A stretch of 64,000 nt of DNA, taken from Armatimonadota bacterium (GTDB lineage Bacteria > Armatimonadota > SYMT01). A program made the translations under genes and the position numbers. The DNA is taken from positions 832,001-896,000 of the forward strand of contig JAWLHY010000003.1 of NCBI GenBank assembly GCA_041690135.1. Direction: 5' to 3'. Below, one piece after another: positions 1-64,000 of this stretch. The notes below the pieces were generated by a model. The model saw nothing but the letters and a program-made list of their open reading frames with translations. It was not told the origin of the DNA and ran no database searches. Within the stretch, counting starts at the first letter, position 1; every line of letters starts with the position of its first letter.

Positions 1-2457
1 ACGTGCGTGGGGACAAGGCTGTGAAGATCATCAATGGGCGGGGTGGTGGCGGTTCACCCCCACGTGCGTGGGGACAAGCGGTCTATCTGGTTCACAAGGT
101 TAAGGAGTCACGGTTCACCCCCACGTGCGTGGGGACAAGCGGGGCGTCGCTCGGGATCACCACCGGGCCCGCGGTTCACCCCCACGTGCGTGGGGACAAG
201 AAAACTGCCGGGCGGTAAAGCTCCGAGCCCGCCGGTTCACCCCCACGTGCGTGGGGACAAGAGGGCGCGCTCCTGCTCCGGAGTGAGCCGACCCGGTTCA
301 CCCCCACGTGCGTGGGGACAAGCTCACCCAGCTCCTCAACCGGCCCAATCCCCACGGTTCACCCCCACGTGCGTGGGGACAAGTCAGGATCGGCGCCTTG
401 TGCTCGCCCTGGAACCGGTTCACCCCCACGTGCGTGGGGACAAGGACTCGTCCAGGTTCGGCACGATCCGGCTGAACGGTTCACCCCCACGTGCGTGGGG
501 ACAAGCCCCTACGCGAACGCCTGACCTTCGCCCGCGTCGGTTCACCCCCACGTGCGTGGGGACAAGCGCGCCGAGGAGCACCCCTCGCAGGCTCGCCACG
601 GTTCACCCCCACGTGCGTGGGGACAAGGAGGTGCTGGACGCGATGCGGGAGTATGCGGCCGGTTCACCCCCACGTGCGTGGGGACAAGGAGGACCTCCGC
701 CTCCGGAAGAACTGCGTCCACGGTTCACCCCCACGTGCGTGGGGACAAGTGCGGTAGTGGAGTGCGTGCGCCGGGGTGGGGCGGTTCACCCCCACGTGCG
801 TGGGGACAAGACCACCCCCCCTATTGTCCGACAATAGGGCCTCGGTTCACCCCCACGTGCGTGGGGACAAGTCATCTCGTTCCTTCAACAGCCGCTCGGA
901 GCGCGGTTCACCCCCACGTGCGTGGGGACAAGGAGGAACTTCTCCGCCTGGGAGACGGCCTCCGCGGTTCACCCCCACGTGCGTGGGGACAAGGGTCTCG
1001 GCCCCGTCTTCCGGGTCGCCGTCCCCGGTTCACCCCCACGTGCGTGGGGACAAGTGTGGTGAGTGGTTGCAATCGCGCGGATGGGGCGGTTCACCCCCAC
1101 GTGCGTGGGGACAAGTGCCGGTTGGCATCGGAGAGGGACCGTCCGTCCGGTTCACCCCCACGTGCGTGGGGACAAGAACCCGTCGCCGGGCTCGGTGTTG
1201 CCCAGGTCCGGTTCACCCCCACGTGCGTGGGGACAAGTTTGCACCAGCCGCCTTCCAGTCTTGGCCCAACGGTTCACCCCCACGTGCGTGGGGACAAGCC
1301 TCGTGTCCGTCCGGGCAGGCCTGGAATTATCGGTTCACCCCCACGTGCGTGGGGACAAGTAATAGTGCTTTCGGCAACGTCTCCGTTAATCAGGTTCACC
1401 CCCACGTGCGTGGGGACAAGTGCTCGAAGTTGAGGACCCCCAGGTCCACCGTCGGTTCACCCCCACGTGCGTGGGGACAAGCTATCTCCCGTTCAAAAGG
1501 AACGGCCGGCCCACGGTTCACCCCCACGTGCGTGGGGACAAGGTCCGGTATCAACGCCTGCGCGAGGACCCCACCGGTTCACCCCCACGTGCGTGGGGAC
1601 AAGATCCCATCCAGTGCTGTCTGCACCCGTCGGGCCGGTTCACCCCCACGTGCGTGGGGACAAGCCGGCGGCATTCCTCGGCGGCGAACGTTTCGGCGGT
1701 TCACCCCCACGTGCGTGGGGACAAGCGGCAAGACCGGCACATCAGTGCCTTACCGGTCGGTTCACCCCCACGTGCGTGGGGACAAGATCCTGAACGAAAA
1801 GGCGTTGCGGACCCGCGCCGGTTCACCCCCACGTGCGTGGGGACAAGCCGTTTGATGTTGCCCAGCAGGTTCACCCCGGCGGTTCACCCCCACGTGCGTG
1901 GGGACAAGTTGATCTTGCGGTCGCGGATCTCGGCTTCCCACGGTTCACCCCCACGTGCGTGGGGACAAGCCGTTTGATGTTGCCCAGCAGGTTCACCCCG
2001 GCGGTTCACCCCCACGTGCGTGGGGACAAGAACTGCCGCGCTTTAAGGATGATCTCCTTCTTCGGTTCACCCCCACGTGCGTGGGGACAAGAGTCGAAGA
2101 ACGGGGTCTTGGTGCCCTGCTCCCGGTTCACCCCCACGTGCGTGGGGACAAGAACTGCCGCGCTTTAAGGATGATCTCCTTCTTCGGTTCACCCCCACGT
2201 GCGTGGGGACAAGAGTCGAAGAACGGGGTCTTGGTGCCCTGCTCCCGGTTCACCCCCACGTGCGTGGGGACAAGAACTGCCGCGCTTTAAGGATGATCTC
2301 CTTCTTCGGTTCACCCCCACGTGCGTGGGGACAAGGATCAGCAGCGCCGCAATCGCCGTCACCTTCGCGGTTCACCCCCACGTGCGTGGGGACAAGCTCT
2401 GGGGCCTGAAGCGCAGGGGGCGCCGTGTCGGTTCACCCCCACGTGCGTGGGGACAAG
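1..2457 (-). CRISPR. CRISPR array 1 (type I-E): 40 full repeats plus 1 partial, 32-nt spacers; truncated by the window start
   Basis: 29-bp repeat CGGTTCACCCCCACGTGCGTGGGGACAAG (minus strand CTTGTCCCCACGCACGTGGGGGTGAACCG) recurs every 61 bp from 50 to 2429; I-E-type hairpin ending in AACCG; leader at 2458+. Confidence 0.99.
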
Positions 2458-2508
2458 AGCAAACTTAGCGTTTGCTGGAACTGGCCAATGGGCGCTGCGG
2501 TGTAGGAA
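2458..2508 (-). promoter_or_regulatory. Short leader of array 1 with palindrome GCAAAC-N5-GTTTGC
   Basis: AGCAAACTTAG abuts the first repeat of all three arrays (2458, 6908, 18156); only 51 nt separate the array from the cas2 stop. Confidence 0.75.
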
Positions 2509-2973
2509 TCAGGTATCGGTTTCTTCGCCTGCGGATCCGGTTCCTTCCGGGAGGGGCGGTCCCTCTTCGGGAACGGCTGTCGCCACCGGTGCGGGTGCTG
2601 AGTCGTCTTCAACCGCGCCCGTTCCCGGTGGCTTGTCGGGTTTTTTGGCGGTTTTCCAGGCCGGGTCGTAGAGGTAGGGGACGCGGACCAGCGACAGGCC
2701 CTCCAGGTCGAGGACCTCGCGGCTGGGGTCGCCGTACTTGCGGAAGGTGAAGCCCTGCTCGGTGCGGGCGCCGTACACCATCAGCGCGCCGGGGCGCTTG
2801 TCGGGATCCTGGACCTTCGTCTTCTCACAGCTCTCGCAGACCATGGTCCAGAGCCGGTCGCGCACGAGAGCGCTCATGCGGCCGACGAACACGCCGGTCC
2901 GCGGCTCGATCATCCACCGGGAGAGCTCGCCCCGGAGCTTCACCGGGACCTTTTCAAGGATCATCACTACCAT
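2509..2973 (-). CDS. cas2: Type I-E Cas2 with a low-complexity C-terminal extension
   Basis: MVVMILEKVPVKLRGELSRWMIEPRTGVFVG...RDRLW...EQGF...DLEGLSL is typical of I-E Cas2; lies downstream of cas1. Confidence 0.95.
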   Translation of the reverse strand: MVVMILEKVPVKLRGELSRWMIEPRTGVFVGRMSALVRDRLWTMVCESCEKTKVQDPDKRPGALMVYGARTEQGFTFRKYGDPSREVLDLEGLSLVRVPYLYDPAWKTAKKPDKPPGTGAVEDDSAPAPVATAVPEEGPPLPEGTGSAGEETDT

Positions 2974-3000
2974 CTCGTCACCGTACCCTTCCGAAGGGGA

Positions 3001-3221
3001 TTCACCGCAGAGGCGCAGAGAACGCGGAGCCCACGCTGAGGGGAAAAGAAAGGCGGAGGGGAGAACGGGGAGATAGCTGATAACCGGCCAGACAGTTCGG
3101 CTGAGACTTCGGGCGTCCAGCGCGGAAACTTGAAGCCGGAACAGGATCTTCTCTCATCCAACGGAACTAGCCATTTCTTCCCTCTGCGCACTCTCAGCGT
3201 CCTCAGCGTCTCTGCGGTGAA
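3001..3221. mobile_element. Palindromic MITE/REP-like insertion between cas1 and cas2
   Basis: Terminal inverted repeats TTCACCGCAGAGGCGC (3001) and GCGTCTCTGCGGTGAA (ending 3221); no convincing ORF; abuts the cas1 stop. Confidence 0.6.
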
Positions 3222-4172
3222 CTATTCTTCGCCGGACATGTCTTCGCTGTAGTTGAGGCCGCCGGCGACGCCCTGGGGAGTGCCGGGCTCCCAGAGGTAG
3301 CCGGGGGCGGCGGGGTCTACGTCGCCTTCGAAGAGGTTTTCGATCGGCTCGGGCTTGAGGCCGAGGACGCGGGGGAGGTCGTCGGCGAGGCGGTCGAGGA
3401 GGCGGTGCTCGCGGAAGAGATCGCGGCAGGCGAGGCGGACGGAACGCTCCAGGGGACGGGTGTCCTGGGCGACGGTCCGGAACGCTAGGGGGATGGTGAT
3501 CACCGTTTTGTAGAGGTCGGCGATGTCGTAGACGAAGGAGAGCTGCTTGCCGGTGTGGATAAAGCCGAGCGCCGGGCTGAGGCCCATGGAGAGGATGGCG
3601 GCGTGGCAGAGGCCGTAGAGGCAGGAGTTGGCCGCGGAGAGGGCGCGGTTGACGGGATCCGCGGCGTTCCAGCTTCCGCGGTCGTAGTGGCGGCCGTGCC
3701 AGGGAACGCCGGTTTCCTGCGAGGCGCGCGCGTAAGTGTCGCGGACGCGCCGCCCCTCCCAGCCGCGGAGCTGCTCCAGGTTGAGGTTAGGGTCCACCTC
3801 TTCCTGGAAGCGCATCTGGTACATCCGCCGGGCGACCTCCAGGCGGAGCGTGTCGTCGCTGACGAGCCGGGCCTGGTGGAGCAGCCAGGAGGCGCTGCGC
3901 GTGCCGCCGGTCCCGTGCGCGTAGAACCGCACGCCCTGTTCCCCGCACCAGACGACGAGGCAGTTGCTTTCGGCCAGCACGGCCATGGCGGCGTGGGTGA
4001 CGCGGGTGCCGGGGCCGAGCATGAGGATGGCCAGGGAAGCGGCGGGGACGCGCGTTTCGCCGACCTGGTCGTACAGGGCGATGGCGGAGTCTTTGCGGTC
4101 GACGCAGCAGTGCTCGACGTAGAGGTACGAGAGGCTGTCGCGGAGCTTGGGTAGGGTGCGAAGGTCGTCCAT
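3222..4172 (-). CDS. cas1: Type I-E Cas1 integrase
   Basis: LSYLYVEH, LMLGPGTRVTHAA, WCGEQGVRFYA, LRGWEGRRVR, NRALSAANSCLYG, ALGFIHTGKQLSFVYDIADLYK. Confidence 0.98.
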   Translation of the reverse strand: MDDLRTLPKLRDSLSYLYVEHCCVDRKDSAIALYDQVGETRVPAASLAILMLGPGTRVTHAAMAVLAESNCLVVWCGEQGVRFYAHGTGGTRSASWLLHQARLVSDDTLRLEVARRMYQMRFQEEVDPNLNLEQLRGWEGRRVRDTYARASQETGVPWHGRHYDRGSWNAADPVNRALSAANSCLYGLCHAAILSMGLSPALGFIHTGKQLSFVYDIADLYKTVITIPLAFRTVAQDTRPLERSVRLACRDLFREHRLLDRLADDLPRVLGLKPEPIENLFEGDVDPAAPGYLWEPGTPQGVAGGLNYSEDMSGEE

Positions 4173-4228
4173 TGTAGCTATCCCTTTACCGAACGGGTTG
4201 GCCCGCGGAATTCGCGGAAAGCGGGCCT

Positions 4229-4961
4229 TGGTTCACCCCCACGGTGCGTGGGGATTATTGCGTCCACTCATTCGTGGTGGCGAAGCTACCATGGTCCTAC
4301 TCATTGCCTGGAGGTGCTACCGTGGGGTCGCCCCCAGCCCTTGCCTTGGGCCGCCGCCCTCCCGCGGAATCAGCCTCCGCTCGGCCTTTCACGCTCGTCG
4401 CTCGCTAGCGGCCGGCTCCGGCGTGCTCACCAGGCCCTGTGTTCCGCGCCGCTGACGGGCGCTGCAACCATTCCGGGCGTAGACGGGCGGCGCCCCGGCG
4501 TCTTCGAGCTATCCCCCCGTCCGGGGAGATCACAAGGGCCCGGCTCTGCCGGGCTCTGGTTGCCGGGCACCCCCCACATGCGTGGGGACAAGGTATCCGG
4601 CCCGACCTTTCGCGACTCCCGGGTTGAGGAGTTGGCGAAGCTTCGTGGATGTTGTGCTGTTTCCCACTACCACTACCGTGGGGTCGCCCCCAGCCCTTGC
4701 ATTGGGCCGCCACCCTCCCGCGGAAGAAGCCTCCGCTCGGCCTTTCACGCTCGTCCCTCGCTAGCGGCCGGCTCCGGCGTGCAGCCCAAGACCTGGGCGC
4801 CGCGCTGCTGCCGGGCACTGGAACCAGTCGATGCGTGGACGGGCGGCGCCCCGGCGTCTTCGAGCTATCCCCCCGTCCGGGGAGATCACATAGGCCCGGC
4901 GCTGCCGGGCTTCGTTTTCCGTCCCCCCCACGTGCGTGGGGGGGACGGAAAACGAAGCCCG
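4229..4961 (-). repeat. Trailer extension of array 2: three degenerate CRISPR repeats separating two homologous ~300-330 nt units (356-bp period)
   Basis: Degenerate repeats at 4229-4258, 4563-4592 and ~4919-4953; homologous blocks 4317-4555 and 4673-4911. Confidence 0.85.
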
Positions 4962-4984
4962 CCCTCGGTCTCCAGGTCCGGCCG

Positions 4985-6907
4985 CGGTCCACCCCCACGT
5001 GCGTGGGGAAAACTCGACCCGCTTCGCGCCGGCCAGCTCGCTCGTCGGTCCACCCCCACGTGCGTGGGGAAAACGCCCGCCATGGCTACCGCATAGTAGG
5101 GAGCATCGGTCCACCCCCACGTGCGTGGGGAAAACGCGCACACGCTCTCCCGGAATGCCCGCGACAACGGTCCACCCCCACGTGCGTGGGGAAAACTGGG
5201 CAGCCTTATCGCCCCCTTTCTCTAGCTGCGGTCCACCCCCACGTGCGTGGGGAAAACTTCTGCTTCCTGCTGGCGCTTCCGCTTCTCGGCTGGTCCACCC
5301 CCACGTGCGTGGGGAAAACTTCGCCAGAGAGGCGGGCCTGGGCCTGACGGGCGGTCCACCCCCACGTGCGTGGGGAAAACGCGGCGACGTCGTTCTCTTC
5401 CTTCGCGGCCTTCGGTCCACCCCCACGTGTGTGGGGAAAACCCGGGGGGCTGGTCGGTGTAGACCTTCACCAGCGGTCCACCCCCACGTGCGTGGGGAAA
5501 ACACCACCTGTGGGCGCGGGGGACCGAACCGCGACGGTCCACCCCCACGTGCGTGGGGAAAACTAGGGCACCGTGGAGGCCGGCCACTCCTTCGCCGGTC
5601 CACCCCCACGTGCGTGGGGAAAACGTCAAACGGCGCAAGGCATTGTTTCGCCATGTAGGTCCACCCCCACGTGCGTGGGGAAAACGCCCGCCCCCGCGCT
5701 AGTGGACGGCGGGGCTGCGGTCCACCCCCACGTGCGTGGGGAAAACGTGGTCGGCGCTGGCGCGCAGCACCCGCCGGGCGGTCCACCCCCACGTGCGTGG
5801 GGAAAACGCTGCTTCCTCGATGGTCTCATACAGCCCCAGCGGTCCACCCCCACGTGCGTGGGGAAAACGGCGCGGGCGAGGGCGGCGCGGGCACGCTGTC
5901 CGGTCCACCCCCACGTGCGTGGGGAAAACAGCAACATAGGACATCAGTAGCTCCCCTGGAACGGTCCACCCCCACGTGCGTGGGGAAAACTGGACTGCTG
6001 AAAGAGGACGGGACGCTCTGGGCGGTCCACCCCCACGTGCGTGGGGAAAACGCCAGCCGCGCCCACCTCCCGCCAGCCCGCCGCCGGTCCACCCCCACGT
6101 GCGTGGGGAAAACTCGTCTACTACTACGCTCAGCACCCGCTCCAGCGGTCCACCCCCACGTGCGTGGGGAAAACATGAGCCCTGCCCTGTGGCGGGCGGC
6201 GGATACCGGTCCACCCCCACGTGCGTGGGGAAAACTCATGACCTCTTCCGGGTCCTGCGGCATGCCGCGGTCCACCCCCACGTGCGTGGGGAAAACATCC
6301 CCACTTTCCAAGGATGTGGAGTTTGGGGCGGTCCACCCCCACGTGCGTGGGGAAAACACATCCGCCTCACTGATCGTCCGTCCGCGGACCGGTCCACCCC
6401 CACGTGCGTGGGGAAAACGTGACGCTGGACGCGGATGCCTGGGAAGTGGACGGTCCACCCCCACGTGCGTGGGGAAAACACGATAGCCTCACCTTCGCTC
6501 ATATCCTCTTCCGGTCCACCCCCACGTGCGTGGGGAAAACGCCGGTAAGCCCGCGACAGCGGTTCATACTGGCCGGTCCACCCCCACGTGCGTGGGGAAA
6601 ACGTCCGGCCGAATTCAGCGCCCATCGGCATCTCCGGTCCACCCCCACGTGCGTGGGGAAAACAACCGCGCCCACACTTCCGCCGCCACCTTCGACGGTC
6701 CACCCCCACGTGCGTGGGGAAAACCGCCCAGCGCTAGATAGGCGGCCACGATGAGGCGGTCCACCCCCACGTGCGTGGGGAAAACCTGGTACCACTTGTC
6801 CGGGTTCTCGCTCTCCTCGGTCCACCCCCACGTGCGTGGGGAAAACTCCAGAACTGCCCCCGTGGTACTTAACGAACGCGGTCCACCCCCACGTGCGTGG
6901 GGAAAAC
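4985..6907 (-). CRISPR. CRISPR array 2 (type I-E, variant repeat), 32 repeats, between cas6e and cas1
   Basis: Repeat CGGTCCACCCCCACGTGCGTGGGGAAAAC (minus strand GTTTTCCCCACGCACGTGGGGGTGGACCG), 61-62 bp period; leader motif at 6908. Confidence 0.99.
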
Positions 6908-6948
6908 AGCAAACTTAGATTAGCGCTTGCATGGAGGTTCGTGTGCTC

Positions 6949-7617
6949 TCAGTTTGCGGGGGCGAGGGAGAGGAGCCCGAAGCCGAAGCCTTTGGCGGTG
7001 CCGATACCGGCGCGGAGGGTGGCGAGGAAGAGCTCCGGATTCCGGACTTCTAGCAGGCCTTCGAATTCGACGCAGGCGTAGGGAACGCTTTTCCCCGCGG
7101 ACTTGCGGACAAGAACTACCCCGCGGTCGGTGACGGTGAAGGTGGTGGGCGCAAACCCGCCTTGCTCTCCTTTGCGGTGCAGCCAGCTCCGTTGGGCGAC
7201 CTCGGTTTCCTGGGGGTCGTCGAAGACGAGTGCCCGGCGCGCGCCGTCTTTGGGTTTGCCGGTGCGTGCATCGACCGCGTGCCCGCCGGGCTCCCGGCGA
7301 GTGGGGTTGGCGGTCAGGCGAAAGCGCAGGCTTTGCCCGGCGGAGAACTTCAGGTCGAGCGCTTTCACCTGTGGGGTGACGGCCAGGTAACGACCGCTGT
7401 TCTCCAGGCGGCGCCAATCCGGCTCGGCCAGAGATTGGACCAGCACTCGCGGCCCCCGCCGGCTTTCCTCGGCTCGGAACAGGCAGCGTGCTTCCTGATA
7501 GGCCTGTCCGTCCGGAAAGCCGGTGGAAAGCGTCCGATGCAGTTGATACACGTCGCGCAACTCGGACCGTACCCGGGGAGAGGCGGGGTTCAACTCCAAC
7601 AGCGTGAGGTAGATCAT
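6949..7617 (-). CDS. cas6e: Cas6e (CasE) crRNA endoribonuclease
   Basis: DVYQLHRTL, LVQS..PDW, LRFRLTANP, C-terminal glycine-rich loop GIGTAKGFGFGLLSL. Confidence 0.97.
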   Translation of the reverse strand: MIYLTLLELNPASPRVRSELRDVYQLHRTLSTGFPDGQAYQEARCLFRAEESRRGPRVLVQSLAEPDWRRLENSGRYLAVTPQVKALDLKFSAGQSLRFRLTANPTRREPGGHAVDARTGKPKDGARRALVFDDPQETEVAQRSWLHRKGEQGGFAPTTFTVTDRGVVLVRKSAGKSVPYACVEFEGLLEVRNPELFLATLRAGIGTAKGFGFGLLSLAPAN

Positions 7618-8381
7618 CCGTTGCCTCCTACGGCAGTCCCTCCCTGCGGAGGGTTTACGTGGATGCAGCGACAGTGGCGAAAGGCATACTGCCGTGCGAG
7701 GTTGACACGCAGGGCATCCTGGCGAACCAGGTCACCTACCGGGTCTTCAATGAAGGCCTGCAAGGGAAAGGATGGCGGCGACTTCCGCTGCGCGTGCGCG
7801 CTGCCTCGCCAGTCCCAGGGATGCCGGGTAAGGGCCTCCTCGATGCCGGAATAGACCTGTGTCAGGGTCTCCAGGATGGGGCGGGTGGGAATACAGGCCT
7901 TGCGCCCGAGGTAGAGCGGCCACGCCGGAGCCCCAAGTGCCCCTGCGGCGGTGGTTAACAGGCCGGCTCCCCGTTCGGTTTCCTCCAGGGCCACCAGGAA
8001 CGCGGCATCCTCCAGGTAGTACCGGGGCGAGATGATGGTGGCGGGAGTGGCGTCCGGGTCGCGGCCCAGCCGCTCCAGCGAGGTGGCCGTTTTCAACCCG
8101 GAGTGCCGATACGTGCCTTCGGCGGTCGGAAGAAACCCGCTAACGGTGTGATAGTCGAGCATCACCCGGCCGGGCGCTTCTACCCGTACGCCGAAGCGCA
8201 GCCCCGCGTCCAGGGCTTCGAGGCGCGCGTCTCCGACGGGGTACCCGAGCGCGCAGCCCAGCAAGCCGATGACGCCAGATTTGGTCGGCTCCGCCTGGGT
8301 ATCCCGTACGTCCCAGCGGGCACGCACGCCCCAGGACTGCAACGGCCCTTCCAGGCGGAGCAGCAACACGGGCTTACCCAT
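7614..8381 (-). CDS. cas5e: Cas5e (CasD)
   Basis: LLLRLEGPLQSWG...RDT...PTKSGVIGLLGCALG, DYHTV, RYYLEDAAF, LYLGRKACIP. Confidence 0.97.
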   Translation of the reverse strand: MGKPVLLLRLEGPLQSWGVRARWDVRDTQAEPTKSGVIGLLGCALGYPVGDARLEALDAGLRFGVRVEAPGRVMLDYHTVSGFLPTAEGTYRHSGLKTATSLERLGRDPDATPATIISPRYYLEDAAFLVALEETERGAGLLTTAAGALGAPAWPLYLGRKACIPTRPILETLTQVYSGIEEALTRHPWDWRGSAHAQRKSPPSFPLQAFIEDPVGDLVRQDALRVNLARQYAFRHCRCIHVNPPQGGTAVGGNG

Positions 8382-9546
8382 GGAGGGCTACCTCTTCCAG
8401 TCGCGCGCGGAGAGTATTCAGGTCCTTGACCCGCTCCACGCCGGCGATGGAGAAGTCCGGGTGCTCGGGCGCAAACAACCAGCGGGACGTGGCCTGGAGA
8501 TTGAAGCCATCGGTGAGGGCCTGGACGTGGCGGCCGAGCTTTTCCAGCGATGCGGTTACCAGATCCTTCGCACCCTGGCGGGCGGGGTCCACGAAGGCAT
8601 TGGCATAACTTACGGGCTGGCAATGCGGGCGAACTTCCACCAGGATGGCCGCCGGAAGCTGGTGCGCCGCGAAGCTGTTCTGCTTGCCCGAAGGAGTGGT
8701 GAGGGCCGACGCGGCAACCAGGGCGGACACGGCCCGTGCTGCCAGGGCGTGGGCTGCCTGTTCTTCTCCTTCGGCCGGCTCGCGGCGGAACGGTCGTTTA
8801 CCCGTTAGACTATCCCGCAGGCCCTTCACGTCCACGGAGAAGTACTTGTAAAAGCAGGCCGAGTTGAACTCCACGTCGCCGAGCATGTCGGCGCCGGAGT
8901 CGGCTTCTTTCTCCGCATCACCCAGGTCCTGGAGGTCGTCCACCGCCGTGAAGTAGTCGAACTCGTGATCCACCTTGTGCGTGGAGAGGGCGTGAGCCAC
9001 CTGCGCGGACGCTTCCACGTCGCGGAAGGCTGCCGAAGTCGTCATGCGCCCGAAGAGTGCCACGTCGACCGTGAGCTCACGAAAGCCCTTCTGTTCCGCC
9101 TGGGCCTGAAGATCCTTCGCCGGCACCTTCTCCAGTTGCGCAGCCGTTTTTCCCTGCGCCGCTTCTCGCAGCACGGTGGTGACCGCCGCGATGTCCTCCT
9201 CGGTGAGAAACATCGTCTGGGCCGTTTCCAACTGGTCCCGCTCTTTGCCATCCTTCGTGCCGAAGCCGGACACCTTCTTGGCGGCTACCACCGCCAGTTC
9301 GGGAGCCAGACCTTCCGCCAGGAGGCGGTCGCGAACCAACTCGGGAAGGCGGCGGGTCCGCGTGGCTACCTGGCCGTCCATCGCCTCGCGGAACACGGTG
9401 GAACGGCGGATGCTGCGCTTGAGGCACTGGCTGGATATGCGCGCGCGCTTGATCCCTCCGAACATGCACTCTTTCGGGCTGCCCGTATCGTCCCGGTTGA
9501 GGTTGGCGGGCGAATGGTTCTGGATGATGTGAATCTCTACGAGCAT
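8374..9546 (-). CDS. cas7e: Cas7e (CasC) backbone subunit
   Basis: IHIIQNHSPANLNRDDTGSPK, RARISSQCLKRSIR, VDVALFGRM, QVAHALSTH, DYFTAVDD, PSGKQNSFA. Confidence 0.98.
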   Translation of the reverse strand: MLVEIHIIQNHSPANLNRDDTGSPKECMFGGIKRARISSQCLKRSIRRSTVFREAMDGQVATRTRRLPELVRDRLLAEGLAPELAVVAAKKVSGFGTKDGKERDQLETAQTMFLTEEDIAAVTTVLREAAQGKTAAQLEKVPAKDLQAQAEQKGFRELTVDVALFGRMTTSAAFRDVEASAQVAHALSTHKVDHEFDYFTAVDDLQDLGDAEKEADSGADMLGDVEFNSACFYKYFSVDVKGLRDSLTGKRPFRREPAEGEEQAAHALAARAVSALVAASALTTPSGKQNSFAAHQLPAAILVEVRPHCQPVSYANAFVDPARQGAKDLVTASLEKLGRHVQALTDGFNLQATSRWLFAPEHPDFSIAGVERVKDLNTLRARLEEVALHG

Positions 9547-9585
9547 CGTGATCTCTCCTTAGCCGGTGGGAAAACAAACGGGAAT

Positions 9586-10191
9586 TCAGGGTTCGTTGCG
9601 CTCGGGATCGCCGGAGCCGGCAGCCGGGTGCGGGGCGGCGGAAGAAAGGGGCGGAGCGTAGAAGGCAGCGGCCCACTGCTTCTGCACGCGCTTCTCCGGA
9701 TCTCCCCAGCGCTTGAGATCGTGCAGAAGCTGCGGCCAGGCGATGCCGACCTCTTTGGACGCGGCCAGGCGAACCAGTTGGCGGAGGCGGAAAGCCAACT
9801 CTCCGCCTCCGGGCTTCCGGCCTTCCACCAGATCGAACTGGGCATCGAGCAACACGTTGAAGCGTCGTTCCACCCCTTCGCGGTTGGCAAGGCTGCTCAG
9901 GATGGCGAGGGTGTGGCCCAGGTTCTTACCTCGCGCGGGGTGGCGGTTGTGGGGCATCAGCGTAGCGATGAGGAAGTGAATTTCCGCGTCTCTGCCGCGC
10001 TGGTTCTCTTCCAGCAGGCGGTAGAACCAGGAGACGCCGCGCGCCTCCGCTATCGTGCGTCCCGCGTTCCGGCCCAGGGCCGAACGGTAGGCGCGGTCGA
10101 GGTCGCGGACGCGCGCGACAAAGTCCTGGTCCGGATCGCGGTCCTCCACGGGGGGATGCGCCCGGGATTCCGTTGCCGTATCGGTGGTCAC
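9586..10191 (-). CDS. cse2: Cse2/CasB (Cas11) small subunit
   Basis: Lies between cse1 and cas7; NLGHTL, VERRFNVLLD, LRQLVRL, IAWPQLLHDLKRW, VQKQWAAAFY; start uncertain (10191 GTG or 10197 TTG). Confidence 0.9.
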   Translation of the reverse strand: MTTDTATESRAHPPVEDRDPDQDFVARVRDLDRAYRSALGRNAGRTIAEARGVSWFYRLLEENQRGRDAEIHFLIATLMPHNRHPARGKNLGHTLAILSSLANREGVERRFNVLLDAQFDLVEGRKPGGGELAFRLRQLVRLAASKEVGIAWPQLLHDLKRWGDPEKRVQKQWAAAFYAPPLSSAAPHPAAGSGDPERNEP

Positions 10192-10193
10192 TC

Positions 10194-11801
10194 TCAATCT
10201 CCCTTCTGCTGGACGGGACGGCCGGAGGCTTTCTTGCCTTTGCCGGAGGGGTTGGCGGGCTGGGGATGGAAAACGCCATACAGCCGACGCCGAAAGTGGG
10301 AACGCGCGAGGACCTGCCGGCGGAGTGCATCTCCGTCCGTGTCGAGCGGTCCCACGGCTGCTTCGAACGCAGCCTGGCTTTCTGCTTCCACCGCCTCCCG
10401 CCAGCGCTCCAGCAAGGGGGTTGCGGCACCAAGCTCGGCGCTCGGATCCAGCGCGGCCAACTCGCGTAACAGCCGATCATAATGCGGCCGCAGCGCCGAC
10501 CAGTAGCCGCTCTCGGCGCGGGCCGCCAACGCGCCAAAGGGGTCCCGGCTGCCTTTCCCGTCGCGGGGGTAAGCCTGGCGGATGGAGCTCCGCAAGGCGT
10601 AAGCCACGGCATCGGCCTGGTCGAGCGCCCGGTCGGCAAAGGTGTGGAAGCTGGTGTTCCAGAGGAGGCGGGTGGGAAGGTTGAGACGCTCCGCCCGCCA
10701 CTCGAACACCTTCATCTTCATGTCCGTCCGCATTCCATAGGCCTGGAGCTGGAGTTCCGGCTGCCGGCCCAACTCGCGGTCGGCGGCCAGGCCGGCAAAC
10801 TGATCCATCACTCGCGGCCGGGCAAAGCGCACCGGGTGCTCGGAGCCGTGGTGCTGCCGCTGACACACCAGCGCGAGTGGACCCGTATCTCGCCAGAGCT
10901 CGCGACCTTCGCGTAACCGGAGCGGCGTGGGGCCTTTCTCCGTAATGCGGTACGGCACGTTGGGATCGTCCCACCAATCGAAGCCGGCGCCGTCTCCCGC
11001 GGAGAAGAGCATCCGGCTAACCCGCATTTCCGTGGGACGGCCGGTGAGGGCACATTCCCCCGGCCCTTCCGGCAGCAAACGCACCCGCCGGGGCCGCCAG
11101 GTCAGGGCTTCCAGCAGATCCGCACTCTCTCGACGCTCGCCACCCGGATCGCGGTCGCTGCGCCACGCGGGCACACCGAGGGCCCGGACGTGCGGCTGCG
11201 GCAGCACACAAGCGTTGAGCAGGAGCGTTTGGAGCAGGGTATTGCCGCGCACCAACACGTACCACGGCGGCGCGCCATTGATGGACGGAGAGAGGCCTGC
11301 ACCGCCGGCGGTCATAAATGGCGCCAGGGTAGTCAAAAGGCGAGCTGCTACCGCCGCATCCACGCCGAACTCGGTCTCCCGGCGGCGATGAAAGTGGAAG
11401 GCGTTCGTTCCGGAAGGAAGCGAGGGAAGCAGCGCTGCCAGCGGCTTCGGCTTCTCGCCGGCCATATCGGGCGTTTGCAGAAACGGGCGCCCCGGGTGGA
11501 AGAGATCAAAGCGATCGCCCCACCGCTCGAAGTAGGCGTCGACCTTCGCCGCATCGAGGCTTCCCGCCTGCAAAAGCTCGCCCAGATCTAACGTATCTTC
11601 CGGCCGAAAGATGTCGAGAACCAGAGCGATGAGCAGGCGGTAGAGGCCGAACTCGGAAAGCGGAAGGGGGTCCCGGATCTCGCGGAGCCGGTGAGCCTGA
11701 AGAAGCACCTCCCGCAGCCCCAGCAAGTCCGGCTTTCGTTCCGGATCGTCCCACACCACCGGGATCCACTTCCGGGATCGCAGATCAAACGTGGGCGTCA
11801 T
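10194..11801 (-). CDS. cse1: Cse1/CasA (Cas8e) large subunit
   Basis: FDL...WIPV, LGLREVL..AH, RLLIAL, RFDLFHP..PFLQ, GNTLLQTLLLN, LTWRPRRVRL, DPN, LWRD. Confidence 0.95.
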   Translation of the reverse strand: MTPTFDLRSRKWIPVVWDDPERKPDLLGLREVLLQAHRLREIRDPLPLSEFGLYRLLIALVLDIFRPEDTLDLGELLQAGSLDAAKVDAYFERWGDRFDLFHPGRPFLQTPDMAGEKPKPLAALLPSLPSGTNAFHFHRRRETEFGVDAAVAARLLTTLAPFMTAGGAGLSPSINGAPPWYVLVRGNTLLQTLLLNACVLPQPHVRALGVPAWRSDRDPGGERRESADLLEALTWRPRRVRLLPEGPGECALTGRPTEMRVSRMLFSAGDGAGFDWWDDPNVPYRITEKGPTPLRLREGRELWRDTGPLALVCQRQHHGSEHPVRFARPRVMDQFAGLAADRELGRQPELQLQAYGMRTDMKMKVFEWRAERLNLPTRLLWNTSFHTFADRALDQADAVAYALRSSIRQAYPRDGKGSRDPFGALAARAESGYWSALRPHYDRLLRELAALDPSAELGAATPLLERWREAVEAESQAAFEAAVGPLDTDGDALRRQVLARSHFRRRLYGVFHPQPANPSGKGKKASGRPVQQKGD

Positions 11802-14454
11802 CGTATGTTTCCTTCTTTTCAACCAGGCGCACAACACCCAGCTCCGGATCGTCGCGCAAGATCACGGAACGTCCCTGGGCGTCCCGGCCCCGCCACTCCC
11901 GACCGTGCATCCGCACGCTCTGGTGGTGGCGCAGCCAGGCAGGTGAGGCTTCGAGCGGGGGAAAGGGCACTTCCGCCGTGAGATCGCGCAACCACCAGGC
12001 GGGGACCTTCACCTGGCGGCGGAGCAGCCCGCGGAGGTCGGAACGCTTCGGAGCTGTTTCACTCTCCAGCAGCGCCAGGTGGGCGGGGTCCTCCAGGAGC
12101 AAGAGTTGCAGGGTGGGATCGCCCAGCCGCGTTTGCGCGTGGAAATAGCCGGTGGGGCCGCCTTCTTCCCCTTCCCACACCGCTTCCACCATCTCCGCGA
12201 GCACGAAAGTCTTCGCCCGTGGGGCGGCAACCAGGTGCGTGCATGCCTCGGCCGCCGCTTTGCGCCCCAACTCCCGCCGAATCTCGGCGGCTTCCTGCAG
12301 ATCCGGCTCCGATACCACGCCGGCAGGAACCGGCGCGCCATCGTAGCAGGCCGAGATGAGAGGGCGAAAATCCTGCGGCAGACGGAATTCGGAAAGGCCG
12401 GCGAGTAAGGCGTGGGTGCGCAGAAGCGGCTCCTGTGCCTGATAGACGTAAGCGGTGGGCCCAAACTCCAGGGTGCTGTCTTCGGGAAGGAGAACGTGGA
12501 GGACGGCTTCGAGGCCGGTGGGGCGTACGCCGCGCTCGTGCCGGTGGAGACGGCCACATCGCTGCAGCAGCAGGTCTACCGGCGCAATCTGGCTGATGAA
12601 CACGTCGAAGTCCACATCCAGACTCTGTTCGACAACCTGGGTGGCCACCAGGACCGCGCGTGCCGGCCGGGGTGGTCTCCCGTCTTTCCCGGCGTCTTTC
12701 CCAAACAGCCCCACGACCTGGTCTTCCCGATCCTGCCGGTCTCCGGCGGTAAACCGCGCGTGGAACAGAAAGAGGTCGGTATCGGCCAATTGCGGTTCCT
12801 GGCGGACAAGATCCTGGAGCGCGCGGAAGATGGCCTGCGCCTGCCCTACCGTATTGGCAAGCACGCAAGCACACCCGCCGTCCTCAACCGCCTTCAGCGC
12901 CAGGTGCGCGGTGCCCACCGCATCCAGAAGCAGGCCGGGATGCCGCTTCACCAGGATGCGGCGGTCTCGCTCCGGGTCGGCCGGCACCGGTACCGTGCGC
13001 GGGGAGCCGTGCAGGGGGACGTGAGTGAGTAAGGGATAAGCTGCTAGGGGCTCGACTGGCAGCTCCGCACCGTACGCCTGTGCGAGCCGCTGGCGCTGCC
13101 CGGCAGACAGGGTGGCGGAAAGCAGGATGACCGGAACGCCCAGGCAGCGGCACCAGTGCAGGAGACGCTCCAGCAAGACGGTCATGTACTCGTCGTAGGC
13201 ATGGACCTCATCCACGATCAGCACCTTCCGTGACAGCCCCAGCAGCCGCAGGAAGCCATGCTTCACATTGAGCACCGCCATGAGCGCCTGATCGATGGTG
13301 CCCACCCCTTCCGGCGCCAGCAAAGCGCGCTTGGTGTTGCGGAACCAATCCAGCGACAGAGAGCGCTCGCTGGTCCACCCCCTTGCGCCGGCTTCGTCGT
13401 AGGTCTGTGCAGGGGTTGAAGGCGTGACGGCGTCCACCAGCCAGGCCATGCCGTGCACCAGGCGGGGAGCCGGCATTTCCGGCCAGCGCTGCTGGAGAAA
13501 CGTGCTGTAACGGGCATGGATCTGATTGCTGGTGGCGGCGGTGGGGAGTGCCAGGTAAGCGCCCCCGAGGGCCTGCTCCTGTCGCCGCCATTCTTCCGCG
13601 ACGTAGACGGCTCCCTCGGTCTTCCCTTCACCCATGGGCGCTTCCAGGATGAGCAGGCCGGGCGTCAAGCGTCCGGCGCGCGCTTCCGCTTCCAGAGCCC
13701 GCTGCGACGGCCGGAGCCGGGTGCACTCCGGCCAAACGTGTGAGAAGGGGAAGGGCTCTTCGGCGGGATTCACTCCGAGAGGTGCGAGCCCCAAAGAAGC
13801 GACGGCACGCTGCGCTTCCCTGCGAGCTGCCGCAAAATACTCGTGAGGTGAAAGCGAGCGAGCGAGGGAAGGATAGGCATAGAGCTCGTGATTCGAGGCA
13901 ATCCAGTCCGAAAGCACGATCAGCCCGGACAGCCGGAGGCCGGCTACACTGGCATCCGGAAACTGCTCCAGGACAAACGGCTCCAGGGCCAACACGTCCG
14001 CGACCATGGCGGCCATTGCCCGGCGTACGGCCTGCCACTCCTCTTGCCTGGGTCCCGTGTCCGGCAGGGGGGTAGGAGCGAAGTTCCCGTGGTGCCCACT
14101 CACCGCCTGACGGATCACCCTGGCAGCTCGGGTGCCCCACCCGCGGTCGTCCCGCAGATGCGTGAACAACCAGTCCGCGGACCGCTCTTCATGCCGGAAG
14201 GGCTGCGCATCGGTGGGGATGTCGAAACCCTGGTCCCGGAGGGATACGGCAAGCGCCTCATCCTTGTTCTGAAAGTACCGGTCGGCCTTGCCGAGATCGT
14301 GCAGCGCCGCAACCCACAAGAGCCACGACACCGGAAGAGGCGAAACTCCCCCAAACCGCGGAACCAGCGCCTCGCAAACCGCCGCCACGTCCAGCAGGTG
14401 GCACCACAGCGGGTGGTACGGATCCGATTTCGCCCAGAGCTGACGCCAGTCCAT
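11785..14454 (-). CDS. cas3: Cas3 HD-nuclease/helicase
   Basis: LWAKS..HLLDV, HDLGK, GHHG, SDWIAS, APMGEGKT, DEVH, LSAT, QRCGRLHRH; start at MDWRQ preceded by a GGAG RBS. Confidence 0.98.
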   Translation of the reverse strand: MDWRQLWAKSDPYHPLWCHLLDVAAVCEALVPRFGGVSPLPVSWLLWVAALHDLGKADRYFQNKDEALAVSLRDQGFDIPTDAQPFRHEERSADWLFTHLRDDRGWGTRAARVIRQAVSGHHGNFAPTPLPDTGPRQEEWQAVRRAMAAMVADVLALEPFVLEQFPDASVAGLRLSGLIVLSDWIASNHELYAYPSLARSLSPHEYFAAARREAQRAVASLGLAPLGVNPAEEPFPFSHVWPECTRLRPSQRALEAEARAGRLTPGLLILEAPMGEGKTEGAVYVAEEWRRQEQALGGAYLALPTAATSNQIHARYSTFLQQRWPEMPAPRLVHGMAWLVDAVTPSTPAQTYDEAGARGWTSERSLSLDWFRNTKRALLAPEGVGTIDQALMAVLNVKHGFLRLLGLSRKVLIVDEVHAYDEYMTVLLERLLHWCRCLGVPVILLSATLSAGQRQRLAQAYGAELPVEPLAAYPLLTHVPLHGSPRTVPVPADPERDRRILVKRHPGLLLDAVGTAHLALKAVEDGGCACVLANTVGQAQAIFRALQDLVRQEPQLADTDLFLFHARFTAGDRQDREDQVVGLFGKDAGKDGRPPRPARAVLVATQVVEQSLDVDFDVFISQIAPVDLLLQRCGRLHRHERGVRPTGLEAVLHVLLPEDSTLEFGPTAYVYQAQEPLLRTHALLAGLSEFRLPQDFRPLISACYDGAPVPAGVVSEPDLQEAAEIRRELGRKAAAEACTHLVAAPRAKTFVLAEMVEAVWEGEEGGPTGYFHAQTRLGDPTLQLLLLEDPAHLALLESETAPKRSDLRGLLRRQVKVPAWWLRDLTAEVPFPPLEASPAWLRHHQSVRMHGREWRGRDAQGRSVILRDDPELGVVRLVEKKETYDDAHV

Positions 14455-14517
14455 TTCTACTCCCGGAACCCCGCCTACTCGATCAGTGATTGATACTCGA
14501 AAATCCGTTTGCATCCC

Positions 14518-14551
14518 ATATAGCATACATTGCGCGCCATTGCCAGCAATG
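14518..14551 (-). promoter_or_regulatory. Putative cas3-operon promoter with CATTGC repeat/palindrome (candidate WYL operator)
   Basis: Minus strand TTGCTG-N16-TATGCT; CATTGC at 14528 and 14538, inverted GCAATG at 14546. Confidence 0.4.
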
Positions 14552-14749
14552 CCTGCAAGCACCCGCCAACTTTTTCGCGTTCTTCGCTCTTTCGCGTTTT
14601 CTCCGGCAGCCTCGGCTACGCCCCTCCGACCGGCCGTTCAGGATTCCGGATTGACCCCTTTTGCACCCATCAGCCCCGTCCGCGTTCTCCTGCAGTCTCT
14701 CCAGGATTCCAGACCGGTTCCATTCGCGACCATTCGCCCCATTCGCGGA

Positions 14750-15754
14750 TCAGGGGTCCCCATACCGCTCCGCGGCGCGGCGGTGCTCTTCGCGGACCCG
14801 TTCCCGCAGCGCCTCGGGGGCTTCCACCACCACGTGGCTCCCGTAGCCGAGGACCCAGCGGGTGAGGTCTCCCTCTCCGGCGACGGTGAGCCGCAGCCGG
14901 ACCTCGCCCCCCGGCAGCTCCTCCAACACCTGTGTGGGGTGCCACGTCCGCTCGTGGATCCAGCGGGCCTGGTAGGCGTCGAAGCGGAGGACCACCTCCT
15001 GCGGCGTGCTGCCGTGCTCCGTCCGGAAGGTGTGCTTCCGGTAAGTCTCGCGGGAAAGCTCCGGGCGCGGGCGGAACCCGGTGTCCAGGACCGTCCACTC
15101 GCGCACCCGGGAGAGCATGAACACGCGGTCGGCATCGCGCCACTCGTCCCAGGCCACGCACATCCAGTCGCCGGCGACATTGGTGAGGAAGTGGGGATGG
15201 ATCACCCGCTCCCCCAACTCGTCGCGACCCGCCGTGTAGTAGAGGATCCGCAGTTTCCGGTGCTCCCGGATCGCCCGGCGGAAGTCGGCCATCAGGGAAG
15301 CCGGCACCGCCACGCTGGTGGCCCCGGCGAACTCGTAGGTATCGGCCACGTCCTCCATGGCCACCTCCACCCCTTCCGGCAGGTGGCGCTGGAGCTTCTC
15401 GATGGCGGTCCGCAGCTCCGCCTCCAGGGGCGATCCCAGGTACTGGCGCGTGACCTCCCGGGCCAGGACCAGGGCCAGCAGCTCTCCCTCCCGGAAGAAG
15501 ACCGCGGGGAGGGCGTAAGTCGGCTCGGTGTAGACGTAGCCTTTCCGCCGGCGGTCGTACCGGATGGGCGCCTCCAGCGAGTCGCGGAGGTAGTCCAGGG
15601 TATCGAAGACGGTCCGCCGGGCGATCCCGAATGCTTCCTGGATGGCGCGGACGTTGGGGCTGCCGCCCTGCCGGATCTGGCGGTCGATCCAGACGACGCG
15701 GGCCCACATCCCGGCGGGGTCGCCGGGCTGACGTTGGGGGGTGCGAGGTTCCAT
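14750..15754 (-). CDS. HTH-WYL-WCX transcriptional regulator (YafY/PafB-like)
   Basis: N-terminal HTH (FGIARRTVFDTLDYLRD...IRYDRRRKGYVY), WYL domain (YYTAGR...RVIHPH...WMCVAWDEWR..RVFMLSRV), WCX end (WVLGYGSHVVVEAPEALR). Confidence 0.92.
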   Translation of the reverse strand: MEPRTPQRQPGDPAGMWARVVWIDRQIRQGGSPNVRAIQEAFGIARRTVFDTLDYLRDSLEAPIRYDRRRKGYVYTEPTYALPAVFFREGELLALVLAREVTRQYLGSPLEAELRTAIEKLQRHLPEGVEVAMEDVADTYEFAGATSVAVPASLMADFRRAIREHRKLRILYYTAGRDELGERVIHPHFLTNVAGDWMCVAWDEWRDADRVFMLSRVREWTVLDTGFRPRPELSRETYRKHTFRTEHGSTPQEVVLRFDAYQARWIHERTWHPTQVLEELPGGEVRLRLTVAGEGDLTRWVLGYGSHVVVEAPEALRERVREEHRRAAERYGDP

Positions 15755-16020
15755 TGAGGAAAGGATAGCGAAGGCAGGGTGCGGTGAGGGTGCACTCTGA
15801 AAAGTCTTCCGTGAGCGTGGCCGGGGAAGGGGATTGCCCGCGGAACACGCGAGCTTGCCCGTATGGGATGGACGCGGAAGGTGGACGGAAAAGGGATGGA
15901 AGGAATTGTTCCGAGACGAGCGAGGGTGGGCTTAATGACTTCTTAAGCACTGTGCTGCGTTTGGCTCACCCCATATGCGCGCGAATCTTGAATCCCTCAA
16001 TGCGGTGCTAACGGAGCTCA

Positions 16021-16894
16021 GTGATCGTTCACCCTGACTGCGCACGGCGTGGTGCGAACACAAAAGCTTGATCCGGTTTGGCCGTGTAACCTCATCCCCG
16101 CCACCCAGAGGGTGCCCCCCACCCAAAGGGTGCCCCCCACCCAAAGGGTGCCCGGTCCGACGCAGAGAGGGGCTATCGGTGTGTGCCCAATCCGGCGGTG
16201 CAATTTCCAGAGATGCCGTCGGCTACGACTGCCGACGTCCTGAACTTCCACCAAGCCTCAGCGCAACCGTGACCGTGGAGTCTGCGAAGACCAACACCAT
16301 TCCTCTACTGCGCGAGGGCTTCCCCCTTCTCTGCGTCGGAGAAGTTTACGCCCCGCGGGGGTGGGGGACCGAGGGGGATGAGGTTACTACGGGCGCCGCA
16401 GCCGTGGATGATAATGGACCAGCGCCTTGTAGAATCCAGGTGGAACGCTGGATGTCGTGTTCGGTCCACCCCCACGTGCGTGGGTACCCATTTCCGTGGC
16501 CGTTCACCTCGACGGCACACAACGGGGTGCGGATTACAAGGTCTCGGTCCGGTTTGGCCGTGGAATCTCACCCCAACCCCTCTCCGACGCAGAGAGGGGC
16601 TATCGGCTCGGACACAGTCCGGCGGTACACACACCGGAGATACCGTGAGCTACGACCGCCGAAGTTCTGATCGCCCATCGCTTCGCCCATTCGCGAGCGT
16701 GACCACGCCTCCTGCAAAAGACAAGATTCACTCCGTTCTGAACACGGGCTTCCCCCTTCTCTGTGTCGGAGAAGTTTACGCCCCGCGGGGGTGGGGGATT
16801 GAGGGGGATGAGGTTACCACGGCCACCGAAGCCATTAGCGGTGTCGCACTCCAAGCCTTCCCGACCCCTGGTAAACCGCTGGTTGTCGTGTCGG
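16021..16894 (-). repeat. Trailer extension of array 3: two homologous ~405-440 nt palindromic units separated by a degenerate repeat (16462-16489)
   Basis: Shared blocks TCCGGTTTGGCCGTG, TCCGACGCAGAGAGGGGCTATCGG and GGGCTTCCCCCTTCTCTG...GAGGGGGATGAGGTTAC in both units; internal inverted repeats. Confidence 0.85.
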
Positions 16895-18155
16895 CAGTCT
16901 ACCCCCACGTGCGTGGGGACAAGGGCCACGCCCGCTTCCACCTTCACCACGTAGATCGGTTCACCCCCACGTGCGTGGGGACAAGGGCCACGCCCGCTTC
17001 CACCTTCACCACGTAGATCGGTTCACCCCCACGTGCGTGGGGACAACGCGATCTCATCCATCGTCGCTTCAGCCACCAGCGGTTCACCCCCACGTGCGTG
17101 GGGACAACAGGACCGGAACATCCAGCGTGCGGGCCAATACCGGTTCATCCCCACGTGCGTGGGGACAAGCACGCTTCCCAGGCGGCCTTCCGTTCCTCAA
17201 CCGGTTCACCCCCACGTGCGTGGGGACAAGCTACTCGGATAGCAACGTGACGCTGGGCCGCTTCGGTTCACCCCCACGTGCGTGGGGACAAGTCAGGCGA
17301 TCCTCAGGTGGGAGCCGCGCTCCACGGTTCACCCCCACGTGCGTGGGGACAAGTCCGGAATCCCACTCTTCCGGCGCCCCATGGTCCGGTTCACCCCCAC
17401 GTGCGTGGGGACAAGCTGTGCGACCACCTGCGCACCGCCGTATTCATCGGTTCACCCCCACGTGCGTGGGGACAAGAGTGGGTCCAACAGGCTCGTCTCC
17501 GCGCTCACCGGTTCACCCCCACGTGCGTGGGGACAAGCTGGCGCTCACGCTGGAGGTATAGGACATCAACTGGTTCACCCCCACGTGCGTGGGGACAAGG
17601 CGTAGGAGAGGGGCTGGAAGCCCGGCCACGTCTTGCCGGTTCACCCCCACGTGCGTGGGGACAAGGCAAACCGCCCGCGAACCGCCGCCGCCGTCCGCGG
17701 TTCACCCCCACGTGCGTGGGGACAAGATGACGTTCCTCGCGACGATCCATCAGGGACTCGGTTCACCCCCACGTGCGTGGGGACAAGCCCCCTGCCCTGC
17801 GGTTCGGGGTCGGTGTGGTACGGTTCACCCCCACGTGCGTGGGGACAAGCCTGCGGCCTGCAGAGCTGTTTTGGGCAGATACGGTTCACCCCCACGTGCG
17901 TGGGGACAAGGCGATGGCCTCCCGTGGGGAGTTGCAAAACTCCGGTTCACCCCCACGTGCGTGGGGACAAGGAGATGAGATCCGTAGAGAATACCGTGAC
18001 CTACGGTTCACCCCCACGTGCGTGGGGACAAGTTCTCGCCGTTCAGCGCGTATCCGCTCGCGTCCGGTTCACCCCCACGTGCGTGGGGACAAGGGTACCG
18101 GGTTGTCTTCCCTTCCCCCCGCTTTACGGTTCACCCCCACGTGCGTGGGGACAAG
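16895..18155 (-). CRISPR. CRISPR array 3 (same repeat as array 1), 21 repeats / 20 spacers
   Basis: CGGTTCACCCCCACGTGCGTGGGGACAAG repeats from 16895 (degenerate) to 18127; leader AGCAAACTTAGCGTTTGC at 18156. Confidence 0.99.
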
Positions 18156-18488
18156 AGCAAACTTAGCGTTTGCAGGTTCCGGCGGGCGGAAGCGGCGGGA
18201 GAGTAGTCGAAATCTCCTTCGGCAGCGGCCAGCCCGGCACCTGCCGGGAGAAATAGTTGTCGTCCGCCCGCAGAACCAGGCCTTCCAGGAACTTGAATCC
18301 TACCGGAGCACCCGCGAACCGCCGCGCTCGGACCTTCTTCCCCTTCTTCTGTTCCCCTTCTTCCGTTCCCCTTCTTCCGCCCACCTCTTCCGCTGCCCTT
18401 CTAACGCCCCCCCTTCTTCCGTTCCCTTTTCCGCGCCTTTCCGCGTGTTCCGCGGGCAATAACCCGTCCCCCTCTTCCGCAGTCGTGT

Positions 18489-18950
18489 TCAGGAAACTGC
18501 CGGGGTCTCGGCGGTAGCCAGGCCGGTTGGGGGATGGGAGAGGAGAAAGTCCTCCACGGCGGCGACCAGGGCGGGCTTCTCGCGCTCCACGGCGTTGGTC
18601 ACCCACTCGCCCCAGCCGGACTCCCGCAGTTCGCGCACGAAGTCGTCGCGCAGCCAGGCCACGGCCCGGCGGGCGCAGTCTTCCCACTCGGCGGCGGTGA
18701 GGCGCTTCCCCATCTCCGCCAGGTCGGTGCGGATCTCCACCGGGACCTCTACCGCCTCGTTCATCCGGGGGGTCTGGGTGTGGTGGTGCGGCTCGATGGC
18801 GAAGCAGTCGATCCGGCCCAGGTCGAGCAGCACGCCGGAGCGGCCGTCCAGCACGAAGCGGCAGACCGGACCCCCGTTGGCGCCGCCGCGCTGCGCTCCC
18901 GTAAACAAGATCACCCGGCCGTACTGGCCCACCGGTTGTTCCCCAAACAT
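18489..18950 (-). CDS. Hypothetical protein (153 aa) upstream of the array 3 leader
   Basis: ATG with AAGGAG RBS, GC-rich third positions; no recognised domain. Confidence 0.7.
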   Translation of the reverse strand: MFGEQPVGQYGRVILFTGAQRGGANGGPVCRFVLDGRSGVLLDLGRIDCFAIEPHHHTQTPRMNEAVEVPVEIRTDLAEMGKRLTAAEWEDCARRAVAWLRDDFVRELRESGWGEWVTNAVEREKPALVAAVEDFLLSHPPTGLATAETPAVS

Positions 18951-19110
18951 GGTGCTCCTTTGCTTCCGTGTACGTCGTCTGGATTGCGTCACCTACCCAC
19001 GGGCAATGCCGGTGTGGCTGCAAGCTGCTTCCTCGTTTGACGAGCGATGTTACCCCTGATAGAATGCATCCGAACCCACCTGGCGGCCTGCTCGATCCCG
19101 GAGAATGTTC

Positions 19111-20820
19111 ATGCGACTCGGCTATTCTCTCCTTCTCGCCCTGCTGCTCCCGGCCGCGGCCGTGCGCGCGGACAGCGTCACCGAACTCCCGCTGCCGGCC
19201 AACGACCTCGTTTACGATGCACCTTCGGGGCTGATCTACGCTAGCGTTCCGGGCCGCGTTGGGGCTTCAGGTAACAGCATCACCCGTTTCGATCCGCTTT
19301 CGGGCGAGGTGATCGGTTCTGTTTTTGTCGGCAGCGAGCCGGGTCCGCTGGCGCGCACGGACGACGGTAGTTATCTCTACGTGGGTCTGAACGGCGCCGC
19401 GGCGGTCCGCCGCTACGACCTGGGGTCCCACCTGGCCGGACCGCAGTTCTCCGTCGAGTCCCCGGTGCAGCGCCTGGTGGCGTTGCCGGGTCAGCCCCAT
19501 TCCCTGGCCGTGTTGGCCGGCGTCTTCTTCTCCAACCCCCTCATGGTCTTTGATGCGGGCGTTCGCCGGCCGAACTCCTCGGCCATCGATCAACTCCGCC
19601 TCACGGATGTGCTCCCGTCGCTTTCTCCGGGACGGCTCTATGGCGCGGACCACACATCGGTTCGGGTGGATGTGCGGGGCGGCGAGCTCCAGCGGGTTGG
19701 CGAATACGGTTCGGGCGTCACCGACCTAGACATTACGGGCAACCGCTCCCAACGCGGCCTCCTGTTCGCTCCCACGGGGAAGGTGATCGATCCGGAAGCG
19801 GATGTGCTCCTGGGAACCTTTGCGCTGAATAGTTTCTATGGTCCGCACCTCGTATGCCCGGATCTGCCGAACGGGCGCGCCTACTTTCTCACCCGGACAG
19901 GCGCCGACGCTTACGAGCTCCAGGCGTACGATGCACGCACGTACACGCCTGCCGGAACGCTGCCGCTCCCCGCGCTGACCCAGTATCCGCACAGCCTGAT
20001 CCGGTGGGGGGACGATGGCCTGGCCTTCGCTGCCGGGGACAAGGTGTACCTCGTCCGGACGTCCCTGGTGCCCCAGGGCAGCCCGGAAGTGGATCTGCAG
20101 GTCCATGGCGTCACCCTGCCGGGCGAGGTGGCCGCGGGAGAGACGCTTACTTACACGCTTTCCGTCCATAACCAGGGCAGCCACCCGGCCACCTTCGTGT
20201 CGCTGACCGACACGCTGCCGGTTTCCACCAGTGACCTTTCCGCGGTCGCCAGCCAGGGGCAGGTCTATGTCGCGGGAGGAGTCGTCACCGCGCGTCTCGG
20301 CGACCTGGCGCCCGGAGCCACCGCCACGGTCACCGTGCAGGCCCGTTTCAAGACCGCCGGACCGGCGACGCACACTGCGGTCGCTACAGCCTTCGAGGCG
20401 GACACGGACAACTCCAATGATCAGGCCACGCACGCCGTAACGGTTACCGCCCCGCTCCTCGCCGAACTGAACGCGGAGTGGACCCAGGTCAAAGTGATCT
20501 GCCCGCCCCGCGGCAAGTGCCGTTACATCGGCCGACTGCGCCTCCGCAACAGCGGCGGGCAGGACGCGCGCCGGTTTACCGTGCGGTTCTATGCCACATC
20601 CCGGTCGTTCGGCACCACCAATCTGCTGGGCGAGGTGAAGGTCCGTCTGCTCCGCCGCGGAAAAACGGCCACCCTGCGTCTGAACAAGCGGCAATTCGCC
20701 CCCACCTTCGGCGAGTATGACGTGCGGGCGGTAGTGGACGCGTCCGCTGTCGTTGTCGAGGCCAATGAAGACGACAACACGGCCGTTTCCGCGACCTTCA
20801 ACAGGGGCGACCTTCCGTAA
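19111..20820 (+). CDS. Secreted beta-propeller protein with DUF11 and CARDB-like Ig domains
   Basis: Signal peptide; propeller repeats (NDLVYD, VGSEP..LA, YLYVGL, LIRWGDDGLAF); DUF11 motif (LTYTLSVHNQG..ATFVSLTDTLP); CARDB-like end EANEDDN. Confidence 0.8.
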   Translation: MRLGYSLLLALLLPAAAVRADSVTELPLPANDLVYDAPSGLIYASVPGRVGASGNSITRFDPLSGEVIGSVFVGSEPGPLARTDDGSYLYVGLNGAAAVRRYDLGSHLAGPQFSVESPVQRLVALPGQPHSLAVLAGVFFSNPLMVFDAGVRRPNSSAIDQLRLTDVLPSLSPGRLYGADHTSVRVDVRGGELQRVGEYGSGVTDLDITGNRSQRGLLFAPTGKVIDPEADVLLGTFALNSFYGPHLVCPDLPNGRAYFLTRTGADAYELQAYDARTYTPAGTLPLPALTQYPHSLIRWGDDGLAFAAGDKVYLVRTSLVPQGSPEVDLQVHGVTLPGEVAAGETLTYTLSVHNQGSHPATFVSLTDTLPVSTSDLSAVASQGQVYVAGGVVTARLGDLAPGATATVTVQARFKTAGPATHTAVATAFEADTDNSNDQATHAVTVTAPLLAELNAEWTQVKVICPPRGKCRYIGRLRLRNSGGQDARRFTVRFYATSRSFGTTNLLGEVKVRLLRRGKTATLRLNKRQFAPTFGEYDVRAVVDASAVVVEANEDDNTAVSATFNRGDLP

Positions 20821-20868
20821 CCAGCCCATGTGGCCCCCGGTTCATGCGGAGATCCTTCCCAGCCGTCC

Positions 20869-21603
20869 TCAGTCCTGCGGTACGAAGAGCAGCACCAGGG
20901 AAAAGATGGCGGAGCACCCATCGAAAAGAGACTGGTAGCCCATGTAGGTGTCGAAATTGCGTTTGGCCGCGACGGCGTGAGACACGGCGCCGCCGGAACC
21001 CTGGCCGGCGGGAGTTCCCTGGCGAAGCTCTTCGATGCGGGGGCCCACCTGAGCGACTTCCTCGGGAGTCAGCACGCGGTCCAGCGCATCGGTGGCATGC
21101 AGCAGGGCGATCAGCGCCCCGAGCCGCGCGTCGACGGGACCGGATTCCAGCAGGGCAGCGCGCAGCTGTTCCCGCAAGCGCCGCTCGGGATGGGCGTTCT
21201 GTGTCGGGTAGACGGGATTGGGAAGTACCCAGAGGAGCCGGTCTTCCTGCCGGGTCAGGATGCCGCGCTCGATCAGCCGCGTGGCGACGGAAGCATGGAG
21301 CACCGGCTCGCTGGGATAGAGGTTGTTGGGGACCAGCTTTCCAATCCACTCTCCACTCTTCCGGGGTTTGGCGGCCTCTTCGATGCGGGCGAGCGCCTGG
21401 TCGAGGAGTGCATCGCCGGTCGGGGTCGGATCGAACACGCCGAGGTGGCCTTCCTCGTCCACGCCCACGCGCTCCTGTAGAAGCAACTCGGCCAGCACGG
21501 CGCCTTCCAGGCCCTGGCGCAGGTACAACTCTTCGCTCCTACCCGTCTCATCGTTCAGGCAGAGCAGCAGCAACTGTTCGGGTAGGGAAAGGGTGGCTTC
21601 CAT
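20869..21603 (-). CDS. GPP34/GOLPH3 family protein
   Basis: LSLPEQLLLLCLNDETG, GAVLAELLL, PTGDALLDQAL, RLIERGIL. Confidence 0.85.
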   Translation of the reverse strand: MEATLSLPEQLLLLCLNDETGRSEELYLRQGLEGAVLAELLLQERVGVDEEGHLGVFDPTPTGDALLDQALARIEEAAKPRKSGEWIGKLVPNNLYPSEPVLHASVATRLIERGILTRQEDRLLWVLPNPVYPTQNAHPERRLREQLRAALLESGPVDARLGALIALLHATDALDRVLTPEEVAQVGPRIEELRQGTPAGQGSGGAVSHAVAAKRNFDTYMGYQSLFDGCSAIFSLVLLFVPQD

Positions 21604-21908
21604 CGATTTCTCCAGTGCCGGATAGGCCTCTCGGCGAGGTCGTGATTGCAACGGGTTGTTGAACGCTCAAGCAGGCCGCTGCGTTGCCCCCAGAATGTTG
21701 AGAGTAGCTAGCGGGAATCTCCTGCCCGCCTCTTTCGATCGCTGCGCAGGAACCGCCTGAAAGCCCGGAGAAGGTTACGCCATCTACTGTTCCGGCGGAG
21801 GGTCTCTCCGGCGTACCGCCCCTGTTCTCCCACCGGAACTGGTCGCAACGAGACCTATGTCCGGCCGTCCAGGTCCGCGGCCACTGCTTGCTCACATCCA
21901 ACGCCGCC

Positions 21909-24023
21909 ATGAAGTTCAGGTTTCTCACGCAGGATAGACGTCTCAACCTCTTCGGGCCCTCGCGCCTGATCCTGCTGACGGCCGCGCTGGCTACGGTCGC
22001 GGCCGCCGCGCCCCCCAGAGCGGAGCAAGCCGGCAGTACTTCGCTGGCCCAGCGCTACCGCGCGTTGGCGCTGGAACTGTTGGCTGAGTGCCCCCGCCTG
22101 CTCGAGAACCCGCGGGAGATCCTGCCGAACTGGCAGCACCCGCGGCAGTTCGACCCGAACATCGACACGAAGGAGCCGCCGCGTGACCAGGTGCTGGCCG
22201 ACCTCGCCGGCGCCTATGCCCGCCTTGGCGAGTTGGAGCAGGCCCGCCAGCTCGCCGCCGGGCTGAGGATGGCCGAAGCACGCGTAAGGGCCCATACGGC
22301 AATCGCCGAGGCGGCGCTGGAGGCGGGGGACCAAGAAGGCGCACGGGCGGCCTTCAAGAAGGCGTTCGGCGGGTTGGGGGTGGTCTCCGCTTCCCAGTCC
22401 GTCACGCTGCGCCTGGAGCTGGTGCGGCTGGCGAAGGAGTTGAACGACGTGCCGGCACTGGAGCGGCTGCGGGCCGGGATCTACCCCGGCGCGGGTCCCC
22501 GCATTGCGCGGAAGGGTGCGGCCAGCCTCATCCCGCGCGAAAAGTATCAGGCAGCGGCCGATAACGCCGCGGCGCTCGCCGCCCGGGGGCAAACCGAAGA
22601 GGCGCTGAAGATTGCCGAGGGCATCCCGCTGGCGATGCACCGGGCGCGGGCGTATCTCGACATCGCTATCGCCCGGAGCGAGCGCGATGATGAGCCCGGG
22701 GCACGCCGCGCGGCCGCTAGAGCCTCCGCCGTGGCGCGAAAGACCCTGGGGCCGGCCCACCGCGCCGACCTCTTCACGCTGCTCGGGGGCGTCTACGGGC
22801 GCGTGGGCTACCGCAAGCACGCCGAGTGGGCGTTCGGCCGCGCCCACGAAGCCATTCCCTTCGTGCCGGAGTCGAACTCGATCTCGACCGAGACCGGCTA
22901 CATGCGGATGTTGATCGACAGGCCGCAAGCCTACCTGCTGCTGGCCCACACTCAGGCCCGCGTGGGGGATCTGGACGGCGCCTTCCGCACCATGGCGCGG
23001 GTGACCGCACCCGACCCACATTCCCTGCGGTTTCGCGTCTACCGCCTGCAGACCGACGGCTGGCTCTCGCTGGCCCGCACTGCCCGGGCTCGTGGAGATC
23101 AGACGAAGACTCGCATGGCGCTCGCCGGCGCCCTGAAGGCGGTCCGGGCGGCCGGCGACGCCGAAGCCCCGAACGCCCTGGAAGTGGCCACCCTGGCGGA
23201 GGCGTGCGGGCTCGGCGCGCTCTCGGGGGAGGCCGAACGGCTTTTCGCGGCCGGCGTAGCGGCCCGGCGGCGCGCCGACTTCGGCTTCGTCCACGAACTC
23301 GTGGAGAAGCGCACGGAACTGGCGCAGGCCATTGCGGGAGCGGTCCGAACACCCCCCGCGCCGCCGGAGGTCCCAGCCGCGGCCAGTGATGAGCCTGCCC
23401 CGCCTCCAGCGGACGTGCCGACGCCACCCTCATCCACGCTCGCCGGCGGCCGCACCATCACCTGGGCCTGTGCGGCCCAGCCCCAGGTATCGTACCAGCT
23501 CTACATGCCGAAGAACCGCACCCTCGCTACCGTGCGCGACGTCTTCCTCCTGATCCCGCCCGGCGGCTCGGCCCGGCTCCCCTCCCCGCAACTCGCCGAC
23601 CAGCTCGGTTGGGCTTTCGTGGGTCTCCAGAAGACAACCTACGACCTCGGCGAACTGATGGGGGCGGTGCTCGCGGCCGTGCGCGATCTCTCCCAGAGGG
23701 CCGGGCATCCGCTAAGGTGGCGGTTTGGCGGCCTCTCCGCGGGCGGGTACGCCTCGATGCACACGGCGCGAGTTCTGCCGGAGGTGTGCGCCGGCGTGGT
23801 GATGGTCGGAAGCTTCGATGAGGTCGACGACGTCACCTTCCCAGTAGTGTTTCTTGTGGGGGAAAACGACTACGCGCGGGGCGACGCAGAGCGCATCTAC
23901 GAGCGGCTGCGGGCAGGTAAACGGTGGTGCCGGTTGATGCTCCACCCCGGCGGCCACACCTATGGCCGCCCGGCCGACCTGGAGAATGCGATCCGTCACC
24001 TGGCCCGGAATAGTCCGCGCTAA
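21909..24023 (+). CDS. Exported helical-repeat (TPR-like) protein with a C-terminal alpha/beta-hydrolase domain
   Basis: Signal-like segment, repeated LA.A.AR.G motifs, GLSAGG nucleophile elbow, GEND and GGH catalytic-triad-like motifs. Confidence 0.65.
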   Translation: MKFRFLTQDRRLNLFGPSRLILLTAALATVAAAAPPRAEQAGSTSLAQRYRALALELLAECPRLLENPREILPNWQHPRQFDPNIDTKEPPRDQVLADLAGAYARLGELEQARQLAAGLRMAEARVRAHTAIAEAALEAGDQEGARAAFKKAFGGLGVVSASQSVTLRLELVRLAKELNDVPALERLRAGIYPGAGPRIARKGAASLIPREKYQAAADNAAALAARGQTEEALKIAEGIPLAMHRARAYLDIAIARSERDDEPGARRAAARASAVARKTLGPAHRADLFTLLGGVYGRVGYRKHAEWAFGRAHEAIPFVPESNSISTETGYMRMLIDRPQAYLLLAHTQARVGDLDGAFRTMARVTAPDPHSLRFRVYRLQTDGWLSLARTARARGDQTKTRMALAGALKAVRAAGDAEAPNALEVATLAEACGLGALSGEAERLFAAGVAARRRADFGFVHELVEKRTELAQAIAGAVRTPPAPPEVPAAASDEPAPPPADVPTPPSSTLAGGRTITWACAAQPQVSYQLYMPKNRTLATVRDVFLLIPPGGSARLPSPQLADQLGWAFVGLQKTTYDLGELMGAVLAAVRDLSQRAGHPLRWRFGGLSAGGYASMHTARVLPEVCAGVVMVGSFDEVDDVTFPVVFLVGENDYARGDAERIYERLRAGKRWCRLMLHPGGHTYGRPADLENAIRHLARNSPR

Positions 24024-24188
24024 GGGGTTGGGGCGAGTAACTGGGCAGGTACGGTTTTCCAGAAGGGGGCCGACACCCGCGCGCGGGTACCCGGCGCCGT
24101 CACTCCGGCAAGCCTCGCGGACCTGGGTGAAGAAACAGGCTCGTGTCGAGCGGTCTAAAACTGGCCAGATTCTTCACCCAACCCCTTA
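24022..24188. mobile_element. ~165-bp MITE, copy 1
   Basis: Imperfect TIRs AGGGGTTGGG...CCCAACCCCT flanked by TA; internal core GCGCCGTCACTCCGGCAAG shared with the copies at 30.4 kb and 33.9 kb. Confidence 0.7.
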
Positions 24189-24319
24189 GTAAGCCCCTAG
24201 GGGCATGCCGCTTTGACGGGCCTTTTCCAGTGGTTTCTCGAAACCTGCGGCGGTTTCCCGACTCAGATGCCTGGAGTGCGGGGAACCGCGAGGCCGAGCG
24301 GGCCGGAGGGCGAGGACCG

Positions 24320-25771
24320 ATGCTTTCGATCACCACGCGAGGATACCGGGTGTGCGACGGGACGTCGCGGCGGCAGTTGCTGCAGGCGGGGGGCGCGGGG
24401 CTGCTGGGGCTCTCCCTGCCGAAGGTTCTGGCGGCGGAGGAAGCACGGGGCGCGGCGCCCGCCCGGCGCCCGGGGCGCGCGAAGTCGGTCATTTTCCTGT
24501 TCCTGTTCGGAGGGCCGAGCCAGCTCGAGACGTTCGACTTGAAGCCAGAAGCCCCCACGCAGGTACGCGGCCCCTTCAAGCCGATCCCGTGCCGGACGGA
24601 TGACCTGCTGGTCTCCGAGTCGCTGCCGCGGTTGGCACAGCTTTCCCACCGGTACTGCGTCATCCGCACCATGACGCACGACTTCAACGACCACAGCGGC
24701 GGCGGGCACTACATCCAGACGGGTCACCGGTGGCACGTGCCGATCGGCGGCGGGTTCAGCCCCACGCCCAAGGACTGGCCCTCCATCGGCTCGGTCGTGG
24801 AGTACACGGCCCAGCATGAGCCGGGCGGGCTCCAGCGGGATCTGCCGGCCTACGTGGTGCTGCCGAACAGCCTGGGGCGGCTGCAGCAGCGGGGACAGTA
24901 CCCGCGTCCGGGCGAGCATGCGGGCTGGCTGGGGAAGGCGTACAACCCCCTCACGACCGTGGTGGACAAGCGTAACCTGCAGGACAACCCCTACTGGCGG
25001 GTGTGCACGGATGAGGAGCTGACCTTCCAGATCCAGGGGCAGTCGCCCGCGAAGGAGATCCGGCTGGACCGCCTCGCCCGGCGGCGGTCGCTGCTGGAGC
25101 AGTTCGATGCCCACCGGCAGGTGCTGGAGGGGGACCCTTCCGTGGAGAGCTACAACCGATTCCGCAGCCGAGCCCTCGGATTGGTCTGTTCGGAGCGGAC
25201 CCGCACGGCGCTCAATCTCCAGGCGGAGCCGGCGAAGACCCGCGACCGGTACGGCCGGCACCTGTTCGGCCAGAGCTGCCTGCTGGCCCGGCGGCTGGTG
25301 GAGTCCGGGGTCCGGTTCGTGACCGTCCACTACGACTGTGTGGACGGCTATAGCTGGGACTCCCACCGCAACAGCGACGACGTGAAGGACCACCTGATGC
25401 CGACCACCGACCAGGCGGCCTCGGCGCTGCTGGAGGACCTTCACGACCGGGGCATGCTGGACGACACCCTGGTGGTGATGCTGGGGGAGATGGGCCGCAC
25501 TCCCAAGGCGAACGCCAAGTGGGGGCGGGACCACTGGAGCACGCTCTTCCCGGCCCTGCTGGCCGGCGGGGGCATCCGCGGCGGAACGTGGTACGGGAAG
25601 TCGGACGCGGAGGCGGCCTTCCCCACGGAGAACCCGGTCCGTCCCGAAGACCTGGCGGCCACCCTCTACTGGGCGCTGGGCCTGGACCCCGAGATGATGG
25701 TTCCCGATCCGGAGGACCGCCCTATTCCCCTGATCGATGGTGGGCGGCCGGTGACGGGGATCTTTGCGTGA
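24320..25771 (+). CDS. DUF1501 domain protein
   Basis: SRRQLLQAG Tat-like start, AKSVIFLFLFGGPSQLETFDLKP, YGRHLFGQSCLLARRLVESGVRFV, GEMGRTP, GRDHW. Confidence 0.93.
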   Translation: MLSITTRGYRVCDGTSRRQLLQAGGAGLLGLSLPKVLAAEEARGAAPARRPGRAKSVIFLFLFGGPSQLETFDLKPEAPTQVRGPFKPIPCRTDDLLVSESLPRLAQLSHRYCVIRTMTHDFNDHSGGGHYIQTGHRWHVPIGGGFSPTPKDWPSIGSVVEYTAQHEPGGLQRDLPAYVVLPNSLGRLQQRGQYPRPGEHAGWLGKAYNPLTTVVDKRNLQDNPYWRVCTDEELTFQIQGQSPAKEIRLDRLARRRSLLEQFDAHRQVLEGDPSVESYNRFRSRALGLVCSERTRTALNLQAEPAKTRDRYGRHLFGQSCLLARRLVESGVRFVTVHYDCVDGYSWDSHRNSDDVKDHLMPTTDQAASALLEDLHDRGMLDDTLVVMLGEMGRTPKANAKWGRDHWSTLFPALLAGGGIRGGTWYGKSDAEAAFPTENPVRPEDLAATLYWALGLDPEMMVPDPEDRPIPLIDGGRPVTGIFA

Positions 25772-25877
25772 TTCGCTCTATTTGCTGTTCGCATTGGGCG
25801 GCGGGCCGTGGCTCCCGGCCAAAGGCCACAACCTCCTTATCCTGATCCGCATCTCATCTCAATCGGCTGAAAGCCCT

Positions 25878-26945
25878 TCATCCTTCAACCGGCAGCACCA
25901 CGTCCACTTCTTCGCCCGGGCGGAGGTCGAGCGGCTTGAGCGGCTTGACCCAGAGCCAGGTGTAGAAGAGCTGGCGGTCCCAGCCGGGCACGATCTTCTC
26001 CAGCTTGCCGGGGACCCCACCGCCCGCGAGCTCCACTTCCACCTTCTGGCCTTCGTCCAGGGGCTGAGCCGTTTGCTGCTTTACCAGGGCCACGACTCGG
26101 TAGCTGGCGGGATCGTCCACACGGATGATGGGGGTCTTGGCCCGGATCCAGTGACCCTCCCCGGCGATGATCGAAGTGACGACGCCGTCCATCGGGCTGT
26201 GTCGTTTCGCCTGCCCCATCAGCTTCCGCAGGCGGGCGGCTTCGGCACGGGCGGCGCGCTGCCGGTGAATGCTGTCCACTACGGCCAGGTGGAACGCGCG
26301 CTGGCGCTTCCGGTAGTACTCCTCGGAAGCCGAGAGCTGGCTCTTCAATTCCGCGACGTTCCACGGGCTGTTACTGGTTGCCAGCCGTATCGGGGAGTTT
26401 TGCTGCTGTTGCGCCAGGTACTTTTCCTGCTTGCGGGTCTCCACGATGAGGGAGCGCAGCAGCCGGTGATCGCGGGCCAGCAATCCCAATTCCTCCTTAC
26501 GCTCCCGGCGGTGCCGGTTGGTCGCCTCGGCGTACCGGCGCTCATTGGCCAGGGCCGCCTGCAGCCGGCGCTGGAGGTCGGAGGTGTCCATCTGGAAGAG
26601 GAGCTGACCGCGCTGCACGCGCTGGCCCTTCTTCACCTGGAGATCGGCGACCTTACCCGAAAAATAGGAGCCGATGCCCTTCGACTTCCGGCTGACCACC
26701 GTTCCCGTGGCGACCACGCCGTCGTCACCCACTCTCTCCCGCTCGGGTTCGGAAGCCGCCATTACCGGTTGGGGCCGGTCCGGCATGGGGCCGAAGCCGA
26801 AGTAATAGAACATCAGTCGACCTACCGCCACTACCAGCACGACCATCACGGCCGTAACCGTCAAGCGGAGAATGGTCCAAAGCCAGAACCCGTCGCGCAC
26901 GGGGCGTCCGCCCCTACCGGGGTTGTCTCTCGATGCTTCACTCAT
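25878..26945 (-). CDS. HlyD/RND-type membrane fusion (periplasmic adaptor) protein
   Basis: N-terminal TM helix, lipoyl half-motifs SGKVADLQVKKGQRVQRGQLL and SPMDGVV, central coiled coil. Confidence 0.85.
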   Translation of the reverse strand: MSEASRDNPGRGGRPVRDGFWLWTILRLTVTAVMVVLVVAVGRLMFYYFGFGPMPDRPQPVMAASEPERERVGDDGVVATGTVVSRKSKGIGSYFSGKVADLQVKKGQRVQRGQLLFQMDTSDLQRRLQAALANERRYAEATNRHRRERKEELGLLARDHRLLRSLIVETRKQEKYLAQQQQNSPIRLATSNSPWNVAELKSQLSASEEYYRKRQRAFHLAVVDSIHRQRAARAEAARLRKLMGQAKRHSPMDGVVTSIIAGEGHWIRAKTPIIRVDDPASYRVVALVKQQTAQPLDEGQKVEVELAGGGVPGKLEKIVPGWDRQLFYTWLWVKPLKPLDLRPGEEVDVVLPVEG

Positions 26946-27645
26946 GGGTTTCCAATTCCTCACCGGGCTTTACCCAGGCGAGGTGGAAACCAACGGGGGG
27001 AGAGTGCGTGGAATCACAGGTTCGGAGAGGCGTGGGCGTGGGCGGTGAACAGGGAGTATGGGGGAGTGGGAGTATGGGGGTGTGGGAGTGGGCAGTGGGG
27101 CAGTGTGCGTCTCGCCCGCCAGAGGTCGATCACGGTCGCGACGCGGCAGCGAAAGTGGCGCGGGCGTCCCGCCCGCCACGGTACCCGCTATGGATTAGTC
27201 TCTTGCCGGTACAATTCTGCGCAAAACGCGCACAAGTAGCGTAGCTTCGGAAAGCTAACGCACGTCATCCATACGGACTTGCAGTTTGCGAGCCCCGACC
27301 GGTCCGTCGGTAAGTACGCGTGCCGTGCTTTGGTTGGTATCGCGTGCGGGTGCGAGTTCCGGCCATTGCGGGGCGTGGCAATCCCCCTGGTGACCGCAGC
27401 GGGTCTCGACCCCCGTAGGTCGCCTTCCGGCCCCGGAGTTCCGCAGTAAATCCTGCAAGTCGGACGAACTGAGGCGAAGGTAGCGGCGCGGATGGCAGGG
27501 GGATTGCCGCAGTCGCTAAGGCTCCTTCGCAATGACGCCGTTTCCCTCTTGCTGGTGGCTGCCAATTCCGAAAGATGAGACGCCCGCCCCACATCGTGCC
27601 TCTCCCAATTCGCCTCATTCGCCTCATTCGCGGATCACCCCTCAC

Positions 27646-30333
27646 CTACGGCCGCAGGACGGCTACGGCGCAGTCGGCGCCGCGGAGGACGGTGGCGATG
27701 GCGGAACCGAGGAAGAGGCGGCGGGTGGGGCGGATGCTCCCGCCCATGACGATGAGGTCCACGCCGCGCTCCTGGGCTACGCGGACGATCTCGGGGCCGG
27801 CGCGGTCGCCGCGGGCGAGTAGGGTTTCCGCGGGCACGTGATAAGCCTCGGCCAGGCTGCGGACCTGTTCCAGTAGGTCCTGCCCCGCCTCCCGAGCCCG
27901 TTGCTCGTAATCGGTTAGCCAGAAGAGCGCCTCGTCGTATTCCTCGTAGACATATACGGCGGTGAGGCGGGCGCCCGTGGCGCGGGCGACGGCAACCGCC
28001 AGTTCGGCGGCCTGGATGGATTGGGCGGCGGCGGAGACCGGTACGAGGACGTGTTGGGGTCGGGACCATTCCGCCGTGCGGGGCGCCCGTACCACGAGCA
28101 AGGGGTGCGACAGTTCGCGAGCAATCTCGTCCACGAAGGCTCCGAAGACGGCATCGCCCGTTCCCGCATCCGGGCTGCAGCCCAGCGCCACCAGATCGAA
28201 GCCCCGCCGGGCTTCCGTGAGGATGGTCCGGATGGCGAGCTCGGGAGGGGACCCCTCGCCTTCGGGAGTGACGATCGATGGGTGGAAGGCCGCCTGTTCG
28301 CCGCGCAGGTGCTGCTTGAGGGACGCCAGGGCGGAGGTGCCGTTGCCGTTGCCGTCGCCGCGGGCCCGCACGTAGAGGCCGGTCACCTCCACCGGCTGCT
28401 GCCCGGCGACGGCATCAATCACCTCGGCGGCGATGGCGGCGTCGCTGCCGCCGCGGGAGGGCAGCAGCACCCGCTGGATGCGACCGAGGAAACTGCGCTG
28501 GCGGAGGGACTCCTGGCGGAGGCGCGCTTCTTCTGCGGCTTCCGGCTGCACCTGCCGGAGCGACCAGCGGAGGAGGGGCGGCGTCACCGCGGTGGTGAGC
28601 ACCGCCATCACGATGATCATGGAGAACATGTCGACGGTGAGGATACCCAGCGAGAAGCCGATGATCCCCACGATCAGCCCCATGGCCCCGCGGGCATTGG
28701 TGCCGAACCCCACGCTAAGGGCCTCCCAGTGTTTCACCTGGGCGAGGCGCGCCCCCCAGTAACAGCCGGCGATCTTACCCAAGGCGGCGGCCCCAGTCAG
28801 GAGCGCGGCCATGCCGAGCAGCGGCGGCGAGGCGAGGACGCCCAGGTTGACGTGAAGGCCCGCCGCCGCGAAGAAGATCGGGGCGAAGATGGCGCTGGTG
28901 ACCGTCTCCACCGGGTGCAGCACCCGCTCGTTGATGACCGGAGACTCGCGGAGCAGGATACCGGCCACAAACGCCCCGAGCACGGCGTGGACGCCGATGA
29001 ACTGGGTGGCGGCGGCACTGAGCAACATCAACACAATGACGGCGGTCAGCAGCGCGTGCTCCACCCGCAGGCGGTCGTTAACCCACCGCAGGAGACGGCG
29101 GACCAGCAGGCGCCCCAGGGTGGCGGAGAAGACCAGGAACAACAGCGTGCCGAGGATGGTCTTCCCGGCGTGCCCGGCATCCACGTGGCCGCCCCCGGCG
29201 AGACTGGCGACCACCCCCAGGATGATCCAGCCGAGGGTATCGTGGGCCAGGGCGGCGGCCAGGATCAACTGGCCGACGTTCCGCCGGAGGAGCTGCATAT
29301 CCAGCAGGATCTTGGCGATCACCGGCACGGAGGAGACGGAGAGTACGGTGCCGAGGAAGAGCGCCAGCACCAGCCGGGAATCGGGCGTGGTCAGGAGCGT
29401 GGGCGGGAGCAGGAAGCCCAGGCCCGCGCCCAGCGCGAAGGGGACCAGCACCCCGGAGATCGCGATGAAGAGCGTGGGCCGGCCCTGCTGGCGGATCAGG
29501 GCGATATCCGTTTCCAACCCCGTGAGCATCAGCAGGAACAACACGCCGATCCAGGAGACCACCTCCAGCAGGTACGACTGGGTGGTCTCCACGGGGAACA
29601 CCAGCGCCTTGAGCTCGGGAAGGACCATCCCCAGGAACGACTGTCCCAGCAGGATGCCGGCCAGCAGTTGCCCAATCACCGGAGGCTGTCCCAGGCGCAG
29701 CGCGAGCTCGCCGCAGAGGCGCGCGACGAGCAGTAACACGGCGACCTGGATGATGAGTAGCAGGACGCGGTGCTCGCTCAGGGTCTTGACGCTGAGGGTC
29801 TGCTGCTGCCGCGTGTAGAGCGGTTTTAGCTGGGTGAGATTGGCGCGCAGGGTGGTGGCCCATTCCTCCGCCAGTTGCTCGGGGGTGGTGTCTTCTGCCT
29901 CGGCGTCCGCCGTCGTGACTTCCACCACCCGGAAGTCTCCCAGCACCACCCCGGGGCTGCCGTCGGAAAAGGTGCGAACGGAAAGTTGATGGGGGTCCAG
30001 CCCCGGTTCGTGGAGGATCCGCTCGATCCGCCGGTTGACCAGGAAGGCACGCTCGTCCGCCGTGATGGAGCCAATCCGCCCGTAGAGCAGAAACAGGCTG
30101 CGCGTGCCGGCCCGCACCTCGGCGGCATCCAATGGCGCTTGCGAGGCGCGTGGAGGTTCCTGGGCCGCGGTGGGGGCGATCAGGCCGACAGGCAGGAGGA
30201 GGCACACCAGTAAGATCAGCGACGCGAGACCGCTACGGTAGGCGACCAGGAACCGGCACCAATGGCCTACTGCTGTATTCCTCACCTGGTTGGTCAAGAA
30301 GGGATGGCGGTCCAAAGGTTCTCCGGTTCCCAT
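27646..30333 (-). CDS. CPA2 cation:proton antiporter with an N-terminal extracytoplasmic domain and two C-terminal USP domains
   Basis: LGQPPVIGQLLAGILLG, GLETD, SSVPVIAKIL, HAVLGAFVAG, NARGAM; USP motifs VLVPV and DLIVMG...FLGS; start codon uncertain. Confidence 0.88.
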   Translation of the reverse strand: MGTGEPLDRHPFLTNQVRNTAVGHWCRFLVAYRSGLASLILLVCLLLPVGLIAPTAAQEPPRASQAPLDAAEVRAGTRSLFLLYGRIGSITADERAFLVNRRIERILHEPGLDPHQLSVRTFSDGSPGVVLGDFRVVEVTTADAEAEDTTPEQLAEEWATTLRANLTQLKPLYTRQQQTLSVKTLSEHRVLLLIIQVAVLLLVARLCGELALRLGQPPVIGQLLAGILLGQSFLGMVLPELKALVFPVETTQSYLLEVVSWIGVLFLLMLTGLETDIALIRQQGRPTLFIAISGVLVPFALGAGLGFLLPPTLLTTPDSRLVLALFLGTVLSVSSVPVIAKILLDMQLLRRNVGQLILAAALAHDTLGWIILGVVASLAGGGHVDAGHAGKTILGTLLFLVFSATLGRLLVRRLLRWVNDRLRVEHALLTAVIVLMLLSAAATQFIGVHAVLGAFVAGILLRESPVINERVLHPVETVTSAIFAPIFFAAAGLHVNLGVLASPPLLGMAALLTGAAALGKIAGCYWGARLAQVKHWEALSVGFGTNARGAMGLIVGIIGFSLGILTVDMFSMIIVMAVLTTAVTPPLLRWSLRQVQPEAAEEARLRQESLRQRSFLGRIQRVLLPSRGGSDAAIAAEVIDAVAGQQPVEVTGLYVRARGDGNGNGTSALASLKQHLRGEQAAFHPSIVTPEGEGSPPELAIRTILTEARRGFDLVALGCSPDAGTGDAVFGAFVDEIARELSHPLLVVRAPRTAEWSRPQHVLVPVSAAAQSIQAAELAVAVARATGARLTAVYVYEEYDEALFWLTDYEQRAREAGQDLLEQVRSLAEAYHVPAETLLARGDRAGPEIVRVAQERGVDLIVMGGSIRPTRRLFLGSAIATVLRGADCAVAVLRP

Positions 30334-30392
30334 TCGGCGGCACGGACGGAATCCCATGGGGCGCAACGGGTGTGCGTACAGGACGTCCTCTA

Positions 30393-30537
30393 CGGGGTCT
30401 CTGCAAATTACTGAGCAGGTACGGATTCCCAGAAGGAGGCCGCGCAAGCGCCGTCACTCCGGCAAGAATCGCTGACCTGCATTGAGAAACATGCTCGTGC
30501 CGAGTGGCCAAGACTGTTCAGATACTTCCCCAACCCA
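30393..30537. mobile_element. MITE copy 2 (lacks the internal hairpin insert)
   Basis: ACTGAGCAGGTACGG...GCGCCGTCACTCCGGCAAG...CTGTTCAGATACTTCCCCAACCC, homologous to copies 1 and 3. Confidence 0.65.
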
Positions 30538-30572
30538 TTGTTGCAGTGCGGGTGCGAGGGCCTGATCCTGGT

Positions 30573-30728
30573 CGGGGACTGCCCTAACTCCGCCGGGTGT
30601 ACGCCCCGACCCTACCGTCCGCACTGCGACTGCCGCGATGGAGTACAGGTGTGGGAGCACGAACCTGGTTGGGGACTGTCCTATGCCCAGATGCCCTATG
30701 CCCCGCCGGGTGTACGCCCCGAACCTAC
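30573..30728 (-). repeat. Two GTAG-type REP-like repeats
   Basis: CCGCCGGGTGTACGCCCCGA(C/A)CCTAC at ~30590 and ~30703, each preceded by GGGGACTG(C/T)CCTA. Confidence 0.55.
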
Positions 30729-30824
30729 ATTAACAGGTGCGGGCCCAAAGGTCATCCCATTTGCCAGGTGTTATTCCCCTGTTCCCCCACGGCGGGACAG
30801 GGGAATAACCAGGACGAGGGGGAG

Positions 30825-33812
30825 TTAGCTCGTGCCCGGTCGCTCGGAAGCTCCTGAGGCACCCGTTCCACCATTGGGAGCGGCTACCGCCACGGGGGCC
30901 TCGTGGGCGTGGCCGTTCTTGCCGTTGCCGCTCATGGCGTGGATCAGGCGGTCCCACGGGATGCCGGAGCGGAGATGGAGGTCGCGCTGCGGAAACGGAA
31001 TCTCGATGTCCCGCTCGCCGAACGCCCGGAAGAGCTGGTGGAGGAGCTGGCTGGTTACGCGCGGTCGCACGCTCGTGCGCAGGTCGGTCCAGACCAGCAG
31101 GTCGAACTCCAGGGCGTTGTCCCCCATGTTTTTGAACCAGACTTCCGGCGCCGGCTCGGGCAGCACATCCGGGTGCGCCCGCGCCACGGCCAGGGCCGCT
31201 TCTTCCACGGCCGTCGGGTCCGCGGAATAGGCCACGCCGAAGGGGACCTTGCTGCGCACCACGCTGGTCCCGTGGGTCCAGTTGATCAGCGTGTCTTCCA
31301 GCAGCTTGGAGTTGGGGATGAGGAGATCCAGGTTGTCGCCGGTCGTAACGGTGGTGGCTCGCAGGTTCACCTCCCGCACGATGCCGGTCTGGTCGCCCAC
31401 GGTGATCAGGTCGCCCTGGCGCACCTGCCGGCTGGTGAGCAGGATCAGGCCGCTGGCGAGATTGTTGGCGATGTTCTGAAGGCCGAAGCCAAGGCCCACG
31501 CTGAGGCCGCCCGCGACCAGGGCCAGGCTGGTGGGAGAAAGCCCCAGGTTGTTCAGCACCAGCAGCACGATCGCGGCCACGATGGCGTAGTGGAGCAGCC
31601 GGTTGAGCGCATACGCTTCTCCCGCCCCGATCCCCATCCGCGGGTAGACGTGGAAGCTGAGGGCCGACTGGAGCCAGCGGGACACCAGGAGGAGGAAGGC
31701 GCCGAGGAGCAGGCTGAGCCAGATGCCGTTCCCCGTGACCCGGAGGCTTCCCGCTTCGATCCACGGCTGCTCGCGCAGGTGCAGCCAGGGCTCCCACAGG
31801 TCGAGGACCTTGAGGCTGAAGGCGTAGACGAAGACTAGGACGACGAACGCGGCGAGCCGGTGCAGCGAGCTGAGCAACTGCTCCCGCTCCGCGGCCCTCT
31901 CGGGGTGGGGCGGAATGGAGCGGTCGGCGAGGCGGTAGAGGGTGTGGAACAGGCCGAAGCCGATGAGCCAGATGGCCACCAGGGCCCAACTCCGGGCCAG
32001 GAACACGGCCGCCAGGTTGCGATATCCGACCACCCAGAGCAGGGCGACGAGGATCGAAAAGTAGATGAGCGGCTTATACAGCGCGGAGGCGACGCGCAGG
32101 AAGCGCTGGTAGGCCGGGTTCTCGTAGGTCGGTAGAAGAGAGAGCACCAGCTGCTTGCGCAGCAGGATGGAAGCCGCCATCAACACCAGGACCAGATGCC
32201 CCGCGGCCACCCAGAGGGCCACCACGTCCGGCCGGTAAGCCAGGAACTCCATGGTCATCCAGCCGGCGGCCCAGTAGGCGGTGAACAGCAGCATCCGGTG
32301 GAAGGGGCGCTGCAGCCGCTCGGCATTCTCTGCGGCTTCCGCTGTCGCTTCCGTACTTGCGGTAGAGCCGTTGGCCCCGGCGGCTTCCGTCGTTTCCTCG
32401 GTTGCGCCTTCTGCCGTTTCTCCCGCGGCAGCTCCTGCATCGGGCGCGACGACAGGCTTTAACTCCAGGTGTGCGGGCAGCAGCCGGTCCAGGAGCCGAT
32501 AGGCAATCCAGATGGCGAGCAGGCCCTGTACCAGGATAAAGCCGGGGGAGGTGGTCCCGGCGAACAGTCCCCCCAACGACCACACGATCAGGATCAACAG
32601 CGGGACCGCGACGTAGTGGCCGAGCCGGACCAACCAGGGACCCATGGGTAGCCGTTCGGAGCGGAGCTCCGCGTGCTTCCAGAATGCCCTCCAGCGCTCG
32701 GGTTGGGCTCGTTCGAGAATCGCCCCACCCACGAGCAGCAGTCCCAGCGCCAGTAATCCCAGCCAGAGCCCCCAGCCCGCCCCGGTCACCCCGTCCAGGG
32801 CCGCGTGGGGCTGGCGCGAAAACTGGCGAAGCTGGGTGGTAGCGTCCTGGTAGGCCTGTCCGGGAGTGGTCTGGTCGAAACCGAGCGGGCTGCGCTCGAA
32901 CAAGTTTCTCCAGGTCGCCAGCACGGCCCGGGCCGTCAAGGGTGCGGGCGCGGGGCTGCGCTCGGCGGCCCCGCCGCCAGATTGCGAGCCGCTTTTCGGC
33001 GCGGCTGCGGCGGTGTTGCGACCGGACCCACCGGCACGAGGAGTCGCGGAACCGGTGGGAGCCGTGGTTCTGGCACCCGATGCGGAGCCTTCGGTGCGAT
33101 TGGATCCGGCCGGTGAGCCGGCTTCCGCACCCACCGCGCCCGCGGTGGCCGTTTCCCCCGCATCTCGCCCGTTTCCGGTCGGGCTGTTTCCGGCCGGAAG
33201 CGCGCCGGCTTCTTCGGCTGCGACTCCCGCGGACCCGGCTGCCCCCGCCGCTCCCGCACCCTCGGACGTCCCCGGCGCTTCGCCCGGTGCTCCGGGAGTA
33301 TTCTCGGAGGCGGCCGGCGGCTGGTTCTCGCCAGGAGAGCCCGCACCCGGGTTGGGCACGCCCGCAGCGGACCCCGCGGGGGCAGCCGGGGCACCGTTCT
33401 GTGGATCGGCGGGAGGGCGCGAGCCCGGGGTACCGGGTTCGGAAGGGCCGGGACCGGCGGCCGCCTTCTGAAGGGAAGGGGACCCGGATTTGCCGGTCGC
33501 CGGTGCCTCCGATTTCGCGCGCGTGTCGTCCGGCGCGGTTGTCTCCCGCTGGCCGCTCCCCTCTGCCCGGTTTCGGGGACCGGCACCTTCCCCCCGGCTC
33601 CGGGGACCGGCACCTTCTCCCCGACCCCGGCGACCCTCGCGGTTGCCCGTGCGCTTCGGGGTCTCCGCGGGGGCGCCGACCTCTGATCCGGCGGGAGCCG
33701 TTCCGGTGACCGCTGGCGCGGGCGCCTGGGCGAACGCGGCCGGAAAAGTGGCGGAGAGCGGGCCGGCCAGGAAGGCCGCGCAGAGAATTAACAGGCGGAG
33801 GGACGAGCGCAT
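30825..33812 (-). CDS. mscS: Large MscS-family mechanosensitive channel with a long Ala/Gly/Pro-rich N-terminus
   Basis: GGLSVGLGFGLQNIANNLASGLILL, GIVREVNLRATTVTT, IPNS, INWT, FGVAY, IEIPFPQRDLHL. Confidence 0.92.
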   Translation of the reverse strand: MRSSLRLLILCAAFLAGPLSATFPAAFAQAPAPAVTGTAPAGSEVGAPAETPKRTGNREGRRGRGEGAGPRSRGEGAGPRNRAEGSGQRETTAPDDTRAKSEAPATGKSGSPSLQKAAAGPGPSEPGTPGSRPPADPQNGAPAAPAGSAAGVPNPGAGSPGENQPPAASENTPGAPGEAPGTSEGAGAAGAAGSAGVAAEEAGALPAGNSPTGNGRDAGETATAGAVGAEAGSPAGSNRTEGSASGARTTAPTGSATPRAGGSGRNTAAAAPKSGSQSGGGAAERSPAPAPLTARAVLATWRNLFERSPLGFDQTTPGQAYQDATTQLRQFSRQPHAALDGVTGAGWGLWLGLLALGLLLVGGAILERAQPERWRAFWKHAELRSERLPMGPWLVRLGHYVAVPLLILIVWSLGGLFAGTTSPGFILVQGLLAIWIAYRLLDRLLPAHLELKPVVAPDAGAAAGETAEGATEETTEAAGANGSTASTEATAEAAENAERLQRPFHRMLLFTAYWAAGWMTMEFLAYRPDVVALWVAAGHLVLVLMAASILLRKQLVLSLLPTYENPAYQRFLRVASALYKPLIYFSILVALLWVVGYRNLAAVFLARSWALVAIWLIGFGLFHTLYRLADRSIPPHPERAAEREQLLSSLHRLAAFVVLVFVYAFSLKVLDLWEPWLHLREQPWIEAGSLRVTGNGIWLSLLLGAFLLLVSRWLQSALSFHVYPRMGIGAGEAYALNRLLHYAIVAAIVLLVLNNLGLSPTSLALVAGGLSVGLGFGLQNIANNLASGLILLTSRQVRQGDLITVGDQTGIVREVNLRATTVTTGDNLDLLIPNSKLLEDTLINWTHGTSVVRSKVPFGVAYSADPTAVEEAALAVARAHPDVLPEPAPEVWFKNMGDNALEFDLLVWTDLRTSVRPRVTSQLLHQLFRAFGERDIEIPFPQRDLHLRSGIPWDRLIHAMSGNGKNGHAHEAPVAVAAPNGGTGASGASERPGTS

Positions 33813-33840
33813 AGGTTTTCGTATGTAAGGAGCGCGCTAC

Positions 33841-34012
33841 AGGGAGTGTGGAAGAAACTGAGTAGGTACGATGAACCCAAAGGGAGGCCGACACCCCACC
33901 CACTGCGTGGGTACCCGGCGCCGTCACTCCGGCAAGCCTCGCTGACCTGCGTGAAGAAACAGGTTCCCGCCGAGCAGTCAAGAACTGTTCAGATCCTTCC
34001 CCCAATCCCCTA
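33841..34012. mobile_element. MITE copy 3
   Basis: Homologous to 24022-24188; ends AGGGAGTGTGG...CCAATCCCCT. Confidence 0.65.
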
Positions 34013-34222
34013 GGCGGATACATGGGCAGAGACGGTGCGACTCCGAGCCCTCTCCGGAGCTCTCACTGCCTGGGTAGAGTCTACACCGTCTCTGGAACGA
34101 TTCGGATCTGGAACCGTCCGCATCCGCTAAGGTTTCGGAAAGCGGGTTCGGAGTGGACGCGGCCTTTTCGGGCAAAGCAAGATTGCCTGCGGCAACGCCC
34201 CCTGGTAAACGATACGAATCTT

Positions 34223-34642
34223 CTACTCTTTTTTGCGCCGGCCGAAGGCGGCGGGGGATTTCCGGCCGAAACGCGCCTTTTTGCGGAGTTGCTCCATCCG
34301 CTGGACGTCCTTGTCGGTTCCGTCCTGCCGGATGACTTCGATCGCGGCGGCATTGCTGGAGTCGAGCGCAATGAGACCCCAGGCACTGGCCATGCGCTCT
34401 TCGTGATCGTCCGACTCCAGGTGTTCGGCCCAGTACCTCCGGCACATCCGGTTGTAGGCCTCCACGGCTTCAGAGAAGGAGTCGCTCCGCAACTCGACTT
34501 CCCCATCCTTCAACAAGTAGAAGTGGCCATCGTCCGGCACGGCCTCGGTGTTGGCTTCCAACGAGAAGTCGGCGCCTTCAATCTGGCGCCGGTAGCGGGT
34601 TTGGGGCGCCAGTTCGGACGTGGTCGTTTGCATCGTATCCAT
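34223..34642 (-). CDS. Hypothetical protein
   Basis: ORF with GGAGG RBS before MDTMQ, host-like codon usage. Confidence 0.7.
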   Translation of the reverse strand: MDTMQTTTSELAPQTRYRRQIEGADFSLEANTEAVPDDGHFYLLKDGEVELRSDSFSEAVEAYNRMCRRYWAEHLESDDHEERMASAWGLIALDSSNAAAIEVIRQDGTDKDVQRMEQLRKKARFGRKSPAAFGRRKKE

Positions 34643-34829
34643 ACCTCCCAGGGGCATCTTACCGGTCGAGGCGACCGATGTCGGGCGCCGGGTGTGACCC
34701 GGCTCACACGCCGGCCGGCCGGTGGCGCCCTAGCGGGAAAGGGAATCCAAAAAGAACCCCGCCCCCGGTAGTGGGGAACGGGGCAGGAAGGGACCTCAGG
34801 AGGGTCAGGAGGTCAGGAGGATCCGAACG

Positions 34830-35228
34830 TCAGGAAGGGCGCACCTGTCCGGCACGCGCTTCCTCCAGGCTGGCGTAGGCCCGCAGGCATTGCCCCAGCC
34901 GCAGCAAGTTGAAAATTCGTTCTACCGGACTGCCTGGTTGCAGCACCAGCCGCAGTTCCCGGTTGGCAGTCTGCAATTCGCGTGACAACCGGAGGAGAGC
35001 CCGTACCCCGTCGCTATCCAGAAACTCGGCGGCACTCAGGTCCAGCACGACACAGCGGCAATTCAGGCTCAGGCGCTGGATACGCTCCGCGAGTTGCTCC
35101 GCTCCGTTAAGGTCGAGAGGCTCGGTGACACAGAGGAGCCCCAGGTGCCCCGATCCGGTGGGGCAGAGGGCATTGGCCACGGGCGCCGCGCTGTTGGAAG
35201 CGGCGGCATCGAGAGTTGTAAAAGACAT
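34830..35228 (-). CDS. STAS domain anti-sigma-factor antagonist
   Basis: VVLDLSAAEFLDSDGVRALL, VERIFNLLRL, YASLEEA. Confidence 0.85.
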   Translation of the reverse strand: MSFTTLDAAASNSAAPVANALCPTGSGHLGLLCVTEPLDLNGAEQLAERIQRLSLNCRCVVLDLSAAEFLDSDGVRALLRLSRELQTANRELRLVLQPGSPVERIFNLLRLGQCLRAYASLEEARAGQVRPS

Positions 35229-35595
35229 CAACATCTCCCTGCAAAAGACAAGAGCCCGGGACGGCCTGCAACAATAAAAGCCACGCAGTTGCGTGGCTCT
35301 CCGGGTCACAGGAACGACGGCCGCCTTCCTCGGCAGCCTTGCGGGATCCTGCGTACTCTTCGCGCCACGCCGACGAGGTTAGCTGACGGGCTCGGGCCGG
35401 AAGAGTCTGGCCCGTTCCAGGCAAGCCTGGAATTCGCCCCAACGACTTGGGTCCCCCGTTCCCCCAGTGGGATTAGGCGTTCTGTTATGGGGTCTCCGGG
35501 CGTTTTCACTTCATGCGACGCCCGGCTTGTCCCTACGTTATAAGTCTACCCTCCCCGGTTGTACACCGGTTCCCCCTTCGTGACTCCCGTCACAA

Positions 35596-35991
35596 CTAGG
35601 ACGCATTCGGCACGCGAGCCGGGCGGGCAGAAAGGACTTTTTCCACGTGCCGCAGCACATCGGCCGTGGCGTACGGTTTGGTGAAGAAGCCGGCCAGATT
35701 GAACTGGCGAGCCTGATCGAAGTCCTCGCGAGCGCTTTTGGCGGTAAAGATTACGATCGGGATGCCGCGCAGGTCGGGATTCTCGGCCATGAAGCGGCAC
35801 ACGGCCCAACCATCCGCCCTCGGCATCATGATATCCAGCAGGAGCAAATCCGGCGATTCTTGCTGGATCGCCTCGATGGCCTCTTGCCCGTCGAACGCCT
35901 GCCGCACGCGATAACCGGCACGCGTGAGGTTGTACTGGAGAATTTCGTTCAACTCCTCATCATCTTCCACGACCATGATGGTAGCGGGCAT
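35596..35991 (-). CDS. Single-domain response regulator
   Basis: IMVVEDD, PDLLLLDIMMP, IPIVIFTAK, FFTKPY. Confidence 0.93.
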   Translation of the reverse strand: MPATIMVVEDDEELNEILQYNLTRAGYRVRQAFDGQEAIEAIQQESPDLLLLDIMMPRADGWAVCRFMAENPDLRGIPIVIFTAKSAREDFDQARQFNLAGFFTKPYATADVLRHVEKVLSARPARVPNAS

Positions 35992-36119
35992 GGCTTACTC
36001 CCTGTCATTCCGTTGTCTGCTTGAAGGTGATACGTTCTGCCGGTTGGGGAAGGTTTGCCCTGGATTTCCCCGAGGTGAAACCCGAACTTTCCAGCCCACT
36101 CTTCCCGGTAGGTAGCTCC

Positions 36120-37637
36120 TTATGCGAGAGTTTTCGAGAGCTTCTTCTCTTCTTCGCGAGACGGCTCCGGGCTTGCTCCCGGTGGCATGGCTCCCGTTGT
36201 TGATTGTTTCAGAGGCAACCGCAGGACGAACCGGGTACCGCGATCGATCTCGCTCTCCACGTGAATCGTCCCCTGGTGGGCTTTAATAATTTGCTCCACG
36301 ATGGAAAGCCCCAGTCCGGTTCCCCCGCCGCTGCGAGAACGCGACGCATCCACCCGGTAGAAGCGCTCGAAGAGGTGGGGTAGGTGGTCGGCGGGGATCC
36401 CTTCGCCGGTATCTTCCACCACGGCTTCCAGGCCCTGGGCGACTCCGTGGATCGATGCGGACACGGATCCCCCGCGGGGAGTGTGGCGCACGGCGTTATC
36501 GATCAGGTTGATGAACACTTGCTCCAGGCGGTCCCGATCTCCCTCCAACAGGGGCAGGCCCGGTTCCACCCGGACCACGAGGTCCACGCCCCGTTCGGCA
36601 GCCCCATTCGCGCAGGTCTGCGTGACTTCCGAAAGCACGGCTCCCAGATCCACCGGGGCAAACCGGCTGACGAGGTTACCGCTCTCGATCTGCGCGAGGT
36701 CGAGCAATTGGGTCGCCAGGCGCGCCAGTCGTTCCGTCTGGGAGATGATCCGCGGCAGGTAGCGGCGGCGCAGCTCCGGGTCCGCTTCCCCGTGCTGCTG
36801 GATGGTTTCGGCCATGCCCCGGATGGCGGCCAGGGGCGTGCGAAGCTCGTGCGAGACGTTGGAGACGTATTGGCGGCGGAGGCCTTCCAGCATCTGCAGG
36901 CGCTCGGCCATCCGATTCAGGGTGTTCCCCAGGTGGGTGATCTCGTCCGTGCCCTGCACTTTCACCCGGTGGGAGAGGTTCCCCGCCGCCAGTTCCTGGG
37001 CGCTCTCGTCGAGTTGCTCCACCGGGCTCACGATGGTGCCGGCCAGCCAGACCGTTATCAGAACAATCAGAACCGCGTAACCGAGGACGCTGAGCATGAA
37101 CGTGAGCCGGATCCGTCCCACGTTCTGCTGGATCTGGGCCAGGCTGTACGCCACCCGCACGACGCCGAGTACGGGGCCGTCCTCGGTATCCCGCACCGGG
37201 TAATTGACGTACATCGTGTCTTCGTAGCCGAAGTTCGGGCTCTTCCAGGTGGTGGAGTTCATCTGGCCGAGGAGAGCCTCCCGCATGCCGGGGCGCTTTT
37301 CGTCGTCCACGGTTTCGTTCACCTGGTCCGTGAAGGTGGCGGCCCGGATGCGGCCGGTACCGTCCGCGACGGTGACGCGCATATCGGAGTACTGCCGCCA
37401 GCCATCCACAATGCGGCGAAGGGCCGCCGGATCATCGGGGGTGGTGGGGGAAAGGGTCGGGGCCACGGCGTGGGCCACGACCTTCGCCTTTGACTCCAGC
37501 TCCTTACGAAGTTCCTCGGTGTAAAACCCCCACAACCGGGAAGCGAGGACCGAGGCAAACAGGATGAGGGGGATACCGACGGCCACCAGACTGCCGACGA
37601 TCAATCTCCAGCGGATAGTGTGCAGCACAGCGCGCAA
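36120..37637 (-). CDS. Membrane sensor histidine kinase (HAMP-HisKA-HATPase)
   Basis: Two TM helices, HAMP domain, NVSHELRTPL, NLIDNA, DTGEGI, FERFYRVD, GGTGLGL. Confidence 0.95.
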   Translation of the reverse strand: MRAVLHTIRWRLIVGSLVAVGIPLILFASVLASRLWGFYTEELRKELESKAKVVAHAVAPTLSPTTPDDPAALRRIVDGWRQYSDMRVTVADGTGRIRAATFTDQVNETVDDEKRPGMREALLGQMNSTTWKSPNFGYEDTMYVNYPVRDTEDGPVLGVVRVAYSLAQIQQNVGRIRLTFMLSVLGYAVLIVLITVWLAGTIVSPVEQLDESAQELAAGNLSHRVKVQGTDEITHLGNTLNRMAERLQMLEGLRRQYVSNVSHELRTPLAAIRGMAETIQQHGEADPELRRRYLPRIISQTERLARLATQLLDLAQIESGNLVSRFAPVDLGAVLSEVTQTCANGAAERGVDLVVRVEPGLPLLEGDRDRLEQVFINLIDNAVRHTPRGGSVSASIHGVAQGLEAVVEDTGEGIPADHLPHLFERFYRVDASRSRSGGGTGLGLSIVEQIIKAHQGTIHVESEIDRGTRFVLRLPLKQSTTGAMPPGASPEPSREEEKKLSKTLA

Positions 37638-37769
37638 GGTTTAGCTCGATAAGTATGTGGAGCGACCGGCAATGGTGAACCGGACGGTGGGAGCGCGGCG
37701 CCCGGCCGACGCGCATGCCGGGGCCTACAGGGTTTTCCTACGGTACAAGCGTACATAAACGTGAAAAAA

Positions 37770-39161
37770 CTAGACGCCAGGCTTGAGGAATGAATGTGGC
37801 GGAACGGCCGACCGCTTCGTTGCCCGAAATGTCGTTCCGGTGCGAGTTGCCTGTTGAGGAAGTTCCGTCAGCAGTTGCTGGATCTTCCGGCGCGCCTCGG
37901 CCAGTTCCATGGGATGCTGTATGCGCTCTTCCACGCTGTGCTGGAGCCAGATGACCTGCTGCCGGAGCACCGCACGCCGGGATGGAGCCGAAACTCCCGC
38001 GGCTACCGCGGAGAGACAGTCGAGCATGGCGAGGACCACCGTTACGTCTCCGGCTCCGTAGTGGCGGATCGGCTGGAGCGCCAGGGCGACCATCTGCTCG
38101 AAGTCCGTTCCGCGGGCGACGATCCGGAGTTGTCCGGCGTCATCGACGCGGTAGCGCGTGGGGATCTCCCGGGAGCCGATCTGCCGCAGGATGCCGCGCA
38201 GGAAGTCCACGCAGGTAATGGCGGTGCGGGGGTCATTGACGCCCGGAGAGAGCGCTTTCACGGCGATGTCGACGATCTGAATCACGCCGAATTCCGGGTC
38301 CTGATCGATCGTGCGGCTCCGGTCGAGCGCGAAGCAATCGCGGAGGCTCTTGCATACCTCTTCGGTGACCCGATCCGCGGGCCAGATCCGCGCCAGGGGC
38401 GTGCCGCAGGCGGCGAACCCGCCCACGCCGCACTCCATCCGCAGCAAGAGATCGTGCTCCTCGCACAGGCGCATCATCCTCTCGGTATCGACCGACCGGA
38501 GGTAGCCGTCGCGGAGGGCAGGCAGCGGGCGGGCGGTCTCGGTGGGGGGAAGATCGGCTTCGCGAAGGTGCGACGGCTCGTCGTGCCCCAGGGGCCGTGG
38601 GAAGAGGCGGTCGATGGCCGCACGGGTCTCCCCCACCAACTCCGCCACCACGCAACCGACCTGAATGGAGACGGTGATGTGGTGGATGAAGTAGATCAAC
38701 ATCCCGAGACTCACCACCGCCAGGAACACACCGCCGGTGACGCCGTAGTGTGGGACGAACATGTCGTAGCCGTCTCCCTGGACCGTCCGCAGCACCAGCA
38801 GGCAATAGGTGAAGGTGGCCAGGAAGGTGCCGAGAACCACGTGGTTGCCGCGGTCGGCCGCGAACTGACGGAGGATGCGGGGAGTGAACTGCTGGGAGGC
38901 GAGCGTGAGCGCGACGACGGTGACCGAGAAGACTACGCCGGCTACGGTCACCATCGACGTGGCGATGGCGGAGAGAACGCCGCGGGCGCCGTCCGGCCCG
39001 CCACCGAACACAAGCCATTCCCACCCCGCGCTGGGCTGGAACTGCTGGTCCAGCCATACTACTCCCAGCGCCGCGGCTGCGGCCGCCAGCGTGCACAGCG
39101 TGGGCACGAACCAGAAGCTGCTGGTCACGTTCTGCCAGAGGAGTGCTGCCCGTCGTATCAT
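37770..39161 (-). CDS. DUF2254 membrane protein
   Basis: SFWFVP, ARGVLSAIATSM, LASQQFTPRIL, FIHH, QDPEFG..QIVDIAVKALSPGVNDP. Confidence 0.9.
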   Translation of the reverse strand: MIRRAALLWQNVTSSFWFVPTLCTLAAAAAALGVVWLDQQFQPSAGWEWLVFGGGPDGARGVLSAIATSMVTVAGVVFSVTVVALTLASQQFTPRILRQFAADRGNHVVLGTFLATFTYCLLVLRTVQGDGYDMFVPHYGVTGGVFLAVVSLGMLIYFIHHITVSIQVGCVVAELVGETRAAIDRLFPRPLGHDEPSHLREADLPPTETARPLPALRDGYLRSVDTERMMRLCEEHDLLLRMECGVGGFAACGTPLARIWPADRVTEEVCKSLRDCFALDRSRTIDQDPEFGVIQIVDIAVKALSPGVNDPRTAITCVDFLRGILRQIGSREIPTRYRVDDAGQLRIVARGTDFEQMVALALQPIRHYGAGDVTVVLAMLDCLSAVAAGVSAPSRRAVLRQQVIWLQHSVEERIQHPMELAEARRKIQQLLTELPQQATRTGTTFRATKRSAVPPHSFLKPGV

Positions 39162-39191
39162 CGTGCGGGTAATACCCCGCAGACGCCCGCG

Positions 39192-40823
39192 CTAACTGCC
39201 GGGGGAGCGCAGACGGCGCGTATGTCCCGTAGCCGTGGTGTCCGTGCCCAGGAGGGAGCGAACCACGAGATCGATGCGGGGGTGGACGTACTTCCGGAGT
39301 GTCTCCTGAAGGATCTCCACCTGCCGCGGCTGGAGTTGGCTGGGAGTGCGGGCGGTGGCCAGCACGAAGAGGCGGTTCCCCCGCTCTTCCAACTGAAGCT
39401 CCGCGAGGTAAGCGCCGTCCACCTGGAGGCGAAGCTGGTTATCCAGCGCGGCCTCCAGCCGTTTCCTCCGCCGCAGTTCTCGGTCCGAGAGGCGGGGCGC
39501 TTCTTTCACCGGCTCGTACAGATAGCGGTCGGCATCCGCGTCACGAGTGAGGATGGAGCGGATCACCAGCCGGATGCGCAGCCCCGTCTCGCGCCGGAGC
39601 GCCTCCTGAATACGCGCCACGTCGGCCGGACTGATGGCCGTGGGGGTGCGGACCAGGGCTGTCATTCCCTCTTCGGCGCCGCCATCCGAGGGGGGATCCC
39701 GGCGCAGGTCCGCGAGTTGCGCGCCCGGGAGACCCCGGAGCTCGTCCTGGATCGTGCGCGTGGCCTGGGTGAGGAACGCCGTCTGGGCCTGGGCTTCCTC
39801 CCGCCGGCGCCGTTCCGAGTCGGTGATGAAGACCGGTCCGGTGCGGTCCGCGTCCCGCGAGATGAGCGAGCGCACCACGAGGTGGATCCGGGGATCGACC
39901 CGGTCGCGCAGGTTCTCTTCCATCTGCAGGACCTGCTCCGGCTCGAAGGCTTGCGGGGTGAGCACGGCGGCGATCACATCCAGGCCGGTCGCCCCCCGGA
40001 GCATGCGTACCTCGGAAAGGTGTGCTCCCGCGATCGCCTGCACCTGTTGGTCGAGATTGCGCTCGATGGCCGCCGTCACTCGCCGGTTGGAGATGATGCG
40101 GACCAGCGACTCGGTCATGAACCCGGAAACCACGACCAGTAGCAGCAGACTGAGCCGGAAACGCTGGAATACCCACGCGTAAAGGGAGATGCCCGGTTGG
40201 GGGACCTCCGCCAGGCCCGCCAGGGTGAAGACCAGCGCCGCGGCGATTTCGATGGCCAGGAAGTTGGCGAAGAAGAGCAGGAAGGCCCCCCAGGCCATCT
40301 GCCACTCCCCGGCCGAGAGGCAGAGGCCGCTGGTAGCGAGCGGCGGTACCAGGGCCGTGGCAATGGCGACGCCGGGCATGGCGGGGCTGATCTTCCGGTT
40401 GGTGAGCGCGTACGCGCCCGCCAGGCCGGACAGGATGGCGATCAGTACGTCGTAGATGGTGGGCTGGGTGCGGCCCAGGATCTCGGAGCCGAACTCGGGG
40501 CGCAGCGGCAGCCGGCCGATCAGGAATCCGAGGCCGAGGGCCAGCAGCACTCCCAGGACCTCCGCCATGCCGGCCCGGCCGAGCAGGCGACGCTCCCCTG
40601 TGCAGAGGGCGAGGGCGATGCCGAAGATGGGCCCCATCAGCGGGGCGATGAGCATGGCGCCGATGACCACCGCCGTGCTGTTGGCCAGCAGACCGAAGGC
40701 GGCGATGGAGGTGGAGAGGAGCACCAGCAGATAGAAGGAGCGGTTGGGGCTCGCCAGGTCCACAAGACCCTGGTAGACCTGCTCCCGTTCTTCTCCCTCC
40801 AGCCTGAAAGAAACCGCCTTCAT
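39192..40823 (-). CDS. DUF389 (TIGR00341) membrane protein with repeated C-terminal domains
   Basis: NSTAVVIGAMLIAPLMGPI, EILGRTQP, PGVAIATALVPPL, LFFANFLAI. Confidence 0.9.
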   Translation of the reverse strand: MKAVSFRLEGEEREQVYQGLVDLASPNRSFYLLVLLSTSIAAFGLLANSTAVVIGAMLIAPLMGPIFGIALALCTGERRLLGRAGMAEVLGVLLALGLGFLIGRLPLRPEFGSEILGRTQPTIYDVLIAILSGLAGAYALTNRKISPAMPGVAIATALVPPLATSGLCLSAGEWQMAWGAFLLFFANFLAIEIAAALVFTLAGLAEVPQPGISLYAWVFQRFRLSLLLLVVVSGFMTESLVRIISNRRVTAAIERNLDQQVQAIAGAHLSEVRMLRGATGLDVIAAVLTPQAFEPEQVLQMEENLRDRVDPRIHLVVRSLISRDADRTGPVFITDSERRRREEAQAQTAFLTQATRTIQDELRGLPGAQLADLRRDPPSDGGAEEGMTALVRTPTAISPADVARIQEALRRETGLRIRLVIRSILTRDADADRYLYEPVKEAPRLSDRELRRRKRLEAALDNQLRLQVDGAYLAELQLEERGNRLFVLATARTPSQLQPRQVEILQETLRKYVHPRIDLVVRSLLGTDTTATGHTRRLRSPGS

Positions 40824-41231
40824 TCCCTATCCTCTGGTGCGATGGTGCGAGAGTTCCCGACCCTGAACGGTCGGGCTTTAGTAAAGCACGCTGCCACACC
40901 CCCTCGGGGCGCAAGCCTCCGTGGGCGCCCGGTCCGCGTACAAAGCGCCGACAGAATCACAGGACGAAGCGTGCGGGCAATAGGCGCGGAAGTATACGCG
41001 CCTAGCCGAAAATGGGGAGCCCCAAAGTGTACTCTGGAAGCAGTCCTGTCGCATCCCAGGCAACACAGCACGCGAGCCACTCCTTTTAGAGATCGGCATT
41101 AACGCACCTTCGGTTTGTACTTTGCGGGCGGGTCTCCCTCCCCGGACTGTTGGAACCGGGCGGATCTGGGTAACCGGCGACTGGGCTGAGGACCACTGCG
41201 AGGCGAGGGTTCACGGTCGAAGGAGAGCAAG

Positions 41232-41849
41232 TTGATGGAAGAACGAAGAGAGCGAGAGATGATCGACCGGGATGAATACGGTACCGTGGAGGATGCGGGG
41301 CGCAAGGGTGGGGCGGTAGCGGCGGGAACAGCGCCCGCCCATCCGCGGGCGCTGCCGGAGGTGTGGCCTTACGCCCTGAACTGGAAGAGCGCCTTTGCCG
41401 CGGGCTTCCTCGCCACGGCAGCGCTCACCCTGATCCTCTACTTCCTGCCACCCCTGTTCGGTTACCCGCCGATGAACGTGGCGCAGCAGTTGGGCTCCTT
41501 CATCGCGTTGGAGACCCGCAATATCTTCTGGGCCGGGATGCTGTGGCACCTCGCCAACGGCATTTTCTTCACGGTCGTTTACGCCTGGGTCCTGTTAAAG
41601 GCCCGCACGCAGAGTGACGCGAAGACGGGCGCTGTGTTCGGGGCGGTGGTCTGGCTTCTGGCGATGATCCTGATGCCGGTCATGATGGCGTTCCATCCGC
41701 AGGTGCGAGCCGGCGTGATGGCGAACCCCGGCTTCTTCCTGCGCGGTCTCGATCCCGGGCTCGGCCTGGCGATGCTGGACCTGTTCGCTCACCTGGTGTT
41801 CGGCATTCTCGCCGGTGTGATCTACAAGCACCGCGAAGCCTGTGAGTGA
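41232..41849 (+). CDS. Membrane protein (4-5 TM)
   Basis: Hydrophobic helices with WHLANG and AHLVFG motifs; start uncertain. Confidence 0.7.
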   Translation: MMEERREREMIDRDEYGTVEDAGRKGGAVAAGTAPAHPRALPEVWPYALNWKSAFAAGFLATAALTLILYFLPPLFGYPPMNVAQQLGSFIALETRNIFWAGMLWHLANGIFFTVVYAWVLLKARTQSDAKTGAVFGAVVWLLAMILMPVMMAFHPQVRAGVMANPGFFLRGLDPGLGLAMLDLFAHLVFGILAGVIYKHREACE

Positions 41850-42097
41850 AGACAGGAACGGATAAGGACCGAGGGGGCAAAGGTAAGAATTTTTACAATT
41901 AGGGGCGGGATGAAGACCGAGGGATGAGGAGGGATAGAGACAAAGCTGGTCCGACTTGGGTGCGGTTGAGAGTCGGATTAGAGACAGAGCATCACCATGC
42001 AATCGCATCCTGATTGAGGGTTGTGCGTTGAGAAAGGGAGATCCGGGGCCGGGCATGTTACCATGACCCGGTTCAGCCCTTCCAACGGAGCCCTGTG

Positions 42098-43099
42098 ATG
42101 CCTGTCTGGTTGATCTTCCTTCTCAGTGCCGCCGCCGTGATCCTCGCGGGCTCCCGTCTCAGCCGGGATGGGGACGTGCTGGCGGAGGTGACCGGTCTCG
42201 GCGGGGCCTGGGTCGGCGCGATCCTGGTGGCGGGTATCACCTCGCTGCCGGAGCTGGCTACCGATATCTACGCGGTCAACGACGGCGAGCACGGCCTGGC
42301 GGTGGGCGATCTCTTCGGGTCCTGCATGGCCAACTTGCTGATCCTCGCGGTGGCCGACCTTTCCACGCGCCAGGTCCGCGTGTTGACCCGGGTCGCCATC
42401 AACCAGGTCCTGGTGGGCCTGCTGGGCGTGGCGCTCCTGGCCCTGGCCGCGGCGGGGATTTTGGCGCACTTCGACTTTGCCGTGTTCGGCCTGGGATGGG
42501 CGACCCTGGCGATCGGCATTGCCTATGTGTTGGGAATGCGCCTGCTTCACGTGAACCGCGGCGAAGCGGCACCTTTCGAAGGTCACGCCGAGACGGCGGA
42601 TGGCCCAGACGCGGGGCGCCGGAACGCCTTACGCGGGGCGGCGATCGGCTTTGTGTTGGCGGCGCTCGTCATCCTGTTTGCGGCCCGCTACCTGGCCAGC
42701 TCCGCCGCCACGATCGCCCAGCAGTTGGGAATCTCCAGCGGCTTCGTGGGGATGGTGCTGCTGGCGGTGACCACCTCGCTGCCGGAAGTGACCGTCTCCA
42801 TCGCCGCCGTGCGGTCGGGCTCCTACGACCTGGCCGTGGGTAACCTGCTCGGCAGCAACTGCTTTAATATGGCCATCCTCTTCGTGCTGGACCTGGTGGA
42901 CGGTCCCGGACCGCTCCTCGCGCATGTGGGGCCAGGGCTGACCATCGGCGCGCTGTTCGCGATCCTGCTTTCGGTGCAGGCCCTGATGGGGGTGCTGAAC
43001 AAGTCGGAGAAGCGGATCTGGTTCCTGGAGCCGGACGCCGTATTCCTCGTGCTGACCTATGCCGCGGGCCTTTACCTGGTGTACCGCGTCGGACACTGA
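42098..43099 (+). CDS. Sodium:calcium antiporter (CaCA family)
   Basis: Two alpha repeats, ITSLPE/TTSLPE and GDLFGS..AN/GNLLGSN. Confidence 0.92.
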   Translation: MPVWLIFLLSAAAVILAGSRLSRDGDVLAEVTGLGGAWVGAILVAGITSLPELATDIYAVNDGEHGLAVGDLFGSCMANLLILAVADLSTRQVRVLTRVAINQVLVGLLGVALLALAAAGILAHFDFAVFGLGWATLAIGIAYVLGMRLLHVNRGEAAPFEGHAETADGPDAGRRNALRGAAIGFVLAALVILFAARYLASSAATIAQQLGISSGFVGMVLLAVTTSLPEVTVSIAAVRSGSYDLAVGNLLGSNCFNMAILFVLDLVDGPGPLLAHVGPGLTIGALFAILLSVQALMGVLNKSEKRIWFLEPDAVFLVLTYAAGLYLVYRVGH

Positions 43100-43216
43100 A
43101 CGTCTAAACGTTTACAGGAGTGGGGTGGTGGACCACGACAGCGTATTCAGAGGGAACACCTCGCCTTGGCTGCGGACTATTTGAGCTAACGTCGAAGGCT
43201 GCGAGAGGGTAGCGAC

Positions 43217-44425
43217 ATGAAACGAGTCTCGATCCTCGCATGGGGGCTGGTAGTGGGAGCCATTGGCTGCGCACCCCAGCCGGAGACGGTGGGGGAGCTG
43301 GTGCTGGCGGTGGAAGCGCCGCCGTCCGATCCCGCGCAGGCCGCCGTGGTGCTGGAAGGCGCTGGAGTCACGGCGGTGCGAAAGCACCTCGGTAAGGAGC
43401 CTTCCCGCGAGGAGGTGGACCGGGTCTTCTACCTGGCGGTGCGGCCCGCGGGATCGGCCTCTGCGGAGGCTACTCCTCCGGTGCCGGTGATGGCCCGGCT
43501 GGAGTGGAGCGAGGCGCGGGTGCGGCTCGTTCCCCAGGCCTCTCTCACGCCTGGCCTGCGCTATGAGGCCGTGTTCGACGGCCCGCGCCTTTCCCCCGCG
43601 TTGCCCCGCCTGGCGGAGTCCTACATCGTACCGGAAGAGACACGGCGCTCGGAAGGGAAGATTACGGTGCTCCACCCCAACCGCCGGGAGTTACCGGCGA
43701 ACCAGTTGAAGTTCTACGTCCACTTCAGCCGGCCCATGGCGGAGGGTCATGCATTTCGGCACGCGCGCCTCCTGGATGCCCGCGGAGAGCCGATCGACCA
43801 GGCGTTCCGGGAAGTGGAGCTGTGGGAGGACAACCACCAGCGGCTGACCCTCTGGATCAACCCCGGTCGCACCAAGCGGGCCCTGGGACTGAGTGAATCA
43901 CTGGGTCCGGTGCTGGAAGCCGGCCGCGAGTACACGCTGGAGATCCGGCCCGGCTTCCCGGACAGCCGGGGCCGGAAGCTTTCGGAGGGGCTGCGGCACT
44001 CCTTCCGGACGACCGCGCACGACCGCACACAGCCGCAGACCTCCTCCTGGCGCATCGCCGCGCCTTCCCACGGCACCCGCGATCCATTGGAGGTTACTTT
44101 CGGCGAGCCCATGGACCACGCTCTGGCCGAGCGGGGCATCCGTGTTCTGGGGCCGGGGGATGTGGAAGTGCCGGGTACGCCGTACGTCTCTGAGGATGGC
44201 CTGCGCTGGACATTCGAGCCTGCCGGAGACTGGGCCGAGGGGGAGCACGTCCTCGTGGCTGCGGGGGAGATCGAGGACCTCGCCGGTAACAGCCTCTACC
44301 GGCCGTTCGAGACGGTGGCGGGAAAGGGCCCCCGACCGACTCCCACCCCGCCGGAGTTCCGATTGCCGTTCACTATCAGTGGAACGAAGGGGTCTTCACC
44401 ACGGAGTCACAGAGACCCGGAGTAG
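43217..44425 (+). CDS. Lipoprotein with Ig-like domains
   Basis: Lipobox AIGC; LPANQLKFYVHFSRPM, TFGEPMD, IEDLAGN. Confidence 0.75.
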   Translation: MKRVSILAWGLVVGAIGCAPQPETVGELVLAVEAPPSDPAQAAVVLEGAGVTAVRKHLGKEPSREEVDRVFYLAVRPAGSASAEATPPVPVMARLEWSEARVRLVPQASLTPGLRYEAVFDGPRLSPALPRLAESYIVPEETRRSEGKITVLHPNRRELPANQLKFYVHFSRPMAEGHAFRHARLLDARGEPIDQAFREVELWEDNHQRLTLWINPGRTKRALGLSESLGPVLEAGREYTLEIRPGFPDSRGRKLSEGLRHSFRTTAHDRTQPQTSSWRIAAPSHGTRDPLEVTFGEPMDHALAERGIRVLGPGDVEVPGTPYVSEDGLRWTFEPAGDWAEGEHVLVAAGEIEDLAGNSLYRPFETVAGKGPRPTPTPPEFRLPFTISGTKGSSPRSHRDPE

Positions 44426-44442
44426 ACCACGGGGGAGGGCGA

Positions 44443-44700
44443 TAAGGATCAAGATCAGGATAAGGATAAAGAATCCGGCTTCAGGACGGGTGCCCTGACC
44501 AGGGGGCGAGTGGATTAGGACTCGGAAGAGGATTAGGAGTTCCGCCGCAGGACGAGTTCCCTGACCAGGGGGCGGGATGGATTAGGACTACGATTAGGAA
44601 AAAGAGTCCCGGGTAAGGACGATTTCCCTGACCAGGGGGCGAGTGGATTAGGACCAGGATAAGGATTTGGGTAAGGTCGACTTCCCCGACCAGGGGGATG
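44443..44700. repeat. Four ~39-bp hairpin-containing direct repeats interleaved with GAT(T/A)AGG microrepeats
   Basis: Consensus AGGACGANTTCCCTGACCAGGGGGCGAGTGGATTAGGAC at 44483, 44549, 44616 and 44674 (partial). Confidence 0.75.
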
Positions 44701-45296
44701 GCCACGTCGCTTACCGGTTCTGGTACGCGTGGCTGGCCGCTTCGACGCCATACTCATCCGCTTCGGGGAAGTTGCTGCGGATCTATCGCTCCTCGCCATG
44801 ACGATCATGGTCACTGCCTGAATGCCTGACCGCCTGAATGCCTAATGCCCAATGCCCACCGCCCAACTCCCCTGGGAACCTGCCAGCCTGCTCCTGGGTC
44901 TAAGCAGGTAAGGGATTTCCCAGGGAGAGACGGTCGCACCCCCGAGCCTCCTAGCAAGCTTGCGGGTAAATGGGGGGTTTGATGTCGGTAGCCCTTTAGG
45001 AAATACCAAACGACAACCGATAACAGAATCAAGAGGAAAGAGGGAGGAGATTGCTCCTTTACTCACCTTGGTGATAAGGTCCGGGGTTGGTCTTCCGCCG
45101 CGCGCGAGGCCGGCGGGAATTTTCGGAGAACTGTTCGTTGTCATCACGGCGGAGCGGCGCCGGTGGCGGAGTCTCCCCACCGGTCCGCGCTTCCACCGGA
45201 TAAGGACATCTACAACACGGTCCACTACAACGGCTCTCCAGCCTGCCCCGGAGACCGGAGTGGGGAGCGTCGCTCCCCTAGAGAGGGCCTTGTACG

Positions 45297-45851
45297 ATGC
45301 CGGCACGGATATCCAACGACCACCCGATCCGCGAGTTGTTCAGTAGCCTGGTCCAGCGGACCTTCTACCGCCAGGTCGGCCTTTCCGAGCCTGCGCTCAC
45401 CCGCTATGTCGCGGACATGCTGGTCGATTTCACGCACCAGGACCAGGTGTACCGCATCCGGGATTCCCGTGGCCGCCGCCTGGAAGAGGTTGCGGAGATG
45501 ATGCTGGAGGGCGACGTCGCGTTGAACGCCACGTCCTTCGACCGGGAGCGGGAGGTCCATAAGCACATCGGGGACTTTACCCTGTTCTGGACGGGGGTGT
45601 ACCCGGAGATGCTGCGCCACTTCCGCGCCGCGACCCGTTCCGACCACCTGATCGACTACGTTTCCCAGGGCCGCAAGTCGTACCAGATCGCCTCGACCTT
45701 CGAGTACGGGCAGTACGCGGAAGAGGCGCCGGTGCTGCGGCGCCTCTCCGACCAGTTCGAGGTCTGCATGTATGGCCTGCACCTGGTCCGGAAGGAGTTG
45801 GAGACCTACGGAAGCCCGGAGATGCAGACGGTACGCCGGTTGCTCGATTAA
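45297..45851 (+). CDS. Hypothetical protein, probably conserved
   Basis: YVADMLVDF, REREVHKHIGDFTLFWTGVYPE, GRKSY; host codon usage. Confidence 0.8.
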   Translation: MPARISNDHPIRELFSSLVQRTFYRQVGLSEPALTRYVADMLVDFTHQDQVYRIRDSRGRRLEEVAEMMLEGDVALNATSFDREREVHKHIGDFTLFWTGVYPEMLRHFRAATRSDHLIDYVSQGRKSYQIASTFEYGQYAEEAPVLRRLSDQFEVCMYGLHLVRKELETYGSPEMQTVRRLLD

Positions 45852-46615
45852 TTGACGCCGATCTGCTTCTCCCGGTACTTTTCGTCCGGCCGGGTGAAGA
45901 TGCGGTCCACGTTGGCCTGCGTGAGGAAGTTCGGCCCGCCCAGCATCACGGTGCCCATCAGGATGCGGGCCGTCTTCACGTACATCGCGGTGGCGGTTTC
46001 GACTTCGGTTGAGCTCTTGCCGAGGGCGATGAGGCCGTGGTTCTGCATCAGGATAATGCGCGGGACGAGGTTGTGCTCCTGCATGTAGGCTTCCACGCGC
46101 GCCTTGATCTCCCGGGCCAGCGGCTGACCGGGATCGACGTAAGGCACGAAGACCGGCGCCGGGCCGCAGCAAACGATCTCGTCCGGAAAGAGGCGGCCGG
46201 AGACAGCCTCCTCCGCCATCCGCGAGCAGAGGACGGCGTTCACGGCGGTGGGGTGCGTGTGTCCGACCACGTTGATGCCGGGCAGGCTGAGCAGGTAGGC
46301 GTGGAACAGCGTCTCCACGGACGGACGCGTGGGCTGGAGCGGGTTGACACGGGCCTTCATCAACCCGTCCTTGATTTCGTCGTCGGTGAGCGACTCGCGG
46401 TCCAGCATCTCCAGGCAGGGAGCGCGGCGCACGCGGACGAAGCCGGTTTCGGTGATGTCCAGCAGGGAGAGGCCGGAGGCCTTTACGTAGAAGGTGGCGC
46501 CATCGACCCCGGTGCTGGTGTTCCCTTCACCCAGGATGACGTAGTCGTTGGCCGGGTCGGCCAGCCGGCGGCTCATGGCGACCACTTCGCGGAGGATCTC
46601 GTGAACGGTAGGCAT
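45848..46615 (-). CDS. Class II aldolase/adducin family protein
   Basis: GEGNTS, KASG, PSVETLFH, HTHP, QNHGL. Confidence 0.92.
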   Translation of the reverse strand: MPTVHEILREVVAMSRRLADPANDYVILGEGNTSTGVDGATFYVKASGLSLLDITETGFVRVRRAPCLEMLDRESLTDDEIKDGLMKARVNPLQPTRPSVETLFHAYLLSLPGINVVGHTHPTAVNAVLCSRMAEEAVSGRLFPDEIVCCGPAPVFVPYVDPGQPLAREIKARVEAYMQEHNLVPRIILMQNHGLIALGKSSTEVETATAMYVKTARILMGTVMLGGPNFLTQANVDRIFTRPDEKYREKQIGVN

Positions 46616-46722
46616 GGTGGACCTGATTGGTAGGGCAGGGCGGAAAGCCGTGACCGGAAAGCGGTATCGCGGAAGCGATAAAAGGAAGAGCGGGCAATAT
46701 CGAGTCTATCATAGGGGATACG

Positions 46723-47049
46723 ATGCCGTTCTTCGACCTGTCACAGCAACCGACCCGGGAGCTTTTCCCCGGCGTGACGCTCACCACCGCCTGGGGTGAC
46801 CGCATTATGATGTCGTTCGTCCACTTCCAGCACGCCGGCGCGGAAGTACCCACCCATCAACACCCCCACGAGCAGATGGGGATGGGCCTGGAAGGCGAGT
46901 TCGAGTTGATCATCGACGGCGAGAGCCGGATCATCCGCAAGGGGGATAGCTACTGCATTCCCGGCGGCACCCCGCACAGCGCCCGGAGCGTGAACGGTCC
47001 CGCCCGCGCCCTCGATATCTTCAGTCCCCCGCGCGAAGATTACATGTAA
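46723..47049 (+). CDS. Cupin domain protein
   Basis: HQHPHEQMG, IPGGTPHSA, DIFSPPREDY. Confidence 0.93.
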   Translation: MPFFDLSQQPTRELFPGVTLTTAWGDRIMMSFVHFQHAGAEVPTHQHPHEQMGMGLEGEFELIIDGESRIIRKGDSYCIPGGTPHSARSVNGPARALDIFSPPREDYM

Positions 47050-47272
47050 AGGTCAGGGCTCGCCGGCGGGGCCGGATGTCGTAGCCGTCGATGCCGGCCG
47101 TGCCGGAGGTGGGGTCCAGCAGGGTGGCGAGCATCCGCATCAGCGTCGTCTTGCCCGCCCCGTTTGGCCCCAGCAGTCCCAGCAGCCCGGAGTCGAGTTG
47201 CAGCGTCACCCCATCGACCGCCACGGCCTTGCCTTCGTAGATCTTGGTCAGCCCCTCGATGCGAACGCCCAT
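47021..47272 (-). pseudogene. Truncated ABC transporter ATP-binding protein (N-terminal fragment)
   Basis: Walker A GLLGPNGAGKTTLMRML..PTSG, after which similarity is lost past GYDI and the frame runs into the cupin gene. Confidence 0.8.
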
Positions 47273-47647
47273 GGTTTCCTGTCCCTCCGCACGGTCCGTA
47301 TCGGAGTAACAGTCGTTCGGGAGCGGGAAGGGGTTACGCGTCTTCAGAGAGTGCCCTGATAGCGGTCCGAAAGCATTGCCTCGGTCCGGCTGCCGGCCTC
47401 CCTCCCCGACGACCGGCGAGCCCGCACCCGAGTCGAGGTGCTCCCGACTCCGTAGGGCTATCGTCGTTCGCAGCAGGCGCGATCCCGGGCAGGACGGGTG
47501 GTTACCTCGCTGGCGGTGGAGCCCTTACGGACGCCGGCCGCCGGACGTGTTCGCGCGGGCTCGGGTTAACGTGACCTTTCGGCCCGGGAACCGTTGAAAA
47601 CCCGGACGGCGTTCCGTGTCGCCATCCGGATTTCAGTGGGGAATGGG

Positions 47648-47986
47648 ATGGAAGACACGCTTCTGATCTTCCTGTTCGGGGTCGCGGTGGTGATCTGGTG
47701 GGCCTTGGGTCCCGAGGGAAAGGTGCACTGGCTGTACGGCGCCGTACTGGGGCTAACCGGGCTGCAAGTCGTCTTTCGGGGTTGGACCAGCGAATACGGG
47801 GAGGACTTCCCACCCCACCCGTTCGGGTGGATCATCGTAGCTCTGGGTATCATCATGGCCTTCTGGGGCGAGCACGCGGCACAGCAGGATCGGGAACGCA
47901 CCATCCTGATGGACGGCGCCGCTCCCGCTCCTCCGCCGCGTCCCCGCCGTCCCCGGCGAGCACCCCGGTCCCGCCGGCGTAAGTAG
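47648..47986 (+). CDS. Small membrane protein
   Basis: Three hydrophobic segments and a basic tail. Confidence 0.65.
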   Translation: MEDTLLIFLFGVAVVIWWALGPEGKVHWLYGAVLGLTGLQVVFRGWTSEYGEDFPPHPFGWIIVALGIIMAFWGEHAAQQDRERTILMDGAAPAPPPRPRRPRRAPRSRRRK

Positions 47987-48080
47987 AGCCACTGAACCCT
48001 ACCCCTTTTCGATTGTCAGGTCCTGTTATACTCGGGGTAGTGGAATACCAGGCAGTATCTTCCGGATGAGGAGAGAAGTG

Positions 48081-48632
48081 ATGCTCACCCGGTCCAAAGC
48101 AACGATTGAAGATCTCTGCAACCTTCCCGACAACCGGAAGGCCGAACTGGTCAACGGAAAGCTCGTTTTCATCTTGCCGACGGGGGACGCACCCGGCTAT
48201 GCCGCCGATGAGATCTTCGTCTCGCTGCGGGATTATGCGAAGCGGACCGGGAGAGGGCGTGCGGTGGCGGACAACAAGGGGTTCCGCGTGCATCTGCCGC
48301 ACCGGGAGTCCTTCAGTCCGGATGCAGCTTACTACCTGGGCCCCCGGACCGGCATGCGGTTCTTCGAAGGGGCTCCCATCTTCGCGGTCGAGGCGCGCAG
48401 CGAAAACGACTACGGCCCCCAGGCCGAGTACGACCTGGCCCAGAAGCGAGCGGACTACTTCGCAGCGGGGACGCAGGTGGTCTGGGACGTTGATCTTCTG
48501 AGCGAGGACGTAGTCCGGGTTTATCGGGCAAGTGACCCCACCCGAGCGGTCATCTATCGGCGGGGTGACCTGGCGGAAGCGGAACCTGCCGTTCCCGGGT
48601 GGACCATGCCGGTAGATGATCTATTTGAATGA
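48081..48632 (+). CDS. Uma2 family (PD-(D/E)XK) endonuclease
   Basis: KAELVNG, SPDAAY, PIFAVEARS, KRADYFAAGTQVVWDVD, EPAVPGW. Confidence 0.9.
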   Translation: MLTRSKATIEDLCNLPDNRKAELVNGKLVFILPTGDAPGYAADEIFVSLRDYAKRTGRGRAVADNKGFRVHLPHRESFSPDAAYYLGPRTGMRFFEGAPIFAVEARSENDYGPQAEYDLAQKRADYFAAGTQVVWDVDLLSEDVVRVYRASDPTRAVIYRRGDLAEAEPAVPGWTMPVDDLFE

Positions 48633-48664
48633 CCCACGTAGAGTGGTCCAGGACGATTGGTGGG

Positions 48665-49123
48665 ATGAGCGCTACCCGAATTCAGTGCTTACTCGACGCG
48701 CCCCGTGACAAGGTCTACAACGCTTTGATCGACGCGAATGCCATCCCGCGGTGGAGGGTGCCGGAGGGGATGCGCTGCCACGTCCACACGTTCGAGGCGT
48801 GGGAAGGGGGCGCCTTCCGGGTCTCCCTGACCTATGACGCACCGACCGGTACGGGCAAAACGACCGCGCACACCGACACGTACCACGGCCGCTTCGTGGA
48901 GTTGGTGCCGAACGAACGGGTGGTGGAAGTGGTGGAGTTCGAGACGGACGATCCGGCGCTTCAGGGCGAAATGACCATTACCACCACGCTTGCGGATGCG
49001 GACGGCGGCACCGACCTAACCGCCGTGCATGAGGGACTGCCGCCCGGCGTGTCACCCGCGGACAACGAGTTGGGCTGGAAAATGTCGCTCGCGAAGCTGG
49101 CGGTGCTCGTAGAGGAAGGCTAA
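48665..49123 (+). CDS. SRPBCC/AHSA1 domain protein
   Basis: APRDKVY.A, GGAFRVSL, GRFVELVPNERVV, NELGWKMSLAKLA. Confidence 0.9.
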   Translation: MSATRIQCLLDAPRDKVYNALIDANAIPRWRVPEGMRCHVHTFEAWEGGAFRVSLTYDAPTGTGKTTAHTDTYHGRFVELVPNERVVEVVEFETDDPALQGEMTITTTLADADGGTDLTAVHEGLPPGVSPADNELGWKMSLAKLAVLVEEG

Positions 49124-49346
49124 AGGATTGCCGAAATGACCGTTGCGGCTGGGCGAGTGAACTCGCGCCTACAAAGGGCGAAGCCGACACCCCCTCGGGG
49201 CGTAAACCTCCGTCGGCTAGACACACTCGAGCGGTTATTCGTTGACAGATCCTAAGGGGCAGCCACGCACACACCAATTGTTTTGCGTCGCACACCCGGT
49301 AGGATCGTGCTACCCTTGGGAAGGCAGGCACCCGTTGGAGGGCGAT

Positions 49347-49526
49347 GTGCGTTTGATCATTGAGATCGATCAAGAAGAAGACGGGCGCTTCATTGCCGAG
49401 GTGGTCGACTTACCTGGCGTAGTTGCTTATGGCGAAACCAACGACGAAGCTCTCGCTCTCGTCCAGGCTCTCGCCCTCCGCGTGCTGGCAGAGCGGGTGG
49501 AAAACGGCGAGCCGCTTCCCCTCTGA
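49347..49526 (+). CDS. hicB: HicB-like antitoxin (orphan; no adjacent hicA)
   Basis: IEIDQEEDGRFIAEVVDLPGVVAYGETNDEA; GTG start with GGAGG RBS. Confidence 0.8.
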   Translation: MRLIIEIDQEEDGRFIAEVVDLPGVVAYGETNDEALALVQALALRVLAERVENGEPLPL

Positions 49527-49647
49527 CACCCGACGACCTCTGATTCCTCGTGAGACCTGGTAATCGCAACCCCTGACGCCACGACCGCCGACTACCATAT
49601 TGCTCCCGCAGATCGTCCGGGTCTGGCGAGCTACTGGGAGTTGGGAC

Positions 49648-50148
49648 ATGGAGGATTTCTTGCTTCCCGAAAGACGTGCGGAATTGTTGGCACGGCGCGC
49701 CGAACTGCAGGAACGGTTATGTCAGGAGGAGGCGGCTGCGAGCCTTCGGCGGAGTACTGCGCCGTTGGACGAAGCAGGTGTCGAATACGCGCTGACGGAC
49801 GAGGCGTCTGCCATATCCTGGATCCGTCACCACATCCCCATTACCACCTGGAACTGCGTCGACTGGGCAAAGGTTGATGGACATCAGTACGTTCGGGAGG
49901 ATGAAGTCCCGTCGGCAGCCGCGTGGTTGGAATCCATTGCCCACGAGATCGGGATAGAGGACCCGGAGATCATCGTCGTGTATGCGGCTGCCCACCGCCC
50001 GTGCCTGCGGATGCGGTTCGGCGAACTCGTCAGGCACGTGGAGCAAGTGATCGATTGGTCCTGGGACAACTGGATCTTCGACGAGAACGGCGACTGGCTC
50101 ATTGAGTACTTTCATCACGGAAGGTGGTGCTGGGGACGGGGCCGATGA
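49648..50148 (+). CDS. Putative CDI-type immunity protein
   Basis: PITTWNCVDW...DNWIFDENGDWLIEYFHHG resembles CdiI-like immunity proteins (recognised from memory). Confidence 0.5.
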   Translation: MEDFLLPERRAELLARRAELQERLCQEEAAASLRRSTAPLDEAGVEYALTDEASAISWIRHHIPITTWNCVDWAKVDGHQYVREDEVPSAAAWLESIAHEIGIEDPEIIVVYAAAHRPCLRMRFGELVRHVEQVIDWSWDNWIFDENGDWLIEYFHHGRWCWGRGR

Positions 50149-50705
50149 CCGCGCGCGACTACCAGGACTTGCTGGAGTTCAGTGACTGCTGGCTGCGGCT
50201 GGGGGTGTTGACCGAGGAGCAACTGTTCTCTCTCGGCCGCGAGTTCACCCGGAGTGAACCTCAGCCCACGGAGCATTTCCGGTACTACGTCTTCCGCGAG
50301 TATCTGGCGTCCCACCGGCCACTGCGTTCCGCGATGGCCGAGGCACTCTACGAGCTATGGAAGCAGGACCCGGATGGGTCCATGGGGCGAGCGATGATGT
50401 ACGATATCGTCGAATTGCCGTAATGCCCGGAGACGGTGCGCGAGTGGGCCGCAGGCTCCGGCGAGAAGCCCCTGGTTCGGTTGGTGTGGCGCAAGCGACT
50501 TTTAGGGCAGGTGGAAGTGGACCTGACTGCAGAAGTGTTTGAAGCATGTCTTGCCAGCGAGGATACAGCCGTGCAGCGGGAGTTGTTGGCACGAGCGGAG
50601 CTTTCCCGTGAACAGTTGGAGCAACTGGCGCGGGTGGGGATTACCCGCGCCGTGCGCAATCTCGCAGCGGCACGTATTCGAGCATACCGCTACTCCGCCG
50701 GATAG
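50145..50705 (+). pseudogene. Hypothetical helical protein split by an in-frame TAA
   Basis: ...YDIVELP*CPETVREW... continues in the same frame past the TAA at 50421-50423. Confidence 0.65.
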
Positions 50706-50729
50706 TTTCGGGTCGTGTGGATGAAGAAG

Positions 50730-51173
50730 ATGAGCCTTAAGAAATTGCTGCCGGTCCTGGCGCTGACTGTACTGGTACCCCCTATCATCGCCCATTCCCC
50801 TCGCCCGGTCCTGGCGGCGCCGGCAGCGACGGAATCCCGGAGCGATGCGATCCTGGGCCGCGCCTTCAAGGAGCGGATCAGCAACTTCCAGGTGGAGGGC
50901 AGCGGCGAGGTGACGAAACTCCTTCCGGACGACCAGAAGGGCAGCCGACACCAGCGCTTTATCCTCCGCCTGCGCTCCGGTCAGACGCTCCTGATTGCGC
51001 ACAACATCGACATTGCCCCACGCGTGGCGCCGCTGAAGGAGCGGGACCAGGTTCAGTTCTTTGGGGAATACGAGTGGAACGACAAGGGTGGCGTGATCCA
51101 CTGGACCCACCGGGACCCGGCCGGCCGCCATGTCGCCGGTTGGCTGAAACACAAGGGCCGAACCTACCAGTAG
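50730..51173 (+). CDS. DUF3465 domain exported protein
   Basis: QVEGSGEVTKLLPDDQKGSRHQRFIL, IAHNIDIAPR, GEYEWN..GGVIHWTHRDP. Confidence 0.9.
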   Translation: MSLKKLLPVLALTVLVPPIIAHSPRPVLAAPAATESRSDAILGRAFKERISNFQVEGSGEVTKLLPDDQKGSRHQRFILRLRSGQTLLIAHNIDIAPRVAPLKERDQVQFFGEYEWNDKGGVIHWTHRDPAGRHVAGWLKHKGRTYQ

Positions 51174-51303
51174 CGGTGTAACGGGTTCCGGCTATCGGGT
51201 GCCGGGCAGCGCACCCGGTACCGAGCCGGCGAGCCCGCCTGGGGCTCCGGAAAACGTAACTTGGGCTCCAGTACCGCCGTCAAAAGAGGTGGAGGCCCAT
51301 CTC

Positions 51304-52128
51304 ATGCCGCGCTGGAACCTGTTCGTCCTGGTGGTTGCCGCATCCCTCGCAAGTGGAACACCCCTGTTTGCGCAGACGCCGGACTCGCTCGACGAGCTTC
51401 GCAAACAGATCCAGGTCCTGCGAATCCAGAAGGACTTCACCCGTCAGGAGTTGGTGAAACTGCTGGCGACCACTCCGCAGAGCCCCTATTACTGCCCGAC
51501 CGGCGAACTCTGGCCCGCCTTCGAGGCCGGAGCGCAGCACCCGGAGCGGACTGTCCGGGTCCTGCTGGACCTCTACCGGGCTCAGAAGGACCGCTGGAAA
51601 CGGTACCATCTGTTGACGGCGCTAAGCCGCGAGCGGCATCCGGCCCTCCGTGAGTTCTGGCTCAAGCTCCTGGCCGACCCCAACTTGCCCGCGGATTACC
51701 GGTGGCCGGTGGTGAGCGGCGTAGGGAGGTGCGGCACTGATCGGGACGTGACGGATCTCGCGCGCCGCCTCGGAACACACAGCCAGTGGGATAACGCCAT
51801 CCTGTTCGTGCTAAGTGAGCGTCCGCAGCCGGGCGCCCGACCCGCCCTCCTGGCGCGCTTTCGGGATCGGAAGGCCACCGACGGTGTTCGCACGGGCGCC
51901 CTGCGGGTGCTGGTGCGGTTAGGGGGAGCGGAGGTGGCCGGATACCTCCGTGAGGCTGCCCGCGATGAGAGCGAGGCGGTGCGGAAGGCGGGTGTCACTC
52001 TCAAGAAACAACTCCGAAGCTTACAACAGCGTGTTGGCGATTTCCACTGTGCCGAACTTCGATCCAACCATCGCCATCGCCTCTTGGCCGGGTGTGCCGG
52101 TTCGGTTGTCCTGAAGACCAAAGCTTGA
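51304..52128 (+). CDS. Exported HEAT-repeat-like protein
   Basis: Signal peptide; VRTGALRVLVRLG and DESEAVRKA motifs. Confidence 0.6.
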   Translation: MPRWNLFVLVVAASLASGTPLFAQTPDSLDELRKQIQVLRIQKDFTRQELVKLLATTPQSPYYCPTGELWPAFEAGAQHPERTVRVLLDLYRAQKDRWKRYHLLTALSRERHPALREFWLKLLADPNLPADYRWPVVSGVGRCGTDRDVTDLARRLGTHSQWDNAILFVLSERPQPGARPALLARFRDRKATDGVRTGALRVLVRLGGAEVAGYLREAARDESEAVRKAGVTLKKQLRSLQQRVGDFHCAELRSNHRHRLLAGCAGSVVLKTKA

Positions 52129-52171
52129 TACACGAGGTAGGTCATCGTTTCTGCGGGTTGAGGTCGCGGCT

Positions 52172-52966
52172 ATGAATCGATTTGCAGGGGTTCGGGCCTC
52201 CCAGGGTCCTGGCAGGTTCCGACGGTGGTGGGGAGCCGGTCTTGCCGCCGCAACTGCCGCGGTGTGGATCGGGGTGGCCGGAATGCATCAGAGGCAGCGC
52301 AATGACCGCCTCGTCTGGGCCGTTCACCGCGACAACGCCGCAGAAGTATCGGACCTCCTCCGAAGCGGGGCGAGAGCGAATGCGAAATATCGGTTCGCCT
52401 TCGACCTGTCCCGCGGCAATCGATACAAGCCTACTGGTGAGAGTCGTGTGGTGCACTGGCGACCGCTGCTTGTCTTGGCCGCATGGCGAGGTCGGCCCGC
52501 TATCGTAGAAGCTCTTCTGGCACACGGAGCGGACCCCAATGCCGCAGATGAAGCAGGACGGTCCGCCCTGATGTATGCACTGATCTACGAGCACGCGGAG
52601 GTAGTCAAGCTACTACTTGACAGCGGTGCCGCGGTGAACGCGGCCGACATCGCAGGGAATACAGCAGTGACCTATGCCGCTATGGAAGACAATACCGACG
52701 CGCTTCGCCAGCTAGGTGCCCGTGGAGCGGAATTGGACGCCCGGGTGGAAAGTGGGCAAACGCCATTGATGCTGGCCGCCAGAGAGGGCAAGAGTGCAGC
52801 GGTACGAACCCTGATCGACTTGGGGGCCAACGTCGCGCTGAGTGATGGGTACGGTCGTACGGCCGGGGAACTGGCCCACCAAAAGGGACACTCGGACATT
52901 GCCGCAGTACTCAAACGCGCCGAAGCAAGGCGCCGCGTCCCGGTTTCTACCGATCCAGCGAGTTAA
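52172..52966 (+). CDS. Ankyrin repeat protein
   Basis: GADPNAADEAGRSALMYA, GNTAVTYAA, GQTPLMLAA, GRTA. Confidence 0.92.
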   Translation: MNRFAGVRASQGPGRFRRWWGAGLAAATAAVWIGVAGMHQRQRNDRLVWAVHRDNAAEVSDLLRSGARANAKYRFAFDLSRGNRYKPTGESRVVHWRPLLVLAAWRGRPAIVEALLAHGADPNAADEAGRSALMYALIYEHAEVVKLLLDSGAAVNAADIAGNTAVTYAAMEDNTDALRQLGARGAELDARVESGQTPLMLAAREGKSAAVRTLIDLGANVALSDGYGRTAGELAHQKGHSDIAAVLKRAEARRRVPVSTDPAS

Positions 52967-53088
52967 GCATGCCTCGTATCGCTCGCTATCGGGATCCAAG
53001 CCGAACCGTGGCAGTTCTGGCGCTGAATGGGACGCCTGAGTGTTAACGGATAGCTCCGAAGAATACCGGATGGGTATGGAGGTGAACG

Positions 53089-53424
53089 GTGGGTTCTGAT
53101 GGAGAGTGCCAGATTCTCGCATTCGTGGAAGTCGTGTGCCGGCGCCCCGCGATGTACACGCTCACTGGCACCTTTGGGGAAGCGGTCAGCTTCCTGGAAG
53201 GCTGGTACGGCGCCACTGCCCGGTATGGCAGCCATGCAGGTGCGGAACTTGCGGATCGGGAGTGGACCGGGTTTGGTTGCTGGCTCTCGGGAAAAATCGG
53301 GTCCACGGAGGACACCCGTGGAGCCATGCAAGCTCTGCGCCTCATGTGTCCCAACGATGACGCAGCATTCAGCAGAGCCCAGAGTCTGTACGAGGAATAC
53401 TTCAAGAGCCTCGAGAGGGACTGA
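53089..53424 (+). CDS. Small hypothetical protein (possible immunity family)
   Basis: RRPAMY...SFLEGW...FGCWL; GGAGG RBS upstream. Confidence 0.55.
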   Translation: MGSDGECQILAFVEVVCRRPAMYTLTGTFGEAVSFLEGWYGATARYGSHAGAELADREWTGFGCWLSGKIGSTEDTRGAMQALRLMCPNDDAAFSRAQSLYEEYFKSLERD

Positions 53425-53497
53425 CGGGCTCAATGGAGACTGGTTGGGTACGATTGACCGGTGATTCTGTTGGCAAGCTAAGGGCCTGGATTTACGG

Positions 53498-54358
53498 ATG
53501 CCTACCTTCCTCCTATCGACCTTGAGACTGCCGGCGGCGGAGGCCCTCGCCGGTGCTGCCCGCCGGCGAGGTTGGCGGGCCATCGCTCTCGACCGGGTGC
53601 CGGATCCCCAGGTAGAGGACTACGCCGTCTTCTACGGTGGGACGGACGTGGCCGACGCCGTGGCTGCCCGGTTCGACCTGGCGCTGGTGGAGCCGCCCTT
53701 TGACCTGCTCGTCCGGACACCCTATGCGCTCCGTCTCCGGGCCGTGGAGTACGCCCGCTACGATGAACTGGAGCCGTTCAACACGCCCACCTTTGTGAAA
53801 CCGGCGGACCCGCGCCGGAAAGCCTTCGACGCCGGCATCTACCGGGACGTTCGTGAGGCTCGCCTGGAGAGCGCGCTCGATCCGCGGATGCCGGTTCTGG
53901 TTGCGGAGCCGGTGGAGTGGTTGGAAGAGCACCGGTGCTTCATCCTGGACGGGGGAGTGGTCGCCTTCTCGCCCTACCTGCGGTTCGGGCGGCCCGTGTG
54001 GCGACCCTTCGACCGAGAAAGTGGACCGGTCCCGCTCCCCCCGCAGGTTCACGAGTTTTGCCGGAGACTGCTGTCGAGCCCGGAGCTTTCCCTGCCTCCC
54101 GCATTCGTGGTGGACATCGGCTACGTGGACGGGCGCGGTTGGGCGGTGGTGGAGTACAACCCCGCCTGGTGTTCCAGCCTCCTTGGGGCCGACCCGGCGG
54201 GAGCGCTTTCCGCTATCGCGCGGGCGAGTTGCAGTCGTGAGCGGCGCAGTGCCGGAGACCGGGGGTGGGTCGCCGCGCACCCTCCGGATCCGGGACGGGC
54301 AAAATGGCGGAGACAGGATCCTGTCTGGACCGGCGCCCATGCCGGCGCCATGACGTGA
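53498..54358 (+). CDS. ATP-grasp domain protein (DUF4343/R2K-like)
   Basis: FVKPAD..KAFDAGIY, EPVEWLEEHRCFILDG, VVDIG....GWAVVEYNPAWCS. Confidence 0.85.
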   Translation: MPTFLLSTLRLPAAEALAGAARRRGWRAIALDRVPDPQVEDYAVFYGGTDVADAVAARFDLALVEPPFDLLVRTPYALRLRAVEYARYDELEPFNTPTFVKPADPRRKAFDAGIYRDVREARLESALDPRMPVLVAEPVEWLEEHRCFILDGGVVAFSPYLRFGRPVWRPFDRESGPVPLPPQVHEFCRRLLSSPELSLPPAFVVDIGYVDGRGWAVVEYNPAWCSSLLGADPAGALSAIARASCSRERRSAGDRGWVAAHPPDPGRAKWRRQDPVWTGAHAGAMT

Positions 54359-54625
54359 GGCGGGAGATTCCATCGGCAATCGCCGTCTTCGAGTACGACT
54401 CTCTGGAAGACCGCGAGGCCGATATCGCGCGCATCCTTCGCCTGCGGGAAGAAGAGGGTGGGACCGGCGAGGGGATCCTGCTGAACTGGATCTTCATGCC
54501 GCCGGGGAGCGTGCGCTGTTGAAGATGGGAGGGGTTATCACAGCTAGCACCGTTTGCCAGGGTTCAGGCAACATAATCTGGGAAGCATTCAACGCCGCAC
54601 TGGCGCTCCACAAGACCGAGGCACC

Positions 54626-54847
54626 ATGTCCGAACAAGCGACACAGATCCTGGAGCGTGCGCTCCGACTACCCCCTACCGACCGAGCAGAGGTCGTCGAG
54701 AAACTGCTTTGCAGCCTGGACCGTCCCGATGCGCACCTCGACGAGACCTGGGCGGAGGAGGTAGAGGCTAGAATTTCTGCCTATGAAGCGGGTCAGATCC
54801 AGGCGTTTGAAGCGGATGATGTTTTCGCGGAGCTAGACCACCAGTGA
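54626..54847 (+). CDS. Addiction-module antitoxin (TIGR02574-like)
   Basis: ALRLPPTDRAEVVEKLLCSLD...WAEEVEARI..YEAG; overlaps the toxin start. Confidence 0.88.
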   Translation: MSEQATQILERALRLPPTDRAEVVEKLLCSLDRPDAHLDETWAEEVEARISAYEAGQIQAFEADDVFAELDHQ

Positions 54848-55138
54848 GAATTCGCTTCCTCGCCCCGGCTCGCGAGGAGTTGCGGCAGGGCATTCTCTAC
54901 TACAACGGCCAGCGTGCCGGCCTCGGCCGGGAGTTTCGGGACGCAGTTCGTGCCGGTGTCCAGCGCATCCGCGAACACCCGCTTGCCTGGCATCCCCTGA
55001 GCGAGCACTCGGCGGCATTTGCTGCATCGCTTTCCTTACGGCATCATCTACCAGATCCGCGAGGATGAAATCCTGATTGTTGCGGTTGCGCATCTTCACC
55101 GTGAGCCAGAGTATTGGCAAGAACGGACCCAAGAGTAG
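54844..55138 (+). pseudogene. RelE/ParE-family toxin with a frameshift near 55007
   Basis: MRIRFLAPAREEL...HPLAW, then RRHLLHRFPYGIIYQ...IVAVAHLHREPEYW in a different frame; consistent with a 2-nt loss in CAC-ACT. Confidence 0.85.
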
Positions 55139-55843
55139 CTAGGAGCCGGCAGTTGGAACCGTTCCGGTGCCGTAGATGAAGAACCGCTCGGTGGTGCGGA
55201 CTTCCATTTGCAGACCATAGGTGGCCAGGCGGGACTGTAGCTCCTCGGGGTCGTAGTAAATCTTTACGATCCGGAATTCGCGGCCGTCGTTGAGGCGGCG
55301 GGTCGCCAGTAGCTCCTCCTCTTCGGGAAGAGGCTGGTCGAGCGGAGTACCCAGGGGCTCCCGGCGCGAATCAGCGAAGAAGAGCTTCCCACCCGGGCGC
55401 ACGGCACGCCGCAGCTTCGCCAGGAAGGGATCGAGCTGTTCCGGAGGCACGTGGGAGAGCCAGAAGCAGAAGACGGCTCCATCGTAAACCTCCTCCGGCT
55501 CCCAGTCGAAGAGATCGGCCTGGAGATACCGTACCCGCGGACTGTTGACGCGGTGCCGGTTGAGGGCCAGCATCTCCTCACTACCGTCGACCGCCGTCAC
55601 CCGGTCGGCCATCCGGCTCAGGGGCAGGGTCCAGTTTCCGGTCCCGCAGGCGATCTCCAGGACATGACCCGAGGGGCGCAGCCGTTCCAGGGCGTCATAC
55701 AGCTCCTGCCGCTCGTGGAACCACCGGGCATCCGACTCCGCGCCGCGTGCATAGCGTCCCCGCCGCTCCCACCACTCGTTGTATTCGGCGGCCCGGGCGT
55801 TGTAGTAGGCCTGCTGTTCCTGGAGATGCGTCTCGTCGATCAT
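55139..55843 (-). CDS. Class I SAM-dependent methyltransferase
   Basis: YYNARAAEY, VLEIACGTG, VDGSEEML, FWLSHVP, RPGG. Confidence 0.92.
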   Translation of the reverse strand: MIDETHLQEQQAYYNARAAEYNEWWERRGRYARGAESDARWFHERQELYDALERLRPSGHVLEIACGTGNWTLPLSRMADRVTAVDGSEEMLALNRHRVNSPRVRYLQADLFDWEPEEVYDGAVFCFWLSHVPPEQLDPFLAKLRRAVRPGGKLFFADSRREPLGTPLDQPLPEEEELLATRRLNDGREFRIVKIYYDPEELQSRLATYGLQMEVRTTERFFIYGTGTVPTAGS

Positions 55844-55996
55844 AGAGAAATCCGATAGGACTTTAGCGCGATGGGTCCTTTCAACGATACCTCATCCGAG
55901 ACGTTGTGCCCCGACTCCGTATACCGCTTGCGTAGGGGTCACGAACGGGCGCAGAACACGGAAAACGGATCGGGCGCGAGAGAGCGCGGTGCAAGG

Positions 55997-56491
55997 ATGC
56001 CCTGGAAAGTCATCGAGCGGCGCATTGGCAAGGCGGGTCCCCTCCACCGCCGCCAGGCCCGGCAGCGGGAGTGGGACCGCCAGTACGGCGAGGGCAACTG
56101 GGAGATTGGCTATGTCCTGGACGGGGAGTTCGTGACGCAGGAGACGGCCCTGGAGTCGGTCTACTACGCCAGTTACGAGCGGCACTTCCAGGACCACCCC
56201 GCGGACCTGGAGGAGTTGATCGGGTTAGCCCGGGTACTTCACAACCCCCACGCCGAAGCCACGACGGGAGTGGATCTCCAGGTCCCGGCGATCACGGACT
56301 ACCTAGACCGCCACGGCCTCACGCTCCTGGGCCGCGAGGTGGTGGACATCGGCTCCTGGCATGGCCAGGCATCGCACCCCGTCAGCATCCGCCTGAGCCC
56401 GCTGCAGATCCGGTGCGTGGTGGACCCAAAGTTGACCCTGGAGCAGTTCTGGCAGGAGCGGAAGTGCCTGGCCGTCTGGCAGGATGAATGA
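55997..56491 (+). CDS. Hypothetical protein
   Basis: Host codon usage, AAGG RBS; NPHAEATTGVDLQVPAI. Confidence 0.75.
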   Translation: MPWKVIERRIGKAGPLHRRQARQREWDRQYGEGNWEIGYVLDGEFVTQETALESVYYASYERHFQDHPADLEELIGLARVLHNPHAEATTGVDLQVPAITDYLDRHGLTLLGREVVDIGSWHGQASHPVSIRLSPLQIRCVVDPKLTLEQFWQERKCLAVWQDE

Positions 56492-56500
56492 GAAGGAATC

Positions 56501-56530
56501 AAAAAGCGCTCCGGACCGAGTCCGGAGCGC
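56501..56530 (-). terminator. Rho-independent terminator (also at 56955-56984 and 57409-57438)
   Basis: GCGCTCCGGAC-TCG-GTCCGGAGCGC followed by TTTTT on the minus strand. Confidence 0.85.
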
Positions 56531-56532
56531 GA

Positions 56533-56633
56533 TGCGGAAGGGGGGACTTGAACCCCCATGGATTTCTCCACACGCCCCTCAAACGCTTGCCCCCCCTCGG
56601 GGGGTAAACGTCTGCCAATTCCGCCACTTCCGC
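56533..56633 (-). pseudogene. tRNA-Leu-derived copy with a 19-nt hairpin insertion
   Basis: Matches the tRNA at 57441-57522 except for an insert GTTTACCCCCCGAGGGGGG and GCGCA>GCAAG at the anticodon stem (101 vs 82 nt). Confidence 0.9.
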
Positions 56634-56923
56634 TATTCTGGAAACTCGGTGCACCGGGTCCCGTGCTCCCGCATGTAGGCTTCCTTCTCGGCGCGGGTGT
56701 GGTGTTTGAACCAGCTCTCCAGCCGGCGCGCGGCCGGGGCATCGGGCTGGACCTCATACCAGAGGAGCGTCACCGGCAGGTGCATCCGGGTGATCGTCGG
56801 GCCACGCCCCGCCTGGTGCTCCCGAACCCGTTCTTCCAGCCGCTGCGTGATGCCGGTGTAGTAACGCCCGTCCGCCAGCAACAGCACGTAGACGTACCAC
56901 ACGGGGGAGGGGGCTTCGCTCAT
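56633..56923 (-). CDS. Small GIY-YIG nuclease (96 aa), copy 2
   Basis: WYVYVL..ADGRYYTGIT..LEERVREHQAG.G...T...P..L.WYE......ARRLE..FK. Confidence 0.92.
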   Translation of the reverse strand: MSEAPSPVWYVYVLLLADGRYYTGITQRLEERVREHQAGRGPTITRMHLPVTLLWYEVQPDAPAARRLESWFKHHTRAEKEAYMREHGTRCTEFPE

Positions 56924-56986
56924 CGGAACTCGAGATGAAGGGGTCGGTGGAATCAAAAAGCGCTCCGGACCGAGTCCGGAGCGCGA

Positions 56987-57087
56987 TGCGGAAGGGGGGA
57001 CTTGAACCCCCATGGATTTCTCCACACGCCCCTCAAACGCTTGCCCCCCCTCGGGGGGTAAACGTCTGCCAATTCCGCCACTTCCGC
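56987..57087 (-). pseudogene. tRNA-Leu-derived copy with a 19-nt hairpin insertion
   Basis: Same sequence as 56533-56633. Confidence 0.9.
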
Positions 57088-57377
57088 TATTCTGGAAACT
57101 CGGTGCACCGGGTCCCGTGCTCCCGCATGTAGGCTTCCTTCTCGGCGCGGGTGTGGTGTTTGAACCAGCTCTCCAGCCGGCGCGCGGCCGGGGCATCGGG
57201 CTGGACCTCATACCAGAGGAGCGTCACCGGCAGGTGCATCCGGGTGATCGTCGGGCCACGCCCCGCCTGGTGCTCCCGAACCCGTTCTTCCAGCCGCTGC
57301 GTGATGCCGGTGTAGTAACGCCCGTCCGCCAGCAACAGCACGTAGACGTACCACACGGGGGAGGGGGCTTCGCTCAT
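57087..57377 (-). CDS. Small GIY-YIG nuclease (96 aa), copy 1
   Basis: Same as 56633-56923; the stop codon overlaps G1 of the tRNA copy. Confidence 0.92.
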   Translation of the reverse strand: MSEAPSPVWYVYVLLLADGRYYTGITQRLEERVREHQAGRGPTITRMHLPVTLLWYEVQPDAPAARRLESWFKHHTRAEKEAYMREHGTRCTEFPE

Positions 57378-57440
57378 CGGAACTCGAGATGAAGGGGTCG
57401 GTGGAATCAAAAAGCGCTCCGGACCGAGTCCGGAGCGCGA

Positions 57441-57522
57441 TGCGGAAGGGGGGACTTGAACCCCCATGGATTTCTCCACACGCCCCTCAAACGTGCGCGT
57501 CTGCCAATTCCGCCACTTCCGC
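57441..57522 (-). tRNA. trnL: tRNA-Leu (anticodon GAG)
   Basis: GCGGAAGTGGCGGAATTGGCAGACGCGCACGTTTGAGGGGCGTGTGGAGAAATCCATGGGGGTTCAAGTCCCCCCTTCCGCA: acceptor stem, long variable arm, T-loop; CCA not encoded. Confidence 0.95.
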
Positions 57523-57539
57523 AGGGGGTTGGTGAAGTG

Positions 57540-57568
57540 ATTGTAGCAGGCCGCCCTGCCCTCGTCAA
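57540..57568 (-). promoter_or_regulatory. Sigma70-type promoter of tRNA-Leu
   Basis: TTGACG-N17-TACAAT, 17 nt upstream of the tRNA. Confidence 0.8.
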
Positions 57569-57619
57569 TAGGGTTTCGCAAGCTCTTCCGCGGCCGTCCA
57601 GCGGCGCGGACTCCCCGCC

Positions 57620-58006
57620 TTATTCCACCTTCGTGGCGATCCACCAGGTGGTGCCGCCCGCGTCCTTCACGCCGCCGCGTTTGTCCGCGTCCGCCTTCTT
57701 CACAGGTTCCTGGACCGAGGTCGCGCCCGCTTCCAGAGCGCGTTGGTAGGTGGTGTCCACTTCGGGGACGTAGATGTGGACGTGTGCCGGTAGCGCGGGC
57801 CAGCCTTCGGCGCTGTCGGCGATCATCACCACCGTGTCGTCGAGGCGGACCTCCGCGTGCATGATCCTTCCGGCATCGTCGGGAAAGCGGCGGATCTCGA
57901 CCGCGTCGAACACGCGGATCAGAAAGTCGATCGTGGCCGCGGCATCCTTCACGATCAGGTACGGGGACACGGTGTTGTAGGTGTCGGGTTTGTAAGGGGG
58001 TTTCAT
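57620..58006 (-). CDS. VOC/glyoxalase (PhnB-like) protein
   Basis: YNTVSPYLIVKDA...IDF, IMHAEV, HIYVPEVD..YQRAL.AGA, RGGVKD..GTTWWIAT. Confidence 0.9.
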   Translation of the reverse strand: MKPPYKPDTYNTVSPYLIVKDAAATIDFLIRVFDAVEIRRFPDDAGRIMHAEVRLDDTVVMIADSAEGWPALPAHVHIYVPEVDTTYQRALEAGATSVQEPVKKADADKRGGVKDAGGTTWWIATKVE

Positions 58007-58135
58007 TAGCCCATCCAACGCAAGGCAAAGCACGACGTTAGCCGGTCGCTACAGATTTTCGGCAATCCAGGCGGGAATGCCCGCATCCGGATCTTGAAGC
58101 ACCCCTTCCGGGCGGGGATAACTGGCTTCCTCGTC

Positions 58136-59290
58136 TTAGCTTGGATCGTTCTCCGCCGATACCACGCGTTCTCCCACGAAGAGGGTAGCGGGTTCGAGAC
58201 CCGGCTCACGGATCATGAGATCGATGCCGGGATAGAGTGCAAACGGCGTGACGGGCTGTGCCGGGTCCGGCGCCTCGATGAGTTCGCGGTCGACATCTTC
58301 GACCTCCGGTATGCTCGGTGCTAACCCTGCCCGCCGAGCCGTCCGTATTACGGCGATCGCGGGGATATTTAGAAACGGAAGTTGACACCCAACCCATACG
58401 GCGAGATCGGTGCGAGGCCAGGTTTCCAAGAGACCGACGACCCCTTGATCGATCAGGCGGACATCGCCGCGCGCGATCCCGAGGAACGCGTTGCGCACCG
58501 CGGCATCGAATTTCGTCCGAGGAGCATAACCCAACTCACTGGCCGGAATTTCAGATCCGAGAATCCAGGAGCGGAGAGTATTCCATGAACTGCGCGTGGA
58601 AGGAGGGAGCCCATGCCCCGTGAACTCCATCCGAGCCCAGAGCGCCAGGTGTCTTTTGTTGCCGACGAGCAAGCCGGTGAAGACGTGGTCGAAGTACCCG
58701 TAGTGGTCGGAAAGGCGGATCAACTCGGCCTCGAGGCAACTTGAGGCCAGTAGAGAGCTCAGCAGATCCTCCGCGGATGCGCCGAAGAGCCTGCCCAGAA
58801 TGGGCAGTACTTGAAGGGAGGTACTCTGCCCGCGATACACGGCGTTCAGGAAGTAAGCCTTTGGCGTGTACCTCATATAGGGTGAGGACGGGTGCAGATC
58901 TCTCGACCAGTGAGAACCCTCCGGGAAGACACCCAGACAGGGTCCGGATAGCTTCAATAGACGCTCTGCCTCGTTCGCCAGCGTGACGGTAGACGATTGG
59001 ACGGCCTGTCGCAGCTTGATCCGCCGGGATGGGGAATACCTGGGCCAACTCGCCGCGCGAATGTTCCGAAGTGGCGGCAACGGCACTCCGAATTCTAACT
59101 CGCTGCAAAGTTTGCTGAGTCGATGGAGACCGTCGTCCGTCTCCGGAAGCGAGAGGATGCCGACACCCCTCTGCTTACTCTCATCCGCATACTGAAGCAA
59201 CCGAGCGATCCGCAGTGCAAGCCGCTGGCGGAATTGCGGAACAAGCGAGCCGTCCAGAATGCGGTGCTCAACCGGGTTCGGAGTTGTCAT
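58136..59290 (-). CDS. Hypothetical protein with an Imm49-like C-terminus
   Basis: Atypical codon usage; GIARGD...FLNIPAIAVIRTARRAGL resembles Imm49 immunity proteins (from memory). Confidence 0.5.
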   Translation of the reverse strand: MTTPNPVEHRILDGSLVPQFRQRLALRIARLLQYADESKQRGVGILSLPETDDGLHRLSKLCSELEFGVPLPPLRNIRAASWPRYSPSRRIKLRQAVQSSTVTLANEAERLLKLSGPCLGVFPEGSHWSRDLHPSSPYMRYTPKAYFLNAVYRGQSTSLQVLPILGRLFGASAEDLLSSLLASSCLEAELIRLSDHYGYFDHVFTGLLVGNKRHLALWARMEFTGHGLPPSTRSSWNTLRSWILGSEIPASELGYAPRTKFDAAVRNAFLGIARGDVRLIDQGVVGLLETWPRTDLAVWVGCQLPFLNIPAIAVIRTARRAGLAPSIPEVEDVDRELIEAPDPAQPVTPFALYPGIDLMIREPGLEPATLFVGERVVSAENDPS

Positions 59291-59793
59291 CGGATGCCCC
59301 CGTGTTTATCCAGGATGTCCACCACCGCAGCTCGCTGCTCTGGGTCCTCCGGCAAGGCGTCGAGCACGGTTTCTCCCAGGTCCGTCACGTAGTCGGCGCG
59401 GGAGCCTGCGGTCAGCAAGAGGTCTACCAGACGTGCATTCCCGGATCGGATCGCACAGTGGAGAACGTTATCCTGGGTGACCGAGGTGGCATTCGGATCG
59501 GCGCCGAGAGCGAGCAGAGCTTCGGCCATGCGGTCGTCTCCCAGTGTTGCTACGTCGATCAAAGGAGAGCCGCCGAACTTATTGGGAGCATTCCCATCGA
59601 AGCCGTTGAGCCCGAGAAAGCGCACGGCCTCGGTGTAGCCTTCCACGGCGAGGAAGTGCACCAGGGTTTCCTGGTGCATCCACCGTGCTTCCCGCAATTC
59701 CGGATGCTCGCGCAGGAGTGCCAGGGCGGCCGGCTGGTCTTCAACCGCCGCGTCGAGGAATGCGCCTACGACCTCACGCCACGGCTGTTCCAT
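59287..59793 (-). CDS. Ankyrin repeat protein (possible immunity protein)
   Basis: ETLVHFLAVEG, GGSPLIDVA, GADPN, NVLHCAIRSG, GETVLD. Confidence 0.85.
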   Translation of the reverse strand: MEQPWREVVGAFLDAAVEDQPAALALLREHPELREARWMHQETLVHFLAVEGYTEAVRFLGLNGFDGNAPNKFGGSPLIDVATLGDDRMAEALLALGADPNATSVTQDNVLHCAIRSGNARLVDLLLTAGSRADYVTDLGETVLDALPEDPEQRAAVVDILDKHGGIR

Positions 59794-59831
59794 AAGAGAG
59801 TAACTCTACGGGTGATCGTCATAGCATTCCT

Positions 59832-60545
59832 TTACTCACCGCCCGCGTTCAGTTGCCGAGCCAGCTCTGCTTCCAGGCGCGGCGCGTCTTCCTCCCGGAA
59901 GCCGAAGGTGGCGTAGGTGATCCGGCCGTCGCGTCCGATGACGTAGGTCCGGGGGATCAACTCCTCGGCGAAGAGGGAGTAAACCACGCGCTCCGGGTCG
60001 GGAGCCACGGGAAAGGTGTACCCGTGCTCCGTCACGTAGTCCTGCACGGTCTGCCGGGTCTCTTCCCGGCCGATCACGAGCAAGGCAAAGTCGTCCCGGG
60101 AGCCGTACTGTTTCCACAGCTTTTCGATGTGCGGGAGTTCGAGGCGGCATGGTCCGCACCAGGTGGCGAAGAAGTTTAGCAGGACGACCTTGCCGCGCAG
60201 CTCTTCCAGGGCAAACGTCTCGCCACGGTCTGTCTTGACGCGGAACGCCGGTGCCGGATCGCCCACCTTGACCCGAGATCCGGTCTCGCTCTCCTTCCGC
60301 CGCGCTTCGGCGGCCTGCTTCGATTGGCGGGCCAGGGCCGGCAGTTGCACCAGGAAGATAACCGCGTAGTTAGCGGCCCCCAGGGCCAGGAAGCCCGCGA
60401 GACAGGTGGCGGCCCGGAGCAGGGGCTGCTTGCGGTTCCCCCGGGCACGGCGCAGCGCCGCGACCGTGTAGTAGCCGGCGGCTAGCAAAGCGCCGAAGGA
60501 CGTCAGCAATAGTAGGTTGTTCAGCCACATATACGGTACGGTCAT
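59832..60545 (-). CDS. Membrane-anchored TlpA-family thiol:disulfide oxidoreductase
   Basis: GDPAPAF, LRGKVVLLNFFATWCGPC..ELP, IPRTYVIGRDG. Confidence 0.92.
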   Translation of the reverse strand: MTVPYMWLNNLLLLTSFGALLAAGYYTVAALRRARGNRKQPLLRAATCLAGFLALGAANYAVIFLVQLPALARQSKQAAEARRKESETGSRVKVGDPAPAFRVKTDRGETFALEELRGKVVLLNFFATWCGPCRLELPHIEKLWKQYGSRDDFALLVIGREETRQTVQDYVTEHGYTFPVAPDPERVVYSLFAEELIPRTYVIGRDGRITYATFGFREEDAPRLEAELARQLNAGGE

Positions 60546-60568
60546 CCGGCACCTCCGCCTGTCGCGAT

Positions 60569-60886
60569 CTACGCAGGTTCATCGCACAGGCGTTGTTCGA
60601 GGTAGCGTTCCAGGGACCCTGCGTACCACTCGCGGTAGCTCTCGGTTCCCCCGAACGCCAGGTTCGCTCAAGCTATCTCGGCCGCGGACCAGACCAGCCC
60701 GCTGCCGTACCGGTCCCGGATGCCGTTGCTTTCGCGGAGCAGTTCCTGGAGTTCCGTGGGAAGCGCGAGCCGAAGGCATCGCTCGACGTGCGCCAACTGA
60801 TCGTCAACCGCCGGAGCAGTTCGTGTGTGGGGAGCGCCCCATACGTCAATCAGGCCCAACCAGGATGAAGCATTAAACGGCGGCAT
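60569..60886 (-). pseudogene. SMI1/KNR4 (SUKH) immunity gene remnant
   Basis: AHVERCL..ALPTELQELLRESNG...LVWS..EI, in-frame TGA at 60668-60670, then ANLAF...WYAGSLERYLE. Confidence 0.7.
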
Positions 60887-61049
60887 GGCTCTTCCTCATT
60901 GCGCGGGAGCCCCTCCGCGGTGAGGAGTTGCGTATTCCGTGAACGGTGGCTTCCCGCGTCCACGAGGACGCCCACGGCCAGCGAGGCGACTTCCAGTCCC
61001 TCGCGCGAAACGCCAGGCTTCCCGAAGTGAAGAATGGTCCTCACGCTCC

Positions 61050-62009
61050 TCACTTTCGGCCGGAATACACCAGAATCGCCGTCGGGACGGTAACTCCCGT
61101 GGCGAAATCGGAGCGTAGCGCCCCGCCCTCTTTCCACACCGCCTGGGTGCTGGCGCCGCCGTCGAGGGCCATGGCTTCGGCACAGGCGACCCGGTGATAC
61201 TTGCGGAAGTAGTCGGCCAGGAAGCGGGCGCAGTCCTCGAACTCCATCCCATCCGTGGTGCAGAGGACGAGGCGACCGGGCCGGTTGCCCTTGCCGGCGC
61301 TGTAGCCCAGAAAGGTGCGGGGGAGGGAGCCCGGGCTGGCCAGGCGCTCGCGCCTGGTCGCAATCTCGATCTTGCCGTTGTGGATGAGGCGGGGACCGCA
61401 CGCCAGGGCCTGGCGGACGTCCCACGGCTGGCTGCCGTCCTTGAACTGGGGCTCGGGGTGGGCGCGGAGCGTCTGCGGAGATCCGGGGCGGCTGGTGACC
61501 CACGCCATGCGGGGCCGTCCATTTGCGGTGAGGCCGAAGGCGGAGCGGGCGTAGGCGTGGCGCTCGGGTCGGGAGCGGTAGACGGGACCGGCGACCCGCA
61601 CGCGTCCGTCCAGCTTGAGCAGTCCCACGATCTCCTTATGCTCGGGGCCGACCGTCTTGCCGAAGAAACCGCCGTTGATTCCGGCCACGGCACCCCGGCT
61701 TTGCACCCACTCCTCCACGCTCAGCGACTTCCCGGTGATCAGGCGGTTACGGAAGGCAATGTCGTCGGCGGCCACTTCCACGCGGACTCCGGGATGGGCC
61801 AGGTCGACGTCGATGACGCGGACGGTGGCGAGCCCCTGCTGGAGTTGGCGCGTCGTGACGCCCGGCGCCACCGCTGTGGGGCGCACCGCGGTGGCCCGCA
61901 CGCTCTGCGCCACATAGAGCGGGCCGCCGACCGCGGCGGCCAGCCCCGTCAGCGCCAGCAGCCGGATGAACCCGCGCCGCATCAAACTCGTTGTCCGCTG
62001 CCTGTGCAC
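61050..62009 (-). CDS. Phosphodiester glycosidase (NAGPA/DUF2233) family protein
   Basis: AGINGGFF, RSAFG, GPRLIHNG, PRTFLG, AMALDGGAST. Confidence 0.9.
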   Translation of the reverse strand: MHRQRTTSLMRRGFIRLLALTGLAAAVGGPLYVAQSVRATAVRPTAVAPGVTTRQLQQGLATVRVIDVDLAHPGVRVEVAADDIAFRNRLITGKSLSVEEWVQSRGAVAGINGGFFGKTVGPEHKEIVGLLKLDGRVRVAGPVYRSRPERHAYARSAFGLTANGRPRMAWVTSRPGSPQTLRAHPEPQFKDGSQPWDVRQALACGPRLIHNGKIEIATRRERLASPGSLPRTFLGYSAGKGNRPGRLVLCTTDGMEFEDCARFLADYFRKYHRVACAEAMALDGGASTQAVWKEGGALRSDFATGVTVPTAILVYSGRK

Positions 62010-62051
62010 CCCTTCTCTCCCTGCTCCCCACTTATACGATTCCGATTGTCA

Positions 62052-62192
62052 GTTCGGCCCGCGCCGAACCACAGGTCTTTGGTTTTGACGGTCATACCCA
62101 CCTTCCCTGGGACGTAGTGGTCCGCTGGTCCCGGGGAATTCGGTCGGGCGTTCCCACGGTTCCGGTCGAAGGTCCCGGTTCGCTCGCCGGAT
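62052..62192 (+). ncRNA. Candidate rod-like structured ncRNA (6S/SsrS-like)
   Basis: Nested pairing GAACC/GGTTC, GGTCTTTGGTT/GGTCGAAGGTC (G-U rich, favouring the + strand) and TTCCCTGGGAC/GTCCCGGGGAA around a central bubble; -10-like TACGAT at 62035. Confidence 0.4.
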
Positions 62193-62268
62193 GGAGAGGT
62201 ACACTGCAGGCAGGTGTACCTTTGGGCTGCCCCAAGGCGGTCCCGCTTCCGCACGGAAGGGACTCCCC

Positions 62269-64000
62269 ATGAACGACCTCATCGGGCTGGTTCTCGTGGT
62301 TCTGGTTGGGTTCGTTTTGCACTTCCGCTCCCGGCTGGGCGAAATGTCCGACCGTTTGGAGCGGTTGGAACAGCTGGAGCCGCTCATCGAGGCGCTCCGG
62401 ACGCGTCTCTCGCGACTGGAAGCCGGTCTCGCGCCACAGGCGGCCGCCGGGGCTGGCACCGCAGCGGCTCCGGTCGCTCCCGTGGCAGCCCGGCCTGTGT
62501 CTCCGGTACCGACGCCCTCTGTGGCAAGTAACCCGCCGGTTGCACCCAGCCTTGGGGAGTTCGTCCTTCCGGGTCAGGCGCGGTCCTGTCCCGAACCCAC
62601 GCCTGCTGCCGCGGCCCTCAATAGGGTTTCGATACCGCCAGCCGCCACTGCGTCCGGCATCCCGCCATCCGGTGCTCGGACGGAGAGCCCACGCGCGGCG
62701 ACCTCGGCGCCCGAACCCGCCCCGAACTGGGAGGAGCGGATTGGCGCGCAATGGCTTACCTGGCTGGGAGCGGTGACAGCGGCTATCGCCGTGGGATTGG
62801 GGCTCAAGCTGGCCTTCGACCTGGGTTACCTCGCCTGGGTCGTGCGGATGCCGCCCATCGCCTACCTCATCCTGGGTTGGCTCGCCGGCGCCGTGCTGGT
62901 CGGTTTCAGCGTCCGGGTCCGCACCTCCATGCCGTTCTACGCGCAGGGCCTGGCGGGCGGGGGTGTCGCCATCCTCTATCTCACTACTTACGCAGGTTAT
63001 GCGCTCTACGGTGTCCTCGCGGCCGGGACCGCCACCATGGGCCTCGCGCTGACCGGTGCCGCCGCGATTGGCCTGGCGCTGCTGCACCAGTCGGTCGTCA
63101 TCGGGTGGATCGGGGTGGTCCTGGCCTATGCCAGCCCCGTGTTGCTGGGTGGCGACGGCCGGTCTCCCGCGCCGCTGTTCCTCTATCTCACGGCCCTCAA
63201 CGCGGCGGTGCTTGGCATCAGCCTGCGGGAGCAGTGGCCCGCCTTCCGGTTGGGGAGCTTCCTCGCCACGGCCGGGCTCTACGGGGCGTGGCACCTGAAC
63301 CGGTACGACGTGCTGCTGATGCCGCCCGCGCTGACCTTCGTGGTCGTCAACTCCCTGATCTTCCTGGCGGCCTTGACTCTCTATCCCCTCGTGTGGGGTG
63401 AGCGGAGCCGGGAGTCGGACCTCGCGGTGGCGGTTCTGAACCCGCTGCTGACCGGCCTGGCCTGCTACTCCATCCTGTACTCACACTACCCCGGCTGGCT
63501 GGGTTGGACGACCCTCGCGTTTGCGGCGATCTACTGGCTGACCTCGCGGGCGCTCCGCTTGCGGCTGGCGACGGCGGAGGACGATCCGGATTACCTGGAA
63601 GAGCTCTTCTTCGCGACGGCGGTGGTCCTGGCGCTGCTGGCGGTGCCGCTGCACCTACAGGGACGGGTTATGACCGCAGCCTGGGCGCTGATGGGCACGG
63701 GACTCACCTGGGTGGGCTACCGAACCCAACCCGCACCGGTCCCGTGGAGCCGGACCCGTGCCTGGGGTGCCGTGGCACTGGCTCTATCTGTGGGCCGACT
63801 GCTGGGCGTGGACGTCAGGCGGGCGCCGCACGGCGCTCTGGCTTTCCTCAATGAGCGCGGTTTTTCTTTTGCCGTCGTACTGGCGGCGCTGGCGGTGGCT
63901 GGGGCCGTGGCTGCTCGGGAGGTGCGCGAGGCGGAGAGGACCGACAGGACCGCGGACCTGCCGCACGGGGTGCTCGCTCTGCTCGGTCTCGTCATCTGCG
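62269..64000 (+). CDS. DUF2339 multi-pass membrane protein (runs off the window end)
   Basis: Open frame from MNDLIGLVLV: coiled coil, Pro-rich linker, NWEERIGAQWLTWLG, AQGLAGGG..ILYLTTYA; absent from the ORF track because it has no stop in the window. Confidence 0.88.
   Translation, partial: MNDLIGLVLVVLVGFVLHFRSRLGEMSDRLERLEQLEPLIEALRTRLSRLEAGLAPQAAAGAGTAAAPVAPVAARPVSPVPTPSVASNPPVAPSLGEFVLPGQARSCPEPTPAAAALNRVSIPPAATASGIPPSGARTESPRAATSAPEPAPNWEERIGAQWLTWLGAVTAAIAVGLGLKLAFDLGYLAWVVRMPPIAYLILGWLAGAVLVGFSVRVRTSMPFYAQGLAGGGVAILYLTTYAGYALYGVLAAGTATMGLALTGAAAIGLALLHQSVVIGWIGVVLAYASPVLLGGDGRSPAPLFLYLTALNAAVLGISLREQWPAFRLGSFLATAGLYGAWHLNRYDVLLMPPALTFVVVNSLIFLAALTLYPLVWGERSRESDLAVAVLNPLLTGLACYSILYSHYPGWLGWTTLAFAAIYWLTSRALRLRLATAEDDPDYLEELFFATAVVLALLAVPLHLQGRVMTAAWALMGTGLTWVGYRTQPAPVPWSRTRAWGAVALALSVGRLLGVDVRRAPHGALAFLNERGFSFAVVLAALAVAGAVAAREVREAERTDRTADLPHGVLALLGLVIC

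Follow-up and report, generated by a model that had tools for sequence, protein, structure and literature searches.

The type I-E locus and its arrays

The window analysed here is a stretch of 64,000 nucleotides (contig C3, positions 832001-896000) from the 9.1-Mb genome of an Armatimonadota bacterium. The genome has 65% G+C and also encodes planctomycete-type PSD/PSCyt proteins. A type I-E CRISPR locus with three arrays occupies the following positions, in minus-strand gene order except for the third array.

14753-15754, minus strand: gene for a WYL-domain regulator, first in the gene order and followed by cas3
Upstream of cas6e, minus strand: cas3, cse1, cse2, cas7 and cas5 (Pfam PF09704, PF09344, PF09485, PF09481, PF18019)
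6949-7617, minus strand: cas6e (PF08798), the putative processing enzyme
4985-6907, minus strand: array 2, with 32 canonical I-E repeats (GTTTTCCCCACGCACGTGGGGGTGGACCG); C3:836985-838903
3222-4172, minus strand: cas1 (PF01867)
2509-2973, minus strand: cas2 (PF09707)
From 2490 down, past the window start to C3:831692, minus strand: array 1, after cas2
16903-18135, minus strand: array 3

On the minus strand the order thus runs from cas6e through array 2 and the region 4960-4230 to cas1, cas2 and array 1. Array 2 has a leader of ~45 nt, directly after the cas6e stop codon, and its first repeat is at 6907. Read as the reverse complement, the repeats (GTTTTCCCCACGCACGTGGGGGTGGACCG, CTTGTCCCCACGCACGTGGGGGTGAACCG) combine a 6-bp stem with a 4-nt loop and an 8-nt 3′ handle, the layout of type I-E repeats such as those of Thermus and E. 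coli. A palindromic motif, CAAACGCTAAGTTTGCT (GCGCTAATCTAAGTTTGCT in array 2), touches the first repeat of all three arrays on the high-coordinate side. Transcription therefore proceeds from right to left, and the units described below lie at the trailer end of array 2, where the initial annotation had placed them.

None of 80 related loci, which were found through Cas1 relatives in 80 other species, showed an array between cas6e and cas1; arrays in these loci were detected only downstream of cas1-cas2 and in 0/80 upstream. The genome contains 102 matches to the CRISPR repeat pattern. All 92 ordinary spacers that were extracted are 25-45 nt long, with a period of 61.

Two long units in the trailer of array 2

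The region between the last canonical repeat of array 2 and cas1 contains the following features, in the direction of transcription.

4907-4960: perfect 54-nt palindrome
4593-4918, minus strand: unit B, 326 nt (structured core 4917-4667, tail 4666-4593)
4563-4592, minus strand: degenerate repeat between B and A (CTTGTCCCCACGCATGTGGGGGGTGCCCGG)
4259-4562, minus strand: unit A, 304 nt (structured core 4561-4312, tail 4311-4259)
4254-4283, minus strand: sigma-70-like promoter match where the unit A tail meets the last repeat (TCGCCA, 18-nt spacer, AATAAT)
4230-4258, minus strand: terminal degenerate repeat (AATAATCCCCACGCACCGTGGGGGTGAACC)

From the letters of this region the initial annotation had described two homologous units set between three repeat-like hairpins. 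Hairpins are indeed present at all three places (4919-4953, 4563-4592 and 4230-4259), and the homology of the units is beyond doubt. A repeat search aligns 4317-4573 with 4673-4929 (257 nt, 88% identical, period 356), nhmmer recovers the two units with E = 5e-106 and 1e-96, far beyond chance, and all three conserved blocks quoted in that description occur in both units on the minus strand. A canonical I-E spacer spans ~32-33 nt between full 29-nt repeats; these units, at 304 and 326 nt, do not fit that definition.

The nature of the hairpins required partial revision. Those at 4563-4592 and 4230-4258 are degenerate repeats, and in these two of the three flanking repeats the 6-bp CCCCAC/GTGGGG stem is intact while loops and handles deviate. 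The repeat between the units has the loop GCAT, an altered 3′ handle and an array-1-like 5′ end; the terminal one has a 5-nt loop (GCACC) and AATAAT in place of its 5′ end. The hairpin at 4919-4953, on the other hand, is not a plain degenerate repeat but part of the 54-nt palindrome, which has a 25-bp stem and, in the RNA sense, the 4-nt loop GCAC. The right arm of the palindrome in the RNA sense (4931-4907) is composed of the 3′ half of a degenerate repeat and the start of unit B, and the left arm is an inverted copy of the right arm that has overwritten the 5′ half of the repeat. Comparison with the equivalent junctions of array 1 identifies the repeat 3′ half and the unit B start as the original half. 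The palindrome is probably a recent, hairpin-mediated rearrangement rather than a Cas6e-type repeat. A search of positions 2400-8000 against Rfam 15 at E ≤ 1 returned nothing on the units and only miRNA models (mir-299 and similar) on the palindrome, which were rejected as artefacts of the long hairpin. A near-palindrome (GGCCCGCGGAATTCGCGGAAAGCGGGCC) lies at 4200-4227, between unit A and cas1.

A conserved fold on the crRNA-sense strand

The units had been called structured, and homologous copies found elsewhere give this description firm support. The structure was derived from 36 aligned copies, of which this genome supplied 15 and G005, a genome of a related genus, the other 21; later copies from G005 and those from G006, which belongs to another genus of the family, were left out of it. 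RNAalifold assigns -60.3 kcal/mol to the crRNA-sense strand versus -39.0 to the other strand. The fold comprises 38 pairs in 7 helices, and 95.0% of the 1350 cells pair. Shuffled alignments pair at 76.2 ± 0.7%, with 0/500 reaching the observed value, a contrast that is inflated by the kinship of the copies; sliding the partners, a control that kinship does not affect, lowers pairing to 34-48%. Compensatory cells number 241, as against 79 in shuffles, with double changes at 23 pairs, and 11 of the 14 pairs of a 14-bp long-range helix show double changes. The 5′ hairpin, P1, covaries as well and reaches -5 kcal/mol or lower in 32 of the 36 copies. Invariant blocks of the element are CGCGG and CGCGGGAGGG.

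The strand on which the fold operates can be read from the mismatches that it tolerates. There are 121 G-U and 18 A-C cells (55 versus 18 when two near-invariant G-U columns are removed), and this excess of G-U over A-C fixes the folded strand as the crRNA-sense strand. Loop insertions of 19, 22, 29 and 35 nt are not divisible by three and rule out a conserved reading frame. On these data, RNA and single-stranded DNA are both possible settings for the fold.

The copies within the arrays retain 34-36 of the 38 pairs, like the rest of their subfamily. Differences among them amount to 2-5 of 74 paired columns and 26-41 of 175-189 unpaired columns, a contrast to which gene conversion or the family-wide definition of the column classes could contribute. 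This pattern argues that the fold of the CRISPR units stayed constrained, or was homogenised, after they diverged. Nothing else speaks as strongly for a function in place as this low divergence of the paired columns.

Copies elsewhere in the genome and in related bacteria

The genome holds 15 copies of the element according to nhmmer and 16 according to a covariance model, R1, which represents the 3′ half of the element (110 positions). Twelve of the 16 lie away from any array and four at CRISPR trailers. Besides A and B, the trailer copies are a second pair just outside the window:

C3:831683-831360, crRNA-sense: unit C, in the array 1 trailer, with degenerate repeats on both sides
C3:830901-830601, crRNA-sense: unit D, in the array 1 trailer, with degenerate repeats on both sides

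All 12 non-CRISPR copies are intergenic. Their neighbours include genes for PfkB, NIF3, an amidohydrolase, Uma2 and a PQQ dehydrogenase, as well as a PSD protein, AbiJ, FHA, ankyrin and cadherin proteins. Eight of the 12 form four divergent pairs with 5′ ends facing, ~100-270 nt apart. Five loci, cas1 included, have a copy 44-139 nt upstream of a gene in the same orientation, whereas the copies at other places are convergent or antisense. The CRISPR repeat core is absent from the contigs that carry the 12 copies, and none of the 92 spacers matches an element copy. A decayed CRISPR remnant was considered for the solo copy at C2:552343 and rejected, as its flanks show no repeat-like sequence above the shuffled level.

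With model R1 the element is found in three of seven genomes of the family, with 16 copies here, at least 138 in G005 (among 150 candidates scored) and eight in G006. An even sample of the phylum gave the same three carriers among 151 genomes. The 80 other I-E loci contain none (0/80, best E = 0.49). In G005 there is one match to the CRISPR repeat, at three mismatches, and the repeat core was not found near the element loci examined in G005, G006 and one metagenome contig. That contig was the only one among the metagenome contigs to carry the element pattern; viral contigs gave 0 pattern matches, and blastn of plasmid and phage collections gave no match to the element. Rfam searches of 19 paired-element loci from the relatives returned two unrelated sub-threshold matches and no family. 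Judged by Rfam 15 and these sequence collections, the element is undescribed. Among sequencing runs, three of soil DNA match the stretch, with shares of 0.05-0.09, and no RNA run does.

These counts bear directly on the alternatives that had been offered for the units. A common dispersed repeat, together with a lack of processing at the degenerate repeats, was named at the outset as the finding that would speak against RNAs released from the array by Cas6e, and the first half of this is what the genome search found, with 12 of 16 copies far from arrays. The other suggestion, REP-like elements that colonised the trailer, proves largely correct in that the unit is dispersed: 15-16 copies here, at least 138 in a relative and none in the 80 I-E loci. 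It departs from a REP in size, since the element is ~250-300 nt long with a multi-helix fold supported by covariation, and not a short REP.

The relatives display the element in further arrangements. The commonest form in G005 is a composite of ~800 bp, with two divergent arms and terminal regions of ~100 nt, which has sharp ends and unrelated flanks. Neither of its tips (TCTGTACTACT... and ...GCCGCGCTGTG) is an inverted copy of the other. Both composite junctions show CTGT, and TCTGT/ACAGA motifs abound in several flanks. One composite copy in G005 is flanked by a direct duplication of ~55 nt. In solo arms of the same genome, homology begins at RAAC/C (the slash marks the boundary) just before the first hairpin and stops after the last. 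A stretch of G005 (C40:12001-31000) contains six same-strand solo arms spaced ~1.4-3.7 kb apart, mostly ~3.5 kb, that occupy successive intergenic gaps of a gene cluster, and three to four of the arms run antisense to the genes beside them. G006 contains tandem direct runs with a period of ~430-570 nt, partial units included (for example C47:3001-5600), and these runs are free of CRISPR repeats. A CRISPR-like central hairpin in the paired elements of the relative was also considered; it gave four matches at up to four mismatches, about the number expected by chance on our own estimate, and was dropped.

A search for a mobilising enzyme gave no partner for the element among the four classes that were looked at (TnpB, Y1, IS110 and RVT_1). 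TnpB (PF07282) is found in 0/3 carrier genomes; in the control, 8 of 14 genomes were positive. All three carriers have Y1 transposases and two have IS110, this genome not being one of the two, and no element lies within 1.5 kb of Y1 or IS110 genes at the 11 loci examined (0/8 for Y1_Tnp). G005 has no RVT_1 reverse transcriptase. Neither terminal inverted repeats nor a target-site duplication could be defined, there being no consistent duplication beyond the shared CTGT.

History of the units inside the arrays

The four CRISPR units group in a single clade (UFboot 86, SH-aLRT 73; one of 500 label shuffles gave a value as low), and the sister of this clade is the solo non-CRISPR copy at C2:552343. 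All four are crRNA-sense, and each begins directly after a repeat (..GTGAACGG/AAACC..). The repeats upstream of B, C and D end in ..ACGG, and that upstream of A in ..CCGG, versus the canonical ..ACCG; the unit starts immediately thereafter (..GG/AAAC C..). The last shared motif of the units (AGCTTCGCC) is separated from the next repeat by 25-41 nt whose sequence is particular to each tail type. The start of each unit right after a repeat, together with this residual tail, fits entry at or near a repeat-spacer junction that left most of the spacer behind.

By their tails, B belongs with C and A with D. The tails of B and C share 19/19 identical nucleotides (TCAACCCGGGAGTCGCGAA), a stretch that occurs at no other place in the genome. 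The two tail types may represent two different residual spacers, and hence two events at the same junction; alternatively, they may have arisen by later recombination. The order repeat-B-repeat-A-repeat in array 2 has its counterpart in array 1 as repeat-C-repeat-T1-repeat-D-repeat-T2. The cores do not show the B/C and A/D grouping of the tails, which suggests gene conversion.

T1 and T2 in this scheme are copies of a second giant spacer, module T, which is repeat-bounded and present twice in each of two trailers:

16156-16477 and 16487-16828: module T, array 3 trailer
C3:830143-830484 and C3:830927-831351: module T, array 1 trailer, outside the window

Copies of T are 340-425 nt long and 80-89% identical, and they include a short REP-like hairpin (GATAGCCCCTCTCTGCGTCGGAGAGGGG...) of which further copies are scattered over the genome. 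An origin of T from a leader was rejected, because T has no similarity to any array leader.

Other traces of rearrangement are found in the arrays. Array 1 contains a duplicated block of two spacers (2002-2123 is identical to 2124-2245 at 100% and matches 2246-2367 at 81%), and in array 3 the two oldest spacers have the same sequence (~16925-16957 and 16986-17018). A repeat of the array 2 type (GTTTTCCCCACGCACGTGGCGGTGGACCG) lies inside the array 1 trailer, at C3:831745-831769, and points to exchange between arrays. Such sequence relationships make recombination evident in these arrays, and the duplicated spacers are evidence of repeat-mediated duplication.

Origin and possible roles of the units

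The giant spacers are copies of a lineage-restricted, structured, dispersed element that are probably carried by the array as passengers; nothing in the analysis links them to CRISPR function. Because most copies lie off the arrays (12/16), and because a relative without such an array has at least 138, the units are not CRISPR-specific. One copy, or possibly two, probably landed immediately after a repeat in an ancestral I-E array, with most of the old spacer remaining. Repeat-mediated duplication and array-to-array recombination would then have spread the repeat-unit module, as with ordinary spacers, and the outcome would be the two units in the array 2 trailer and the two homologous units in that of array 1. 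In the arrays the units would be transcribed only as read-through of the pre-crRNA. The element itself may be a non-autonomous mobile repeat whose fold, in RNA or single-stranded DNA, is recognised by a mobilising enzyme, or it may be a multi-copy family of non-coding RNA genes. The mobile repeat is favoured, at a little better than an even chance, and the RNA gene family is distinctly less probable.

Several observations count against a passenger. There is no mobilising enzyme, nor are there definable terminal inverted repeats or a target duplication, among the features searched. All four CRISPR copies are crRNA-sense and junction-precise. If the two tail types are two residual spacers, two insertions occurred at one junction, which is unlike random transposition. 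Finally, conservation of the paired columns among the CRISPR units implies that the fold has been kept since they diverged, and this is not required of a dead passenger.

Some of these observations also lend weight to the proposal that the array serves as a platform for expression and processing, with the units as functional structured RNAs in the pre-crRNA and Cas6e cutting at the degenerate repeats. The folded strand is the crRNA strand in 4/4 copies, repeat hairpins bracket each unit and retain the 6-bp stem in two of the three cases in the window, 34-36 of the 38 pairs are intact with paired columns conserved between units, and an intact cas6e lies upstream. Going by their stems, two of the three hairpins could be Cas6e substrates, whereas the first, with its 25-bp palindrome in place of a Cas6e-type stem, probably is not one. 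The handles of the degenerate repeats also deviate from the canonical form, the units follow 32 spacers at the far end of the transcript, and the element thrives without CRISPR, both off-array in this genome and in the relative with its copies numbering at least 138, while it was not found in the 80 other I-E loci. We regard processing of this kind as unlikely. It is also conceivable, if quite improbable, that a functional multi-copy structured RNA, or a mobile element that seeks hairpins, entered the arrays at least twice, junction-precise and crRNA-sense, and would now be transcribed from the array and excised by Cas6e.

The location of unit A, which ends 87 nt before cas1, raises the question of a role in cis. 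Array 2 cuts cas1-cas2 off from the cas operon, an arrangement seen in 0/80 related loci, and the units might be kept as a promoter or 5′ leader for these genes or as an insulator against read-through. The sigma-70-like match lies ~85 nt upstream of the cas1 ATG (one found versus 0.0 expected in 50 shuffles), and four other loci likewise have a copy 44-139 nt upstream of a gene in the same orientation. The near-palindrome at 4200-4227 and the promoter match may constitute an operator and a promoter for cas1-cas2. The match is, however, a bare consensus match, other copies are convergent or antisense to their neighbours, and no cas gene follows the units of array 1, so that retention for a role in cis is very unlikely. 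Least probable of the explanations considered is that Cas1-Cas2 integrated both the units and the 340-425 nt T modules as over-long spacers, which were later displaced to the trailer. The 5′ end of each unit does abut a repeat, and T, the second long insert, is likewise repeat-bounded in the trailers of arrays 1 and 3. The inserts are, however, the dispersed repeat of the host and not foreign DNA, the canonical last two bases are missing from the upstream repeats, and ~25-40 nt of non-element sequence separate each unit from the next repeat. The T copies, as paralogues that are 80-89% identical, fit duplication better than separate captures, and the other 92 spacers examined are of normal length.

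Comparison with known repeats and structured RNAs

REPs are hairpins of ~20-40 nt, and REPINs are ~100 nt long; both are mobilised by RAYT (Y1) transposases. They occur in high copy number between genes, their fold matters, they are often found as inverted doublets, and their copy number varies among relatives. The element resembles them as a folded, intergenic, high-copy repeat with inverted doublets whose number varies between relatives. It differs in that its arms are ~250 nt with seven helices instead of a 20-40 nt palindrome, and in that the Y1 genes have no element within 1.5 kb (0/8 Y1_Tnp loci), so that no RAYT is associated with it at these loci.

Structured RNAs of ~150-300 nt at the ends of mobile elements are represented by the omega RNA (reRNA) of TnpB, the HEARO RNA of IscB and the bridge RNA of IS110, along with derivatives that lack the protein. 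The paired form of the element resembles these in that each arm reads outward to the element end. Unlike those systems, the carriers have no TnpB (PF07282 in 0/3), and IS110 is absent from this genome and not adjacent to the element in the relatives; on the IscB side, the Rfam HEARO model gave no match. CreA of CreTA is a spacer-sized guide that is flanked by degenerate repeats and pairs with a toxin gene, repressing the adjacent toxin RNA. The degenerate repeats around a non-canonical insert near a type I cas locus recall CreA, but the insert here is a dispersed repeat of ~300 nt with no toxin partner in view, and the CreA guide is spacer-sized; the units do not answer to the description of CreTA.

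A precedent is provided by MITEs within CRISPR arrays. HqIRS37 lies inside a spacer of Haloquadratum walsbyi (PMC3119063), and a 134-nt MITE splits the Anabaena arrays CR_6/CR_7 (bioRxiv 10.1101/2020.04.14.041012). In these cases a non-coding, multi-copy genomic repeat between two CRISPR repeats takes on the appearance of an over-long spacer, as it does here. Relative to these MITEs, the element is larger, has a conserved multi-helix fold, and showed no terminal inverted repeats or target duplication. The unit abuts the repeat and does not split a spacer midway, and it has been duplicated with its repeat to give four copies in two arrays. In more general terms the element shares with MITEs a short, non-coding, multi-copy character (16, at least 138 and 8 copies in the three carriers), with unrelated flanks and sharp boundaries; terminal inverted repeats, a target-site duplication and an autonomous partner, which also characterise MITEs, were not found.

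An over-long “spacer” derived from a genomic repeat is thus already known. What differs in the present case is the type of element, its placement exactly after the repeat in the crRNA sense, and its multiplication together with the repeats.

Implications

The finding carries a warning for CRISPR biology, in that “giant spacers” bounded by repeats in a trailer can be genomic repeats multiplied by array recombination. There is a small chance that the junction-precise sense copies instead allow Cas6e-dependent release of a non-guide RNA. If true, excision by Cas6e would mean that a CRISPR array has been exapted as a promoter-and-processing cassette for a non-guide RNA whose fold is under selection. 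The more useful product is the element itself, a structured domain of ~250 nt for which the covariation evidence is unusually strong. Rfam 15 does not contain it, and every carrier among the genomes searched belongs to one bacterial family. Its copy number varies from 0 to at least 138 per genome, and it has no recognisable transposase. Whether it represents a family of RNA genes or structure-dependent mobile DNA of a new kind can now be tested directly.

Follow-up and report, generated by a model that had tools for sequence, protein, structure and literature searches.

A 19-nt hairpin, seemingly among the smallest mobile elements, inserted at exact positions in small repeats of an Armatimonadota genome

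IS200/IS605 elements transpose in one orientation to the 3' side of a short fixed word and leave seamless empty sites. The 19-nt hairpin described here shares with them and their gene-less derivatives the oriented insertion 3' of a short word, the lack of target duplication, the seamless empty sites and the hairpin ends. However, it has a single hairpin, whereas they carry different hairpins at their two ends, it measures about 19 nt and not hundreds, and no strand bias was detected for it in a genome of weak skew. In Nostoc punctiforme, the repeats of 21 to 27 nt studied by Elhai and colleagues in 2008 reportedly behave like mobile elements and are often nested in each other. These belong to a different phylum and have a different sequence.

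The hairpin also resembled REP, BIME and REPIN sequences with their RAYT transposases. As described in the available parts of Bertels and Rainey (2011, PMC3116915) and Messing et al. (2012, PMC3479197), these systems share with it a short G+C hairpin, a conserved unpaired 5' head, more than 100 copies, a mostly intergenic location and Y1 genes in the genome. In addition, the GNAG tag adjoining the 19-mer resembles their GTAG guide. For TnpA-REP, pairing of the guide to the cleavage site was described, and the same text, in its available part, stated that the propagation mechanism of REP-type repeats was still unclear (PMC3479197). In contrast to the REP/RAYT systems as presented there, the 19-mer is only 19 nt long, carries its own head (GTTTAC, GCTTGC or CTTTAG) instead of GTAG, forms no inverted doublets, brackets no RAYT gene and is nested at a fixed base inside other REP-type repeats. 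Di Nocera et al. (2013, PMC3733652) placed the GTAG-23 REPs of Thermomicrobium roseum inside small palindromes of the form CCGSSCC(n3,4)GGSSCGG. These REPs are similar in that a REP-type hairpin lies in a pre-existing small palindrome of a G+C-rich genome and unoccupied targets are common. However, in the available part of that report they were described in one sentence without junction analysis, whereas the 19-mer has as its target a tag in several distinct repeat families, with a base-defined junction and longer variants with the same ends.

The stretch of DNA analysed, called the window below, was 64,000 nt long. The 19-mer had been predicted at six sites in it, and matches were found at all six with the correct coordinates and strands and 0 to 2 mismatches each. 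Only 0.07 sites were expected by chance, and six or more occurred in 0 of 100 shuffles. The copy at 49189..49207 (-), which had the consensus form GTTTACGCCCCGAGGGGGT, followed GGAG in the loop of a family A REP-like repeat (49148..49220, -). This host consisted of the stem AGCCGAC/GTCGGCT with its GGAG loop, a linker and a second hairpin GCGAGTTCACTCGC, and it was intergenic, with an AHSA1-like gene before it and a CdiI-like gene after it. The copy at 40898..40916 (-), a GCTTGC head variant, also followed GGAG, in the loop of a family B REP-like repeat (40856..40932, -; GCGCCCAC-GGAG-GTGG(G)C, a linker and the hairpin CCCGACC..GGGTCGGG). This repeat was intergenic, with a DUF389 gene (-) and a divergently oriented DUF6789 gene (+) on its two sides. 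The copy at 16344..16362 (+; GTTTACGCCCCGCGGGGGT) was located within the 3' arm of the family D hairpin TCCCCCTTCTC...GAGAA^GGGGGA, where ^ marks the junction. Its duplicate at 16774..16792 (+) belonged to the second of two units of about 430 nt, each of which terminated in a degenerate CRISPR repeat, at 16455 and 16888. The units showed 92% identity over 88 nt at a spacing of 430, and the two copies are a single event, duplicated with the 430-nt unit at the trailer end of a CRISPR array. A 19-mer of a sister subfamily (GTTTACCCCCCGAGGGGGG) was found at 57045..57063 (-) in a copy of tRNA-Leu(GAG), between the D arm and the anticodon stem, and an identical insert at 56591..56609 (-) was the product of a tandem duplication. 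Each of these two pairs was one duplicated event, as had been proposed.

The whole genome contained 110 copies of the 19-mer when as many as 3 mismatches were allowed. Of these, 39 were exact, and 22, 26 and 23 had one, two and three mismatches, respectively; the reversed pattern gave 0. This meant that the motif was enriched genome-wide. The junction was nearly always NNAG^G, with A at position -2 in 97/110 copies, G at -1 in 87/110 and G at +1 in 99/110. The RGAN rule suggested for the 5' flank fitted the four contexts of the window, but the genome-wide rule was NNAG^G. Flank matching and family alignments revealed no target duplication, as had been claimed, apart from a 1-nt (G) register ambiguity. 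By the same observation the 19-mer did not qualify as a MITE. The GNAG tag on the 5' side of the insert was the host's own, since it was already there at empty sites. Copies were single or formed direct tandem pairs at three places (six copies) with GGGT^G junctions, and no inverted doublets occurred among the copies of the genome. No association between strand and GC skew in the surroundings was seen (37/28/27/18; Fisher p = 0.84), a test limited both by the division of the assembly into 25 contigs and by its weak skew.

The motif was confined to the lineage of this genome. Among 40 relatives and among 400 genomes from the phylum, none had more than a single chance match to the 19-mer, and such single matches occurred in 2 of the 40 relatives. 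A scan of species-representative genomes gave the exact 19-mer in one stretch, a Clostridiales record of 38% G+C, and a scan of metagenome contigs gave four single copies on contigs of 39 to 53% G+C, without repeat context; close relatives may have been left out of both scans. These exact matches were taken as chance.

Filled and empty host repeats were then compared. Flank matching gave 52 unique zero-gap junctions. In the alignments of families A, B and C, from which rows with longer fills or with the element nearby were excluded, the filled copies had exactly 19 insert columns relative to paralogous empty copies, and the filled rows were 9 of 41, 11 of 20 and 8 of 12, respectively. The predicted empty sites were present in every larger host family and were all paralogous. 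In the context at 49.2 kb, empty paralogues of family A such as C1:367255 read AGCCGACGGAG^GTCGGCT. The empty form of family B, which corresponds to the context at 40.9 kb, was GCGCCCACGGAG^GTGGGC, and that of family D, for the contexts at 16.3/16.8 kb, was ...GGAGAG^GGGG, with empty D-type relatives at C2:489867 and C11:219724, for example. The claim that removal of 19 nt restores the host structure was borne out by these paralogous copies in the contexts of families A, B and D, but in the tRNA it held for length only. On the host trees, the changes between filled and empty numbered 9 in family A, 6 in B and 3 in C, against shuffle means of 8.37, 6.83 and 3.49; built on about 100 columns, these trees have poor resolution, and this alone shifts the counts towards shuffled values. 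The filled copies were as scattered as shuffled labels, which argues for many separate gains or losses. We infer that the copies originated by transposition and not by another copying process. Over a hundred copies of a discrete hairpin of 19 nt, many of them identical, at exact spots in small repeats behave like one of the smallest mobile elements.

In the 19-mer, an unpaired head of 6 nt (GTTTAC or GCTTGC) preceded a short G+C hairpin, whose stem measured 5 to 7 bp. Head positions 2 and 5 were T-A in 122/147 and C-G in 18/147, and positions 1 and 6 were G-C in 102/147. A third head, CTTTAG, had the position 1/6 pair swapped. This apparent covariation fits either a guide to cleavage-site pairing of the kind described for TnpA-REP in the available part of PMC3479197 or a mini-stem, and it may also represent one double change inherited by 18 copies. 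There were 27 longer inserts with the same head, in forms of about 35 and 49 nt (14 were 35 nt). They mostly started with GTTTAC(G/A)CCC and ended with ...GGG(T/C), and 19 of the 27 were at AG^G junctions. The ends of the element were conserved and its interior was variable in length. The sister subfamily, GTTTACCCCCC...GGGGGG, comprised 58 copies with GAAC, CAAC or GAAT as the 5' flank. It included both tRNA-linked copies and occurred elsewhere in 8-nt repeat arrays. A search for a full-length parent sharing these ends gave 62 candidate starts, all of them ordinary sequence or degraded short forms.

The genome had nine Y1_Tnp matches, and the five scanned against NCBIfam were three of IS200 type and two of RAYT type. 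Families B and C, in both empty and filled copies, alternated around the IS200-type Y1 gene at C11:209599-210033. Family E repeats flanked the Y1 gene at C2:54539-54973 in inverted orientation, and the RAYT genes had ACGGAG-tagged hairpins on their flanks. Further Y1 genes were located at C1:627745-628215 and, of RAYT type, at C1:749149-749709 and C23:415-906. The insert was positioned directly 3' of the GNAG tag of these REP-type repeats flanking Y1 genes. The original prediction had named a link to an IS200- or RAYT-type HUH transposase as evidence against its own choice of enzyme, and the hosts showed this link. In a relative from another family, the same repeat architecture was observed around a TnpA of 49% identity. 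IS200-type TnpA homologues were present in 22 of 40 relatives, and the motif in this genome alone. None of the nine Y1 genes was bracketed by the 19-mer on both sides. One of the nine had it within 1.5 kb, as two copies on one side, nested in the gene's own B/C repeats.

These results suggested that the 19-mer is a REP-like, non-autonomous micro-element for which an HUH Y1 transposase acting in trans is the most likely mover, and we give this reading a probability of roughly 0.55. The predicted mobilisation of a REP-like micro-element in trans, now or formerly, was supported by the copy number, the identical copies, the exact edges, the empty paralogues, the conserved ends and the scattered fills. 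We infer a Y1 transposase as the moving enzyme and single-stranded DNA as its substrate. The engine would be a single-strand cut-and-rejoin reaction performed in trans by one of the Y1 transposases of the genome (IS200/IS605 TnpA or RAYT type). Integration would occur immediately on the 3' side of an A-G(-G) tag, always in the same orientation and with no duplication of the target. The tag in this genome is the GNAG of resident REP-type repeats, placed either in the loop or at the foot of a hairpin, so that the 19-mer would come to be nested in other structured repeats. More tentatively, the 19-mer might be a hyperparasitic micro-REP, a mobile DNA of 18 to 19 nt with its own guide/cleavage-site pair in the six-base head (positions 1-2 with 5-6), which takes its place between the GNAG guide tag and the hairpin of resident REPs and so hijacks the tag.

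It is possible, though we regard it as unlikely, that a mobile micro-element was moved by a different enzyme, with another, hairpin-targeting site-specific recombinase or an activity linked to CRISPR as candidates. The lack of a Y1 gene bracketed by the element is in line with this. In addition, the type I-E CRISPR repeat found locally has the same ends (GCTTG.CCCC ... GGGGGTG) as the GCTTGY head variant, and two copies were located at the trailer end of a CRISPR array. However, the target was the GNAG tag of repeats that are tied to Y1 genes, and the lack of target duplication speaks against Cas1-Cas2-type or DDE-type integration. A search for an IS91-type Y2 gene (PF04986) gave no match, although the control genomes were equally silent. 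The 19-mer did not qualify as a solo CRISPR repeat, as only its ends were common with the 30-nt array repeat and its copies were dispersed.

The hairpin could also have spread without any transposition of its own, through gene conversion or microhomology-mediated copying between related repeats together with amplification of repeats that were already filled. Most host sites had a common CGNAG...G surround that might serve such copying, families B and C, the most often filled, are akin to each other, and four or five family D copies near CRISPR arrays as well as the two tRNA copies were larger-unit duplications. However, the insert was found in at least seven host families whose flanks had just 3 to 5 bases in common, in RHS-like coding sequence and, in its sister form, in a tRNA gene. 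The edges were base-exact in every family, and the filled copies did not cluster on the host trees. We consider copying of this kind doubtful, and less probable than transfer by a different enzyme.

A hairpin selected for a function, such as protein binding or RNA stabilisation, instead of selfish DNA appeared improbable. The four distinct window sites were intergenic (4/4), and predicted folds indicated that the host stem could still close around the insert. However, the motif was restricted to this lineage, its orientation to neighbouring genes varied, and no Rfam family matched at the insert sites, in the whole window at gathering scores or in 40500-49600 at E up to 1. Four copies were inside RHS-like reading frames and each shifted the frame, which is what selfish DNA would be expected to do, and the tRNA copy was broken as well. 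A function would also leave the arrival of identical copies at unrelated sites unexplained.

The tRNA context lay beside the small GIY-YIG nuclease that the original prediction had named as the mobiliser. Two identical interrupted tRNA-Leu copies of 101 nt were located at 56987..57087 (-), uncalled by ARAGORN and Rfam, and at 56533..56633 (-), and the intact tRNA-Leu(GAG) at 57439..57523 (-) was the empty reference. Without the insert the length changed from 101 to 82 nt, as claimed, but the sequence was not restored, since GCGCA of the intact gene was replaced by 24 nt. Three of the five bases 3' of the insert differed from the intact gene, and the insert with these three changed bases was predicted to form a 15-bp hairpin taking in the anticodon stem. 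The two inserts lay 24 nt beyond the stop codons of a 96-aa GIY-YIG ORF (57087..57377, -), which is a neighbour only and unlinked to the element, and of its identical copy (56633..56923, -), both within a 454-bp tandem duplication. Of the five GIY-YIG matches in the genome, just this tandem pair of identical copies was near the motif. The protein was a bare 96-aa catalytic domain without an NCBIfam name, and in relatives its homologues adjoined a tRNA gene at 0/8 loci. Mobilisation by this nuclease was the least probable of the explanations, because the two adjacent copies of 110 were one duplicated event, the remaining 108 were not near any of the five GIY-YIG matches, the subfamily of the tRNA-borne copy (58 copies) occurred elsewhere in 8-nt repeat arrays, and the homologues in 6 of 40 relatives were all without the motif, against the expected co-occurrence.

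In this genome a minimal unit is available in more than 100 copies, and its filled and empty sites are defined to the base in several host families. Together with the target rule NNAG^G, the natural length variants that retain the ends and the compensatory heads, this is enough to design a direct biochemical test with the Y1 transposases of the genome. The inserts can break genes, as in the tRNA copy and the RHS-like frames, and can pile up inside each other, which is relevant to the annotation and assembly of repeat-rich genomes of uncultured bacteria. If the micro-REP reading is true, the 19-mer would be a minimal and designable substrate for an HUH Y1 transposase, and one genome would show both the birth and the spread of REP hairpins by insertion 3' of GTAG-type tags.

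The hairpin insert was searched for with the pattern GTTTACGCCCCGAGGGGGT, and up to three mismatches were allowed. Six matches and no others were obtained in the window, at 16344 and 16774 on the plus strand and at 40898, 49189, 56591 and 57045 on the minus strand, which were the same sites, coordinates and strands as in the original prediction. Dinucleotide-preserving shuffles of the window gave a mean of 0.07 matches and a maximum of 1. The genome-wide count, which had been proposed as a check, gave 110 matches in the whole assembly (9.1 Mb, 25 contigs, with the window at C3:832001-896000), with 39 exact copies, 22 copies with one mismatch, 26 with two and 23 with three. The same pattern read backwards gave no match in the same 9.1 Mb. 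The 19-mer is a real motif, and its over-representation is strong.

The copies were spread over several unrelated repeat families. For each copy, the left and right flanks (40 nt each) were searched separately, and abutting pairs were sought. Of the flank pairs, 143 were spaced by 19 nt and 65 by 0 nt, which gave 52 unique zero-gap junctions, and a few pairs were observed at distances of 17-20, 34, 35, 46 and 49. Host families A, B and C were aligned as contiguous genomic stretches, omitting rows with longer fills or another nearby element. The 19-mer was present in 9 of 41 rows of family A, 11 of 20 rows of family B and 8 of 12 rows of family C. Filled and empty rows differed by exactly 19 columns (42 to 60), and both flanks were alignable. 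It had been claimed that removal of 19 nt restores the host, and this was confirmed for the family A, B and D contexts of the window, while at the tRNA only the length was restored and not the sequence. The empty sites are all paralogous. Among the 110 copies, the junction bases were A at −2 in 97, G at −1 in 87 and G at +1 in 99, and the commonest 5' tetranucleotides were GGAG (24), GCAG (17), AGAG (10), GAAG (9) and GTAG (9). The proposed RGAN rule for the four 5' bases was consistent with the window contexts, but genome-wide it gave way to the prevailing A at −2 and G at −1. As predicted, no target duplication was found at the junctions. The register was ambiguous by one base because the insert starts with G and the next base is also G.

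At 49.2 kb in the window, a family A repeat carried the insert in its GGAG loop, 3' of an AHSA1-like gene and 5' of a CdiI-like gene. At 40.9 kb, divergent DUF389 and DUF6789 genes enclosed a family B repeat whose GGAG loop held a variant with a GCTTGC head. The inserts at 16.3 and 16.8 kb interrupted an 11-bp hairpin, TCCCCCTTCTC/GAGAA and GGGGGA, in its 3' arm, with the 19-mer between GAGAA and GGGGGA. These two copies were one event, duplicated within a unit of about 430 nt. This unit lies at the trailer end of a type I-E array and closes with a degenerate CRISPR repeat. The two inserts at 56.6 and 57.0 kb were identical and lay in two tRNA-Leu(GAG) copies, each after a 96-aa GIY-YIG ORF. 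The expected two duplicated pairs and about four contexts were thus recovered, through duplication of the 430-nt unit at 16 kb and tandem duplication of the tRNA plus ORF at 57 kb.

The type I-E CRISPR-Cas locus had cas genes at 3222-15950 on the minus strand, including Cas3, Cse1, a Cas7-type CT1975 protein and Cas1, with arrays on both sides at 79-2397 and 16455-18160. The array repeat was GCTTGTCCCCACGCACGTGGGGGTGAACCG on the minus strand, and the trailer end of the second array had two 'spacers' of about 430 nt each that were packed with repeat elements. The GCTTGY head variant (40898-40916) and the CRISPR repeat (17019-18160) had both ends in common (GCTTG.CCCC ... GGGGGTG), and the repeat stem CCCAC/GTGGG recurred as the stem in family B repeats and in a second micro-module. 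The likeness between the CRISPR repeat and the 19-mer may be coincidental, given the high G+C content of the genome. At 35354-35489 on the minus strand there was also a c-di-AMP riboswitch aptamer (RF00379, 94.4 bits).

The GIY-YIG nuclease that was proposed to mobilise the hairpin is encoded at the tRNA locus. The tandem at 56533-57523 read tRNA, GIY-YIG, interrupted tRNA, GIY-YIG, interrupted tRNA. Its units were identical except in the anticodon-arm region, and the GIY-YIG stop codon overlapped by one base with the start of the tRNA copy that follows. The arrangement looks as if a 454-bp tRNA-plus-ORF unit had integrated repeatedly or had been multiplied by unequal crossing-over. A single difference separated the intact-tRNA unit (435 nt) from the interrupted one (454 nt), in which GCGCA was replaced by 24 nt. 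The context was 19 nt longer, yet three of the five bases after the insert were changed. Neither ARAGORN nor Rfam called a tRNA in the interrupted copies, and folding with RNA energy parameters predicted a 15-bp hairpin in which the anticodon stem is included. Further tRNA-Leu(GAG) calls in the genome were one elsewhere and the adjacent intact copy. On contig C4 (52816-53509), three short genes of 74 to 76 nt with tRNA-Leu calls (gag, tag, taa) formed a cluster; the other Leu tRNAs of the genome were some 10 nt longer (81-87 nt).

The 96-aa protein matched the GIY-YIG catalytic domain alone, and no NCBIfam model matched it. The genome had five PF01541 (GIY-YIG) matches; two were the identical window ORFs, and no 19-mer was found near the others. 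Homologues with up to 45% identity were found in 6 of 40 relatives, each of the 40 had one chance match to the 19-mer at most, and no tRNA gene was found near the homologue at the 8 loci scanned. The suggested co-occurrence across genomes was therefore not observed, and the GIY-YIG nuclease was rejected as the mobiliser. A single insertion into a tRNA copy, after which the tRNA-plus-ORF unit was duplicated in tandem, explains the adjacency.

At two mismatches or fewer, this genome had 87 copies, and the reversed pattern gave none. The relatives were of the same family at closest and none was of the same genus. At the same threshold, 38 of these 40, which included six same-family genomes, had no match and 2 had a single match. 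A degenerate pattern for both subfamilies gave 84 matches in this genome and one match in each of 2 among 400 other genomes of the phylum. In species-representative genomes and metagenome contigs, single copies alone were found, in unrelated lower-G+C contigs.

Trees of the host families were built from alignments without the insert columns. The filled state required 9 changes in A, 6 in B and 3 in C, compared to shuffled-label means of 8.37, 6.83 and 3.49, and the poor resolution of trees of about 100 columns in itself brings such counts closer to the shuffled values. The lack of clustering of filled copies fits many separate gains or losses, not one amplified filled progenitor.

Longer inserts were detected at junctions of the same type, 27 by pattern, of which 14 were 35 nt and a few were probably false. 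AG before and G after the insert were observed in 19 of the 27. The real ones kept the head of the 19-mer, mostly GTTTAC(G/A)CCC, and ended in GGG(T/C), and the interior was a different hairpin, GGGTACCCAC-GGAG-TGGGTGT in the 35-mers with further nesting in 49-mers. Constant ends with a varying interior are expected for sequences mobilised via their ends. A sister subfamily, [G/A]TTTACC[C/A]CCC-NNN-GGG[G/T]GG, had 58 copies between the units of 8-nt ACCYGAAC-type arrays, with GAAC (28), CAAC (12) or GAAT (10) as the 5' flank. Judged by its sequence, the tRNA-borne insert is a member of this subfamily. Four main-form copies lay in RHS-like reading frames near contig ends (C11:1638, C11:6478, C12:283423 and C12:283691), and the homologous position in related repeats of these genes was empty. 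These inserts caused a +1 frameshift; the upstream frame stopped at TAG, and the insert supplied an in-frame ATG for the downstream part.

Other small modules were also observed. The second micro-module, CCGGGTACCCAC-NGAG-TGGGTGTGGG, was found alone inside family A and D repeats (C2:1244450, C2:237535, C18:138319 and others) and as the interior of 35-nt inserts that retained the GTTTAC head. Further small inserts occupied another fixed position: three family A copies (C3:802646, C14:80077 and C9:186920) had 15 extra columns in the second hairpin, in the GGGCACCCACTTGTGGGTC region, and the family C copy at C11:124261 had 19. Three sister-subfamily copies formed a 27-nt tandem (19 + 8) at C2:219781-219860. 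Another abundant repeat, on the same hairpin (GCCCCCGAGGGGGG), lay within TCCAAC-type arrays at C1:108767 and in a cluster of about 77 related sites, and some copies had a CTTTAG head.

The head was surveyed in hairpins of the form [G/A/C]CCCC-N3-GGGG[G/T] preceded by xNTTNy (n = 147). Positions 2 and 5 were T-A in 122, C-G in 18 and other in 7, and positions 1 and 6 were G-C in 102 and A-C in 34. The third head, CTTTAG, had the outer pair swapped, with 13 copies among all hairpins of the surveyed form. Two complementary pairs were thus kept around TT. The head could be a mini-stem. By analogy with TnpA-REP, it could also be a cleavage dinucleotide, cut between G and T (G and C in the variant), that pairs with the two bases immediately 5' of the hairpin. 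The C-G state may go back to a single double change that its 18 copies inherited, so the covariation is suggestive only.

The Y1 transposase family PF01797 had nine matches in the genome. Five were scanned with NCBIfam; three scored as IS200/IS605 transposases (58 to 77 bits, cut-off 55) and two as REP-associated tyrosine transposases (103 and 104 bits, cut-off 80). Family C and B repeats of alternating orientation lay around the Y1 gene at C11:209599-210033, four without the 19-mer and two with it. The gene at C2:54539-54973 had inverted family E repeats on its flanks, none of which was filled. The RAYT-type genes had multi-copy hairpins on their flanks, and these hairpins followed ACGGAG or GGTAG. 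In a relative from a different family (G028; L031 1340-1480 and 1925-2000), a 49%-identical IS200-type TnpA gene had flanking inverted repeats with a stem, a GTAG or GAGG loop, a return stem, a linker and the hairpin GCGAGTTCACTCGC, as in families A and E. This meant that the host repeat type was old and the 19-mer a later arrival. Because such repeats flank Y1 genes both here and in the relative, the hosts are repeats of the REP type that are associated with Y1 genes and have GNAG as their tag. For E. coli TnpA-REP, the relevant part of one study (PMC3479197) describes GTAG at the 5' foot of the hairpin as a guide, whose A and G pair with the cleavage site between C and T, and an enzyme capable of strand transfer.

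We consider it somewhat more probable than the alternatives together (about 0.55), by analogy, that the 19-mer is a non-autonomous micro-element moved in trans by an HUH Y1 enzyme, which would act through single-strand transposition. This reading was drawn from the single orientation to a short fixed word, the lack of duplication, the seamless empty sites, the hairpin with a short unpaired head, the Y1-associated hosts and a target that is the host tag. Single-strand transposition by IS200/IS605 elements has the same insertion properties. Against it, none of the nine Y1 genes was bracketed by the 19-mer, a full-length parent element was sought in the genome and none was found, the 19-mer has a single hairpin and not two, and the strand of the copies was not associated with GC skew (Fisher p = 0.84). 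IS200-type homologues were found in 22 of 40 relatives, whereas one genome carried the 19-mer. The rival explanations are that another enzyme moves the 19-mer, that gene conversion copies it, or that it represents a selected function. The original prediction of a REP-like micro-element mobilised in trans was retained, but with a Y1 enzyme as the putative mobiliser and not the GIY-YIG nuclease.

REP/REPIN sequences with RAYT were the closest described systems. A bracketing RAYT gene and doublets are features of those systems, and the 19-mer had neither. IS200/IS605 elements have two distinct end hairpins, whereas the 19-mer has one. Since these features were lacking, the 19-mer was placed in neither family. 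In 2008, Elhai et al. reportedly described nested repeats of only 21 to 27 nt in Nostoc. The nearest single precedent was the GTAG-23 REPs of T. roseum, which lie within small palindromes whose unoccupied forms are abundant (PMC3733652). The general kind of phenomenon is thus already known. Its form here is striking and well suited to experiment, with a Y1 enzyme as the candidate.

What the first reader, a model, noticed from the sequence alone, without database searches (positions are those of the whole stretch)
56495..57568. Tandem minimal element: GIY-YIG nuclease plus hairpin-interrupted tRNA copy, amplified behind tRNA-Leu
Seen: minus-strand order is promoter - intact tRNA-Leu(GAG) - terminator - GIY-YIG - tRNA* - terminator - GIY-YIG - tRNA* - terminator, with a 454-bp period and identical units. 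tRNA* is a full-length tRNA copy, not just the 3' att fragment typical of integrase islands. It has a 19-nt hairpin inserted between the D arm and anticodon stem. The nuclease stop codon overlaps G1 of tRNA*. No integrase or transposase is present. Inference: a very small selfish element in which a stand-alone GIY-YIG nuclease nicks at or near the tRNA or hairpin and drives integration or tandem amplification. tRNA* could act as target mimic, immune allele or RNA partner. I know of no characterised mechanism for this arrangement.
Basis: partly seen in the sequence, partly recalled or inferred. Interest (0 to 1): 0.88.

Follow-up and report, generated by a model that had tools for sequence, protein, structure and literature searches.

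The report
tRNA-docked mini-nuclease cassette with mobile hairpin
Behind a leucine tRNA gene sit two identical copies of a 454-base unit, a tiny nuclease gene plus a disabled tRNA copy, and the hairpin that disables the copy is a 19-base insert found about 190 times across this genome, which makes the nuclease a candidate for the unknown enzyme that moves one of the smallest mobile DNA pieces seen.

Summary
Two identical 454-bp units follow tRNA-Leu(GAG): a 96-aa UPF0213/Slx1-type GIY-YIG gene with intact catalytic residues, a full tRNA copy broken at G24/C25 by a 19-nt insert plus three substitutions, and a terminator. No integrase is on the contig.

(1) The insert is not private: it is a TTTA-tagged hairpin pasted precisely into about 190 other repeat sites of this genome; it and this nuclease clade occur in none of 400 other phylum genomes searched. 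(2) An independent soil sample holds a ~90%-identical relative with the same gene-tRNA* junction and a same-length insert; the gene shows mostly third-position changes, so the unit is old and conserved. (3) 31 of 162 homologs lie beside tRNA/tmRNA genes, all co-oriented, 13 with hairpin-broken partial copies.

Best reading: an integrase-free selfish cassette whose nuclease nicks structured DNA and is repaired into duplicated tRNA genes; catalysis is untested. It works like Ssn/NTS and phage SegB but belongs to neither. I found no paper describing it; this scan noted the same class in 17 other genomes and the 19-mer in this one, but not their link.

The parts
57540..57568 (-). sigma-70-like promoter of the tRNA gene (extended -10)
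   Evidence: 10 of 12 consensus matches; not tested functionally
57441..57522 (-). intact tRNA-Leu(GAG), no encoded CCA; G1 is the exact 5' end of the duplicated segment
57403..57438 (-). intrinsic terminator, copy 1 (11-bp stem, T tract); end of the duplicated segment
57378..57402 (-). 25-bp leader of nuclease gene 1, no Shine-Dalgarno-like motif
57087..57377 (-). GIY-YIG nuclease gene, copy 1 (96 aa, UPF0213/Slx1 type; Y12, Y22, G24, R32, H36, E69)
56987..57087 (-). tRNA*, copy 1: full-length tRNA-Leu copy, G1 overlapping the stop codon
57044..57062 (-). 19-nt TTTA-tagged hairpin (tag + 6-bp stem + 3-nt loop), member of the genome-wide micro-insertion family; three substitutions follow at 57042-57040
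56949..56984 (-). terminator, copy 2
56633..56923 (-). GIY-YIG nuclease gene, copy 2 (identical), with leader 56924-56948
56533..56633 (-). tRNA*, copy 2 (identical)
56590..56608 (-). 19-nt TTTA-tagged hairpin, second copy
56495..56530 (-). terminator, copy 3; end of the array

Best explanation
A minimal selfish cassette docked at a tRNA gene, made of a single-domain UPF0213/Slx1-type GIY-YIG nuclease gene and a tagged hairpin carried in a spare tRNA copy. SHOWN: the anatomy; an intact-looking active site; purifying selection on the gene; conservation of tRNA* with its insert in an independent relative; recurrence of nuclease + tRNA + hairpin-broken copy at many tRNA isotypes; the hairpin belongs to a dispersed micro-insertion family. 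INFERRED: (1) the nuclease, made at low level by terminator read-through, nicks structured single-stranded or branched DNA such as a tRNA gene's arms; (2) recombinational repair copies the cassette in and duplicates part or all of the tRNA gene, so one intact tRNA always survives; (3) the tagged hairpin is the cis element the nuclease recognises, or it spoils the site and marks the allele as occupied; (4) once the cassette lies between direct repeats (25 + 91 bp), unequal crossing-over or re-entry of a looped-out 454-bp circle gives the second unit. A crossover 3' of the hairpin leaves the intact tRNA upstream (this locus); one 5' of it leaves the broken copy upstream (the tRNA-Trp and tRNA-Val loci seen elsewhere).
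For: Fold and family: best solved matches are UPF0213 proteins 1zg2 and 1ywl, then HIGLE and Slx1 (model pLDDT 91). Y12, Y22, G24, E69 are invariant and R32 and H36 nearly or fully so in the 10-member clade. Independent relative in run X1: one contig aligns ungapped across the gene end and tRNA* including the insert (57010-57203, 18 differences, 17.4 expected from the gene part alone); another covers tRNA 3' part, terminator, leader and gene start, with 18 of 25 coding differences at third positions and a compensatory change in the terminator stem. P0004 (50% identity) begins with the translation of a tRNA-Leu(GAG) 3' end. 31 of 162 distinct homologs have a tRNA/tmRNA within 350 bp, 31 of 31 co-oriented, 13 with a partial copy on the far side, against a 0.6% background in this genome. 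The sister clade (support 87) sits behind tRNA-Leu(GAG) and tRNA-Val. Precedents: SsnA cuts ssDNA at its cognate hairpin (PMC11893778); SegB drives tandem amplification of a tRNA + segB unit (PMC13096335).
Against: No cleavage, expression or mobility was measured. 131 of 162 homologs have no tRNA nearby, including 0 of 7 and 23 of 25 in the first searches, many being flanked by other palindromes. The homolog sets were picked by similarity and kin are not independent. Genomic context is known for only 1 of the 10 clade members, plus P0004 by its peptide and the X1 relative. No true empty allele was found: the six same-family tRNA-Leu(GAG) loci lack the gene but are not syntenic. Conservation at one locus across about 33% third-position divergence suggests residence more than active spread. 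A similar hairpin-broken tRNA-Pro copy with terminator exists in this genome with no nuclease gene between the copies. The full-length copy with terminator is unlike the 17 other loci mapped, whose copies are partial or degenerate.
Confidence: 0.55

Rival explanations
1. Passive history: the nuclease gene is a passenger caught in an ordinary tRNA-anchored duplication; the 19-mer is spread by another enzyme (for example a Y1/RAYT transposase) and merely hit a dispensable tRNA copy; RecA or slippage made the second unit.
For: The 19-mer hits at least a dozen unrelated repeat types and the tRNA site fits its general target (A at -3 in 176 of 194). The genome has 9 Y1 genes, one with a 19-mer 198 bp away inside its own flanking repeat. 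The hairpins in the tRNA copies of G384 and G079 occur at one site only. 16 of 27 hairpin-rich genomes have no strong nuclease hit. A hairpin-broken tRNA-Pro copy occurs without a nuclease.
Against: tRNA* with its insert appears unchanged in the X1 relative while third positions diverged by about 33% (chance about 1e-4 for 23 nt; inferred, since 128 difference rows were hidden). Nuclease + broken tRNA copy recurs at many isotypes. Y1 genes are common (6 of 14 control genomes) but the 19-mer is confined to this genome among 401, as is this nuclease clade.
Confidence: 0.2
2. Domesticated module: like SsnA in Neisseria, the nuclease is kept by the host to act on the dispersed hairpins (filtering incoming ssDNA or tuning recombination), or tRNA* RNA is a decoy against tRNA-cutting enzymes; the locus no longer moves.
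For: Purifying selection and a syntenic upstream glyoxalase gene in the X1 relative; about 190 hairpins genome-wide; the Ssn paper proposes such domestication (PMC11893778, Discussion); tRNA amplification counters a tRNA-cutting defence in phage T6 (PMC13096335, abstract).
Against: Absent from all 7 other genomes of the class searched; no promoter or ribosome-binding site of its own; tRNA* cannot fold as a tRNA; identical tandem copies point to recent instability.
Confidence: 0.15
3. RNA-templated duplication: the copied segment is a 5'-matured pre-tRNA with its terminator trailer, reverse-transcribed or used as a repair template at a nuclease nick.
For: The duplicated segment starts exactly at G1 and ends 6 bases after the terminator T tract. 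In 5 loci with the intact gene downstream the copy also starts at position 1.
Against: No reverse transcriptase is linked. Other loci duplicate only the last 17-30 bases, which does not need an RNA. Selection to restore a complete tRNA explains a G1 boundary equally well.
Confidence: 0.05
4. The second unit is an assembly artefact (affects only the amplification claim).
For: The units are 100% identical, and no run holding this exact stretch was available (best share 0.08).
Against: The assembly is highly contiguous (25 contigs, largest 1.6 Mb). In X1 the tRNA* contig overlaps by 30 bases into a contig that runs through the terminator into another gene start, closing a 463-nt loop with higher depth on the shared part (25.9 versus 17.6-19), as expected if tRNA* is followed by a further, at least partial, unit there too.
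Confidence: 0.05

Closest known systems
Ssn family (SsnA, cd10448) with NTS/SRM hairpins; Chenal et al. 2025, PMC11893778 (read: abstract, introduction, sections 10-12, passages)
   Same: About 95-aa single-domain GIY-YIG gene next to a tagged hairpin that is dispersed in hundreds of copies; IS-like layout; proposed to have driven repeat expansion.
   Different: This protein is UPF0213-type, outside the NP-motif clade in my tree; no SRM motif near the unit; the hairpin sits inside a tRNA copy; the paper's main text has 0 occurrences of 'tRNA' or 'tandem'.
Phage SegB free-standing GIY-YIG homing endonuclease; PMC2330249 (abstract) and PMC13096335 (abstract, passages, section 10)
   Same: GIY-YIG gene among tRNA genes; recognises a tRNA T-arm motif in DNA; its activity is required for tandem amplification of a 718-bp tRNA + segB unit.
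   Different: SegB is a phage double-strand cutter of the homing-endonuclease lineage and amplifies functional tRNA; here a chromosomal 96-aa Slx1-lineage domain is amplified with a disabled tRNA and a tagged hairpin.
UPF0213 / YhbQ / YazA, prokaryotic Slx1-like nucleases; PMC1564403 and PMC7017083 (passages)
   Same: Sequence (E 1.5e-13 to 1zg2) and fold; no C-terminal Asn; stand-alone minimal domain.
   Different: Described as presumed repair enzymes; the passages read mention no tRNA-gene docking, duplication or hairpin partner.
REP/RAYT systems and REPs inserted in palindromes; PMC3733652 (passages)
   Same: Four-base tag plus short hairpin; some REP families are inserted into other small palindromes (GTAG-15, GTAG-23, CGTC-1).
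   Different: Tag is TTTA, not GTAG or CGTC (0 occurrences of TTTA in the paper); the adjacent enzyme is a GIY-YIG, not an HUH tyrosine transposase.
Small dispersed repeats (SDRs) of cyanobacteria, Elhai et al. 2008 (not readable here; one citing passage seen in PMC4390886, the rest recalled)
   Same: About 20-nt modules inserted precisely into other sequences, mobiliser unknown.
   Different: No linked nuclease reported, as far as I recall; different sequences and phylum.
tRNA-targeting integrative islands (established knowledge)
   Same: Insertion at a tRNA gene with a direct repeat that restores the gene.
   Different: No integrase; the repeat is the whole tRNA plus terminator, interrupted by a hairpin; cargo is one 291-bp gene.

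Membership tests
UPF0213 / Slx1-like GIY-YIG | Sequence and fold closest to UPF0213 structures | tested here: met
   1zg2 and 1ywl rank first, HIGLE and Slx1 next
UPF0213 / Slx1-like GIY-YIG | Catalytic Tyr, Tyr-x-Gly, Arg, His, Glu present; C-terminal Asn motif absent | tested here: met
   residue roles from established knowledge and PMC1564403 passages
UPF0213 / Slx1-like GIY-YIG | Structure-specific nicking of branched DNA | not testable with these tools
   needs purified protein
Ssn (cd10448) | Membership of the cd10448 clade | tested here: not met
   P0001 clade (support 98) lies apart from the NP-motif clade (support 99), which I take as Ssn-type from its flanking palindromes; CDD itself and SsnA were not available, so this is indirect
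Ssn (cd10448) | SRM motif flanking the gene | tested here: not met
   0 SRM hits within about 500 bp; the motif also hit only 1 of 9 presumed Ssn-type loci, so the test is weak
Ssn (cd10448) | Small single-domain gene beside a tagged hairpin that is dispersed genome-wide | tested here: met
Ssn (cd10448) | Sequence-specific cleavage of ssDNA only | not testable with these tools
   biochemistry needed
SegB-type homing endonuclease | Modular protein with extra DNA-binding domains, homing-endonuclease/UvrC lineage | tested here: not met
   96 aa, one domain, Slx1 lineage (lineage split in PMC1564403)
SegB-type homing endonuclease | Gene co-located and co-amplified with tRNA genes | tested here: met
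SegB-type homing endonuclease | Double-strand cut in tRNA-gene DNA that drives homing | not testable with these tools
   no assay possible
REP/RAYT | GTAG- or CGTC-type tag | tested here: not met
   TTTA 187 per 10,000 tags, GTAG 6.8
REP/RAYT | Y1 transposase gene flanked by the repeat | tested here: inconclusive
   1 of 9 Y1 genes has a 19-mer within 200 bp, inserted in another repeat; the rest are over 7 kb away or on a contig without one
Integrase-driven tRNA island | Linked tyrosine or serine integrase | tested here: not met
   serine recombinases were checked only through the Pfam scan of nearby ORFs
SDR-like micro-insertion (19-mer) | Precise fixed-length insertion with empty sites present elsewhere | tested here: met
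   143 of 247 candidates at 19 nt versus 7-44 at other lengths

The most novel reading that the evidence does not exclude
The tRNA-docked UPF0213 nuclease is the autonomous partner of tagged micro-hairpins: it nicks structured ssDNA three bases after an A and lets a 19-nt tag-plus-hairpin be pasted into unrelated repeats, with tRNA* as the home copy. This would be a transposase-free, integrase-free class of mobile DNA and would name the missing mobiliser of SDR-like elements. Not excluded by: exclusive co-occurrence of clade and 19-mer in 1 of 401 genomes; the nearest nuclease-type gene to any 19-mer is this one (76 bp); in five other genomes the cassette hairpin is likewise dispersed into repeat loops, often behind the same TTTA tag; hairpin-rich genomes carry such nucleases more often (11 of 27 versus 26 of 373).
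Probability: 0.3. Interest if true: 0.9.

Novelty: new variant of a known kind. Interest (0 to 1): 0.74.

Why it matters
UPF0213/YhbQ proteins are widespread and uncharacterised and are usually filed as repair enzymes. A branch that lives in tRNA genes, duplicates them and carries hairpin partners would recast them as selfish elements and explain a common source of mis-annotated pseudo-tRNAs. This locus gives an unusually clean test: a 96-aa enzyme, matched empty (intact tRNA) and filled (tRNA*) alleles side by side, and about 190 natural insertion sites with a simple target rule. It makes the open question of what moves roughly 20-nt insertion elements directly testable, and could extend the ssDNA-specific nuclease toolkit beyond Ssn.

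Tried and rejected
Genome-contig scan with the single protein: 7 distant loci, none with a tRNA. Viral scans: no clade member among 45 loci, no 19-mer pattern match. Plasmid tblastn: only hits under 60% identity. No RNA holder listed and no run holding the exact stretch, so expression and copy number in the source are open. Same-family tRNA-Leu(GAG) loci are not syntenic, so they are not true empty alleles. tRNA* as an intron-containing tRNA-Ser (ARAGORN -i): rejected, the option over-calls (162 genes against 72 without it) and the insert breaks the D stem. My first hairpin definition was not above a Markov control on contig C3 (17 versus 13); it missed G-T stems and was replaced. The idea that the 19-mer flanks DUF559, four-helix-bundle or GxxExxY genes: rejected, nearest distances 980 bp or more. 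'The hairpin in tRNA* is always a dispersed family': false for G384 and G079, unclear for G055. The careful tree did not finish; the quick tree on 93 columns is poorly resolved. The automatic 'partial copy' label of L103 is confounded by a second real tRNA-Ser. The Elhai 2008 paper could not be read, so SDR details rest on one citing passage and recall. Supplements of the Ssn and SegB papers were not read and could list tRNA-adjacent cases. No complex prediction was run.

Full report
1. Observation. The array is as described. On the minus strand: promoter, tRNA-Leu(GAG) 57522-57441, terminator, then two letter-identical 454-bp units, each a 25-bp leader, a 291-bp ORF, a full tRNA copy and a terminator. 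The duplicated host segment starts exactly at tRNA G1 and ends six bases after the terminator T tract. In tRNA* 19 bases are inserted between G24 and C25 and the bases at 26-28 are changed; together they form a 34-nt hairpin (z -4.5) that destroys the D and anticodon arms while acceptor, variable and T arms still fold. It cannot be a working tRNA (inference from the fold). No integrase lies on this contig (0 of 7 genome matches) and none of 21 nearby window ORFs scanned is an integrase or transposase.

2. The protein. 96 aa, Pfam GIY-YIG. The closest solved structures by sequence and fold are the UPF0213 proteins 1zg2 and 1ywl, followed by HIGLE and Slx1. The catalytic set Y12, Y22, G24, R32, H36, E69 is present (roles from established knowledge). 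It belongs to a small clade of 10 proteins (support 98 in a quick tree). No clade member was found in 400 other genomes of the phylum (best E 1.4e-20 against 5e-51; 12 candidates scored per genome). There is no promoter or Shine-Dalgarno motif ahead of the gene, so expression would depend on read-through (inference).

3. The hairpin is a genome-wide micro-insertion. BLAST of tRNA* against the genome showed many relatives of the insert. Defined as TTTA + 6-bp stem + 3-nt loop there are 194 copies, 187 per 10,000 TTTA tags against 7-21 for 12 control tags, so roughly 10-20 of the 194 are chance. Removing exactly 19 bases restores a sequence found elsewhere in the genome for 143 of 247 loose candidates, against 7-44 for other lengths from 14 to 26. 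Hosts are unrelated repeats: REP-like hairpins (insertion one base into the 3' arm), 7-8-mer arrays and others. The stem shows double changes (C-G to G-C in 16, C-G to A-T in 19 copies; the definition itself demands 5 of 6 pairs), and an A lies three bases before the insertion point in 176 of 194 copies, including tRNA*. The variant in tRNA* occurs nowhere else. A strict pattern gives 129 hits in this genome, one hit each in 9 and none in 391 of 400 other phylum genomes. So the 19-mer and the nuclease clade are both confined to this genome in the sample; that is a single co-occurrence, not a statistic.

4. An independent relative. No run holds the exact stretch, but run X1 holds a relative at about 88-91% identity. 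One contig aligns without gaps over 57010-57203, across the gene end and tRNA* with a same-length insert. Its 18 differences match the 17.4 expected from the gene part alone, and the five listed all lie in the gene; 128 rows were hidden, so an unchanged tRNA* is inferred, not read. A second contig covers the tRNA 3' part, terminator, leader and gene start: 18 of 25 coding differences are at third positions, and the terminator stem has a compensatory change. A third shows the same upstream glyoxalase gene. The first two contigs overlap by 30 bases at both ends and close a 463-nt loop, with more depth on the shared part; this fits a further, at least partial, unit behind tRNA* in that organism, though a circle or graph simplification cannot be excluded. 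The unit is therefore not an artefact, the gene is under purifying selection, and the broken tRNA has been kept over about 33% third-position divergence. P0004, a 50% homolog, starts with the translation of a tRNA-Leu(GAG) 3' end, pointing to the same docking site in a third organism.

5. The wider family. Of 179 homolog loci (162 distinct domains) from genomes, metagenomes and viral contigs, 31 have a tRNA or tmRNA within 350 bp, all on the gene's strand, 13 with a partial copy on the other side (one label confounded); the background in this genome is 0.6%. Isotypes include Trp, Leu, Pro, Val, Ser, Lys, Thr, Met and tmRNA. Copies are 5' parts from position 1 when the intact gene is downstream, or 3' parts when it is upstream, nearly always broken by a hairpin. 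The full-length copy with terminator seen here is unlike the 17 loci mapped. 131 of 162 homologs have no tRNA nearby; many are flanked by other palindromes. In five genomes with tRNA-docked cassettes the cassette hairpin is also dispersed (4-21 copies against 0-1 control), sits in the loops of other repeats and is often preceded by TTTA (5 of 25 distinct sites, the commonest tag). Across 400 genomes, 11 of 27 rich in that hairpin carry a strong homolog against 26 of 373 others (odds ratio 9, p 4e-6; kin not independent, and the cassette's own hairpins are in the count). Against generality: the hairpins of G384 and G079 are single-site, and 16 of the 27 lack a strong hit.

6. How it most likely works. 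A structure-selective nickase of the Slx1 lineage cuts folded ssDNA of a tRNA gene; repair brings in the cassette and duplicates the tRNA so that one copy stays intact; the tagged hairpin is its cis element or occupancy mark; the direct repeats then allow tandem gain by ordinary recombination or circle re-entry. The side of the crossover relative to the hairpin would explain both orders seen across loci. All catalytic steps are inferred (0.55). Rivals: passive passenger with a 19-mer moved by another enzyme (0.2), domesticated module (0.15), RNA-templated copy (0.05), artefactual second unit (0.05).

7. Comparison with what is known. It works like Ssn/NTS (small GIY-YIG plus dispersed cognate hairpin; PMC11893778, abstract, introduction, sections 10-12 and passages read; no mention of tRNA or tandem) and like phage SegB (tRNA-motif cutter, PMC2330249 abstract; drives tandem tRNA + segB amplification, PMC13096335 abstract, passages and section 10). 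It fails membership of both. The protein is a member of UPF0213 (PMC1564403 and PMC7017083, passages). The 19-mer resembles REPs inserted in palindromes (PMC3733652, passages) and cyanobacterial SDRs (one citing passage in PMC4390886; otherwise recalled). Ten literature searches (judged from listings and abstract starts) showed no description of tRNA-docked single-domain GIY-YIG cassettes in bacteria; subscription journals are not covered and supplements were not read.

8. Earlier scan notes. 17 findings in other genomes describe the same class (8 shown), and at least four notes describe the 19-mer in this genome; I had found both patterns in my own calls before or independently of these notes. 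A word search for the link between nuclease and micro-insertion returned nothing. They are unchecked AI notes and are not counted as support.

9. Verdict. Real, conserved and apparently undescribed in print: a new variant of the nuclease-plus-hairpin kind of selfish DNA, interest 0.74. The boldest open reading, that this nuclease mobilises the 19-nt element, has probability about 0.3 and would rate 0.9.

Noticed in passing
L213:1164-1290 and L213:4690-4860 (G000:C1:1083163 and 1086689): tRNA-Pro(GGG) with terminator is duplicated almost in full 3.5 kb downstream, the copy broken after the D loop by a double hairpin; the cargo between has no GIY-YIG or integrase match. A 19-mer variant lies just upstream of the intact gene.
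   Followed up: partly
L214 (G000:C1:168103-168252): A 26-nt 5' copy of tRNA-Ala(CGC) followed by a hairpin lies just upstream of the intact gene, with no nuclease gene: looks like a scar of the same kind of cassette.
   Followed up: partly
G000:C3:404639, C3:400282, C7:408846, C4:179343: Four 19-mers sit in a further repeat type that resembles, from memory, an IS200/IS605-type end; not tested.
   Followed up: no
L006 (G000:C11:209659-210000) and L008 (G000:C2:54557-54895): Y1 transposase genes flanked by REP-like palindromes; in L006 one flanking repeat carries the 19-mer, in L008 a related repeat is empty.
   Followed up: partly
L005 (G000:C2:551806-551910): A second, unrelated small GIY-YIG-like ORF (weak Pfam match) with a 19-mer about 490 bp downstream.
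   Followed up: no
window 111-6846 and 16901-18032: CRISPR arrays with a 61-bp period and two slightly different repeats.
   Followed up: no
window 44457-44665: About three tandem copies of a 66-67-bp unit.
   Followed up: no
window 49600-55068: Patchwork of accessory genes downstream of the tRNA: CdiI-like immunity, DUF3465, HEAT, ankyrin, R2K ATP-grasp, and an addiction-module antitoxin followed by a short ORF without a Pfam match.
   Followed up: partly
G000:C4:52375-53600: Dense array of about ten short tRNA-like genes, including a second tRNA-Leu(GAG) call of only 76 nt.
   Followed up: no
L156, L157, L158, L162, L038, L216: Related small GIY-YIG genes sit directly behind tmRNA genes, several with the same hairpin leader as the tRNA-docked ones.
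   Followed up: partly
G069, G032, G009: Genomes with 120, 74 and 32 copies of the other tagged hairpin family; G009 had no match to the nuclease query.
   Followed up: no
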